Notes under the pieces: model-generated
What the model was told of the DNA's origin: nothing
Database searches by the model: none
The model's input: only the letters and a program-made list of their open reading frames with translations
Source: Ginglymostoma cirratum
Lineage: Eukaryota
Length of the DNA stretch: 64,000 nucleotides
Assembly: GCA_024137785.1 (NCBI GenBank)
Contig: JAHRHZ010000271.1
Location: 23,113,915-23,177,914, forward strand
Direction: 5' to 3'
Made by a program: the position numbers and the translations under genes
Shown here: piece by piece, positions 1-64,000 of the stretch
Numbering within the stretch: the stretch's first letter is position 1
Layout of the letters: every line of letters starts with the position of its first letter

Positions 1-776
1 GCCACCACAATCTGCTGAGATCTTTATAAAAATTATTTTACACCTGCTAATTTGTTCGTATTAATTGTAAATTTACTTCATTAAAAGATTACTAAAAAAA
101 CTACAGATTTTAGACCTGTAATGTAGAACATTATTGTTCAGATAACTTTCAGCATAATCATGTTGACAAAATGTTTATAGACGACACGAGCATGCCTTGG
201 CTGTGACCTTTATCTGTTGCTCATGTATTTGTAACACAAACGTATCAGAAGCCTTGCATTTTTATAATATCAAAATACACTGGGCAATCGAAGTGTTAAT
301 AAGGTGCTTTGTATTGTAACACATCTCATTGCAGAGAAGTATCTCATTTGACTCCTGTGTAGGACCATCCAGCCTCTCAATGACTGCTATTGTTCTTGTC
401 ACAAAGGGAACTGAAAGCTCATTGTATGGTAAATTGTGAATCAATCTGCCGTTGGAAAGCAAAAGAGGAAAAGGACATCTAAAGTGGGCAGTTTAGAAAT
501 TCTTTCAGGTATAATTGTTCAGTATACACTCTGAATATCTTGCGGTCAGAGTTGTGTCTATTTGCATACGCATTTAAACACCATTCTGGAACATGTTGAT
601 TACTTCTATCCTTCTTAATGTTCTTTTTCCTCTTTTCAGCCCTTGCTTGCTTTCCCGTCATCCAAATGAATCACCTTTTTATTTTGCCTCTGGAAATCTT
701 GACCTGTATCCCTATCCCCAGACCATGGCAAATTTTTAATCTTCCTACTCATTTTATCCTTCCATTGTGAAAAAAA

Positions 777-1176
777 NNNNNNNNNNNNNNNNNNNNNNNN
801 NNNNNNNNNNNNNNNNNNNNNNNNNNNNNNNNNNNNNNNNNNNNNNNNNNNNNNNNNNNNNNNNNNNNNNNNNNNNNNNNNNNNNNNNNNNNNNNNNNNN
901 NNNNNNNNNNNNNNNNNNNNNNNNNNNNNNNNNNNNNNNNNNNNNNNNNNNNNNNNNNNNNNNNNNNNNNNNNNNNNNNNNNNNNNNNNNNNNNNNNNNN
1001 NNNNNNNNNNNNNNNNNNNNNNNNNNNNNNNNNNNNNNNNNNNNNNNNNNNNNNNNNNNNNNNNNNNNNNNNNNNNNNNNNNNNNNNNNNNNNNNNNNNN
1101 NNNNNNNNNNNNNNNNNNNNNNNNNNNNNNNNNNNNNNNNNNNNNNNNNNNNNNNNNNNNNNNNNNNNNNNNNNNN
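777..1176. other. Assembly gap (400 N)
   Basis: Run of N characters. Confidence 0.99.
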
Positions 1177-1254
1177 TAGGCCCGAAACGTCAAGTTTTCC
1201 TGCTCCTATGATGCTGCTTGACCTGCTGTGTTCATCCAGCCCCATGCTTGTTAA
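1177..1254 (+). mobile_element. Right arm of a Penelope-like hammerhead-bearing short element, cut by the gap
   Basis: TAGGCCCGAAACGTC...CCTGCTCCTATGATGCTGCTTGACCTGCTGTGTTCATCCAGC is near-identical to the arms at 39745-39825 and 48102-48190. Confidence 0.75.
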
Positions 1255-1933
1255 CCCAAAAAGTGGCCTCCTTTTCTCTCTCACTGACATTTGGACCACG
1301 ATGTGAAGTCTTGTCAATAACTTTGTCAGCCTGCTTCTTATCCTACTCTCATCACTCACCATTGTTGCCTTGAACATGGAAACAGAGATAGGCCACTCAG
1401 CCCTTGTGCATACTCTCCCATTCTAGGTCATGGCTGGTCATTTACCTCCATGGCTTTTTCTTGCACAATTCCCATTACCGTTGATCTCTGTCTTGTGTAG
1501 AAGTGTATTGACCTCAATTTGAACTTTACCAACAGACCAACAATCACTGCTTAGCTCTTCAGTTTCATTTAGAATAAATGATTATGCACAGTCTAGTACT
1601 TTGTCCTGTATATCCTTTTATTGTGGATGGCTTTGACTGAATCTTTAGTTCTTGCACTGTAACATCTTCCCACTTTTTGAGCAAAGCTTTTCCCTCGAAT
1701 TATATGCCATATTCTGTCTACCACTGTGAAAATGTGGGCCTTATCACCAACTCACAGCTTAGTTTTTCCTGTTAAACCTCAGAGAACCATTAACCTGCCA
1801 TTATTTATAAGCTCTTATTTTCAAGGGAATATGTTGCAAACCATACCTCTCCAACAATGAAAACTCATCTTTCAGTCATTTCTCTTCTATTATGAGCTCT
1901 GTATATGAAACTGAATTAAGTGCTGTAGCTACA

Positions 1934-2480
1934 AGAGCAGATCAGAGGCTAAAGTGGGAAACTCTCTTCCTGACTCCCCAAAACCTGTCCACCACCCCCA
2001 CTGTACAAGTCAGGAATGTGATGAAGTATTCTTCACTTGCCTGCATGAGTGCAGCTCCAACAACACTTGAAGCTTGAAACAACTGTCGTGATGGGCACCA
2101 TATTCACATTGACTGATGCAGAGTCGCAGCAGTGTGTACAATCTACAAGATGCACCACAAAAATTCTTCAACGTTCATTCAGCAGCATCTTTCAACCCCA
2201 TGACAACTATCATCTAGAAGGACAGGGGGCAGCAGATACATGGGAACACTACCAGCTGTATGTTCCTCTCTTGACCATCCTGACTTGGAAATATGTCACC
2301 GTTCTTTCACTGTCATGGGTCAAGGTCTTGGAACTTCCTCTGTAATGGCATTGTGGGTCAACCTACACCAAATGGACTAGAGAAGTTCAAGAAGACAGCT
2401 CACAATCGCTTTTCTCAAAGGCAACTAAGAATGGGAAATTAATGTTTGCGCAGCCAGTGACGGCCACATCCCCAAATAAT
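1934..2480 (+). mobile_element. 3' end of a CR1/L2-clade LINE (family 1)
   Basis: Homologous to the minus-strand copies at 19925, 23960, 36228 and 39890. Ends in GGCAACTAAGAATGGG...CAGCCAGTGACGGCCACATCCC. Confidence 0.7.
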
Positions 2481-5367
2481 TTTTTTTAAAAAATTGAGTT
2501 GCCAGTTCAAAGATGAATACAATGAAACACCTGCTTAATGTATTATTACCATTTCTTCCTCCTCGTTTCTGTTTTTGCTACTTTGTTTTTCTGCTTAGAG
2601 TGTAATATCTTGAGCTAGAACTCTCCTGTCATCTTTTGGATGATGCTTGCATTGTTTCTGTTGTCCCAAGCCCCACCCTAAATTTTTCATCAAGGTTTCC
2701 ATTTACCTTTTCCCCTTTCTGTCTCTGTGCTACATAGTCATTTTTACTCCATGTCAAACTTCATATTCACTCGCCATGTTGTCTCCAGCCTGCATAACTT
2801 GCTACAATGTCCAGAGTAGTCTCCTCCAAGGGGATCCAAGATCTTTGAATTTTTCTTCAGCTTGGACCTGTTCCCTTGAAGTGTCCGCCACCTTGTGGTT
2901 GATTCAGAATAATTGGTGTTAAAGGAATGCATGCTTAGTGAAGGATGTGCTATCAATAGGTAACCACGTGACTGTTTATAATGCTTTAATATGCATAATT
3001 TTCTAAGACTAAACATGATTTCAAATAACTGAAAACTTTACAGTATCATTTTTAAATATTAAATTTAATTTTTAAATTACGTTTTAAATTTAAACCTTAA
3101 AACTAATCTAAAGATCCTATTGAAAGGTGCCTATTTGACACTCCATGTTCATTAATTTAATCTGGAAACCTGTCAGGTTTGTGGGTGGGTCAGTTTCCAG
3201 CGCAATCATCTTTAATCAATTTGTGTAGCACCTAACCTTTGTTACTAATTCTTCAGTCTTCTGCGTGGCTTTGGCCAATTTTTGGGTGCTCTGCAAGTAA
3301 AGCCGCTGTCAGTAACACTATTCCCATGTCTGCAAGTTGATTCTTTGTCCTTCAGGCTCTCAATGTTATTTCATTCTCCTTACCTCCATACGATCATAAC
3401 AATGTTTCAAAATCTTTCTTCCCCATGTGAAAAGTTCCAACTCTATTTTAAAGAAGTGTCTGGATACTTCTCCTGGGCTTGGTGCTCATGTAATTTCCAG
3501 TCTCTTGTGGAAGTTACTAACTGCAGTGTGTATTCAGATGATAGTGCATAAACTGGACTTGGGGCATGTAATAAATGTAGCTTTCAATTATTTCAGCAGA
3601 AATCATCCTCTCTTCACACAATAGAGATTCCAACTACTTTTGTGATATTTATTGTTTAGAATTTAATTTCCAGACACGCATCTGGATAGATATCAAAGAA
3701 AAAAAAAATAACCATTTTGGTGATGCAATAATATTCACTTCGGTGCTAGCTTTGGTACAGCTGATGGAGTAGTGAGGCTTTCTGATTACCAGAGCACTCC
3801 ACCCAATAAACCCAGAACATTATAGAGAATTATTTTGTTACCCAGAAACCAATCAGCTTGCTTGTTTCCTCATAAGGGGTGGTGGGTTGCTTGTAGACAA
3901 ACACTTTTAGTGTGCAAACAAATGGTTCGCATTGGGAACGGATGGGTCAGTTCGAATCCATCAAAGACCCGTCCACCATCCATGGCCCCACCCCAGTCCC
4001 TTTCTCCTTTCTCCTGGAATCCAGTATCTATCCTAAGTTATGCCTTCAAGCGTCAGCAACAGCAGCTAGTGCTGTAGGTGATGCTGTCAGCAGTAGACAG
4101 CTGCCAGCCTTTGTTTGGCTGGATGCTCTCTGAGGCTGCTTCCTGGCCTTCTCCACCTTAATTATGCAGGAAGCCCCATGCTAGCTAGTGCCTGATAAAC
4201 ACTTAGGGGGACCTAAAATATTGGAACGAAATCCAGCCCTGGTAGCACAGCATTCTTTCTTGACCATTCTGCTAATTAAGTGTTCAGCTGAGAGAAGAAT
4301 ATTGCACTTTTCTAAGGTTTTTTTAATAAGTTATGAAACCATACAATGCACAATGTGCATTCTTAGTTTATTACAGCAAGAGGGCATTTAATTGGTTTAT
4401 TAATACCCTTAATTTACTGCGACAGTCAATAAAAAACAGGTACACATATAATAGGTGTACCTTATTATAATTACAGGGATTCATTCTCTGTTTATCAAAA
4501 GCTCACACGGAAGAATTTTTTTTTATTGCTGTATTACACTTTGTGATCTGATTCAAAGTATTACATCTGTGTACTCAGGAGAAATAAATAACATTTTTTA
4601 ATTCCGTGAATGAAGTACAATGCACCATTGTCCATACACACAAGTTGCCAATAGCAATGTTGACCATGCTTTATCTAATACCAGAAGTTGACTATGGTCT
4701 GCTTTCTCTTTGTTGTGAAATGCAAAATTTGTTTTGTTTCTCTCTTTCTCTTCTCTCCACTACCCCTGCTGTGAGCCTATTCTTTTTAATCATGTAGTGG
4801 ATGCTGAAGCATAATGGTAGTGATTCTAATTTTAGACCCATTTTGAAAAGTACTTTTCTCCCTGAAGTTGCCACTCATTCTGTAGTGACAAAATTAAAAT
4901 TGATCACATACAAACTGGAAATATATTAAAATGTTGATTCCCTTTCTTTTAAAAAAAAATTGGCATGAATGGTTGTGGCCAGATTTTCATTTGGTTAAAA
5001 CAGCAGTGATAATTAATTCATGTCTGAGTTTGAGAACAGCTTTGTGAGAAAGGCTTTGATTCCAGCACAGTGTTTTTAAAACTAGCACAAAAGATGGTAT
5101 GAGCTCAAATTGTGTTGTATGCAATTAGCACTTACAATTTCACAACATACTGTATCTATTATGGAGCGTTTGGTGAATTGCCTGATGTGGAAGCTTTGTT
5201 AACATGACATGGACTAAAGTGAAAGTCTACATGGGCCCAAGGGAGCATTTTCTGTCCCCCTCAATACAAGGAGATTGCTGGTGGTGAATTTAACCTGAGG
5301 GTCCTTCTCAAATAGGGCTCTCATGAATTAGAGACCAACTGGCCTGTACCTTTTTATGACCGCTGGA

Positions 5368-5402
5368 TGTGTGTGTGTGCGCACACATGTTTGAGAGAGA
5401 GA
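5368..5402. repeat. Short (TG)n/(GA)n microsatellite
   Basis: TGTGTGTGTGTGCGCACACATGTTTGAGAGAGAGA. Confidence 0.7.
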
Positions 5403-8400
5403 CGTTCAGTAACGTGAATAAGCATAGAACTCAGACTGTGTACAAGTACATTTTATACTGGCATGTTATATGCCACAATGAAATTTGGGTGAATGAGGTT
5501 AGTTATCTCAAGCATTCTGACTGAATTTGTTTCTAGAAGTTTTAAAAGTGAACATTTCTGAGGAAATTCTTCATGTGTGATGAATATTCACCAAAACTGT
5601 GTCTATTTCTATGAAATACAATTTCCTAAAATATACAAGTTGGCCCTGCCACTGAGTGCTTGGATGTGTCTTGACATTCATCTGAGGACTGTTCATTTAA
5701 CGTAACAGTCTGTTAGTTTGCATGCTGACTTTGGCCGTGCATCTTTGCACGTGTCCAAGTAAAGTGATAGATAGCCCTTAGTGAAGAAGATCCCAGAATT
5801 AGCAGACACTGCTTGATCCCCTCCATTTTCTGGGGCTTCTGCTGCCATCATACCTCCTCACCCATCAGAGCTAGTGTGGAATCCCCACAATGCCTATGAG
5901 AAACTTTGGAGCCAGATTGGTTCAAAACAGGATGCTTGGGAATTACATTGATTACAGGCCTGAAAGTGTCCAGCCACTGTGATGTTACTGGGACTTGATC
6001 AGAGTAAAGAAAGAGCTTGTAGGAGTCAGACTTGAGGCTAGTTAACCTCTAGGTATTTTCCCTAGTAATGCAGGTCATATTCATGTAATCTGTAAATAAC
6101 TGCATTCATGCAATAAAATTCATGACTCAAAGACTTTTCTAGTTAGACCAGAAGGGTGGAAATCGCCCCCCCTACTGGATTACAGCAAGCTTGAAGGAAC
6201 CTACACGCAACACAGGATTGTAGCTATCAGTAGCTTTCACCTTAATCTTGATGAAGGTTATGAAGGAAACTGATAGATTCCCTGTTAGCCCTTCCAACAA
6301 CAGGCAAAATAAAGTAGGAATCCTTCTATTCTGCAGTGACCTGTGAATTAGGTTGTTAGTGACTTCAAGTGAATATACTGATAGATTTCAGATGAAATGT
6401 AATATAGTGAATCATGAGATGATGAATTGTGGAAAGAATAATGAGAAAGTGAGTAAATGTGAGTGTTGGGAAGAAATCCTATTTCTAAATGTATTCAAAG
6501 AAATAAACACAGTTGACGCAATAAACCAGGTGTTGGCAAGAGACAGTAGAATCACAGAATTCACTGAACAAATGTGTATTGATGTCTAGAGTAACGTTGG
6601 TAACCTTACTGATACAAATCTAAATACTACTTGGATAAAATATTGTTGCCAGCCCTCCCATGCCTCCAGTAGGTTTTCCAAGTAGCCAGTCTTTATTTTG
6701 TTAGGCGAGAGATCGATCAATAGCCATAACATGAATTTAAATCAATAAGCTTGTCTTTGAATTTGGGTAGGTCAACATAGAAGTATAATCTTGCATCATC
6801 TTAGTCTGAACGTATCAATAATATTGTTGTGGTCTAAGAATGTGGGGCTTCTATTAATTTTAATTTGGCAAACAATGGTCTTTAGTTTACTGGTTTAATC
6901 TTTAGTTCCCAGTTCCTGTAACACAGATTTTGTATAGTAGAGAGCACACTGAAATAAACAGTCAGATTTTTTTTGCAATTGGAGTTGAGAGATTTTTTTA
7001 AATGGATTCTCTGGATTATTGACTGTCTACTTGGTAGCAGTAAATGAGGAGTTTCGGTGGTGATGAAATGTTAGTCCGTCATTGAGCACGTGTGCTATGT
7101 ATGTTTGCCGATTGGAAAAGCGTCACAACTGCGTAATGAGTTTTCATCAAATCCAAGACAATCGTGCGAGCCCAGAGCACAGTCAGTTCACAGAATGATT
7201 GATTGATTGGCAAATGCATTATAAAGGTAAATGTGGCAGAACAGACTAATTGGCTTCCTTTATTTACTATATGCAGAAGAAAGCGGCTATAGATAATATA
7301 ACCATCTTTCTTCATTTCATAGTTTATAATCTAATTGTTTGTGCTTTAATTGAATTACTGTCTTGTGATTCACCAAGCAGTGTTGCTTCTCTTTATACAA
7401 TCTATACATCATGTAATAATGAATTGATGACTGGAGGAACATTTTTAACCATCTAAGCCATCATAATTTGCATGAGTTTCAATACAATGTTACACCTCAG
7501 TTGGCCACACTTTTAATTATAGCTTGCCCAGGCATTTGCATGTAATGGTGAAGTCACTGATTTTTATATTCCCATTTAGGGAGTTATAGTGCATTAGTAA
7601 CATCAGTTTTTTAGCTTAAACTTCTTTTCAGGTGGTGTTCCTTGTTGGGAGTCCAAGTATGAGTAACTCACTGAATAGCAATTAATGAAATCTGAAAGAA
7701 AATCATAAAAAGCTAATGCTAACAAGCCTACTTAGTTGTTGTTTTCATTCTTTTGCCCTTCAGGGCTTTCACAGTGATTAAACTGTAGATTTTCATCACA
7801 ATATCTATAATTAGATAGCTATGTTAAATCTGATTAAACCAGTCACCAATATTGAAATGCCAACAGTGTTTTTAACACACAGTTGTTGGTTTTTCTCTAA
7901 ATGTCATCATTGAAGTGTGAAATGGGAGAATATTTGTAACTAGAAGGTCAGAGATTAGGTTTTTCCTATTGACAATATAGCTTATTTTAGTTCTCAGTTC
8001 TCATATCAAGTGTTGAGTTCAGATTAGATACTCACTGTGGGATACCAAAGAGTCTAGTTAAAACAGCCAAGTAGAGGAACCATCAGATTAGCACTGATAA
8101 CAGTAAACTAATGTTATAACTGTCAATTGAAAAATGCATAGTCTATTCAGGAAAACATGCGAGAAAAGAAATGGCAGAGACAAATGTAAATAAATGTTCA
8201 CTTCCCCTTTTTATTATAGTAGGACCCTTAAACCCTGTAAAACTTAACAGTTGAATATTCTATTCAAATTGATTAATGCTTACAACCTGGTTATCTGATT
8301 CTATTTTGTAATGTGCAAGTTAAATTTAATATTCTGAGATGACATTTAGCATCTAACCAAGTTAGGGGCAGCACAGCTAGAGATAAGTTTAAGTATCATT

Positions 8401-9714
8401 GATTGTTCAACACCTCATAGATTTTTGCATTTTTATTCTTTGACTGAGGTATTGTAGTGCTCTCTCTGAGAAATACATCAGTTCAAAGCCAAATTGTTGT
8501 GGTGTGGAACCAGTCCACTATTGTGTTTTCTATCATTTATCAGGATAAGATGACCTTTTTCCATGACAGTTAGAGGGATAATCATTGTTGGTCTAAATTG
8601 GACTTGTGTTATTGTGAATGCAGTAAACTGCATTTAGTGGCACAGTGGAAAGTGGAAGAGAAATCAAAATCTTTTGTCAGAACAATTGATTTACACCTAT
8701 GTAAATTCAATTCAGTTCAGTATCATGAATCTGTATTCTCCGCCTTGATTTATACTGGTCAGTCTCACTGTAAACAAAATATAATTCTGTCAAGTGGAAT
8801 TTGTTCATTGCCATTCACTCAGTTTGAACATCGACATTAACAGACTACTTAAATAGTGTGTTGATTGTATTTGAAAGCAGGAACATCCTAGTTTTAGTGC
8901 TGAAGCTTCCACTTCTTCAGAATGGACATTAAATCAAGCTTGGAACTGCTACCCGCTTAGATGGCATAAGATTCCATGTGTTCTGAATTTAAAGGCAATT
9001 AGGAGAATTAGTGCTTGGAAACTATTTCGATTTATGAAAATTATTTTAGCCACCCACAATGTTTCCACTTATTCCTGAGTTGTTAATTTCCTTAATTCAT
9101 GAAGCAGACTGCTGCAATTGTTTTACACCTGTACTGTGCCAATGATTATTACACATGCTCTATTGTGCAACTGACCATAAAATTAGGTGTTAATCTAGTA
9201 ACACTTCCAGCACAGAAGCGTGGATCGCTGATGCTTTTCCTCTCCTGAGAGGAAATAAATTAACGTAAAGTTTAAACATTGATCATCGTCCTTTCAGATC
9301 CTAGATGCTAATACCTACCTGATGATCCCCTTTTATCGTTGAATAGTGTCTGAAAAAGATGCACGCTGTGTGTGGACACTAGATTTCAGCCACATTGATG
9401 GCCTAATTCTGTAAAACATGGGGGATCTATGACTATGAAACTAGTAAATACTAAAACATCTGGCTCCAGGTGGTGAAAAATTATAACCCCGTGCTATATT
9501 TCACAAGCTAATCGGCGAACTCACATTTTGGAGTCAGAAGCACATGGTCATAACTGAAAAATAAATCCTCCTGCTATAGGCTGAGGCAAGGACTGGAAAA
9601 TTCTTCTTCCCATGTTCAGATGTGTTTGGTGCTACAAGTGCAAACATACCTCTGTAGCAGGCTGTACAGCCAAGGATATGTCAAGGATGTTAACATGTAC
9701 CAGGAACAGCCACT

Positions 9715-10005
9715 GGGTAGGTTGTGGTGCAGTAGTACTAGTAATCGAAAATGCCAGACCAGTGTTGTCGAGATGTGGGTTCAAATCCCACCACGGTAGG
9801 TATTGAAATTTAAGTTAAATAAAATTCCAGATGTAAAGGCAACCTAAGGTGAGAGCCCGTGCAGTTCTTCAATACCCTCTGGGAAGGAAATCTTCCATCT
9901 TCACCTGATCAGGCCTGCATGTGACTCCAAACCCATAGCGATGTGATTGACACTTAGCTGCCCCTGGACAGTAAATCATCTCATGAATAAATAAAGGGGA
10001 AAAAA
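9715..10005 (+). mobile_element. Older copy of the 43218 SINE
   Basis: B box GGTTCAAATCCC at ~9778 and shared body GGGAAGGAAA..CCAT..ACCTG..GGCCT.CATGTGACT. Confidence 0.7.
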
Positions 10006-13000
10006 AGACAGAGTAGGTCGTATAGTGCTGATTTAAGGGCAGTGATGCCATTTTGGAGCTCAGTGTTCTTACTCCTGATTACACATAGTTGAATATATCT
10101 TCAGTGGCAGGACATTGCCCCCACCTATGCCAAGGTGGTGATGTTCCATAATGCGCACTCATTCTTGTTTCTGTTCCTTTCCATAAATATTTCCAGCACC
10201 TACTCCAACCATAATATAACCGCCCACTCTCCATCCCTTTTTAGGAAGTGCAGGCTAAATGAAAGTGATGCTAACATCACACAACTTGGAACCTCTGCTT
10301 CTGTGTGCAGCTGCTTACCAGAACATTAAGTACGAGTTGCAGGCAGCAATCATGCAAATTATTACAAAGTCAGTGTGCCTCCATTAGATGTATTGGCAGT
10401 TTTATTATTCCATCTTGACCCGGTGCCCATGTTTTCAGAGCAATAGCATTCTATCTTTGAAACCTTTTGGATCTTGTTTTGCAAATCATGAGATCCCTTC
10501 CATTACATTACATTCCTTCAAATGGGTTTATCACCCGATTCATGTCTTCAGCCAGATTATGTTGTTGTAAATAGTTCTCTAATACTCTAATGTAGAACTA
10601 ATGCGCAATTCTCTGTCCACAGTTCAAATTTGAAATTATTTTAATCTTACTTCATTTAAAGTTTTTGGCCAGTTAACATTAGTGAGGTTTTTCTTCCTTC
10701 CAAATGTGTCCATACCTGTTGACAGTGACTCTTGTTGTTCTATGATCTGTCTAAGCTAACAACCCACACTGGTATCTTATCCAAGTGGTATTTTTATAGA
10801 TGAACCAATACAGTGAATGCTTCAGTCTTATTTTGTAATGAGAGTTACTAAATCCATACCTAATCATGCATTAACTTGACACCGAAATATATATTTACAG
10901 TAGACTTCTAGGAATCAACCAAAAGAATGGGCTTCATCCACTTTCCCCTCCATTCGCTCACAGTTGTTGAGCAGTTGTCCTGGAAGTAATCACAAGTCAG
11001 TCTGGAGTAGGAAACAAATTTGTAGCATTATGACCCGTATCTGATAGTGGCATAACTCACCAATATGCCTTCAGAATCAACCTACTAGAGCTACAACTAT
11101 ACATTTTTTTTTACTTAGATGGGGTTATTCTTAGTGCGTTGAGTTGACACAGTGCTGATAGTTTTTTCCTAATTATAAAGAGTTCAAATTATATAAATTT
11201 TCTTGATATGTTACTTCAAGTTTGTAATTATAAGCTGTGCAGACAGATTTGAGTGGAGCAAGTAGAGATCCTTCCATAGGTAACAAAGCTATGGATTGTG
11301 TCCTGAAACTTTTACCAGCCTGGAGTTTGATAATTACAGCCACCAAACTGGGCAATGTTATCACAATATCCTCCAAGTTCCTAAAACAGCTTGGCTCAAG
11401 GGACCACATCCCAATTCTTTCCAACCGTCACGTGAGGGAGAAATGCCAAAATTATATGGCATGTCTAATGCCATTGGTCTCCCATAACCTGGTTAATATC
11501 CTGACCTACCCCAACTCCATCTCTAAAGTTTATCTATGTCAACAACATTTGATACAGTGTACAGGCACGCACTTTCCCCGAGCTGGACAGTGCACTAAAC
11601 ATCAATGTTGCAAATCTGATCAGGGCACTGTGCCTAAAAGCAAGCACCGGTAAAACTGCCTCTAATACATTTCACTTTCTCAGTTGAATATTTGCTGGAC
11701 GGCCAGATACTGAAGAAAATATCCCCACCTTGTTTATCTATATATATACATGACCTTTATCAGAATATTTGTGTATAGACAGCAATTCATTGAGGCTGCA
11801 GGGGAAAAAAACTTAATACAGCTCCTAAGTAATCAGTACTGCATGGGAATCAGAGCCCAAGACCCAGAGGACCTCTGCTCTTTCCATTACTTGCCTAACA
11901 AAGGCATTCTGTGCCCCAGTCTACCCATGCCAAACATATTGATATACAACTGAACTCAGTGTGCATCAACACAGGTACCCTGAGACCAACTCAACCCCCC
12001 TCTCTGACTCCCAGTTCTAAGCAACATTTCCAACAGGGAAGCTACTACCTAAGGTCTTCTCCAACCCCATTCAGTAATCCTCTCCACCCGCTAACAACTG
12101 CATATGTTTAAACCTGCCAAGAAGTTCCAGCTCAGGACCTGATTGGCTGGAGAAAACATTGGCCCACAATCAATTTCTCATCATGATACCCTTTTTAAAA
12201 TGTGTTTTAATACTGGCCAAGGCTTCTGTGCAGCCACCCAAGACAACCCAGGCTGCAGTCGTGGTACAATCCAAACAATAACTCACTGTCAGAGTATCCA
12301 CTGTCTAAACTTTAGGTTAAGCTTAAAGAACACCATCTAGCCTTTGACAAGATGATCGCTTTGTTCTGTGGCTATGCATATGCTAAATTAATAAATATTA
12401 TAATTATAACATTCTAATCCAGATTGATTAATGGGGATGTGAGAGTTCTGTCTTATTGCCTAAAAGAACCAAATTTAGCAATGCTATTCATTTAGTTTGT
12501 TCATATGGTTAGTTACATGTAGAGTTCAAGGATTCCTTGAAGCAGAATTTTTCAGTGTCTTATAACTTGAGCCAAATATGATCTCAACATAAGTGAGTGC
12601 ACTGCATCTGTTAATGTGTTCATATACACTTTTGAGTCTTTGATTAATTTGGCTATTCAGATTAAAACTGCTTCAGATGTAGAAGCATGAATATCCACTG
12701 TTCTGTTTATTGCATTGCAATGACCACACCAGGCAAGTTCAGAGTGTACTCCAGTGAGCTGTGAATATATCTTGTTTACTTGGCCTGAATTTTTAGTTAT
12801 TTTAGTTCAATTTAAACGTAGCAAAATTTTAGTTTTAAACAAGATCAAAGGTTAGCTTATTATCCAACTATTGCTGAAGGTTAATATTTACATAATAACT
12901 ATCACATTTGTTAAAATACACACAAATAAAAATTAGATTTGGATAGCCGATACACAAAAAGTTGAAAGTTAGACCAGTCTATCATCATTGCAAGCATGTT

Positions 13001-13479
13001 ACTTGTAGATTGCCTTTCTAAATGTGAAGTTTGAATTCAGCAGCTGTGATGGCATATTTGGAGGTTGCTTGTTTGGGTACACTCAATAGGTTCCTTTTTC
13101 CTCACTAGTTGTATAGCTACAACACTTTCAGGTCGCCTATACACTTAACAAAACTGCAGCTAATTTCTGAAAACCCTTTTTTCTTATGAGTTGAAAACTT
13201 TCTGTCCTAATTGTTGTGTCTCAAAGGCTTCTTGGGAGTTCTGTTCTAAAATATTGTGACACAGAAATATCTGGATGAGTACTTAAAATGTCAGGACATA
13301 GGTTGTGGGCCAAGTGCATGTAAATGGGATTAGTGTAGTTTGGTGTTAGTTGGTCAGCATTGACATGGTGGGCCGAAGGGCCTGTTTCTATACTGCATGA
13401 CTTTTAAGATCGACTTCCCTGACACCTCTCTTACTCCTTCTTTATCTTTAAATTGGCAGACTACATTTCCAGTATCGGT

Positions 13480-14140
13480 ACTTGGAGCAGAAATTTCTTC
13501 CAATTAAGTATTGGAAAGATCAAATATATTGTCTTCACTCGTTATAACAAGCTCCATTTCCTCTTCCTCACAAATGTCTTAGGCTGACCTGCTGCAGCTC
13601 AGTTCCATGATTGACTCTGCAATGAGATTTCAACACAAAATCATGCAGTCACAAAGGCTGCTAATTTCAATCTCCTTGTGCCCTTGGTACTTCCATCTCT
13701 GATGACTTCAATGCCCTACTGGCTGACTTTCACCATATCTTACCTTCTGTAAACTTGAGGTTATCCAGAACTCTGCTTGTGTCCTACCTTGGAGTTGTAA
13801 TTGCTCATTCATGACTCATGTACTCTTTGACACACACGGCCTTCCTGTTAAACAGGGCTCAATTTTAAAATTCTCATCCTTGATTCAAAATCCCACTATT
13901 ACTGGCCGCTTTCTAACTGTACATCCTCCCACAGCTCTACACTGTCTGAGATATCTGTGCCTTTCTAGTTATGGCATCTGAACACCTTTGATTTTAGTTG
14001 CTCAGCCATTGGTCTTCAGCTGTTTCGACCCTAAGCCCTGGAATCCAACCTTAAATCCCTTGACTTACCTTTCCTCCTTTTGAGAGTTTCTTTAAAATCT
14101 ACATTATGTAACCTTGCTGTTGGTCATCTGCTCTAATCTC
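13480..14140 (+). mobile_element. L2-type LINE 3' fragment
   Basis: KLEVIQNSA at ~13751 and FKILIL at ~13864 resemble the L2 ORF2 C-terminal motifs LQ.IQN.AAR and FKILLL. Confidence 0.55.
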
Positions 14141-14149
14141 ATTATATGC

Positions 14150-14720
14150 CTCTATGATGTGCATCTTTGTACAATGTTTCAATTCACTACCGGAGAATAC
14201 TGATGTATTATTTTTAGGTACAAAATGGGTTATGTCATGCTTGTTAAAATCCATTTGCCACAATTTTGCTTAATCCATTAATATCTTGGGCTTCCATTTA
14301 CATCACTTTTCATGCGTTTGTCTGTGTTATTGATAAACTTGGAAGTGAGGCTTTCTGGCCTATCATCTAAGTCATTAGGAAGTACAGTGAATAATTCAGT
14401 CTCCAATAAAAGACACCATGAGTCATATTTTGCTAATTAGACTGCATGTCTGTTATCCCTGTCTTCTGTCACTTAGCCAATTCTTCACCAAATCAATAAT
14501 TTACCTTAAATGTTGCATGCTTTGATCTTAGCAAGCAAGTTCTTGAAAGGCTTGATGAAATGCCTTTGAAGACCCATAAAAATGCCATCTCTTGGCATTT
14601 CTCCATCTATTATTTTACTAATTTTTACGAATATTCAGTTATATTTGTTAGGCATGACGGTTTACAAATTCATGCTGTCTTTCTCTGATCAGCAGACAGT
14701 TTAAAGTGTTCAGGTACACT
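14150..14720 (-). mobile_element. Highly decayed CR1-type RT fragment (another at ~26700-26990)
   Basis: The minus strand shows a decayed YMDF.KAFD-like stretch near 14560-14580. ORF 26825-27154 contains GNVVYILYMD. Confidence 0.5.
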
Positions 14721-15514
14721 AAGCTGGACTTTCACTGTGACATGTGGATCAAGTTCAGCATGTTTCTGTTTAAAGTACCTTTTAAATGTTTTGATGTGGG
14801 TCCTGGCTACAAGATGGAAGTGAGGCGATAATCCATGAAAGCTGTACAAACTGTCAAGGAGGCAACTGATTGATTGCCAATGCTAGCTGGTTAGAAGTTC
14901 TGTTTCAGTTCCCTCAGACTTTGACCCAGTTGTCTTATAACGTTTTAGGCCCTCTTGCCTTCAGCAATAGTGACTAAAAGCACCTTCATTAATGGCACCT
15001 GTGCCAAAAATAATTTAAAATTAATAAAAATAACCATTTTGAAGAATTGCTCACTGTAAAGAACAACCAACACATCCTATCATATTATTTGACCAATTGC
15101 AAGCAAGCTTATGAGTCAACACTGTCCATAGAGTCAACTGACTCACTGTCTCCACTAATTTCCCCCATCCTCCCCCTGTATCCATCACTTGCAGCATGGT
15201 ACTTTCTTCATTTTTAATGGGTGTCACTTTTAAAATCATGAGAGTGACATAGAATTATCTGCCAATTTTGGGCTTTACTTCTACTCCAAGAATTTGTAAC
15301 TTTCATACTGGGTTACAGCTCTTGGAACAGCCAAGATGGTTTTTGTTCAACGTTATCACTGAGTTCAAATGTCACTGCTGAATTCATGTTTCCATCATGT
15401 GTGAATTACATCCCACCCTCTTTCCCATACTGGCAGAAATTGGATTGATTGGAAAAATTAACAGTAGCTCAGCATCTGAGGCCTATCTGATGATAAGACA
15501 GAAGAATATAAGTA

Positions 15515-15697
15515 CAGTCAGTTCTGCTATAACATGTTTCTTCAACGCTGATTGGCTTTAATGCGATTGAAAATTTAGAACACTATTTGTAGAACGTGAA
15601 CTTTCCTCGCCTGTATTGGCTATAACACGATTCTGGCCCCCTTAGTTTAAATGGTGCAGTTATTGCGAGAACTATCGCATTATATCAGAACTAACTG
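15515..15697. mobile_element. Tc1/mariner (pogo/Tigger-like) MITE, 183 bp
   Basis: TIRs CAGTCAGTTCTGCTATAA and TTATATCAGAACTAACTG, flanked by TA at 15513-14 and 15698-99. Confidence 0.8.
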
Positions 15698-15699
15698 TA

Positions 15700-17720
15700 G
15701 TTCATTTGGGTAATGAGTCTGCTTCACCATTCACGGTGATCACGGTGATCTGATCACACTCAACTCCACTCTGCTGTCTTTCTCCCATAACCCTCGATTC
15801 CCTGGGAAATCAGTCCATTTCAGTTTTATTATACTTTATGGTTCAACTTCGACAGTGCTTTACAGTAAAAAAAAACCACAGATTTGTGACACTGTAAGAG
15901 AAGAAATTTCTATCATCTCCACCGTAAGTGGGATATCCCTTACTCTGAGATCACGTGCTATGGTTAGAGAGTATCCCAATATAAATAATTTCTCCATATC
16001 TACATCAGGTGCCTTAATGATCTCGTATGTTTCCATACGTTTGCCTCTCATTATTCAAAATTCCAATGGGTACAGGCCCAGCCAACTCAATCTCTCCTCT
16101 TGAGATAAGCCTTTCATAGCTGGTATCAGCCTGATGAATCTTCTTAGGACTGCCTCCAATACAAGTATGCCTTCAGATAAGGGAACCAAAACTGTTCACA
16201 TTATTGCAGGTGTAGTCTGACTAGTCCTCTCTCCCCACCCCCTACTCAAGTGGGACTGTCTGTTGTTTCCAATATGCAATTAGACAAACCATTGTTCTGC
16301 CATTCTCATATTCTGATCACTTAATCTGAACTATCAACATCCTTTGGAGAGCATTCCACACTCCAACACCTCCCCCCTCCCCCCCACCACTGTAGCATAA
16401 ATGCTGCCCCCCTCCAAACTTCACTTTGAATCTAGATGACTCTTCATCAGAGCTAGTGTTAGCTTGCTCTCTCTCCATGGATGCTGCCTGTCCTGCTGTG
16501 ATCTCTAACATTTGTTTTCAGTACAGATTCCAGCAAGTACAGTAACTTGCTCCTATCTAGTCTGACCAATGTCTTATAAAGTTTTAACAAGTCTTCCCTA
16601 CTTTTCTGTTCCACTATCTGCTGAACTTGAATGCTAATATTTTGATTTATGCACAAGAGCCCCCAAATCCATTTGTTTTGCAGCTTTGTGCAGTCTTTCT
16701 CCATTTAAGTAACAGTTATCTCCTCTTCCTGCAAAAATGCATAACCTCACATTTTCACACGTTATATTCTATTTGCCAAATTTCTGTCCACTCATGTAAT
16801 CTATCTATATCCTCTGTATACACTGTTATCCTGATCAGTTGCCATTCCATCTATACATTGTATTATATCCCAGCTCTATCCCAGCTCTTTGGTATTTGAT
16901 CAGTTGACTAATCCGCCATCCGTGCTAAGATAATACACCTAATACTATGGGCACTTAAGTAGCCTAATGTGTGGTACCTTGTTGAAAGCCTTTCAGAAAT
17001 CCAGGTGTCTAATTGTTCCCTGTTACCTGTGCTGCTTGTCAACTCCTCAAAAAATTCTAATACAGTTGTGAGGTACGATTTTAACTTTGCAAGGCCATGC
17101 TGACTCTGCTTGAATATGTTATTTATTTCTAAATGCACTGCTATTACATCCTTTATCATAAACTCTAATGTTTTCCCAGTGACAGATGTTATGCTAACTG
17201 GTCTATAGTTGCTTTGTTTTTATCCCTCTTTTTGAGTAAGGTTGTTACATTAGCAGTTTTCCAATTGTCTAAGACTTTTTCAGAGTCTGAGATTCTTGGA
17301 AGATTACTGCCAGTGCCTATCTCAGCTTCTTTCTTTTGTATCCTAGAATCCAACTCATCGGGTTCAGGGTACCTAACAACCTTTCAGCTCCAGTAGTTTC
17401 CCAATTTAGTTCTTTAGTGATAGCTATTGTATTTATTTCCTTCCATTTGCCCCTTAATTTGGTATTTTTGGAATTCTATTGTTTTCTGTGAAGACTGTTG
17501 CAAAATATTGAACTCCTCTGTCATTTCCTGATTCCCTTTTTTTAAGAACCGATGTTTACTTTGACCCCTGACTTCATTTTATATATTTAAAGAGCTCTTA
17601 CCATCTAGTTTTACATCACTTGCTTCTTTACCCTCATAGTTGATTCTCTGACTTTATTTTCTTTTGATTGTCTTTTGTTGACTCTTAAAACTTTTTCAAT
17701 CAGTTGGTTTACCGCTAATC
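15700..17720 (-). mobile_element. Decayed CR1-type LINE (RT region to 3' tail)
   Basis: Minus ORFs IKDVIAVHLE..SQHGLAKLKSYLTTVLEFFEELT (CR1 RT motif SQHGF..KSCLTNLLEFFE) and LLKLYKTLVR. Many disablements. Confidence 0.85.
16222..16557. mobile_element. Penelope-like short element nested in a CR1 LINE
   Basis: TSD TAGTCTGAC at 16213-16221 and 16558-16566. The minus strand reads AGCT-CTGATGA-AGAGTCATCTAGATTC near 16428-16454. It has the family tail GATGCTGCCTG..CTGCTG...TTCCAGCA. Confidence 0.65.
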
Positions 17721-18286
17721 TTTTGTTTGCTATTTTAGAAGCTTGGAGACAGTGTGAAAAGCCAAACTGCTATCTTAAACTTTTAGTAATTTCCCATCTA
17801 CATATGTTTGCCTAGTTGGCCTATAATTCTCTGATCTCCCACTGTACCTGTTTTTAAATAGCAGTGGGAGGTGTGTGACCTTTCATCCTAAAGGAATGGC
17901 TCCCAAATCGAAGAAATTTTGCCCAATTTCCTAGCAAATTTTTCATCTGCTTCACAAAATCCCTCAGATGGAAACCATCTAGTCCTGTGATTTTTGTCAC
18001 ATCTTGAGCCTTTTTTTGCCATTGCTGTTGTAATAAGGAAAAAAGATTCCTTTGAAGAAAAAGCTGCACATTGTAGCATATTGAGATAAAACCAGCAAGT
18101 AGATACAGTGAGAAGAAATATTGAGAACTCTCAGTAAGTGAGCGAGCTTTTGGTGAGGGAGTTCTCAATGCAACATGAACAGTAAATAACAAAAAGATGT
18201 AATACCTTGTGTTAGCAATGAAAATCATTATATTGTCTGTACTTGTTTACTCTAATTCCTCTTCATTCTTTCTTTTGCATTTTTAG

Positions 18287-18992
18287 GTAAAATTGATTCT
18301 CCTAAAGTACAAGACAAAGGAAAATTGGCTCTCAAAGGAACAACATTACAAAGATCCTCATCTGATGCTAGCCGAGACAGAGTAGGAGAAACACGCAAAC
18401 CTCCATCAGGCATTTCAAGACCTTCTACTGGTGGATCTTTTGGTTACAAGAAGCCTACTACAGGCACAGCAACGGTGATGACTTCCGGTGGAAACACAGC
18501 ATCAGCAACAAAAACTCAGAAATCGACAGGCATCCCTGTGAAACCAACAAACTCCAGGAAAACCAGCCTTGATGTTTCCCAAAACCATGACGGCTTTATG
18601 TCATCAGGAGCGAGGACAGCCGTGCAATATCGTAGCTTACCACGTCCAGCCAAATCAAGTTCTGTTAGCATCACTGGCCGTGGAGGCGTAAATAGGCCTG
18701 TTAGTAGCAACATTGATCCGAGCCTCATTAGCAGCAAGCATGGAGGCATCCCAGTTTCTCGACTGAAAGAACCCTCAAAAATTGGTATGGGGCGAGCAAA
18801 TTCAGTACCAGTGAATCAAACTGATCGCGAGAAAGAGAAGGCAAAAGCAAAGGCAGTCGCTTCTGATTCTGAGTGCACAACTACATCAAGTTCTACAAAG
18901 GCCCCTTCAGCTCCAGAAAGTCACAGTAAGCCGCAAGGAATGCGGCAGCAAAGTTCCAAATTCTCAGAGATGTCTTCTCCAACAGCACAAAG
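18287..18992 (+). CDS. NAV1: NAV1 internal coding exon A (706 nt, phase 1 to phase 2), Ser/Thr/Lys-rich region
   Basis: Pyrimidine tract and TTTTAG acceptor end at 18286; donor is AG|GTAATC. Reads (G)KIDSPKVQDKGKLALKGTTLQRSSSDASRDR...KPPSGISRPSTGGSFGYKKP...QYRSLPRPAKSSS...PVNQTDREKEKAKAKAVA...SPTAQ(R). This matches recalled mammalian NAV1 (KGKLAVKNTGLQRSSSDAGRDR; PVNQTDREKEKAKAKAVA). Confidence 0.95.
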
Positions 18993-19924
18993 GTAATCTG
19001 CAGGGATATTTAGATTCATGTGCCTAGAATAAAAGATGTAGTCATGTATTTCCCATATTGCATGTGTTTACTTAGTGTATTTAAAATACTGAAGGATGAA
19101 CATAACTTCCAGTTACTTGAACCCAAATTGATTCTCATTGTTGTTCTTTGCATGGTTTCTAGTTTTATCTCTGATGGTACTTATCTTGTTCGCTCACTAC
19201 TGTCTAATTTCCAGGTCTTTCTCCAATCCCTTGCACCAGTTGACAGGCTGTCCTTCATTAGAAATGTTTTCCTGTATTTTCCAATTAACTCCATTTTGTA
19301 CTGCAGAAAAGGAGCAAAACCTCGTTGAAGGATCTGCTATGTGAACAACCAAGCCAATCGTTAGTTAATTGATGGTTATTTACTTGTATTGTACTTTCGT
19401 ACTATTGAAACATAGGCAGGGCAAACTGAAAATATCCTCATTTTTGCATTCATTCTTATTTAGTACAGGCAATGCAAGAAATCAAGTGCCAAAAAAAAAA
19501 TTCTGATGAGCTTTTCATCTTTCTTTCCCTAACACATCTACAGCAATGACCATTTGATGTTAATGGTATGACCAGATTTTTATATGCCTGATGTAATTGA
19601 CTACATATATTTTCTTCCATATAGCACTTTTAAAAATATTTCAGTTTGGTTAGATTTGAATAATGAGGGTATTTCTGACCCAATACTCTAGGCACTGCCA
19701 GCCCATAATAGTTAAATGAACAAAACAAGTAAAAACTCATCTCTTGTGGATCGGATTGTAGATGAGATGCGAACCATTGGTCGTTTAAGATTTATTTGTG
19801 ATTGTTCTGAATTGAGCATATTGTGGCCTTCTTCAACAGATACCTTTTAGTCCATGTGTAACACTGTTCTCCATTCCCAGGATGCAGATTTCCTCTGTGG
19901 GACCTTTTTGGAATTATATTTTCA

Positions 19925-21110
19925 TTTGTATTAATTCTTGGGATGTGGGTAGCACTGGTTGGGCAGCAAATTTTGCCTTTTCCGAGTTGCCATTAAAAAT
20001 GGTTTTGGTGAGCTGCTGCCTTGAACTGTTGCAGTTCATTTAGTGTAAGTAAACCCAGCATGACATTAGGGATTCTGGCTCAACAACATTGAAAGAACAT
20101 CGATTATATTTCCAAGTCATTGTGGTGGGGAGGAGGGGAGCTTGTAGGTGGTGGCATTCCCATGTATCTGATTCCATTGTCTGTCTAGATGGTAGTTGTT
20201 TTGGGGTTGGAACATGCTGTCTAAGGAGTCTTGGAGAATTTCTGCATCTTGTAGATGCTCTACACTGTTATCACTGAACATCAGTGGTGGAGGAAGTGGA
20301 TGTTTTGAAGATGCATTGCCAATTCAATGGACTGCTTGTCTTGGATGGTATCAAATTTCTTGAGTGTTATTGGAGTTGAACTCATCTATGTAAGTGGGGA
20401 GTATCCCATCACACTTCTAACTTATGCATTGTAGATGGTGGACGGGCTTCGGGGAGTCAGGTGAATTATTCGTTGCAGGATTCACAGCACCTGACATGCT
20501 GTAGTAGCCACAGTACTTAAATGGCTCTGGCAGTTTCTCCAGAGTTTTCTGTTTGTTTCAGATTTCCAGCATCCACTTTTAGTTTTGCTTTTACTTATAT
20601 GTCTAGTCCAGTATGGTTTGAAGTCAATGGCAACTCCCAGGATGTTAGTAGTGGGGGATTCAGTGATGGCAAACTCATTGAATGTCAAGGGATGATGGTT
20701 AGATTCTTTCTTGATGGAAATAGTCATTTTCTGGCACTTGTGTGGCAGGAATGTTACTGTCCATTTGTCAGCCTAAACCTGGATTTTGTCTGGGTGTTAC
20801 TGTATTTGCGCATGGACTACTATGGTGTTTTGAGGACTTGCAAATGGTGCTGAACATTACAGAGTCATCAGCAAACATTCCCACTTCTGATCTTGAAGGG
20901 AAGGTCATTGAAACAGCTAAAGATGGTTAGGCCGAGGACATAACTCTAAGGGACTCTTGCAAAGATGTCCTGGAGCTGGGGTGACTAACCGTCAACAACC
21001 GCAGCCATTTTCTTTTGTGCCACATAAGACTCCAACCAGTGGAGAGCTTTTTCCCAATTCCCAGTGACTCCAGTTTTGTTAGTGCTCCTTGTTGCCACAC
21101 TCATTCGAAT
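19925..21110 (-). mobile_element. LINE family 1, 3' fragment with RT C-terminal remnant
   Basis: The minus ORF reads MTISIKKESNHHPLTFN...ESPTTNILGVAID...WTRHI, typical of the post-YADD thumb region of CR1/L2-clade RTs. It is frameshifted. Confidence 0.8.
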
Positions 21111-22295
21111 GAGACTAGAAATGTTGCATGAGAGTTTACCACAAAGATCCGCTGAACCAAATGAGCCACTCTGGGAGTTGAGATCGAGCAGGTGAAGTTG
21201 ATGCTACATCAAATAATTTTAATGCACGATATGATGATGATCTATCCAAACACTGGGTTTCCAGATGGTGCAGACATCAGCACATGTAAACTATACAGTC
21301 AAATTGGCTATATACAACTTTGCTATCTGATGTTTTCCAATTTTGTTCTTGTGATATGGGAGTCACTGACACAAACTGTAGCATTTGTGACCCATCCACT
21401 GTTGTTTTTGGTGGGTCTTCATGGACTATTGCACTCTTGTGAAAGTAGTCCCACAATATGGTTAAGCATTTTCAGGCTTTTGATTCAGCAATAATGATGG
21501 AACTTGATTAACTGTTCTGGGCAGTTTGTTTCTTTGGTGCAAACTGTTGATTAATGCTGTTCCCACACAGCTGTTGCCCATGTCCTCTCAGTAGCAGAGG
21601 TCACACATTTGGGAGCTTATGCTGAAGAAATGTTAATCACCACTGGGAATAAAGCAGGCATATACATTCTGCATCACCCATCAATTAAATTCCCGTGTGC
21701 ATACAATGCTGTACAAAACCTTTGAGGAACCCAGTTATTCAATATGTTGTCACCAGAGACTGAACTCTAAGATTTAAACTTGGCACTTGACAGAAGGAAA
21801 ATATGACCATTTTGTATGCTTAATTTTATTTGTTAAAAAAAGGGACAATTTGAACGATAGTACCTGGGCTTAATTAATGTAAGCTTGAAACACAGACCAA
21901 ATTAAACAGGTATGATGCCATGCTGCAAGGGAGCCCAATTTTTAAATTTAATTGAAATGAAGGAAAATCAGACAAGCTTTTCTTTAAACATTTCTCCACC
22001 TGTTTTCATCTCGACAGTGTGCTTTGATAACAGCCCCAGAGTTTCTTACTGCACGGTAGGGGCCCCTTGAGCCTCTTGAGTCCAAGCTGTTATTCTGTTT
22101 GGCACTCAGTACGTCCTAATCCCCTGCTCACTTCATGTGGCTTTCCAAGTTTATTTCCTCTTGTGCATCTAACCAATGCCCTTCTGAAATCATAGATTGG
22201 TTCTGCTACCATTGAACCCATAGGAGGCACATTCCAAGTCATTACATCCAGGCATATAATGAAGTTCTTCCTGTCATACGTCTTGCATTTTTGAA

Positions 22296-22480
22296 ATCCT
22301 GTAGATACTGAAAATCTGAAGTAAGAGCAGCGATAGTTGGATATGCTCTGTAGTTATTACAGGATCTGTGCAGAGAGAAACAGCAAATGATTAAGATGGA
22401 TGATCTTGTTTTGGACATCTGAGTTAACTCTGTTTTTCTCTCCACAGATCTGCTTTTAATTTCTAGCATTTTTGGTCTTA
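22296..22480. mobile_element. Old fold-back Penelope-like remnant
   Basis: Inverted arms GATCTGTGCAGAGAGAAACAG and CTGTTTTTCTCTCCACAGATC, plus a degenerate family tail. Confidence 0.5.
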
Positions 22481-23959
22481 TTAGTTTGTGTTTTCCGATT
22501 TTAAGATGTGCAGTTGTTCACCTTTAATTCCTTTGCATTAGACAAGGTGGCATTTTAAGTTTCAACATCTTCCTACTCCGTTAGTAATGTTGGCTTGTCT
22601 GAAACGTATTAGTAATCTTGACATTCAGCATCGCTAAAAGTATTGATTTTCCCTTGACCTCAGCTTTAAAAGAAACTTCACTTAAATTAGAAAATGTAAT
22701 ACTTTTTATTTTAAATTTAATGGTGACTGAAATGTTGAAATGGAATATGACAACTTAGCTTATGCAGGAGCTGCAATCACTGAAGCTGAGGATCAAAGGC
22801 TGGCCAAAAGAAAATTGGAACAGATGAGTGTGGAGAGAAGAAATGCACAGATGATAGCTTCCAAAGTAGTTGGGTTGCGGGACAGACAGGGAGGGGGGCC
22901 AAGTTGGAGAGGGCAGTCTTTGTGATGGACAGACTGTGAGGTTGAAAACTCAGACTGAGGACATTTGAGGTTCTGAGCGGACTGAACCAACTTAAGACAG
23001 CAGCTGAAAAGATTAATCGAAGTACAGGTAAAGTTAGAGCTTTTGATGACTATGCCTTTAATCATCCCGATGGTTGAATGGAGGAAAGTACAGCTATTCC
23101 AAGATGAAATGTAATGGAAACAATTTAACAATGGACGCATGGGATGGTTGAGAGAGGTGGAACTGGGTGCCCTCCAATGGATATATCAGATTCTCCAGCA
23201 TTGGCAGTTCCCACTATCTATAGAATCTGATATTGTCTTTGGATATTGTTGCCATGGTGTATCCAATAGATATTGATGAGGAGAATGCCCAAATCTTCAG
23301 GACTCCACAGGTAATGGTGTGGCAGTGGAAGAAAAGACATTGCTTGAAATTCTTTGATAAAGTCTGTTAGGAAAGAAAACAGGCAGACGAAGTCAGCCCT
23401 GCTGAATTGAATAATAAAGAACAAAAATTCAGAAGATGATAATTTGACAGTTGAAGTGCCATATGATCATATGAAGAGAATTTTGGTCTTGCTTTTTCTT
23501 TTTTGGTAAATGAAAATGGGAATGAATTTCTGGTTGAGCTGAACTTCTGGTGTAAATGTTGCACCAATCTGCAAATTGGAACCCACAATTTCAAAGATTG
23601 GCTGATTGAAACAAATGTGTGCACCTTGTACAGGAAGTGCAGGGTGCTGAGGCTGTTTGTTGAATGTGAATTGATATTCACCCACAAATGGGCAGAGCTG
23701 TAGTGCCATGCATGCACCTGCTATTCCAAATTTTAGGAGTACCAGCCAGTCGTTAACTAAAACATTGACAGAGACTGCTCAAAAATGGTACAGAGCACTT
23801 TGTACAAGTTAGAACGCTGTGGAGTGAGGAGAAGTGGGAGCATACTTCCACATTGGTCAAACATATTTGGGTCTACTTCTGTTCCAGGTTGACCCACTTA
23901 CACATTGCATCACCATGAACAACTTACTTCAGCATTTATAAAATCCAAATCCATTTTTT

Positions 23960-25125
23960 AAATTCCTTCATTATTTTATGGTCCAGCATTTATTGCCCAC
24001 CCCTCGCCACTCTTGAGAAAGTGACGGTGACCTGTCCTCTGGAACTGCTGCAGGTTATAGAGTCCCTACAGTATGGAAACAGGCCATTTGGCCCAACAAG
24101 TTCACACTGCCCCACCGAAGACTTTCCCGCTGAGACCCATTCCTCATGTCTAACCCACCTAACCTAAATATCCTTGGACAATATGGGCAATTTAGCATGA
24201 CTAATCCACCTACTCTGCACATTTTTGGACTGTGGGGGGAAACCGGAGCACCCAAAGGAAACTTGTGCAGAAACGGGGAGAATGTACAAACTCCACACAG
24301 ACAGTTGCCCGAGGGTGGAATCAAACCTGGGTCCCTGGTGCTGTGAGGCAGCAATGCCAACCACTGAGCTACTGTATCACCAATTTGACCCAGAAGACCT
24401 TTAGGAAGGGAATTGAACTAGGATTTTGAACTAGGTGACAGTGAAGGAATGGCGATATACTTCCAAGTCAGGATGGTGAGTGGCTTGGAGGGGAGCCTGC
24501 ATCAGAGGGAATGAATGCTTGTGGATGCAGTGCTAATCATTTGGGCTGCTTTGTCCTGGATGCTGGCAAGCTCTTGAGTGTTGTTGGAGCTGCAGCCATT
24601 CAGACAAGTGCAGAATATTCCATGACACTGTTGACTTGTGCCTGGTGAACAGGCTTTGGAGAGGCAGGAGGTGAGTTACTTGTGGCAATAGTCCTAGCCT
24701 CTGACCTGTTGTTGTAGCCACTTTGTTTATGCAGTGAATCAAGTTGAATTGCTGGTCTATGGTAACCCCTAGATTGTTGATAGTGGGGGGCTTCAATGAT
24801 AACACCATTGAAATTCAGGGGCTGGTGGTTAGAGTGTCTCGTATTGGAGATGGTCATTGTCTAGAGTTTGTGTCGTATGAATGTTATTTGCCACTTGTCA
24901 GCCCAAGTCTGGATGTCGGCCAGCTGCGAACATTGTACAATTTTTAGTGAACATCCCCGCTTCTGACCTTGTGATGGAGGGAAAATCATCAATGAAGCAG
25001 CTGATGATATTTGGGCCTAGCGCAGTACCCTGAGGAACTTCTTTAGAGATGTCATGGAGCTGAGATGACTGACCTCCATCTTCCTATGTGCCTGATATGA
25101 CTCCAGCCAGTGAAGAGATTGCCCC
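23960..25125 (-). mobile_element. LINE family 1 fragment interrupted by an HE1-like SINE
   Basis: Minus ORFs MTISNTRHSNHQPLNFNG and PTINNLGVTIDQQFN parallel the copy at 20482-20727. Confidence 0.8.
24056..24381 (-). mobile_element. HE1-like tRNA-derived SINE
   Basis: Minus-strand head GGTGATACAGTAGCTCAGTGGTTGGCATTGCTGCCTCACAGCACCAGGGACCCAGGTTTGATTCC with A and B boxes. The body is V-SINE-like (GTCTGTGTGGAGTTTG), and the CR1-type tail is GGCCTGTTTCCATACTGTAGGGACTCTAT. Confidence 0.85.
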
Positions 25126-25274
25126 CAATAGCTATCATCATCAAATGAGTTACATTTGAGTGTTGATGTAATTTTTAATTTGTGATATAAAGGTGGATCA
25201 TTTTTGAATTTATGATGTTTAACTTCAATTGTGTGTGAACATATCTGAATACTGATTAAAATAATTTATAAAAT

Positions 25275-25342
25275 ACCTCTGGGTAAGGCTTGAATCTGGA
25301 CCTTCTGGGCCAGAGGCAGGGACACTACCATTGTGCCACACT
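25275..25342 (-). mobile_element. Isolated tRNA-derived SINE head
   Basis: Minus strand TGGCACAATGGTAGTGTCCCTGCCTCTGGCCCAGAAGGTCCAGATTCAAGCC has A/B-box-like motifs. Confidence 0.55.
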
Positions 25343-28300
25343 GCATTGTTGTATATAACTATAGTGGTTTGTGAGTTAAACTTCTAATTGTACACTTCTG
25401 GTGACATGCGATACACTTCAAACTGTGATGTGTCTGTACATTTATGAGCTAATAGTGATTTCATGCTGTTGAAAGCTTAATTGACCTAATTGAATTGGCT
25501 TTTTGGTAGAAATAATTGTATTATGCTGTTGAGGTTGGATGTTTAAATTAATGGATTTCTGGCATAAAAATTAGTGTGTGAACAGAGTATGATCACTTAA
25601 TGTACTTGGCTGAAATTTTTCTCAGCACCATTTATTGCAGATCAGCTCTGAATAGTAGAGGAAGCAATTTCTGATTAATGTGTTAACTGCAATGGTGTAC
25701 CCTCTGTTTGGCTGCAAATGGGATTAGTAAGGAAATGTGTGCATAAAGTTATAGTTAGCGGTAAGTGTTTGGCGTAGAATATTGTGGTCAGTTTTCACCC
25801 TTGGGTCAGATGAAAGAAAGCTTTCCCTAAGATGCTCCCTGTATTGTTGCTTTTCAGGAATGCCTGCAGCCTTAAGTGCTAACCAGACATTTTAACAAGG
25901 CAGGGTATTGCAGTTCCCTGAATCAGGGACTCTAAGGATGGCAGCCCTGTCTATTGACAGCTGGCAGCTGTTCACTAGCTTGGTGGTGCCACTGGAAACT
26001 GGTGACTGATATTGGTTCTATGCCCACTGGAAGGCCAGCTTGCTGTCTCCCCAGGAGCAGGTGAAACATGATGGTAGGAGAGCTGGAGACATAGTGTGGA
26101 GGGGAAATAGTCGTCAGCAGCGAGATCTGAGGGGTTGTTTTCCAAAGCTGTGATCTTCGATTTGGCAGTGAGGGCTTTGTAATTCAAGCTGCCAACTAGG
26201 CGAGTGCTTCACCCCCACCACCACCTCCTTCCCTCCCCTGGCTGGTAATTACTGATGATTAATTGCTCATAAAAGGACCTCAATTGCCATTGGAGTAGAA
26301 AGGCTGTGGAGTATGGCAGGCTTTCCCACAATAGGCTTCATTGGGGCAGGGGTGGGAAAATGGTTGGGTTGCCAACTGCCATGCTGTCTCTATTAAAAGC
26401 CACCCATGCCACTAGACTCCCCATGAGAGAGGGCACAAAGTCACTATTTGTAAAGTCAGTGCTCCTGTTTTGTTTCTCAACTTGTCCTGTCACCTTCAAA
26501 CCTTTAAACTATACTCCAAAGCTTCTTGTTCACTTCACCCCTTTTTATTCTGTGCCATTTTCACTTATTTAGCTACTCATCATTTTTACTAATGCATATC
26601 ATTTCATTCTGTCATTTGTTCATTTCACCAGTCTACATAGTGACAAAATTTGTTGCAATCTCCTCACTGTTTCCTACGTTCCCAAGTTTTGGACCATCTG
26701 TGAATGTGAAAACTATGCCCTGTCTGATCATTAATATCTTTTGAAAGAAACTGTGGTCCGAATATTAGCCCCTGGAAGAACCAGCTGCACATTTTCCTCT
26801 GGTTTAGAGAGCAATCCATCACCATTAGTCACTACTCCTGTCTTTTAGCCAACTTTGTATTGATGCTGCCACTGCCCCTTTTGTCCTAAGGACTTTGATT
26901 TTGCTAAAGTTTTCCTTTTTTATATTGTACTTTGTGGAAGGTATCTCTGTGTAGTCCATGTACAGAATATAAACCACATTTCCATCACCAATGTGTGTTC
27001 GTGGTTTCAGACTAAAATCATGGGTATTTGAAATTGAAACACCATTCTGTGTAGAAATGCATTTCAGATTTCTTTTTACATAAACAGTGCATATGAATTT
27101 TAAAATACTCGAGTGTAAATTATGAATATGCAATGTTTTTATTAAAGCCGACAATATTCAGTACAGTGCAGCCTAATTGCTGAATTGTATTTTCTGTGAA
27201 AGTTCTTGCGTTGTAAGCTTGTCCTTTAGTAATGTAAAATGATGTAAGCGGAAAATTCCCATGTTCTATTACATCCCTTAAATAATATTTGATTTTCCTG
27301 TAGACTGTAGTTTTTCCCTTGTGTTCCTTTGGCACAGTTTTCGTTTTAGACATCCAAGTAAGAACACGTAAAATATGGAAACAATTAAACTGTTATACTC
27401 AGTTGCTCCAAGATTTGCTTGTAAATGGGCAAGGGAAAATCGGAAACAAATGGAAAGTAAGCACAAAAGGCCCAAGGTCCATAAACTACCCAAGAAAATG
27501 GAAAGCATTTAAAATATTTTCTTCCCCTAAAACTTAACACATCAGCAGCTCAGCCCTGAAGAGTGGGTTCAGTGACCACAATACAGAACTAACTCTTGGA
27601 CTATCGAATGAAATGCAGGAAGGACAGCATCTTCACGCTGCCTCTCAATATGATTTCCATATACAGCCAGCTGTAAATCCAATGTTGACTGGCTGCATAA
27701 GTGCTACCACTTAAAGCTAGATTGTACTTCTTGTGTGGGAGATGCATTTGGTTAGTGTGAATGCTGTGAGGCCTGTGGGAGGAGGAGTAAAGTTGGACAA
27801 GGGAGTGAACGTGTCTTGTGGCTTCCAGTAGTAACAGGGGTCGCCTTGGCGGGTCAGTAACCAAACTATACATACTTGGCAATCACTTTTAAATGGGGAT
27901 TGTCTTTTTTTGCACCTAATTTCACATAGATCAAGACACATTCAGAGGAGATCAGCTGGATTCTTGAGCTGCAAAAAAACACTTCCACTAAATTGCTGTG
28001 AACTTCATGGTCTCCCCACTGTACCTAAGTCTTGCAGACATTCCCAGTATCTGCATTAATGCCTGCATGGAGATTGTATCTGGTACCTCCCTGGATGTCA
28101 ATTTCAAGTTCCACTGACAGTGTTAGTGCCAAAAAAAAAAGAACAGGGCCATTAAAGCTCAATTTCTCATCCCTTGCCCTTTCATCTCAACATTACTGCC
28201 CCTGCACTATGACACAGAGAAAAATTGTGCAAGTCTGATCTTAAATTCATTGCTAAAACTTTAGCCAAGCAAGATGAAAATCACTTAATTGCCTCCTGAG

Positions 28301-30234
28301 GATTTTGGACACATACTGTGACTATTTTGATTTCTCAGTCTGGATGATATGTTTTGAAGTTTAAAGAGGGCGAAAACAATGGTATAAAATCCATCCAACG
28401 CCACTGTTAGGAACTGAATTTGACGAATACATCCAAAAACCGCGCAAAACTATTAATTCATCCAATCTTCCAGTATCTGGATCATCAAAGATCAGATGTA
28501 TGATCAAAAAGCAGGTTCGGACCCTATGGAAATCCTGATGTGTGGACCTGCCTGGGATATTGTTGGAAACTTAGCACAGTTCTGATGTAATTACTTGGTT
28601 AGGTACCTAGTCTAACTTGTGGAAAGCGCACAACTGATCCTCCAAAAGCTGACACTCATCCCTCCTGAACCATCCCAGCTTCCATCCCATTCACCAAACA
28701 TGCTATAACCCTTGCTGCGTGTCACTCTGTCCTCCGCCTCATCTACAGTACCCGTTTCCCACTTATCTGTCCTGTCTACCCGTCCTTCCGCCTAACTCAT
28801 TTACTCATTCATCCATTCAACAGTTCACAAACTTTCAAACTGGACTTTAAAATGACCAAATAGTAGCTGGTGCCACGTGATTGTCATTCAGGTGACAACA
28901 GCTGGATTCGTGTGCGGTCTTCCCCACATTCCACTACAACTGATCTCTCCAAGACATGTGCCCGGCATTCCTGGGGATCCTGGGCTTGAAACACGCAAGA
29001 GGGAAAGTTTGAGGGGTGTAGCAATTTGATTATGTGCCACTAATCAAAACAGCTGGGCAATTAAATCTTTATCTAAATTTGATTTTGTGGTGTAGCCTGA
29101 TTATGCAGTAGTCTTGCTAGAACCATAGAATTTTACAGTACGGAAGGAGCCCATTAGACCTGTTGTGTGCAGACTGGCTCCAGAAAGAGCTACGCAGCTA
29201 GTCCCACTCTCCAGCCCTATCTCTGTAGTGCTCTATCTTCATCACTTTATTAATTATTATCATACACACTTTTGTAGCTATAAATAAGTATTGATTTAAA
29301 CTGAGATTGCCTCCTGTACAAGATCTCTCATCACATGGCTTTGGGGTGGTTCATGACTTCTTCTGTCACTGTTACTTTAATGTAAACCCTAAACATATGT
29401 AAGTATGTAACCTCACCCTAAGTGTCTTACTGATCAGACAGGCATGTGTGATTTTGAAAATTATGAGCCAGCTTTTGTGCTTAGCAGTAAAGAAACAGTG
29501 TTCACCATTCACAGTGCCAACAGCTGTCAACAGAAGATTTTGCTGATCTTTAAACTGACAGTTGCTGCCATTGTGCTAATAATCCAATCCATTGCCATTT
29601 TCAACTGATCTGTGATCAGGCCAAGCAACAGCAAAACCCTACAATCAATCAAACTCAACATTCTGTACCGATGCTCACAGACTTTAAACCAGGACTTGTA
29701 AGTTAGTTTAAAATTATACTCAGAAAAGAAAATAAAGTTCTGGAAAGAAAGATGCAACTGGGAGAGATCAGAGAGATGGGCGCAATTTAAATTCTGAAAG
29801 AATGAAATGCTGCACTTGTAAAATTACACCTTTGAGGGCCTTTTGTGCTGACAATAATTAAGTAATCACACCATGAAAATTCATTCACACCTGACTGCTC
29901 AAGCCTGGCATTATATGCTGTATTCACTGAGTGACTGGTCAGTAGTGGTACAACTTAGGTATAGAAATATTAAGGTTCTGTTAGAGAGGTAGCAAAGTAA
30001 TAAAGGCACAAATTAACTTTGAATACAATTTGTGTATGCTTGTGTTTAACTCTGCATGTGCGTATTCCTATCTGATTCACTTCATAATGATAATGATGAA
30101 TAATATTCGCATCATCATTACTATTGGTGCAACGTCTGGTTTATTTTCACTCTTAACATTAATTTCGCCTATTCTCTCTGTATTCACAAACAGTAGAATC
30201 AACAATATTAGTTTAACCATTGCTACCTTGGTAC

Positions 30235-30497
30235 TGGAACCCAGCCATCACCTTCTTCATTCATTACCTTCATCAGCGATGCACAGTAGCAGCATGACTT
30301 CTACTATCTAGAAGGGCAAAGGTAACAGATGTATGGGAGCGCACCATTAGCTGAAAGGTCCCCTCAAAGCCCTATATCATCCAGAGTTGGGCATGTCCCA
30401 AGGCAGCCACTTTCTGCCACCTCCTCCAGGGCAGTCAGAATTGAGCAGTAAACACTGACCTAACCAGTGATGTCCACATCCCATGAACAAATAAAAC
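30235..30497 (+). mobile_element. LINE family 1, 3' tail
   Basis: CACAGTAGCAGCATG..CTATCTAGAAGG...CCAGTGATGTCCACATCCCATGAACAAATAAAA, similar to 2120-2480. Confidence 0.6.
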
Positions 30498-30745
30498 ATA
30501 ACTCCTAAACAAACCAGGAACATAAACACCACATTGTATCACTTGATCAGATAACTTAAAGGACGCATTTTCCTGCTGTTTACCCTAAAAACGAGCAGTG
30601 TCTCTGAAATTTGTTGATTCTCTCCAATCTCAAGGACATTATGACATTGCCTGTGCCGGGTATTTACAATTATGACGTTTTGATTGCTTGTTGAGAACAA
30701 CAGCCTGATGGTCCTACTCTGCCATAAGATTCTGACCTATCTATT

Positions 30746-30763
30746 CTCGCCATCTACTGGCCA
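30746..30763 (-). promoter_or_regulatory. Candidate CTCF binding site
   Basis: Minus strand TGGCCAGTAGATGGCGAG matches the CTCF core CCASYAGRKGGCR in non-repetitive intron sequence. Confidence 0.5.
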
Positions 30764-33700
30764 TCTAGCTGACAGTGATTTGACACACACTGCTATGTTT
30801 GTGCTTCCAGGACTTCACTGTGCATAAGAATGAAGCAAATGCTGGTTCTAGATTTAGGAGGTGGGAGAGTTATATACTGAAATATAATTATATTCTAAGT
30901 TATAATGGAAAACCACTGCATATAATTAGTGCAGACTAGGCTCTGTCTATTGTAGGTACGACCAAGATTTACCTTCCTTCCTGTCGATCCCCCATATGAA
31001 ACTATCAGGAATTTTTCATAGCAAAATAGAAGGTGCAGAGATGGTTCTGGCAAATACAATGGACAGAATTTAACACCCTCCCCATGACCAGTTTGGTGAT
31101 TTGGGGGTGGGATGTTTAATTGGGTAATGTCTCCAAATTGGAAAATGTATCCAAAAGATTAACAAAATGTAAGATTTATCTAAAAAAACCACTCAGTATG
31201 AATTGTCCTTTTAACTACAGTTGGGGTAGTTGATGCATCATTGTTGGCCATTCAGTACTATTTTTAGAAAAAGTCTTTTAAGCAGTTACGTTTTCAAAGA
31301 GAAGATTCAAAAATAAATATGAAAGACAAAATATTGCATTGTTTTTAATTGCATTATGTATCTCTGGAGACAAAACAAAGTCAATAGCTCTTTTATATTT
31401 TTACCATATCGAGGTGTGATGGCTAGATTTTCATGTCCTTATAGGAATGGGTTAGGGATGGGCTATGTAAGCGTGGTATGGAGGGAGCATGATGTCTTAC
31501 CATGTACCTCCCCCTGCTATTTTTTTTTTAATCAATGGCTGTGTCGGGGTGTGGGGTTGTCTTGACTATGCTTGGACGAATTACTAAACACTTGATGCCA
31601 CTACCTGCTGACTCTGATGGTATAACTGCTTAAAAACAGGAAAAGATTTGCCACACAAGAAGGCAGACTCAGGATGTTGAGGACAGCGTGTCCTTACCAG
31701 CCAGGCAGCCTGCGTCCAGTGTAAGAACGCAAACACCCCAAAGCTGGAGTGGATGACCTCTAGCTTGAACCACCCCATCTCCCGAGTGCTGAATTTCATC
31801 CCTACTCATGAGGCCTGCCCAACTGGCCCTGACAAAGCCCTCTGTTTTGTTCAAGTCCAGTCCCCATTATTGTTCCTGCTCAAGAACTGACTATAGCCGC
31901 TGCAGCTAGAACTGGAGCTAGAAGTGTTACCTGTCCAATTGGCAACTCTTGGAGATAGGACATCCTCTGCCATGGGGCAGAAGCACATGATTGCATTTTG
32001 TCTCCCTAGGCTGCACAGGCTAGGTTCTGCATCCCTGACATTATAGCTACTGAATGGAATCTCCCCCAATTCAACGTCAAAAAGCTGTGTGATAATATTA
32101 GGTTAGTCCATTGTCATTATGAAGTGCAAGGTGTGCTTTGAATACAATTAAGGGGATAACTATTGTATGATTCTTAATTAAGAGTCCTCCGTAAATGGGA
32201 GGAATGCAACACATTTCCCAGTAAATGTTGATTCACAGTACAAAATGGGGCATTATTTAACATTATTTATATTCCACTTAGAGTGTTTGTGTAAAGCTGG
32301 CTGCTGTAGGAAATTGAAGCTACTTGATGTATAAAGGGGATAATACATTTTTATTACTCCCAGAGGATCAGTCTACTAATACAAAACAATAAATTACAAG
32401 CAACCTATGTACCTTGTCCCTTCTGTTGTAAAAATGATCTGCTATTCTATTTATACATTTGGTTTTATTTACTGGCAGTTTTTAAATGCATAACCTTTCT
32501 TAAAATGTTTTTTATTGTTTTTTTTCTACAGTTCCTTCCTTCACTCCCTTCCCTGAAGCATCTTGCTTTCATCTTTTGTTAACTTAACAATCATGTCCCA
32601 GTGTGTGAAACTTCGAATTGCAACTTGTAAGACAACCACAGTTTTCCAAGGCCAAAAATCATGTCTTTACATATGCTTGGCATTTAAGTTGACCTTTTTT
32701 TTTTTAATTGGGCAAGGCATACTATCCTCATGAGTGGATGGCCTCAGTTTTTCACCCCACAAATGCTTCTTGGTATCGCTATAACTGGATCAAGGGATCA
32801 AACAAGCAATATAAACTGTATAGCAAAGATGTTTGGACATTTAAGACTCTCACACTAGATGCTGTAGATCCAGTGGATGAAGATAACATTTCAAAATGCT
32901 GACCATCTACACCTGGCTGTACACTTCTTTTATGTACAGAGATTATAAGTTGATTGCCATTTCAAAAGGGAATTTGAGGCCTTAAAAATCAACTTACACG
33001 CTGAAATCTATGGTTCCTAAAACGATTTGAAGGAACTCTGCTTGACCATATCTGTGTTATCCCAGCACTGTTGAGGCCTAATTTTGCCACTTAAACTGAC
33101 CTCAAACATTATGGATTATTGTGTTTTTGAATATGTTCTAGATTTGTTTGTGCTGATGTACTCTGCTTTAAGTGTTATCATAATTTGCATTTTTCTGGTT
33201 AATTGATCCCATTTTTTAAAGCTGTAGCAAAATGGATTTGGAAATGTTGCTATCACACAGAACAATTTTATGAGGTGACTTAAAAGTTCTGTTACACAAT
33301 ATATCCAAATCTCAGCTTAGTACCTAATATACTGCAAAACCTAGCTAGCAGTGCAAACTGCAGCTACAACTTGCACTAAATTGAACAACAAAGCAATTCC
33401 TTGCATCGTAATTTTTCATCTTTATAAGAATCGTAAATGATTCCTGCTTTCTTCCAATATTAAGAAGATATTTTAGATTATGCAAAACTCCAAGAATTCA
33501 TTTTGTGTCTGGATAACATAAAATATGTTTTGTGCCAGCGACACAATTGTGCAAATCCAAAATACTTTAAGACTAACTACTAGAGAGGGCAAAACACCTC
33601 TTGCCTTACTCTGATCAGTGACTTCCCTTTTGCAGCTTTTAATATGGGCTGATACTTATTAAAAACTACATTGCCAAGACAATTGCACTATATAATAGAA

Positions 33701-34180
33701 TTGCAAGAAATGTATCTCTCATCAGAATGCGTTCAAATGCACAACATGTCTATTTGTGGTACTGTTAAAGATGTGGTTTAGTATTTTTATTTTAAAACTC
33801 AGTGACAATATTATGCTATCCTTAACACATTAACAGTACAAAATGATTTTGTTTCTGATTAATATTGTCACTAATCTTGATGAAAGCGCAAAATTTCACC
33901 TTTCTAAGAAGTTAATCAGTATTGTCACTAATCCACAATTATTTAAGCTAAAAACAATAATTTGCAACTTAGCTCTTAATTTCTTAATGTTTTACATGCT
34001 TTTAAAGTATCCAGTATTGATGTCTGATTTTTAAGTGGTTTTCACTTTTGATTTTATGATTAGTGAGAAAGTATCATTTTTCTTTTCAATGTTCATCCAA
34101 GATTTATTGCAAATTTCCCTATGTATTGCATTAACCAAAAAGTAACTTGATTTCTTTGTTTTTTTTCTCTTCCACTCCAG

Positions 34181-34615
34181 GGTGATAAGTTCAAAAGGAA
34201 TCAGCAAGCCCCCTCCAATAGCCAATATTGACAAAATCAACTCGAATAGCTTGGATTCTGCAACCTCAGGACATGTCTCTATGACTAGTAATGTTGCCAA
34301 TGAAACTGTAACCAAAACCCCAGATGTCCAAGCAACTGGAATCAGTTTGGCTCCATGTTTAACACCTAGTCCTGCCCCTGTTCTTAATGTAAATTCTAGT
34401 ACCTTTAGTCAGGGGCTTGGTCTAGTTAGCAATTTCACAAGCAACAAGGAAGGTCTAATGTACCCTAAACTTAGTAGCCTGCATACCAGCATGGAATCAT
34501 TGGATCTTCCATTGAGTGTTCCTTGTTCATTCTCTGCGAGTGGTACACTTTCAAGAGAGGAGGATCACAGTGGGCTCACATGGACTGGGAGTTCTAGATT
34601 CTCACAAATGGAGAG
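34181..34615 (+). CDS. NAV1: NAV1 coding exon B (435 nt, phase 2 to phase 2)
   Basis: Long U-rich tract and CCAG acceptor end at 34180; donor is AG|GTACGT. Encodes KPPPIANIDKINSNSLD...CLTPSPAPVLNVNSSTFSQGL...MYPKLSSLHTSMESL...LTWTGS, close to recalled NAV1 (CFTPSPAPILNINSASFSQGL; MYPKLSGLHRSMESL). Phase joins exon A. Confidence 0.95.
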
Positions 34616-35514
34616 GTACGTCAGTGATTTGAATAAGATTGATTTAGCTGTATGGAACTGGATACAATAAGACAGTATCATTGGCAGCTTTAAGGGTGGT
34701 TAACACTAATTCAGTTCAGGTAATTCTTTTAGATCCTAAGATCGATTTAATAGAGTATTGAATCATTTTGCATTGCTGAATTAAGATATGTTTATGGCTA
34801 TTTGAAAATGTGAAATAACTCCAAAGATTTGAACTACAAATGATTTCTTCAGCCCTCAGCAGATGAAATCCTGAGTTGTCATTTTAGTCAAATATACTCT
34901 TTAAGTAGTCAATCAGGATAGGGGATGATTTGCCTGAACTCTGGAACAAAGGGTTTGGAGGATGGCAGATCCATTGTGCAATCTGTGGACTCTGCCCATG
35001 TGTGTGCAAGTGTTGCATGAAGGGGAGGGTAGATGGATGGTTTGCATCCTCGTGCTCCCTCCGATGTCTTGACTTCATGTATGCATGGTTCTGATGAAGT
35101 CATTCTGTGCTATTCTGAACGAGTCTTCTCCATTTTCGAGAATCATAAAGCAGGGTCTCCTGAAGTTGGCGGATTTGCATGATCTTCTCATGGATGTCTT
35201 GAGGACAACTCTAAAGTATTTCTGATGTCCTTCTGGCATTGCCTGCTAAAATTGAATTCCATGGCAGAGCAATTACTTTGGGGGTATTATCAGAGCTATG
35301 AATAATATGTCTGAACCAGTGGAGCTGGTTTTGTTTGATGAGCATCTCAGTGATTAGCAAGCTGAATTGGCTAGGGATGCTGCCATTGGACCAGCATTTT
35401 TGTCACTGGGTGTGCAAGATTCTGTAAAGGCACTGCACTTGATACTTCCCCAGTGCTTTTGAAGTGCATGCTGTAGGTTGTCCAAGCCTTCAGACCATAC
35501 AGGGATCACAGCTG

Positions 35515-35747
35515 AAAACAAAAAATGTCGGAGATCACAGGGCTTAGGCAGCATCCGTGGACAGAAAGCAAGCTATTGTTTTGAATCGAGATGATTCTTC
35601 ATCAGAGCTCCAACTCTGATGAAGAGTCACCTGGACTTGAAATGTTAGCTCGCTTTCTGTCCGTGGATGCTGTCTGACCCACCGCGATCCCCAAGCATTT
35701 TTTTTTATTTTCAGTTCAAATTCCAGCATCTATAGTAATTTTGCTCC
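35515..35747. mobile_element. Fold-back Penelope-like element with two opposed hammerhead cores
   Basis: 17-bp TSD TACAGGGATCACAGCTG at 35498-35514 and 35748-35764. Inverted arms are centred near 35610, with CTGATGA on both strands. Confidence 0.8.
35616..35646 (+). ncRNA. Minimal type I hammerhead ribozyme-like motif
   Basis: CTGATGA-A-GAGTC(ACCTG)GACTT-GAAA-TGTT. The conserved core and stem II are present; stem I is weak (AACT/AGCT). Confidence 0.6.
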
Positions 35748-36227
35748 TACAGGGATCACAGCTGCCTGGTAAACCATCAACTTAGTCTCCGAATTGAGTT
35801 CTTTCTCAAATGCAAATGCAAATAGGGCAAAATAATCTATGAAAATATATCTGTATACTTTCAACATTTTTCATTCATCAAAGCATGAAGAATTTTAAGT
35901 GCAGTCACTTTACCGTATATAATTACTAATACTTTATATTCTTAAAATACAATATTGTAAAAAGATTTGGGATCAGTATTTCCCATTTGTGTATTTTTAA
36001 AGTGGAAAAACCATGCTGCACTTTTAACAGGAAAATCTAATCGAGTATGACTAAATGAATTGTATCTTTGCTTAAAGACCAAGTTAGCTTCTCAACATCT
36101 AACATTTATTATAAGACTCTCTATTTGTTGTGATGAATATTCTCCCTAACTATTTTAGTATGGTGAAAATATATTTAGACAGCACATGATTATGGTTCCT
36201 TTTACAAGATATGCAGCTACCTTTTAA

Positions 36228-36510
36228 AAATTCATTCATAGCATGAAGGCATTCTTGGCTGGGCCGGCAGTTATTGCCCATCCTTAATTGCCCTTGAAAA
36301 TGCTAGTGATCTGCCTTCTTGAACCATTGGCAATCCAAACAGGGTAGATACACCCATCTACCACTGCCAGTAGCAGTGAAAGAATGGCAATATGGTTCCA
36401 AATCAAAATGATACATGGCTTGGAGAGAAGCTAACAGATTGTGGCATTCCCATACATATGCTGCCCTGATCCTTCTGGTGGTCAAGATTGCAAGTTTGGA
36501 TGCAGCGGTC
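36228..36510 (-). mobile_element. LINE family 1, 3' tail
   Basis: TTCATTCAT...GGCTGGGCCGGCAGTTATTGCCCATCCTTAATTGCCCTTGA is the reverse complement of the family tail. Confidence 0.65.
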
Positions 36511-37298
36511 AAAGGAATAACAAAGGAGGTGGACTAGAACTTGCAGTATAAGGCAGCTATCAAATTGTCATCCTACTCCTGCTATGTAACACTGTGCTTT
36601 CCTTATACCCTACAAATCTTTGCTGAAATAGTATTTATTCAATACTATGCTGACAAGATAAAACAGAGTTTGTGTGCTTCTCTTAGTACCAAATACACGT
36701 TAAAATACAAAGTCTGTGAACGTAGACAAAGTTTATCCTTGAAGGAATAGATCACAAGTACTTCATGCTTCTGTTCTTTAATTCCAAAATGCCTATTGTG
36801 TATTTGAATAAAAAAGCAGAAATCATTTTCTATGAAAAATGCTCAGAGTCTTGAGTCAAAGACAACTTCTTACACATCTTAGTCATTTAGGATTCCACCT
36901 AACTTTTTTTAATTTGAAAAAAGGTTTAACATTCCCTTCTTCGGGTTTAAAAACTTGCAATCAGTATAGAAAATTTCAAAATCTTTCTTAGCGGGACCAC
37001 AATCTTTCAACAATTATCTTGTCACACCCAAGTAGTTAAATAGTTACATAAGTATGACTGGTGGAGCAGTCCAGAACTGCACACTGCCGTATGCAGTATT
37101 TTGTATAAAGATGCCATCAAAGTGAAGAAATGACAAATTGCCTAGAAAGCTCAATTATTCATAAAGTAAAGCCCAAAATAGAGATTTGTGTTTTCCCAGT
37201 TTAAAGCTGTTGTTCCTTTGACAGCATCCATTTGCCATAGTTTTGCGTCAACTTTTATAGCATTGCATTCTGTTGGAAAGCCAAGAATATTTGTGGAT

Positions 37299-37397
37299 TT
37301 TCTGAAGAAGGGTCCAGACCTGAAACGTCAGCTTTCCTGCTCCTGTGATGCTGCTTGGCCTGCTGTGTTCATCCGGCTCTACACCTTGTTATCTTCT
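37299..37397 (+). mobile_element. Single-arm Penelope-like element
   Basis: 11-bp TSD TATTTGTGGAT at 37288-37298 and 37398-37408. Same family as 39661 and 47974. Confidence 0.8.
37302..37329 (+). ncRNA. Minimal hammerhead ribozyme-like motif with intact core
   Basis: CTGAAGA-A-GGGTC(CA)GACCT-GAAA-CGTC, with the ACGU palindrome and a GUC triplet. The 5' strand of stem I appears lost. Confidence 0.6.
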
Positions 37398-38370
37398 TAT
37401 TTGTGGATGCGGCTTTTGATAGCTGAATATCAGTTTAAGAAGATTTATAATCAAAATTCAGACATTGATTTAATTTTATTCGCTGACAACATATATTGGT
37501 GCATGACGTTAGCAATTGAAATATGAATTGCAATTCTGGCATCTGAAGCACTATCTCCTTGCAATTGAAGATCACTGTATATGTGACCTTTGGTATTCAC
37601 ACTTAGCCTCGTTAATATTCAGCATCATTTTATTAATGAGCTTGCATCTTGAGACATCTTTCTAAGCAAAGAGCCCCAAAGCAGCAGTTCTTAGATGTGC
37701 TGTGTTTGTTGATGTTTTATTTCTAACATCTGCATGTAATTGAAAATCTCTTTAAATTTAGATAACAAGGCCCAATCATGATTCAAATCTAAATCAGGTA
37801 AAATCATGAGAAGACTTCTAGCAGTGGTCAGGGCTGTTGAAGCTGAATCAAGACCAGTAAACTTCCCAAATATCTATATATTCCATTAAAGTGTGAATGA
37901 ATTCAATCTGCTCGCTACAGTTCTGTAAAATTTTAATTTGTAAATTTGTAAAATGTCCTGCAAAATTTTAAAATGTACAGAAAAGGGCAAATATAAGCAT
38001 GTTAACATTGAAGTGCTATTTTCTATGTTGCTTTCTCTCTCAAAATATTTTCTGCCTGGCTGATTGATAGGAGACTCGTATTTTAATTTATCACCGTTTG
38101 TACCAGTTAGCTCTTGGAGCTATGTTTTCTAAGTGCTCTAATTTTCTCTAATATAGGATGACATCCTTCAAGTGCAGGCATACATCCAGGTGGAACATAT
38201 TTAGTTGTTTACTTGTAGATAGACAAAGTAGCATCTCCAAGTAAACGTGGCTTTATAACAGAATGAAATGTTGCGATAGTTGTTGGATAACTGTGACAAG
38301 TAGATGCAGTTGAATAAATAACCACTCTAAACTGGGGAAATACAAGTCTATCTTCAGGTAAAAATGGGCT

Positions 38371-38512
38371 TGCTGGAAATCCCAAAACAGAAGCAGAAAT
38401 TGTTGAAGAAACTCAGCAGGTTTGGCAGCATCTGTGGTGAGAAAGCAGAGTTAACATTTTGAGCCCAGTAAACCTTCAGAATTTCTGGTTTTTTTGTTCT
38501 CGTTTGGGATTT
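38371..38512 (-). mobile_element. Penelope-like remnant with inverted ends
   Basis: CTCAGCAGGTTTGGCAGCATCTGTGG..GAAAGCAGAGTTAAC resembles the 44682 copy; inverted ends AAATCCCAAA and TTTGGGATTT. Confidence 0.55.
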
Positions 38513-38684
38513 GCTTTTAATTAATCTCCTTTCACTGCACACTGCTATTAATGCAAGCTTTGGCTTATGCCACTAGTTTGGTGTTAATGGTTGCATTTAT
38601 GCACGTTATAGCATGCACTAGTTTCAAAGGTAGTAAAATTGAACTTAACAAGACAAAGCCCTTGGGATTGGAGTCTGAGTACAG

Positions 38685-38967
38685 TTAACTAGAGGGCATA
38701 GGTTTAAGATGAGAGGGAAAGATTTACAAGGGACCTGAGGGGCCACTTTTTCACGTGCATGTTTGCAATGAGGTGCCAGAGGAAGTGGTGGAAGCAGGTA
38801 CAGTTACAACCTTAAAAGGCATCTGGATGGGTACTTGAATAGGAAGGGTTTAGAGAAATATGGGCCAAATGCGGGCAAATGTGACCAGATTAATTTAGGA
38901 TATCTAGTCGGCATGGATCAGTTGGATCAAAGAGTCTGTTTCCATTCTGTGCATTTTTGTGACTCTG
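38685..38967 (+). mobile_element. CR1/HER1-like LINE 3' end (short related tail at ~13268-13405)
   Basis: ACTAGAGGGCATAGGTTTAAG (TRGH.FK motif) through GATATGGGCCAAATGC-like sequence to TCTGTTTCC...TGACTCT. Confidence 0.75.
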
Positions 38968-39169
38968 TAACTAAATGATAATGCCAGTAGGCCTACACAT
39001 TAAAGGAACATGAATGCAGCTGTCAAAATCAAGTGCAATGCTACTTCTCAGAACTTGAAAAGCGGTAAAAACAAAATTGCTTATGCGTTCTGTAGGTTTC
39101 TTTGCCAAAACGTTGTTTTTGAGGTATTCTGTAGGTTTTGAAGTTTTTAGTGACGTACCTTTCTAACGT

Positions 39170-39373
39170 CAAATAATGTTGATCTTGTAATGTTGATCTT
39201 GCTTTGTGCACCTCCTGTATAGTGTAGCCTGTATACCTCACTCTGCCTAAGCATCCGGTGCTCTGCATGTCCTTGCGTACTATGATGTGCCTGTACTGCT
39301 CACAAACAGTGCTTTTCACTGTACTTAGGTACACCTGACTACAATAAATCAAATCAAGTCTAAATCAAATCAA
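39170..39373 (+). mobile_element. LINE 3' end with an (AAATC)n tail, possibly Rex1/Babar-like
   Basis: CTTTTCACTGTACTTAGGTACAC...ACAATAAATCAAATCAAGTCTAAATCAAATCAA. Confidence 0.5.
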
Positions 39374-39660
39374 TTCTTCAAACTCAATGTTTAGAATTAG
39401 GGTAGGTCTTTGTTCCTAGATGCTGATTTTCTCTCACTCCAGCTTTCATGTCATCTCCCTTTCTGTTAACTCCATCACTTGTGGCATACATTTTTACTCC
39501 CGTCATTGCTACTCTCTGAAGCTCACTTGTCAAACGTGAATGATTCTTCCAAACCCAACCCTTTGACCAAATGTTTGCTCATTTAACTCCTTCCTGTCTC
39601 AGCATTTATCCTTCATATTCCCAAAGAAACATGCCATGGAACATAGTTTAGGTTCTGGTT

Positions 39661-39865
39661 CAAGGTGTAGAGCTGGATGAACACAGCAGGCCAAGCAGCA
39701 TCAGAGGAGCAGGAAAGCTGACGTTTCAGACCTGGGCCCTTCTTAAGGGTCCAGGCCCGAAACGTCAGCTTTCCTGCTCCTCTGATGCTGCTTAGCCTGC
39801 TGTGTTCATCCAGCTCTACACCTTGTTATCTCAGATTCTCCAGCATCTGCAGTTCCTACTATGTC
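39661..39865 (+). mobile_element. Fold-back Penelope-like element (about 81-bp inverted arms plus tail)
   Basis: Arms at 39661-39741 and 39745-39825, then the tail TTATCTCAGATTCTCCAGCATCTGCAGTTCCTACTATGTC. TSD TTA(G/A)GTTCTGGTT at 39648-39660 and 39866-39878. Confidence 0.85.
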
Positions 39866-39889
39866 TTAAGTTCTGGTTTGTACTCTTTT

Positions 39890-40450
39890 TATTTGTCTAT
39901 TTATTCATGGAATGTGGGCATCAGTTTGCCCTTAAGAATGTAATCGTGAGCTGCCTTCTTGAACCATTGTTATTCATATGATATTAATGCATCCATATAA
40001 GGTAAAGAATTCCAGGATTTTAACCCAATGTTGGGAAGTATGGCAAGATGACTTCAAGTCAGTTATAGTGTGTTCTTATGTGCTTGCTGCACTTGTTCTT
40101 CTCAACAGTAGAGGTCACGGGCTTGGAAGGTGTTGTTGAAGAAGTCTCCGTGAATTATTTGTAGTGTATCTTGCAGACTACTGATACTCTGTGACTGTGC
40201 TGGAGAGAATTGAAAGTTCAAAGGATTGGATCGAGTGCCAGTCAGGTAGGCTGCCTACTCTGGATGATGTTTTTTTGGATGATTTTCAAGCTGCACTCTT
40301 GAACTGGAGTGTATTCAGTCACAATCTTGAGTTTGTGGACTGACTTTTGGGAGTCAGGAGGTGAGAGATTCACTGCAGGGTTCTAAACCTCTGACCTGCT
40401 TTTATATCCACAGTATTTGTGTGGTTGGTCCATTTTAGCTTCTGATCAAT
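39890..40450 (-). mobile_element. LINE family 1, 3' fragment
   Basis: Collinear with 19925-20520, e.g. GAGCTGCCTTCTTGAACC and GGAGTCAGGAGGTGAG...CTCTGACCTGCT. Confidence 0.65.
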
Positions 40451-41252
40451 GATGTTAATATTTAGTTGTTTTCAGACCTAGCAAAAGAGTTGACAGTGAG
40501 GCCCCCAAATTCTAACAAATTGGAAATACTTCTTAGGTATAAAAGGAAAATTAGGCAGTAATTATTAGGTTGCAGCATTTTTTTTTACAGTTGTTTTCAT
40601 CGTTCAACTTTGGTGTGCTGTTCTGTTTATTCTGATGACATCACTGTGTCTCTGCTTGCAGTTTTGTTTTTCCCACTGTGCTAGTTAATGCTTGGCTTTT
40701 TTTAATACACATACACACGCACACGTAGGCTTCAGTATTTGGATCTACTTGTGCTTGATCTTTCTTCACATGGCCATTGACTTTGGAGCACATGATTGGT
40801 CCCTGGTGGTCTAACCCTGGCCTGCTTTCACAGTGTGATATTTTGGCACAAACTAGCACATTTTAACAATTCCAGACCAGTTCAAACCAGTTTGAACTGC
40901 CCTGTGTTCCAGTGACTTTCTAAGCCCTTAGTGTCTTTTGGCTTTTAGCTGCTGTAAGCTTTTTCAAATTTGACAGAAACCCCTATAATCTGTCTGCCAT
41001 GACCTCTTTGTTAGACAGTTGGCCATTTCCTAAGTTTTCCCACTCTGTACTGTTATACAGAGGAGGATATCTAATAAAGTCAACTGTTACTTCTATTCAA
41101 AACTAATGTTGACTGTTCTCTCTGTTGAAAGGACATTGTCTTTATTGACTGCTCAAATGTAAGACTAACATCAGTACTCCTGCCAAGTATATAGATTTAC
41201 ACTCCCCAGTACCACCTGCACTCCAGCTCCATATTGATATGGAGCCAGGAAG

Positions 41253-41331
41253 GAAGCAGATGCTGGAAGCTAGCGTCAATAAATGTGGAGCTGGAAAAGC
41301 ACAGCAGGTCAGACAGCATCCGAGGAGCAGG
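41253..41331 (-). mobile_element. Penelope-like tail fragment
   Basis: GCAGATGCTGGA...GCTGGAAAAGCACAGCAGGTCAGACAGCATCCGAGGAGCAGG matches the family arm. Confidence 0.6.
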
Positions 41332-43217
41332 ACCCTGACTAAGTGCAGTCATAAATAAACAGATATAGGGCCTTTCAGCTGACCTGCAAAGTCAAGCCTC
41401 TCAATCACTCTCTCGCTTATACGATTTTTTTTCTGTACTTTTTCTTTCCTTCAATTTTTTTTATAAGGATGTGGTATCCAGAACTGGATACCATATTCCA
41501 GTTGATCCCTAACCAACATAAATACTGTTACCACTAGCCCCTGGACAATGTTCCTTTTGTGTATTACTATTCCACATGGGATACTTCAAATTGTCCAGTG
41601 CCCAGGTAAAGGAGGATGAACTGTCTCCCCTAATTAACCTGCCATCTCGGTTGGTTGCAACAGTTTAAAGAGGATCCCTTCTCTTTGGAAACTTTTCTCT
41701 CAGACCAAATGTGCTGACTTCACTTGTTTCCACACGAGAGAGAGACATCCTTTTTACCTGCAGAGCAGGCATGATTTGCTGTGACCCTCACAGTACACAC
41801 CATTACCCACGAACATATATAGACCAGAGTCGGAACTGGCTTTTACTCCGTTTTTGTATATTCTTAAAGGGAAAGTGGTGTCCCTTGCCACGTGTCTATG
41901 ATCTGGAATTTAGCCCGCAGGATATGCATTCCTGCTGAGATGAGGGAACTGGTTTGCCTTGCACCCGCCTTGCACCTTTAACTTTTGAAGTCACATTCCT
42001 TTAAAACATCTTTTGCACTCTGCTAAGAGTGGCATTCCAGGTTTCCTCTTCAGATAACCACTGAATTTATTTTCTCAGTCGTCATTTTGGAAATTCAGTC
42101 ATCACTGTTAATAAAACTACTTTTTTTTTTGTCCGAGTTATTTAATTGAATTTCAGTTCCCCCAACTGCTATACTAGGCTTTCAACTCTGGTCTCCACAG
42201 CATTAGCACAGACCTTTGCATTAATAGTCCAGTAACATTATCAGGGGCAGTAGTATAGTGGTAAACACGTAATGCAAATCAACTGGTTGCTACATTGAAA
42301 ATGATGGCATTGAGTTCCATATGTGATAATTAGGTTTTTTTTTCCTTAGCAGCCAGATTCTAATTCATCTTTCAATCATGTGATTCTCATGATTTAGCCT
42401 TCTAGTTCAATTAAAATAAATTGAACTGAGTGATGGAGCAGGAAGAAGCTAACATGATGCTTTGCAGTATTTTTATACTGGATGACGTTCTGTTATCATT
42501 GATCGTGACTGATAATCCATAATTAATTTGAAATTCCATTTGTTCTTCAACATAGCAATCAGAAACAGCTTCTCTGTTAGCCTTATTTCACCAGAAGCCA
42601 GTACCAGGAGAAAGGGCTGCAAACGGTGCTAAACAAGAGAGTCCTAGCCTTCAGCTCAGGCTCCTCTCCCCCACTCTCACTGCCTCCATGTGTTCACAAG
42701 AATGTACTCTGCTCCAGTACGAAGTTCCAGGGATTGAGATGCGATTGTTCTGGAGCAAGCCCCTGGACAATTGGTTTGATTGACTACTTTTTTTTTAGAA
42801 AGATGTTTTGGATGATATAATCTGCCCTTTGCCATGCCCACCTCTGATTTGTAGATGTGTCCCTACAAGCAAAGTCATCAGTGGTGTTGGGAGGAGGTTG
42901 TGAAGGATGTGTGAGAGAGAAAGGCTATAAGAATTACCCGTTGGAGTTGGAGGCTGCAAGGGGTTTGTAGAAAAGGACGTTCTAAGAGGAATAGGGGGAA
43001 ATGGGAAAGCAACAAGGAAATGGAGGGTAGTGGAAGAGAGTAAAAGGATGGAAGGGATTTGAAGATAGGGAGAGCTGCAAAAGAAGGGGAAGAAAGACGT
43101 TTCAAGTAAGAACATTGTTGATTTTGTTGATAGGTGTACAACATTCAGCTAACTGGGAGCCAGGAATGCTTAAAATCACTGAGGTAATTAATTACTAGCA
43201 AATAATTCAGGAATTAT

Positions 43218-43567
43218 GGGGAGGCAATGGCCTCAAGGTATTATCACTGGACTGTTAATCCAGAGACCCAGATAACATTCCGGGGACCTGGGTTAGAATC
43301 CCATCACGGCAGATGGTGGAATTTGAATTCAATAAAATATCTGGAATTAAGAATCAACTGAATTTATTGATGAATCTATTGTCCGTTGTTAGAAAAACCC
43401 ATCTGGTACGCAAATGTCCTTTAGGGAAGGAAACTGCCATTCTTACCTGGTCTGGCCTACATGTGACTTCAGACCCACAGCAATGTGGTTGACTCTGAAC
43501 TGAAGTTAAGGATGGGCAATAAATGCTGCCTAGCCAGCGACGCCCTCATCCTGTTAATGAAAAAAAA
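43218..43567 (+). mobile_element. tRNA-derived SINE sharing its 3' end with LINE family 1
   Basis: A-box-like TGGCCTCAAGG and B-box-like GGTTAGAATCCC. Tail is GGATGGGCAATAAATGCTGCCTAGCCAGCGACGCCCTCATCC followed by an A-run. Confidence 0.8.
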
Positions 43568-44681
43568 TCTTAACTTAAGCTTGCTTATGTTCAGGAACTA
43601 CTTTCAGGAGATGATGCAGTGAATGTTTTTGCATTGAATACTCTTGCATGTTGAATTTGAATTTCAATCTGAGATTTTGGACAAAGCAGTAATTGTCTGC
43701 TTTAAAATCTGCTGGGTTTGTGTAAATGTGATAGGAATACAATCTTGTGACCTCACTAGTTTGAGGAAGGTTTGTTTAGGGTGATGGTGCAAAAGTGTGC
43801 ATCAGTGAAATTTAAAAAGAAGTTTAATTGCTGACTTTTATATCTGTTGAATTTGTGTAAATTTAAATGCTGTAGTGTGTCGGAAAAGAGTACTTTGTGT
43901 GTTACGGCTTTAAATTTGAGGTTGACGATAAACATCCATCTTGAGATGTGTGGCTGCACATGTGTGCATCTGCTCTGATGTGCAGACACCGTGTGCTGAC
44001 ACCGATTGTAGCATTGATGTCTGGTTCTGGAGGTCACTGCCCCACATGCAACTTGGAGGTCCACATAGTTGAACAAAGTTTAGAGAGTATCCTGATAATG
44101 GTTTTTGAGGATATTGTTGAATTCTTCTCCTCCTGCTTTTGTGCAAGTCCAAATACTCTATACATGAAAACAAATAAGGTACCAATGGAAACAAAGAAGT
44201 AACACCCTGCAAAAAAAAATGTTGTGCCCTGTTGTAGAATCTAAAGTATTTTGCAATCCTATTATTTGCTCTATATTAGGCATTTTAAAATTATGTTTAG
44301 TTTTAATTTAAAATAAGAAACTACTTATTACTTAGTTGTAAAGTATATTTCTTTTTTCATTATCAAGCGTCACTTTTTTCTGGATTGAAATAGCATATTC
44401 TTGCAGGTGAATGCTTTGTTGCTAATTTACTGGAAGGTTTTTTGCCTTTTTAATCTTGGGAAGTGAAACTGGTCATCATACAATACAATACGTTGTTGTT
44501 TTCAAGATATTCTCATTTGGATGTGGAATTATTGTTTGTTGTGCTTATTGTGAGATATTGTTGCTGTTCAGTTATTGCATATGTCCAGGGTCAAAGGAAT
44601 GGCTGCATAATACGAATGACCAAGATGTGTGCAATTGTCTGTAAAAGCTGTGGTTGCGAAGCATGTCATAGTGAAACCTGA

Positions 44682-44805
44682 ACAAAAACAAAGTTGCTGG
44701 AAAAGCTCAGGAGGTCTGGCAGCATCTGTGGAGGAGAAAACAGAGTTAAAGTTTCAGGTCCGGTGACCCTTCCTCAGAGGGTAGTGACCAGTCATTTGAC
44801 CTGGG
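44682..44805 (-). mobile_element. Penelope-like short element of a second subfamily
   Basis: 13-bp TSD TAGTGAAACCTGA at 44669-44681 and 44806-44818. The minus strand reads CTGAGGA-A-GGGTC(ACCG)GACCT-GAAA-CTTT. Confidence 0.75.
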
Positions 44806-44929
44806 TAGTGAAACCTGAGCTTTTGATGGACTTTATAAATAGACACATACTCTAGAAAAGTCAAAAAGCTTTGTTAAATATATATGAACGGAAGTTGCTG
44901 TGGGAGTGATCAACAGGCTCCCTGACACT

Positions 44930-46375
44930 AAACACAATGTAAGACAAATTATACAAGAAGAAATATTAAGCTCACGTGATAGAGGGACGGGAATAATTAC
45001 GGATTAATTCAATCAACATATTAACTGGAATAGTCAGATTGGTGACATTAGCCTTGCTGAGGAGCTCACTTTTGAGAGAGTTGATTAGAGCAATTTATTC
45101 ACAAATTGCCCGGAGAGCAGGTTATTACTAGACTGGGTTTTGTACATTGTGATGGATTAACTAGTGGCGTCAGAGTAAAGAACCTCTAACTGGCAACTGT
45201 CATAACATCAATGCATTTTACATCAGCTTGAAAGGGAAAACAATGGGCCCAATATTTTAAACTTGTAAAGGGGCAACTGTGTGAGCATGAAAGCTAAGCT
45301 AGCTGAAGTGAAAGATCAGTAAATAAACAGTGATAGATTTTTTTAAAGAGATAATTTTGAGTACTCAGAATACGTACATTCATGCTCTAAAAAAAATTCC
45401 AAGGGGTGGACCCAACATCCATGTTTAATTAAAGAAAGTAAGAACAGCATCAAACTTCAGGAAAAAGCATAATTCTATAAAGGTGGGTGGCAGGTCAAGT
45501 GACTGGTCAGAGTACAAAGCACAGCAGAGAACTGTTAAAAGGATTATCAAGGCTAATAAATTAGGGCATGGAAGGAAGCTTAAGAATATATGACCAGATA
45601 GCAAGAATTTCTACAGGATTCTAAAATGGAAAAGAGTAAAGCGATTATTGGTCTGCCAGAAAGTAGAAATGACGGAATAATAGTGGACAATAAATGGTGG
45701 CTATAATGATTCTGTCTTGCACAACGGAGGAAACAAATAATTTCCCAAAATAACTGTAAATTTCGGAGCTTGGTGAAGGAAGTGAGAAACTTAGTGAAAT
45801 TGTGGTCACTTGGGAAGCTGTATTGAGCAACTGATGGAGCAGTAGGTTGATTAATCTTCAGGTCCTGATGGACATCAACCTAAGTTTTTAAAAGAGATGG
45901 CTAAGGAAGTAGCAAATGCATTGTTGTACATTCTGCAATTTTTTTTAGATTCTGGCAGCGTTGACTCAGGCTGGAAAATAACAAAATAACTCCTGTATTC
46001 ATGAATAGAGGAAGTTAGCAAACAGAACAGTATAAATTTCACTGTAATTTTGACGTTTGTCATGGAGAAGCCATTAGAATCAGTCATTTAAGGACGTTAT
46101 AACTGGCATTCGGAAAAACTCAAGGTAACCTGCAAGATTCAGCATTCTTTTGCCAAGGGGAAACCATGTTTATTCAATTTGTTGGAATTTTTTTATTAGT
46201 AAGTGTAAAATGGATTGTGGTGAGGGTAAATCCATTTATGTACTGTACTTGGATTTCCAGAAGGCATTTGACAAGGCTCCACTTAAAAAGGTTAATGTGC
46301 AAGGTACGGGAGATCATGGTGTGGGAGTAACGTTATGATCATCGATAGAAGATTAGCTGGCTGGCATAAACAGAG
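44930..46375 (+). mobile_element. Decayed CR1-type LINE (endonuclease end, tether, RT start)
   Basis: QHSFAKGKPCLFNLLEF near 46140-46190 and YVLYLDFQKAFDK in ORF 46150-46338. Confidence 0.85.
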
Positions 46376-47242
46376 GGGCTCAGAAACAGGAGAAGTACCA
46401 AGGCCTATGATTTCTCTCCCTGACCTCATAAAAGCAGCCATCTGCTGAGAGAAATCTCAGACAGAGTAAATTCAGAATGATTTGCCTATTTGTTGTGTAT
46501 TTCTTTGATAATTTTGTGTATGTTTAGATTAGTTAAATGTTATTTTATCCTTTTGAACATTTTCTTAAAGAAACAGCTTTTGAATTTGAAACAAAACAGT
46601 AAAAATCCAGATGTCTTTGTTCTACCCATCTTTCAGCGTTGCTTTGTAATTGCACTTCTGTTCTTTTTTCAAAAAAAAACTACAAACTTTGAGGATAAAA
46701 AGAAGTGCAAACTCAGTTTTGGGTTAATTTAAGGTAAGTTTATCTGAAATCATTGAAAAAAATCTGCAATGCCAGGACATGAATTGTTAGTGCTACAGTG
46801 TATCATGCTTTTTATTTGATATGGATTTGGTCAGTAGACCCTCTTGAAGACTGTCTTGATGAAGGATTCATCCAACAGAAACAAACAAAAAACACTAGCG
46901 GTAAAATGGTTCTGGGGCAGGCTTGGTGCATGTTGAAACAGCTGCCCCAAGCATGAGATTAATAGTCAGATGACTATCTGAACTTTCTATGGGTGATGCT
47001 GGAGATAGGACAACAAAAATAACTTTATTGACATTTTGATTTTATTGTTTGAAGTAATATTGGTGTAGCTGAGTATAAATATAACCTGTGCCTCCACATT
47101 TTTTTTTAGTCATATTCCCATCAAATTTATATTCATTTTATTTCTCATCAGTTGTTTGTTGGCAACTCTGTACTTAAGTTGTAGATGTTTTGTCTGTTCT
47201 CATATATGATGTTGTATCAGTGTTCCGTGTTTGTTTTTGTAG

Positions 47243-47284
47243 TGCACAACGTGACAGAAATACTCTGCCGAAAAAAGGATTAAG
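47243..47284 (+). CDS. NAV1: NAV1 42-nt exon C, (S)AQRDRNTLPKKGL(R)
   Basis: Acceptor is TTGTTTTTGTAG; donor is AG|GTAAAC. DRNTLPKKGLR is a conserved navigator-family motif. Phase 2/2 fits both neighbours. Absent from the ORF track. Confidence 0.95.
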
Positions 47285-47973
47285 GTAAACTACCTCTTTG
47301 TGCGGTTTGTTTCAAATTCTAAATTCCAGACAAAGTTCCTGTATCACTACGTGTAACGACACAATACATAAACTGAATTTGAAACCTATTATTAACAATT
47401 TTGACTGATGTCTATTGGTTGGTATTGCCTGGATATCAGACACCCAGTTGAGCAATTAAAAAGGATTCCTTGGATCAAAAATCCGAACTTAGTTCTTTTA
47501 TTCTTCAATATTATGTCCTATGTGATTAAATAGACAGGTTACACCACAGTCCAAAAAGATTTTCAAAGCAAAATGATTGTCTCCTGTTTCAAATTACTTA
47601 AATAAGTCCCTGATAATCATACTTCAAAATCACATTACACGTCCTCTAATTTCCAGTAAGTAGGTGAACAGCACAGATCTCAGGTTTGACTCGCATTGTG
47701 TTGAGTCGGCTGTTCTCAGTTGAAGCAGCAATGAGGTCTCTACAGAGGAGAAAGTTTGTGAAAGACACGAGTAGGTCTTCAGCTTGATTTGTTACATTCG
47801 CTGAGGAGAAGACTGAGCAACAGTACTGGGTCTTGGTAACCGTGCTCATGTACCTGTCCCCTAAACTTCAGGAGGGGTGAGCATTAAAAATAAAACCATG
47901 TCAATCCCACAATTTCATGTCTATCTACAGATAGGAAAGAAGACTGAAATGGCCGGCACACCCTCTTTGCATC

Positions 47974-48189
47974 CGACATAGTAGGAACTGCAGATGCTGG
48001 AGAATCTGAGATAACAAGGTGTAGAGCTGGATGAACACAGCAGGCCAAGCAGCATCAGAGGAGCAGGAAAGCTGACATTTCGGGTCTAGACCCTTCTTCA
48101 GAAGAAGGATCTAGGCCCGAAACATCAGCTTTCCTGCTCCTATGATGCTGTTTGGTCTGTTGTGTTCATCCAGCTCTAGACCTTGTTAT
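47974..48189 (-). mobile_element. Fold-back Penelope-like element, reverse-oriented sibling of 39661-39865
   Basis: 13-bp TSD CCCTCTTTGCATC at 47961-47973 and 48190-48202. Inverted arms surround ~48101. The minus strand at 48074-48101 reads CTGAAGA-A-GGGTC(TA)GACCC-GAAA-TGTC. Confidence 0.85.
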
Positions 48190-48623
48190 CCCTCTTTGCA
48201 TCTGTTTAGTTTTAAGTGAATCCGAACTGGCACAAGCAAAGGAGCTTTCAGTCATTATTTCACAAACTAAGCAAGTCCATTGATAAAATTGTTGTGTGCT
48301 GCAGTGTGGACCTCACATTGTCCATTACCATCTCATATAACATAATGTTAATGCATTTTTTTTTCGTATTTCTTAACAAGTTATCTCCAAATTCCTTCAT
48401 ATTTATCCAGCCTCATTTTGTCTGAATTGAAAGTTACAAAGTGGATGAACTTCAGCTAAATTCCTAAACAATTTATCATGAGATAATTCTTTTTGGATAA
48501 TTTCTCAATTAAAAGCTTGAAGACTTGGAAAGCATGAATAAGATGACTAGTCGTATAACTTGCACTTTGAATTTTCCCTATTGCAATTTTTTATAATGCT
48601 CTTGCTGCAAAATATTTTGAATA

Positions 48624-49485
48624 CTGTATATATTTGTGTAAATGTCAGTTTTTTTTTAGACTATCTTTTAGGGTTAAATTTATGGGGTCGATTATTACAT
48701 GAATACTACTTTTGAGGGGCTGAAATTCATGCTACAGTCCAAAATACCATATCATTAGCCAAAGCCCAATTGATCTCTAAACGAATAAAGGAAAAAAAAT
48801 GAATTATGGTAATTGCTGTAATATCTCATGTTCTAGTTCAGCGGACAACTTTTGTGCAATCTTAGTTCTCTGCTGAAGTGCAAAGTCTTGCCTTCTCATG
48901 AACCTTGTGCAACATCCAGCACTTGCCTTAAAATCTGAAATTCCATCCTTCTTTGATTAATTTCATGCATGGATACGAATGGCTTCACAACTAACACATT
49001 TTCCATTTTGACAATTTTCAAGTACCCACTCAGCAACATTTTTCTCCAATTGTGGGCACTTGCTAATTTTACCTGTGTTGGCACAATTTTGTTCGGCGTT
49101 GTCTGAAGTTAGTTCGATATCTTACTCCAGTCTCTCAAGTTTCTCCAAAACACACAATTCTCTTGCTGCTACACATTATTTGTCTTTTCTGCAACTTTAA
49201 TAAACGTATACTGTGTAAATGCTGCTGTATGTTCCTTGCTTTTCTCTGGAGGACATTTTTACAGGAAATGATGAAGAAATTTCAAAACACCTAATAGCAT
49301 GAAAAATAAATTCATTTCCTCATCGTAACATTTATGAACAAGATAATACCCCAACTCTCATATGTTGATCTGTCACCTGTGAAGAACTAGGGTCAACTTT
49401 TACATAAGATATATGGAAAATTCCAGATTTTTTGGCCAAAAATAGGGGGTCAACTTTTGCATGAGATCAACTTGGGTATATATGG
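48624..49485. mobile_element. Possible decayed pogo-like DNA transposon
   Basis: Ends CTGTATATATTTG and CTTGGGTATATATGG look like CpG-decayed CCGTATATACTCG TIRs. GGGGTC(G/A)A.T subterminal motifs recur at ~48684, ~49390 and ~49446. Confidence 0.4.
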
Positions 49486-50998
49486 CTCTTAAAACATGAA
49501 CAGGTGTATTAATTTCACTGGAACTCATCAATAAAAGGAATTGCAAGTGAAACTTTCCTACGGTAAAACAAATAGTATCACATTGGCTTCAAATTACACA
49601 ACTTGCCTGATATGTTCTGTTGACTTTTGATGTTGGGGAATATCTGTAGCAGAATGAGTAGTCCCCATAAAGAAGATTAACTTCAGAATGGAATTTAGTT
49701 ATTAGTTCATGTAGCTATTTTGCTAGGTTTATCAGAGATAATTCTAAGTTTACAAATTAGTCCTCATATGAAAATAGCATTGCTAATGTGTTAGTTGGAT
49801 GGAATTGCTGACATGAAACTACAATCAACTGTACCGATATTAGTATAACTTCCTGAATAGAAGAAACTATTTCATTCCCACTGTTTATATGCAAAGCAAT
49901 TTGGCAGGGATAGATGATTATTTTGAAGACACGTTGAGAAGCTTAGGACTGTAATGGTCAAATGGTCTTAGATGTATAATCAAGCGCAGTGAATGCATCT
50001 TCATATCTCATGTATTATCTACTATTTTTCTGGTTTCATGTACTGCTCAAAACTTAACTGCCCATCTCCATTCACTGGAATTTAACATCTCTTCCCACAG
50101 GTTCTGCCTGGCTTGCTGAATATTTCTAAGATTTTTTTGTTTTTATTTGTGAATTGCAGATAACTTGGGGGTAGTACTAGTAGCAACAATAGCCACTACT
50201 GTCTATACTTAATGCTTCTTATATACTGTAATGGATTGGGCCTAATTATTTTAGCATTTGATTCAACACCAGATCTAAGTGTTCCTAGCATTGATTTCGT
50301 TCTCCACATCTCATTATAGGTTAAAACAATACAAGTGTACAAGTTTTGCTTTTGCCAATATGTTAGAAAGTACTTTATTTAATTTGTGGACTGTTTGTTT
50401 TTACTTGCTCTGCTTGGGCATAGTAGATACTGAGCACAGCACAGGGGAAACAAATATTGAAGTTAGTCCATTCTCATAACTGAGATCTAATAAAGAAGCA
50501 CTTGTATTCTGTGCAGCTCAGCGATAGCCAAAATAATAGATATTTGCCTTCTAAGCAGAAAGCTAGGAGTTTGACATCTTTCTTCTGTGTTGGTTCTGAA
50601 ACGAGAGCAATATATTGACAGTTTTCTACTTCCTGTCTGGTTTAACTATGTTGTTTTTCTTCCAATCAGAAAGGTGTTAATTTTGGAGAAGCTAGAAAAG
50701 TTTGGAACTCTGTATACGATAGCGTAGGGGTCGGCAAACAACCAAAAAGAGGTCGCTCAAAAGTATGTGTCTGTTTGACTCAGAGTTCCCCATGTTACAT
50801 AGCAAAGATCACACTGTTCTATTATTAATGCCATTTAAAATGATCTTGTCTCAAGCTCGTTAGAGGTAGCAAACGTTTTGAAATTGTGATCTGAAACATT
50901 AATATATGCTTTTACTCCATTAACTTCCACATTCTTAGCTTGGTTTACACATTTGTCAAGATCTAACTCATTTGTACATGGCCTCCCCTCATTTATAG

Positions 50999-51120
50999 AT
51001 ATGGAACAAGTTCACAACAGGAAGACAAGGAATGGCTCCATGGACGTTCTATTGGAGGTCCTGTAGACTCGGATAGCCAGTCACTCTCATCCCCATCAGC
51101 TGTTCCGTTATCAAACTTGG
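50999..51120 (+). CDS. NAV1: NAV1 exon D (122 nt), (R)YGTSSQQEDKEWLHGRSIGGPVDSDSQSLSSPSAVPLSNL
   Basis: Acceptor is CCTCCCCTCATTTATAG; donor is G|GTCAGT. The frame is open, phase 2 to phase 1. It aligns by eye to the navigator segment following KKGLR. Confidence 0.88.
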
Positions 51121-51605
51121 GTCAGTACATTTTTGATTACCAAATAATTTGTAGAAAAAACTGCATTTTGGATTTCCTTTTTTCCCAATCAATTTGTTTA
51201 GCTATTTTGGTAACTGACATTTTCTGCCTTGCAGCAGATGAGTATAGAATGTAATAAAAATAGCAAGTTTTACTTATTGATGACATCCATATGAAAATAA
51301 CATGGGAAAATTGTGTTGGGATAGAAAAGAAACTAAAATATAGATTGGCAGAGCAGGCTTGAGGTGAGGGGTTGCCTACTCCTGCCCCTAGCTTACTGTG
51401 CCTCTGTTTGGGATATGTCTTAAAGACATATAAATTGACTAACTGTGCAACTTAAATATCAGATGGTAAAATTTCTGATTGATGACATTTCCACACAAGT
51501 ATCTGACATGGTGCCATATTTTTGATTGATTAGAATTTCAATTCTCTGAATTTCATAACTAAATCCACGTGGTATAATCCTGGTACAAAACACAATCTCT
51601 TTATT

Positions 51606-51732
51606 CAGTTCTGTAGAAGAGTCAAATAAGATCAAAATATTTAGTCTGTTTTGGTCTCCACAGATGCTGCCAGATCTGCTGAGTTTCTCCAGCATTCTGT
51701 TTATTTCAGATTTCCAATATCCACAGTACTTT
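51606..51732 (+). mobile_element. Degenerate Penelope-like element (similar remnants near 20528-20592, 50085-50150, 52055-52160, 52756-52872 and 59870-59945)
   Basis: Decayed core AGTTCTGTAGAAGAGTC, followed by CCACAGATGCTGCCAGATCTGCTGAGTTTCTCCAGCA...TTTCAGATTTCCA. Confidence 0.55.
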
Positions 51733-52259
51733 ACTGTAATATGACTGTCAGTTAATTTTATTTGCACGATTATTGCACTTTGCAAACAGTAGGAAGCAGC
51801 GATCAATAAGATTATTGCTGAAACAACTGCTGAAAATTTACAGAGCAGGATCTCAGGAATCCCCATGGTTTCCTGAGGGTTAAAAGCTCACCACCTTTTA
51901 CTCAAGTTAGCCAAAAAAAAAGCTGTGTTTTCAGTGCTTTCAACTGTCTCTCATAGGAGGGGTTTCAGTACGAATGTCCCTTTCCTAATTATAGAAATGA
52001 AAAATGCCATATGTAAAAGTATCTTTTCAGAATTTGAGAATTGAGCTTATTAATACAAGCAGAAAATGCTGGAAATACTCAGCAGGTTACACAGTATACT
52101 GACTTGCTGAGCATTTCCAGCAAGCTGTGTTTGTGTTTTAGATTTCAAGCAGCTGAAGTTTTCTACCTTAAAGAATATTTTGTTTTTAAAAGGGGGAAAA
52201 AATTTACAACCTCAGTACAAATGTAAACAACAAATAACTTTTTTATGATTAACTTTTCT

Positions 52260-53285
52260 TGGATAATGGCGTAGAAAGTCATATCTAAATTTGCTTATGA
52301 CACAAAAATAAGTGGCATTATAGACAGTGCCATTGATGGCATAAAAACTGTGGCAGATGGAGTTCAGTGTAAGCAAGTGCAAAGTTATCCATTTTGGACC
52401 AACAACAGATGGGTCAGGCTATTTTCTGGATGATAAGAATTTAAATTCAGTGGATGTGCAAAGAGATTTGGGAGTTCAGGTACATAGATTTTTGTGTTAA
52501 TTTAAACAGGTGCAGAAAATAATCAAGAGAAAATTAGTGGAATGCTTGCCTTTATACCTAGAGGACTGGAGGATGCAGAAGTTATGCTGCAGTTATACAA
52601 AACCGTGGTTAGATCCCCTTGGAGTATGGCGAGCAGATCTAGGCACTAAAACTTGGGAAGGATATATTGGTCTTGGAGGTTGTACAACATTGGTTTACAA
52701 GACTAATACGTGGACTTCAGGGTCTAAGTTATGAGGAGAGATTTGAGCAAATTGTGTTCAAAGAAGAGTTACTGGACTAAAAAAGTTAACTCTGCTTTCT
52801 CTAGACAGATGCTGCTTGACTTGATGAGCTTTTTCCAGCAATTTCTGTTTTTGTTTCTGACTTCCAGCATCCATAGTTAATTTCTACAGTTTAAAAAAAA
52901 TGCCTGTTTTCTGCATAATTTAGAAGACCTGAGGGGTAATTGAAATCTTCAAGATATTAACAGGAAAAGAAGAGATGGATAACTATTTTCACTGATTGGG
53001 GATTCTGGAACAAGGGGACATAGTCAGTGAGTTAGGGCCAACTGTTCAGGAGAGATGTTAGGAAGCACTTCTACACACCAAAGGATGGTAGATGTTTTGA
53101 ACTCTTCTACAAGCCCATGGCAGTGGATGGTAGATCAGTTGTTAATTTTAAAGCTGTGATTTTTGTTTTGTTAAGCGACAGTATTAAAGGATGTGGGCCA
53201 GAGGCAGGTATATTGAATTAGGTCTCATTGAATGGTGGAGCAGGCTTAAGGGCTGAATGGCCTAATCCTGTTCCTATGTTCCTAT
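52260..53285 (+). mobile_element. CR1-type LINE 3' end
   Basis: SKFAYDTK (decayed KFADDTK) near 52285, and a 3' tail GAATGGCCTAATCCTGTTCCTATGTTCCTAT. Interrupted by a Penelope-like remnant near 52756-52872. Confidence 0.8.
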
Positions 53286-54182
53286 ATTTCTATATCCACA
53301 AGCTTATTTTCTTACAATCAAATATATTTAATGACTTCGAAGAGGTGCTACACGAAATATCAAAGTTTAGATCAGTATTGTTCTTAAGTAATATTATTAT
53401 TATAACACTACCTATTGTAACAATATGTAACTGTGTACTGAAAGCTTAAACAGTTTCCTGTGCAATTTGGCATTTCTCAAGTTCTCCTACAATTTGAGAA
53501 TTATTTTCCTTTGTAGAAGCAGCCATCTTGGTACAACAATTGTGAAAGTCAGAATCTGACTTCTCCAAGTCTAAGATTGGTTTTGTTTGGCAATATGATG
53601 AAGTGATACTGGAAATAACAGTTTACTTAGACCAAAAGACTTATTCATGACTTTGAGACACGACAAAGGGCTCTTTCTCATAGACTTTGCTGCAAGTGAG
53701 TAGTCGGTGTGTAAAAGATGTGACATTCAAGAAATGCATGCCCAACAACAGTTGCAAACTGGGACATGGGACTTGCATTGGCTACGTCCGATTCTTGTTC
53801 ACAAGTCTTTACCTTTATGCCTGAATGAAAAACATCTGCAACGTAAATTCTAAGAAGTAGCAAAAGGAGAATAAGTTAAATTGTATTTAAGTGCTGTAAT
53901 AACATTCACAAGTGTGAATATGCAAATTGATGATCTGTTGTACTGAATAGTGAAGCATCTTATTTGCTATATGTTTGTACTCGACCGAAACTGATAGTTT
54001 TAACAAAATCTTAAATTGCTACAAACAGGTCAATGCCATTCCTTTTCTATACTGTTGAATTAGGTTTCCAATACACACAAGTGCAAACTGCTAAAACATT
54101 CTAATTATTGGTAATTGTAGTGAAAGCACGTTTATTATGCAGTCATTATTTCTTTTGAGGTTGCCACCTTTTCCTTTTAAAG

Positions 54183-54206
54183 CCAAAGTTCAAATAAGTG
54201 ATCTAT
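54183..54206 (+). CDS. NAV1: Probable NAV1 24-nt microexon, (A)KVQISDL(S)
   Basis: Sequence is CCTTTTCCTTTTAAAG|CCAAAGTTCAAATAAGTGATCTAT|GTGACT, phase 1/1 and frame-preserving. AKVQISDL parallels recalled human NAV1 AKGQLTNI at the same position. There is a TGC at 54162-54164. The donor is weak. Confidence 0.72.
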
Positions 54207-54613
54207 GTGACTGGCAACGTAGCTTGGATGTAAGACCCTAAAAAGTCTTAAGCTCGTTAAAGCCTGAATTCTTCTAAGATGGATGAGGATACAATCATAC
54301 AATTTTATAAACGTTGCTTGCTGTATTTTTAACAAAGCTCTTTACTTAAATCTGCTATAGTTTACTTATAGTTTTTTTTCGTCTTTGTATATACCTTAAG
54401 AACCTGTTATGAAACTAGTTTTGTGTTAATATTTATTGTTCATTCGCCGGTTTGTTAGCATGTAACTATCAAACAAATATTAAAGCAGGTTTACTGACAG
54501 TGACAATAGAATTTGAAGTTGCGTAATTGTCACTCTTAAAAACAACAAAAACACAAATAATGTTAAAGAAATATCTGGTCCAGTTAACCAAATGAGATTC
54601 AGGTTAATAAGCA

Positions 54614-55144
54614 GAAAAACAAGAGGCTAGAAGAACACAGCAAGCCAGGCAGCAGCTGGAGGAAAGGAGAAATCAACGTTTTGGGTATTGTCCTTCATAA
54701 GGACTGGATGTGGGCGTACTGGGAACGGCAGATAAAAGTGGGGGATGTGGCAGGGGGGAAAGAGGGTAGTGGAATGGTGGTAATAGGTGGACACCGCTAG
54801 TAGGTATGACCTGGCTCATCGACAACCAGGTTGTACCCACTACCAGTGTCCATCGATCACCATAATTCCACTATCCTCCCTCCCCTCTCTCTTTATCTGC
54901 AGCTTCAAGAAGTCAACGTTTTGGGTATTACCCTTCTTCAGGTCTGGACGTGGGGGTACTTTCCCCCCTGCCACATCTCCCACTTTTATCTGCCGTTCCC
55001 AGTACGCCCACATCCAGTCCTTATGAAGGACAATACCCAAAACGTTGATTTCTCCTTTCCTCCAGCTGCTGCCTGGCTTGCTGTGTTCTTCCAGTCTCCT
55101 GTTTGTCTATCTTGGTTCCAGCATCTGCAGTTTTTTTTGTCTCA
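54614..55144. mobile_element. Large nested fold-back Penelope-like element
   Basis: 17-bp TSD ATTCAGGTTAATAAGCA at 54597-54613 and 55145-55161. Outer inverted arms at ~54618-54762 and ~54959-55104, an inner hairpin at ~54762-54888, and three decayed hammerhead-like cores. Confidence 0.85.
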
Positions 55145-55287
55145 ATTCAGGTTAATAAGCAACCTTGCTCAAGTGCAAAACACAATACTAAGTATTTTTC
55201 TTTTCTCTCACAACAAATCCACCTGAAGACTTGTTCTTACTTTGCAATGAGCTGTTTAAATGAATGTAATTGTTGCTTTATCAACAG

Positions 55288-55473
55288 CAAGTCCCACAGG
55301 AGTGTCCCAACTGGGTAGCCCAACTCCAAAAATGATGCGCTCAAACAGCATTCCAACTCACGACTCCTCATTTGATTTGTATGGAAGTTTGCAGATGGGA
55401 AGCACAGTTTCTTTGGCAGAAAGACCAAAAGGAATGATCCGCTCTGGATCGTTTAGGGATCCAGTGGATGAAG
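55288..55473 (+). CDS. NAV1: NAV1 exon E (186 nt, phase 1 to phase 1)
   Basis: Acceptor CAACAG ends at 55287; donor is G|GTAAGA. Encodes SPT...MRSNSIPTHDSSFDLYGSLQMGSTVSLAERPKGMIRSGSFRDPVDE. LAERPKGMIRSGSFRDP is NAV1-like. Confidence 0.95.
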
Positions 55474-56335
55474 GTAAGAGTGAATATTCAGATTTTCAGC
55501 CAATATTATGTAAAATATTTTTATTTTGTTTGACGTTGCAAGATTATATAGTCACATAAGTGGTTAGTAGTTTGTAGGTATTTTGTACAAGGCACTTGAA
55601 TTTTGAAAATCTCTGTCAGGGTCCAGGCCAGTAAGAATGTTCTGAATGTATGTTTGTTTAGTACCTTTCATAACCTTGGAACTCCAATGCATTAACAAGC
55701 CAATTAGTATTATATGCACCAGTTATGTACATTAATACCTGAAAACTTGACATCAAACCCTCTGTCTAGTATTAAATATTTTATATCGCTCAGAACACTC
55801 AGAGAATGGCTGAATTTTCCGCAACATTCAGGATAGGGTTGGAGGAGGAAAGTCCATCCTGACACTAAATTGAGCCATTGTTGTAGCTAATTGTGTGCTC
55901 TACTTGGTTCCACTGGCATTTAACTGCTGGGATCAAGTTGTTGGGGAGGAACTGCACAATGTGTGGGAATAACGGTAAACCCTGGCAGCTTTACATTGTA
56001 CCCTACTGGTGCCTGTCTCAGAGAGACAACTATATATACATAGACAAAGATACATCAGCAACGCACAGAGCTCTAAAATTCAAAAGTACTGCAATGAATA
56101 ATTTAACGTTTTTAACTACTAGAGATATGTCAGTCACTGTCTTTCACTACTCTGGGTTCTGTAACTAATCCCAAACTTTATTACCCGAGAAGAGTTGGCA
56201 GCTGGACAGGCTGGAATTCTTCTTGACATCCTTTAATCACACCTTCTGATGTAGGGTACGTCTTGCATTATTAATCCCCAAAGTTCTGCAGAACAAAGGA
56301 TTTTCTCAGGCTCTTTCTACACAGGTCTCTGTGCC

Positions 56336-56450
56336 AAGTGTATGCCTTATTTGGAATTATCCATGCACATGACCAATCCTAAATATTTTGTCTAAGTACA
56401 TGCCTTATCTGGAACTGTCTGTGCTCATGACCAATTCCAAATTTCGTGCT
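56336..56450. repeat. Diverged tandem duplication, 2 x 58 bp
   Basis: AAGT..ATGCCTTAT.TGGAA.T.TC.....CATGACCAAT..AAAT begins at 56336 and again at 56394. Confidence 0.75.
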
Positions 56451-56785
56451 TAATTGGTAGAGACAGCAGTTATTGAATTTCTGGAATCTTAGCTCTTAGC
56501 AGACCTGAATGACACAGCACAGTTCCACTCACTTAACAGCCCATTCAAAAGCCTCTTATCAGTTCCAGTTATCTTCAGCCTTTTCCAGCACTGCAGTGGA
56601 AGAACTTCTCCTATTTGGTCAATCTTGGCCTACAAAGTAACTCAGCAGTGGAAATGGCTACTTAGAAAAAATCAGAATCACCTTTCTTCAGTGATCTCCT
56701 ACCCCTCCAGTGGGGTTGACCTGACTAACCCGAGTACCTTTAGACTCCACAGGCCTGCTAGTGAAAGCAGAAGTCCATGAATATG

Positions 56786-56948
56786 CTGGAGGAACACAGC
56801 AGGCCAGGCAGTACGAGGAACAGGAAAGCTGACATTTCAGGTCGGGACCTTTCTTCAGATGTTCCTCTGATGCTGCCTGGCCTGCTGTGTTCCTCCAGCT
56901 CCACACTTTGTTATCTCTGACTCCAGCATCTGCAGTTCTTGCTATCTC
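56786..56948. mobile_element. Partial fold-back Penelope-like element
   Basis: 14-bp TSD AGTCCATGAATATG at 56772-56785 and 56949-56962. The minus strand at 56831-56858 reads CTGAAGA-A-AGGTC(CC)GACCT-GAAA-TGTC. Confidence 0.8.
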
Positions 56949-58845
56949 AGTCCATGAATATGTTGTCTTTGTCTAACTGGTGCTTTCTGAAGTACAGCTG
57001 AATTTCCAGCTCTCTGACTGGGTTGTTGGCTCTTCGGAGACGCCTGTTACCTTTAATGGGATGGCAGGCCTGGCCACAATGACTAAATTGACCTCCACTC
57101 AATAAAATGTAGCATAGGCCTGATCGGAAATGGGGCAGTCTCCTGTTTCCACCCTAGCGACATCATCATCAGTGTTAACTTAGAAAAATGTTTTAATCCC
57201 AACAAAAGTACTAACATTTGACTGTTGCTCTAAAAAATGTGCAAACTAGTTGACCAAGAACATCGCGTTGAAGAAGGAATTGTTGCTGTTTAAAGTAGCC
57301 TGGATATCAAGGTGTTGATAGAAATCCTATTTTTGATGGATGTTTAGAATTGCATGTCTCCTAAAGAGTAATTCTATTAGTTTTGGCCCAGATGACAGTA
57401 ACACAGATTGAGTGAGTCCCTTGTAGTCGCACACTGCCTTGTCTCAGCAGGTAGATTGTACCTCTCGCTGCATGTTCATATAAAGAAGATCTGTATACCA
57501 TTAGCATAGATGGGTTTCCTTGTACAAGTTGGCAGTAGAAAATGTATTTTAAGAAAGGAAACAATAATTCTGTACTGGAGCACGCAGGTTCTATTTAATT
57601 GAAGTAGTGACTGTGCTCCAGACCTTGAGCATGTCTTATCTTTTTTTTGTGGAAACAACAAAAGAGCCATATCAATATTATGACCCAAGAATTCCTCACG
57701 GTAAAAGCACAGTTGGAACACTATCCAAGCAGGGGAGGTAGTTGTTTTGTTTTAACAGGAGTTATTTTCTTTCTTTTCCATTTCATACCTTGTTTAATGT
57801 TTTGTGCAGCACAATTTTTATTAAATTTCCGCTCGTGTCTCAGCACTTACTTCGTTATTTGCTTCTTTGTGTTCTCTTCTTTCTTTTACCTGGCTCCAAC
57901 TCAAAAGAGCTGCCTTTACATAGTTGTCTGGAACTTTTTCCGATAATTAATGTGAAATGTTCACTTGTCTGTTTTTAGTACATCTGTTTCCTAGTTTGAG
58001 TTTCCCACTACAGCATTCCAGCCAAACATCCCACTGGGAAAATGACCACACACTACCCTGATCAGATAACAGCAAGATTGTGTGTCTACCTTGGGGGTAC
58101 AATTAACATTATCAGCAAATGCTATTTATATGCGAGCTTTTAAATTATTCTTTCGCAGCTTTTTTTTTTCAGTACCCTGCAGATTTCTGTACTATTCATA
58201 AGAACCAGATGGAGATCTCAGTGGAGGTGCTTTAGTGCCAATAAACTGCAAAGGACTTTTTAGCAAAGACACGAGCTGTTGTCTGAGGCTAAAAATATTT
58301 GCTTAGTCACTGCCCAGCTGTATTGTAACTTGTATAGGGAGCACAAATAATCATGCGAGGCCCCCCACATACGCTGCTTACAGAGCCTAGATGTTAGCTG
58401 TTTTCTGTCAGTCTCATTGCTCTGCTTTTCGTTTGTTGACTGGTCATCAAAATATCTGAGCCAGATAGTTGTCATAGCAGCGCAGACTAAAATTATGCTT
58501 CAGGACTATATAAAAATCCCAATGACTGAGAATATTGACCAGGAATTTAAAAATTCTGATTGGCAATTATTTTGCATCTTAAAGCCTGAGATTTTAGGCA
58601 ATTCTGATTTGCTTAAGTTTAATAGTTACCCAGGAAAGGTTAGAGGATTAAAGACCTACTCTAACTCTTGAATAACTATAATACTGAACTCTCCCTCCAC
58701 TACAATCCTTGATTCTGACAGACCTGATGCCCATTCTGTACCCAACACATGGTTTTCCCCCGATACAGGCTTCATGGCTACCCCACCCTTCCCCTTTGCC
58801 TGGCCCCTCAATGTGCCCTAAATGTTCATCTACCTGCCCCCTCCA

Positions 58846-58927
58846 ACACACACACACAATTTCACGTGCGCACGCGCACGCACATGCACGTGCACGCACG
58901 CACACACACGCACACACATGCACACAT
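58846..58927. repeat. (CA)n/(CG)-rich alternating purine-pyrimidine microsatellite
   Basis: Unbroken Y-R alternation from 58863 to 58927. Confidence 0.9.
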
Positions 58928-59596
58928 TCTCTGTCTCACCTGGCACCCTATCCCTCTCACATTCACCTTGTCACAGCAATTGTCAAATAGCTGGATGTGC
59001 TGCTGGACATATAAATCACAGAATTAAAGCCTGCCTTGTCTACTGCAAAAGGGGCTTGTGGTATCTATGATGCTCCTATCTCCTGCTGTCTGTCAGGTTT
59101 CCTGTGCTGGTGTCCAATGTTTTGTAACAAGAGGCTCCTATCCAGTACGGAGAGAGTAGTTGTCACCTAAATGTACCTGTGTATTCTCATTTGGCCAAGG
59201 TCCGAAATAGGATTTCTGGCAGTGATTGGAATTTCTGGGCTGTTATTAGCGCACTACCTCTCTTTGTGTGGACTCTTTTTTTATTTTCAGTGTCAGCCCT
59301 GAGTGTTTAAAAGTACCTCTTGTTTAAAAATTGCTGCGGTCCCTACATCCTCAAGTTGTTGCTCTCTCAGCAGCTCTCCAGTCACAGCAGCGCCACCACC
59401 TGAAGTGGTGCCCACTGCTAGAACTGCACCCTGCTGTGACCAGCAAGATGGAGGTGACCCCAGAACCCAGGCAACAAAAATCAGGCTGTACAGGCAGATA
59501 CTGAAGATGGGTGCAGGTTGGCCAACAGAAGTGAGCAACAGGATGCCCTATCAGCAGGACAATCCACCCACCCCCATAACACCAGTCTGCAAGGAA

Positions 59597-59825
59597 TGTA
59601 GTGATTGAGGTCAGCCAGGTGGACCTCCTAGAATGAGTTCCCTGATTGGAGCTGCTGATCTGGTTCAATCAGGGAGCCCTGGCTGACAGGTAAGAACAGG
59701 AGTATCAGAGATTCTGTTCACGCTGAGAGCTGGCTTTGAGGGAGCTGGATCAGTATCAAGGGCTCTCCATGTGTAGGTAAAGGGTGAGTTGGTGACAGGA
59801 TGCTGGGGTCTGTGGTGTTATTTCA
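59597..59825 (+). mobile_element. Probable solo LTR (229 bp)
   Basis: TGTAGTGA...TTATTTCA gives TG..CA termini, flanked by AGGAA and AGGAG. Internal inverted CCCTGATTGG / TCAATCAGGG. Confidence 0.55.
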
Positions 59826-59964
59826 AGGAGGCTGCCACTTTTATTAAACAATGTCCTTTTGTGGAAGAATGTTCTACCTTCCCCAGATCTGCTGAATATT
59901 TCGTGTAATTTGTTTTTGTTTCTGATTTCCAGTATCTGCAGTTCTTTAGTTTGTCATTACGAAG

Positions 59965-60270
59965 GATGGATTCCCTTATTGAGGCCAGAACGAGGTGACA
60001 TTGTTTAAGAACAAGAGCTCTTGCTTTTAAGAAGTCAACAGAATTTTTCAGTCTGAAAATATTCAGTTTGAGGAATTCTCTTTTCCCTAAAGCATTGGCC
60101 GCTGGGTTATTGGCTTTATTCAAGGCTGAATTAGATTTTTGATACTCAAGGATTCTAGGGTTATGGGAGACCGGATGGGAATGTAGAGCAGAAACCACCA
60201 TCAAATTGGCATTAACCTTATTGAAGGTGAAGCAGGCTTGAAGGGCAAAATGGCCTACTCCTGCTCCAAA
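59965..60270 (+). mobile_element. CR1-type LINE 3' end (related tails at ~1375-1560 -, ~29120-29240 -, ~51310-51390 +)
   Basis: Tail GAAGCAGGCTTGAAGGGCAAAATGGCCTACTCCTGCTCC, like 53230-53285. Confidence 0.65.
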
Positions 60271-62339
60271 TCCCTGCATGTACAGCTACTGCTACCTGCT
60301 TGCTTGCTCCCATGGATCAGACTAAATTATGCCCCTCATTTTGCACACTTTTCCAAAGCTTCCTCAAGTCTGGCATATAATTAAGACAGTAATCCTGCCT
60401 CTAACTACATATATTTTGTGAAAAAGGCTGTAATTAAAGTGTTACTTCAGAAAAATTGGCTTACAGATTTCTATTCATTCACATCCCATTTATTGTGATG
60501 GATTTCCTTTCCTTTTGTGACTTTGACTAATATGTGAGGCTTTGTAAGTAATACTTAATGGTTGCAAAGCCTGAGAAACGATGACAGATTTCAAGCTGCA
60601 TATAATTAGGAAATGTATGCACATGAAATTGGGAAAAGCTGAATTTTGCAATAGGGTATCTTCCCCCACCAAATTGCAGCGATTATTACTGCTTCTGGTT
60701 GGAGCAGATTCCAGGGAGAAGTGGGCTGCAATGGAGCTAGCAATGATCATGTAAAAAGCATCAGTTGTCTGCAATACACTTTCTCCTTGAGTTCCCTGCC
60801 TGATAGTAGGACTGACCCTCACACCGATTTCCAGCACAGGTAGAGCAAGGAAACAAACCCTGAACGACTGACGGCGCAGAATGGGGTTTGAACCCCATAG
60901 TGTTGGCTCCATTCTGATGCACATTGCCTGACCAACTGGCTCTTCACAAGGAGTCCAAGCTGTTCTTACACTTACGTTAGAGGCTCCAGTTTCCTTCTGT
61001 CACACGACTGACCAAGAAACTCTCCTGCTTTTACTACATGCCATTGGATGTAGATTTTACAAGCTGATAAACAACCTGTGTTATGTATACACTTTCCTTG
61101 GCCATAACAGTCTGAAGTACAAATTGAAGCCAAAGTTTCTAACCCTGTGTCAGGGACACTACCGCAGAGCCACAAGATTTCTATGCAATATGTTAACAAA
61201 AATCCCATTAACAAAACTCAAAGCTTTGAGTTAAATCTTCCTTTGTACCTCCCTTTTAACGTTCATTCTAACCCAATAATGAAACTAACACAATTACCGT
61301 CACAAAGTTGAGCCTGCAGTAGGCCTGAATGGTTTATATCTGTATAGAGTGCCTTAATAAGGAATTTCTAAGTATCATTGACTCCCTCTTTCCTGGCTGT
61401 TGATTTCTTTCAGCATTTAACATTTAATAAATGTTGATGCGAAACACAGTTACTCTTCCTTTGCTTTCAGTAAAACTAATTTCCATACCGTTGAGTGATT
61501 CACAAACAGAAATCTCACTGTCCTGCAGTGGTACAAGGTTAAAGAGCCAACTGCAAAGATTTTAATTTTCAGGGTTTCCATTGTTGTACAGGTTTTGCAT
61601 ACATTTCGATGAAATGAAAATTGTTTCCCTTGGATAGATACATCTGTGTCAGCCCCAGTCAGAATAGCAATACAAGTTTGGGAGAACTGAATGCGTTCCT
61701 GTGTATGTACTGATTGTGAGGGGTTCACATGTAAAGCCTGTTTATATTGTTTCAGTGGGCCATCCAATTAATTATGTTCCCGAGGAATAGCTTTCGTATA
61801 TCAAACAATCACATGTTGCTTCCTGACATTGTGAAGTATTTTGTAAATTATGATTGGGAATGCAAAACTCCACCTTCTGAAATGAGGCTGAGTTGGAAGT
61901 CTGCCATGTATTCAAATAAATGGTTAAATAATTCTGCAAGACCAGTTACCGGCTCTGGTTTTGTAGAAATGGCACACAATATTTGAGGATGCTATCCTGC
62001 CCATTTATATCAAGGACAGTCTCACTCAGAATGCCAGGCACACTGCATGGACTTCAGCACATTCCATGAATTAACATGTTGATCATTGCATAAGTACACA
62101 TCTGATTAGTGTCTGTAACCACTACAGAACCAAGCAGGAAGGCTTCATTGAGGTGTCTGTGAAATAACATTTCACGCAAACAGTTAGTAACCTGCATCAC
62201 GAAAAGCTGAATGGTGGTGCCACTACTTTGTGGGACCCATTTCCCATTGTATTGCACAGTGGACTGTAGAATTTGTAAGTGTTTTTGCCATCCTCTGACA
62301 ACATGGGCAGTCAGTATACGTCAAGTAAGAATTCGCCAT

Positions 62340-62790
62340 CTGATTCTAAGAGGGTGCTATACTGTCAGAGATGTTTTTCAAAAGGTAAAAGCACCATAGT
62401 CTGACCAGACCAAAGAGCTGCTGCCTCATTAGAGAGAGATATGACTAGAGGTGGTTCAACCTGAGGGATCACCATGCCAAATCCTGGGGAGACGTTAATT
62501 AGTTTATGGTAACCTCAGCCAGTGCCTGAATTGAACCCATGCTATTGAAGTCACTCTGCATCACATCTGAGCTAACTGAGAGTTATTAAACAGAGGCTGT
62601 TACAGTCAGGTAGATGTAAAAAATCCTTCACCTTTGTTCGGCGAAGAGCAGAGATTTCTTCTGTTGTTCATCCAATGGTGACAAAAATATTGATTTTTCT
62701 CAAACTTATTTTTGGAGAGTTCCTGTTCTGCTCAATTGGATCTCATGTTTGCCTACACAACAGGCATGACTTTCAACAGTAATCGAAATT
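62340..62790 (+). mobile_element. Deu-domain SINE remnant (SacSINE1/AmnSINE1-like), interrupted by a minus-strand SINE at ~62385-62578
   Basis: GAGGGTGCTATACTGTCAGAG and TTAAACAGAGGC..CAGGTAGATGTAAAAAATCC..GAAGAGCAG..AATTGG resemble the recalled Deu-domain consensus. Confidence 0.5.
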
Positions 62791-63720
62791 TGGAGGTCAT
62801 TTGCAGCATCATCTTTTAAATAAGTAATCCCAACTTAAATCCACTGATTTACTGCTACTTGTTAACCTTGTTATTTGAGAGTGTGTAACAATTCTGCACA
62901 AATAAGGTTCTCCTGAGTCTTCTCCCATCTCACTGTCTGGTTATAAAAGGGTATAATTTAATCCAACCATTTTAGATGGGTAGCATGATTAATAGGCCTT
63001 CTTAATCGGGCTGTACATCAGCACCTCAATTGTAGGAAAATATCCTGTAGTTAAGTCAAAGGTGGAAAAGGCCCCGAAATTTGCCCTCTTGTAGTGAGAA
63101 GTCAGTCATTAACGAGTCCATCACCATTTATCTCTGAGCTCGCCAGAAGTTAGTGATGGTTCAGGGATCAAATAAGAGTTGCACAGCCTCTCAGATCCTG
63201 CCCAGCTAGCAGTGTCTTGGAGTCCCTCTTTGTTAGTGACTCAGTGCCCAATCACAAGAGGGAACTGAGGAAAATGTTCCCGTATCTGCGTCACTCCACC
63301 AGACTTGTTCACTGGGATAGTTTTCCCTTTTAGAGAAGGAAAGATGGGAAATATTCATGTACTTCATGCTTCTCTAAATTGCAACTTTACTCAAGCAAGA
63401 CATGTGCCGGAAAATTGGACAACAAACATTTTCTCAGCCTCAAGACTCAATAAGGTGGTAAACAATGTACCACAAAGAAATGGGCGGAAAATATTAATAA
63501 AGAAAAATAGCATTAGACCAAGGAAGACCTTATGATATAAATGATGTCTACAAACTCTGATTCAGTAATTTTTCTTAAAATAGTCTTTGAGAAGCGTGAT
63601 TGCATTTTAATATTATGATGTGCATCATTGTAAACCAGGAATAGGGACACGTCGTGTTTCTATTTTGTTATGTAAATATACTTTAGTACAATAATCACAT
63701 GTAAAAAAACTGTTTTGCAG

Positions 63721-63773
63721 TTCATGGCTCAGTGCTTTCACTTTCCTCCACGACATCATCTGTTCATTCCACA
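63721..63773 (+). CDS. NAV1: NAV1 exon F (53 nt), (V)HGSVLSLSSTTSSVHST
   Basis: Acceptor TTTTGCAG ends at 63720; donor is GTAAGT at 63774; phase 1 to phase 0. Matches recalled NAV1 VHGSVLSLASSASSTYSS. Confidence 0.93.
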
Positions 63774-64000
63774 GTAAGTCTTGTTTATGCTTTTTTTAAA
63801 AAAAAATGAGAAGTAAGTTTTGTTAGTGTCAAATAAATCTCTGACTGTAAATGTATCCATATTTGGCAAGAAATATTCCCATGCGTCACTGGATGATTTA
63901 ATGCAATTCTGAAAACATAACATAACATAATTGCATTTATTTTGTTCATGTATCAATATTTGGTTTGAAATACTCTGCAGTACGCTGAAGAGTGGAATTT

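Follow-up and report, generated by a model that had tools for sequence, protein, structure and literature searches.

The window, which is the whole 64,000-nucleotide stretch of Ginglymostoma cirratum DNA that was analysed, contains five exons of NAV1 on the plus strand and many short insertions, every one of them intronic, in agreement with their placement by an earlier, sequence-only reading. Family sequence is present at all 16 sites that this reading had listed as related, and the weakest of them (20528, 22296, 41253 and 59870) have scores of 41-79; shuffled sequence gives at most 35. An HMM gives 20 matches in the window and none on the reversed window plus sample blocks. Three further fragments, at 23182, 50088 and 52060, lie beyond the earlier list. 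In the features below, element positions are numbered from the C of CUGANGA as 0; PLE denotes a Penelope-like element, pLTR its end module and TSD a target-site duplication.

18286-18993, 34179-about 34615, 47241-about 47290, 50976-51122, 55287-55472, plus: NAV1 exons (host context)
1177..1257, plus: family A2 pLTR stump, about +13 to +90, 5' part masked by an N gap
16222..16555, plus: family D, ~200 nt of PLE 3' UTR, then pLTR with tail; 30-nt core 16425-16454 inverted in place; TSD 16211-16221 / 16556-16566
20527..20590, plus: old C-like stump, +65 to +120, without core
22296..22486: decayed head-to-head pair without intact core (minus arm 22299-22383, plus arm 22424-22486)
23182..23221, plus: family A tail fragment, newly listed
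35515..35747: family D head-to-head pair, both arms starting at -4/-8, tail only on the plus arm; intact core at 35616 (plus); 17-bp TSD 35498-35514 / 35748-35764
37299..37397, plus: family A1 solo stump, -3 to +92, without tail; intact core 37302-37329; 11-bp TSD 37288-37298 / 37398-37408
38371..38486, minus: old C-like stump, core decayed
39661..39865: family A1 head-to-head pair, tail only on the plus arm, cores broken at the axis; 13-bp TSD 39648-39660 / 39866-39878 with one mismatch
41253..41332, minus: family A-like stump, +34 to +120, without core
44682..44805, minus: family C stump, -1 to +97, CUGAGGA core with GAAACUUU, ~25 additional nt; 13-bp TSD 44669-44681 / 44806-44818
47974..48189: family A1 head-to-head pair, both arms starting at -2, tail only on the minus arm; intact core at 48101 (minus); 13-bp TSD 47961-47973 / 48190-48202
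50088..50158, plus: old C-like fragment, newly listed
51605..51732, plus: old C-like stump with tail, -6 to +123, core decayed
52060..52160: small decayed head-to-head pair, newly listed
52756..52884, plus: family C stump, -3 to +124, core decayed
54614..55144: family B insertion of four segments (minus, plus, minus, plus), tail only on the last arm; 17-bp TSD 54597-54613 / 55145-55161
56786..56948: family A1 head-to-head pair, tail only on the plus arm; intact core at 56858 (minus); 14-bp TSD 56772-56785 / 56949-56962
59883..59958, plus: old C-like stump, +58 to +134, without core

The earlier description of a dense family in the NAV1 introns holds for the many related insertions, but not for a density special to this gene. 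Enrichment in NAV1 was rejected, as the window carries 18 insertions in 63.6 kb (283/Mb) and random genome blocks carry 218/Mb, the latter value coming from a sample that may be biased (458,480 readable bases, in 12 of 25 blocks, out of 1,000,000 bases taken at arbitrary places). The elements make up ~8% of the sampled DNA and thus a major part of the shark genome. A crude extrapolation gives ~0.95 million insertions genome-wide, mostly <300 bp; 84 of 100 sampled insertions measure ≤300 bp.

Hammerhead cores and Penelope-like parents

A scan with a minimal-hammerhead descriptor, as the sequence-only reading had proposed, gives four matches in the window and none in each of 60 resampled windows. 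The CUGANGA and GAAA cores claimed for the best copies are present and intact in only four arms (35616 plus, 37302 plus, 48101 minus and 56858 minus); it is wholly missing at several sites (20528, 41253 and 59870). The Rfam covariance-model scan that had likewise been suggested returned no hammerhead in the window at E≤5, only weak miRNA-hairpin matches. The core letters are kept across subfamilies: five of them have the same commonest base at 10 of 11 core positions and at 9 of 33 other positions; G12 decays as a CpG in family B. Covariation in stems I and II is seen across families (paired cells, 89.6%; double changes, 20; 0/500 shuffles) in a test with hand-picked rows and uncontrolled relatedness. 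When six monomers were folded, stem II formed, the core mispaired into a non-hammerhead structure, and the z-scores were not significant. By its core letters and covarying stems, the element is classed as a putative minimal type I hammerhead.

The six reading frames of the window, read by eye, contain no PLE ORF of ≥75 aa, consistent with the earlier remark that no Penelope RT or GIY-YIG ORF is visible there. Long copies extending into an RT plus GIY-YIG ORF, for which a search had been recommended, were found elsewhere in the genome. Families A, B, C and D all have genomic copies in which a coding region with GIY-YIG (usually RT too) ends ~260-300 nt upstream of the same end, and at two of the six loci retrieved an N-free reading frame stays open, for 1,037 and 1,053 aa, and leads into the 3' UTR and then the module. 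In Pfam, RVT_1 falls just below its cut-off (28.9 versus 29.6 bits, E 1e-6) and GIY-YIG lies above it (23.7 versus 22.6 bits, E 6e-5); three partial ORFs yielded one weak GIY-YIG match, and one of four proteins returned no family. The parent elements have a one-ORF layout with RT and C-terminal GIY-YIG and a CX2-5CxxC linker (CNRRKCYTC) upstream of GIY-YIG. On these motif features, with the linker defined as in PMC8557442, they are assigned as putative members of the Neptune/Nematis type. The pLTR module occurs downstream of the RT-GIY-YIG ORF, following the 3' UTR, and also ahead of the ORF start, where it continues into the ATG at about +166. A 3' UTR lies upstream at 5 of 25 ORF-start loci (partial tandems), and 17 of the 112 arms sampled extend into the ORF. 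The analysis supports the assignment of the insertions as predicted hammerhead-bearing end modules (pLTRs) of at least four PLE families of the Neptune/Nematis type. The proposal that they are end relics of a highly active Penelope lineage in the shark gains support from RT/GIY-YIG parents for all four window families, and the subfamilies, of which at least three had been claimed, are real, with at least four families found.

The eight TSDs reported earlier (9, 17, 11, 13, 13, 13, 17 and 14 bp) all match, with perfect cores of 9, 17, 11, 13, 13, 17 and 14 nt at 16222, 35515, 37299, 44682, 47974, 54614 and 56786, respectively. In the random-block sample, a TSD score ≥9 is reached in 31 of 89 cases versus 0.7% of shuffled flank pairs, with lengths of 9-16. 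There are two 3' end sites, near +94 in copies without a tail and near +127 in those with one, and 24 of 27 head-to-head pairs carry exactly one tail while none carries two (p 2e-5). The fold-back shape of some copies would suit a DNA-transposon MITE, with the inverted arms as its TIRs. This explanation has a vanishingly small probability and is refuted by parents that encode RT; moreover, the TSDs have no fixed length (9-17 bp) and the arms are asymmetric, since 73 of 100 sampled insertions have a single arm, arm lengths differ, and the tail is on one arm only.

The common 5' start, the extra G and jump junctions

The 5' ends of the elements pile up at hammerhead stem I. Among random-block arms, 37 of 112 start at -6..0 (24 of 52 in family C), a rate of 5.3 per nt versus 0.07-0.12 per nt at -100..-11. 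This common start is an initiator-like site with the motif CCATTTC/CCAGTCC/TCAGTTC, some 170 nt before the start of the ORF. A signal at the ribozyme cut site (+28) was rejected, there being only a broad bump at +21..+30 (10/112) and one exact case. The sequence-only reading had proposed that fixed 5' breakpoints would mark a non-autonomous family and random ones truncated copies. A sharp fixed breakpoint was found, but it does not separate those two readings: it is common to ORF-bearing copies and thus more likely marks where the PLE's own RNA begins.

Untemplated G residues at L1 and SVA insertions have been read as copied caps (PMC4859970). In the one young subfamily to which the G test applies, a non-element G precedes the ATTT-core in 1,424 of 2,489 exact matches genome-wide (57% versus 26% expected). 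Counted by hand in the first 100 matches listed, the G:A ratio is 64:28 before the start versus 24:76 at a control site within the core. The CATTT-core is most often preceded by T, not G (14 T, 12 G and 4 A in 30 loci). None of the 18 G loci examined has a 3' UTR upstream, an inverted arm could template the G at about 3-4 of them, and among the 8 G loci that have a TSD the G falls inside it at 2. Outside jump junctions, G is present in only 4 of 9 members of a small hand-checked set. Most exact copies of the G-test subfamily (17,966) run through into the 3' UTR, so run-off would be a minority route there.

At 11 of 25 ORF-start copies, from loci selected for the ORF start, an internal point of the ORF is joined to a second pLTR at -3..-6. 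Seven of these 11 jump junctions carry an extra G, two of the seven after an A-run. The composites join at -3..-6 instead of the cut site (+28), which speaks against circles made by the ribozyme as their template. A poly(A) RNA run (X21), which looked unstranded, shows no pile-up of read starts, and 89% of its placed reads continue into other sequence; a raw run (X22) gave only 10 reads. RNA joints with the extra G (50 and 5 reads) are not independent evidence, because they probably derive from transcribed genomic composites.

Two other accounts of the start were weighed. On the first, the insertions are ordinary PLE copies, truncated at the 5' end, for which the downstream module is the sole priming site; the pile-up at -6..0 would be due to RT stalling at the border of the folded hammerhead, and the G to general non-templated addition. 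The breakpoint does coincide with the 5' arm of stem I, within the covarying stems; heavy 5' truncation is standard for PLEs (PMC8557442); and no RNA 5' end was seen in the poly(A) RNA reads. Nevertheless, this account is unlikely, as the excess of G is confined to the -4 start, an RT moving 5'-ward should stall on entering a structure and not on leaving it, and the monomers are weakly folded. The insertions could also be a separate non-autonomous SINE- or retrozyme-like element, in which solo modules with an internal promoter make short capped RNAs that are re-inserted by the PLE protein. Such RNAs would yield the same start and the same G, an internal promoter is described in Penelope (PMC2377424), pLTR-derived retrozymes have been reported (bioRxiv 10.64898/2026.07.22.740005), and the short insertions and the family C starts fit. 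This possibility, raised by the sequence-only reading, is very unlikely and is not supported, because no diagnostic difference separates short from long copies: no column of 90 differs at p<0.02, in a comparison of limited power (A2 26 vs 25, A1 13 vs 6, C 33 vs 9; 19-51 copies per family). Arms also reach the ORF, as given above, and a tandem retrozyme was rejected, the window having no tandem arrays of head-to-tail hammerhead units. By analogy, a lizard PLE needs RNA downstream of the RT start sites (the first 172 nt of the ORF), which the stumps would lack.

A proposed strong-stop route

The preferred reading, to which we give a probability of roughly 0.7, is that the insertions are end modules of at least four PLE families, likely made when RT, primed at a nicked target, starts within the RNA ~100 or 130 nt short of the capped 5' end and runs off there. 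A fuller model, that PLEs replicate by a target-primed strong-stop route, is slightly more probable than not. Transcription would start at the A of the CCATTTC/CCAGTCC/TCAGTTC motif, the first base of stem I. RT would prime at the nicked target, begin at one of the two internal sites and run off at the capped 5' end, leaving stumps of 100-130 nt with the extra G as the copied cap. The stump would then be integrated, or RT would jump to the 3' end or poly(A) of another RNA, giving composite and tandem copies. Under the preferred reading, read-through RNA primed at its downstream module would also produce long, randomly truncated copies, and one-tailed head-to-head pairs would come from priming on both strands of the nicked target, each strand using one of the two start sites. 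The ribozyme would be carried along uncut and decay neutrally after insertion. In vitro, a lizard PLE shows internal RT starts, a tail and uncut RNA as template (PMC11167929).

The elements themselves are ordinary PLE debris, and their junctions matter more. New here are the 5'-end pile-up at stem I, the extra G at the start and the junctions that jump from the ORF to a second pLTR; searches of the accessible literature listed no account of this shark family, nor of cap copying or jumps in PLEs. If the strong-stop route is true, one mechanism would account for why animal genomes hold so many solo hammerheads and for how pLTRs and tandems are regenerated. A single capped start in stem I, followed by run-off and jumps, lends itself to direct testing, with thousands of young identical copies as data. 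A fixed 5' end is poor ground for naming such stumps SINEs or retrozymes.

Comparison with known systems

In retroviral minus-strand strong-stop synthesis, initiation occurs near the RNA 5' end and is followed by run-off and a jump to another RNA end. The proposed PLE route would work like this transfer combined with L1/SVA cap copying (PMC4859970), with a start near the RNA 5' end, cap run-off, an extra G and a jump. Unlike the retroviral process, it would be target-primed, not tRNA-primed, and the stopped product itself would be integrated.

With EN+ PLEs of the Neptune/Nematis type (PMC8557442), the shark elements share the single ORF with RT and C-terminal GIY-YIG, the DKG motif, the CX2-5CxxC linker, a pLTR with hammerhead, heavy 5' truncation, an adjoining inverted copy and a 30-40 bp tail at one end only. 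They differ in their number, about a million insertions mostly <300 bp, in their sharp common 5' start with extra G, on which the accessible text of PMC8557442 is silent, and in having clear TSDs in ordinary AT-rich DNA, with no microsatellite targeting apparent. PAc, the Poseidon PLE of Anolis carolinensis, similarly has a hammerhead where the pLTR meets the ORF, two end sites separated by the length of a tail, a ribozyme uncut in inserted copies and priming of both strands (PMC11167929). Its ORF starts in stem II, whereas the long shark ORF starts ~166 nt downstream of the core; a multi-copy mRNA is proposed for PAc, and the accessible text of PMC11167929 makes no mention of cap run-off or jumps.

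The accessible text of PMC4209133, in which shark examples go unmentioned, describes metazoan PLE minimal hammerheads with the same CUGANGA, extra base, G10.1-C11.1, GAAA and short stem I, a palindromic CG in place of helix III, and mostly single motifs or opposite-strand pairs; unlike these, the shark stem II has 4-5 bp. Finally, non-LTR retrozymes (bioRxiv 10.64898/2026.07.22.740005; see also PMC7229834) are likewise non-coding and pLTR-related with a type I hammerhead. Those retrozymes are head-to-tail tandem units, whereas the shark stumps are solo or head-to-head, have TSDs and match coding parents.

Coding parents of the insertions

The window holds five NAV1 exons on the + strand, the largest of which shares 93% identity with Heterodontus NAV1 and 83% with Callorhinchus NAV1, which places the host among sharks, and every element is intronic. 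The family was recovered by repeat finding and self-BLAST. All 16 sites listed in the sequence-only reading align to family ends, even the weakest exceeding a shuffled null; the lengths of eight TSDs agree with those it gave, and three further family fragments were found. At loci elsewhere in the genome retrieved with the 54614 element end, the shared sequence continues on its upstream side into a region coding for RT and GIY-YIG, in the order ORF, pyrimidine-rich 3′ UTR and the same hammerhead-bearing module as in the window. The proposal that the insertions are terminal relics of a Penelope lineage is thereby supported, and their assignment to Penelope-like elements (PLEs) with a GIY-YIG endonuclease (EN+ PLEs) is considered secure (probability about 0.97).

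A protein search scored 128 among 126,388 first-look candidates. The parent proteins match Pfam RVT_1 and GIY-YIG, and close relatives are unnamed proteins of Chiloscyllium, Rhincodon and Stegostoma. Two of six fetched loci have open ORFs (1,037 and 1,053 aa) that carry DKG, YIDD, a GIY-YIG-type motif and a CNRRKCYTC linker, a type of linker that marks the Neptune/Nematis type (PMC8557442). Endonuclease coding sequence is at the expected place in 9 of 14 other family D loci; for family C it is clear in L216 and L202, most of 29 other loci being short. Counted from the C of CUGANGA as 0, the module extends beyond its tail to the ORF start at ~+166, and is therefore a pLTR. The 281-nt module-to-ORF-start region exists in at least 12 identical copies, and family A2 was therefore recently active. 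N-terminal to the RT, the A2 ORF (L224–L246) has a variable-length Thr/Ala/Asp/Pro-rich tandem repeat, so that ORFs exceed 1,000 aa. Protein fragments at L021:1951–2562 and L023:571–1020 differ in sequence from the main PLE and look like another PLE lineage.

Further features of the window are:

1925–2481, 19933–21058, 24436–25129 and 36231–36431: another dispersed repeat family, with no relation to the hammerhead insertions; its members are probably 3′ fragments of LINEs.
16425–16454: a 30-nt hammerhead core inverted in place in an otherwise colinear family D copy; the breakpoints are the AGCT arms of stem I.
54614–55144: the largest fold-back insertion, whose end is ~140 nt before NAV1 exon 55287–55472; it could form a long hairpin in NAV1 pre-mRNA.
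54613–54762 and 54959–55108: the family B outer arms of that insertion, 97% identical to each other and ~72–79% to four other family B copies. Their common changes are absent from the inner segment (54908–54956); this pattern would fit conversion of one arm by the other or the use of two templates.
57146–57172, − strand: a CUGAUGA...GAAA motif, perhaps from the L021/L023-type lineage.

The 5′ boundary and the insertion population

Of 123 sampled arms, 11 were excluded for a nearby N. Among the 112 with a readable 5′ end, 37 begin at −6 to 0 and 17 continue past −300 into the ORF, the rest being scattered. ORF-start copies begin at −6 to −2 in 9 of 25 cases (two beside an N gap), and no column distinguishes short from long copies. 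The boundary therefore belongs to the PLE and not to a separate small non-autonomous element, the alternative in the sequence-only reading, which is not supported. In four families the boundary reads CCATTTC, CCAGTCC, TCAGTTC or TCAGCTC; the A at −4, the first base of stem I, is common to all families. These sequences resemble the initiator consensus, YYANWYY. Drosophila Penelope has an internal promoter of the initiator type (PMC2377424).

In a random sample of 458,480 readable bases, from 1,000,000 fetched at arbitrary places, 100 insertions were found (218 per Mb, 7.9% of bases), a crude extrapolation of 0.95 million in the 4.36-Gb genome; 84 of the 100 are ≤300 bp. The window density (283/Mb) is inside the range of random blocks. 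Sampled family A 3′ ends are bimodal (~+94 and ~+127), a tail pattern attributed to two internal RT start sites (PMC11167929). TSD scores of ≥9 were obtained for 31 of 89 sampled insertions versus 0.7% of controls. Head-to-head pairs, in which two arms are inverted (n = 27), have one tail in 24 cases, none in 3 and two in 0.

Composite junctions and the extra G

In 11 of the 25 loci that carry the ORF start, a pLTR with 460–1,660 nt of 5′ sequence breaks off at a variable point in the ORF, where a second module takes over, beginning at −3 to −6. An extra G is present at 7 of the 11 junctions (after 5–7 A in two) and 1–3 nt of microhomology at 4; a twelfth composite joins at −13 through longer homology. 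Several composites are flanked by TSDs of 9–16 bp and therefore arose as single insertions. None of the junctions examined is at the ribozyme cut site (+28). As cDNA synthesis proceeds from the 3′ side, the junctions are most simply explained by an RT that would copy the element RNA, run off at the cap and then jump onto the end of an RNA that is either broken or polyadenylated. We favor this mechanism, drawn from DNA, with moderate confidence. The element is present in RNA reads, in which no start position was mapped. At L227, L229, L230 and L233, four T rather than three follow the start A, perhaps from slippage at transcription start or RT run-off. The long internal A-run connecting ORF end to 3′ UTR at L054 may reflect a further jump, again onto a poly(A) tail.

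In L1 and SVA, an untemplated G is accepted as the mark of a copied cap (PMC4859970). Among exact genome-wide matches of a young subfamily with a non-C base before the ATTT-core, that base is G in 1,424 of 2,489 (26% expected). By hand count of the first 100 matches listed for each, G:A is 64:28 before the core versus 24:76 at a control position inside it. The upstream 3′ UTR is absent from all 18 G loci examined, so the G is not due to a variant subfamily; an inverted arm could explain it in 3–4 of these. Of the G loci in the pooled ATTT-core and CATTT-core sets, 8 have a TSD, and in 6 of them the G is outside it. Against the cap-G reading, however, T is commoner than G before the CATTT-core, and in 17,966 exact copies the sequence continues straight into the 3′ UTR.

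The hammerhead motif and known systems

The hammerhead core reported for the best-preserved copies is intact in four arms, the remaining arms being decayed or without it; under a strict descriptor, 60 resampled windows contained 0 intact cores versus these 4. An Rfam scan of the window gave no hammerhead match, which is unsurprising because the motifs lack helix III. Two intact cores (35616 and 37302) are in the NAV1 sense direction, with no indication of function. The commonest base is common to five subfamilies at 10 of 11 core positions versus 9 of 33 others, a count that is supportive of a hammerhead rather than exact, as downstream columns were not gap-aligned, the seeds had been selected to have the core intact and the subfamilies also have in common an ATGCTGC motif farther downstream. 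Comparison of hand-picked rows from different families revealed double-sided changes in stems I and II. CpG sites of the motif decay within copies, as expected of dead insertions.

An identity as tandem retrozymes was rejected, since those described in bioRxiv 10.64898/2026.07.22.740005 are tandem units and the shark insertions in the window form no tandem arrays. The motif anatomy agrees with the minimal PLE hammerhead (PMC4209133), and the one-tail inverted pairs have the arrangement described for PLEs in PMC3846280 and PMC8557442.
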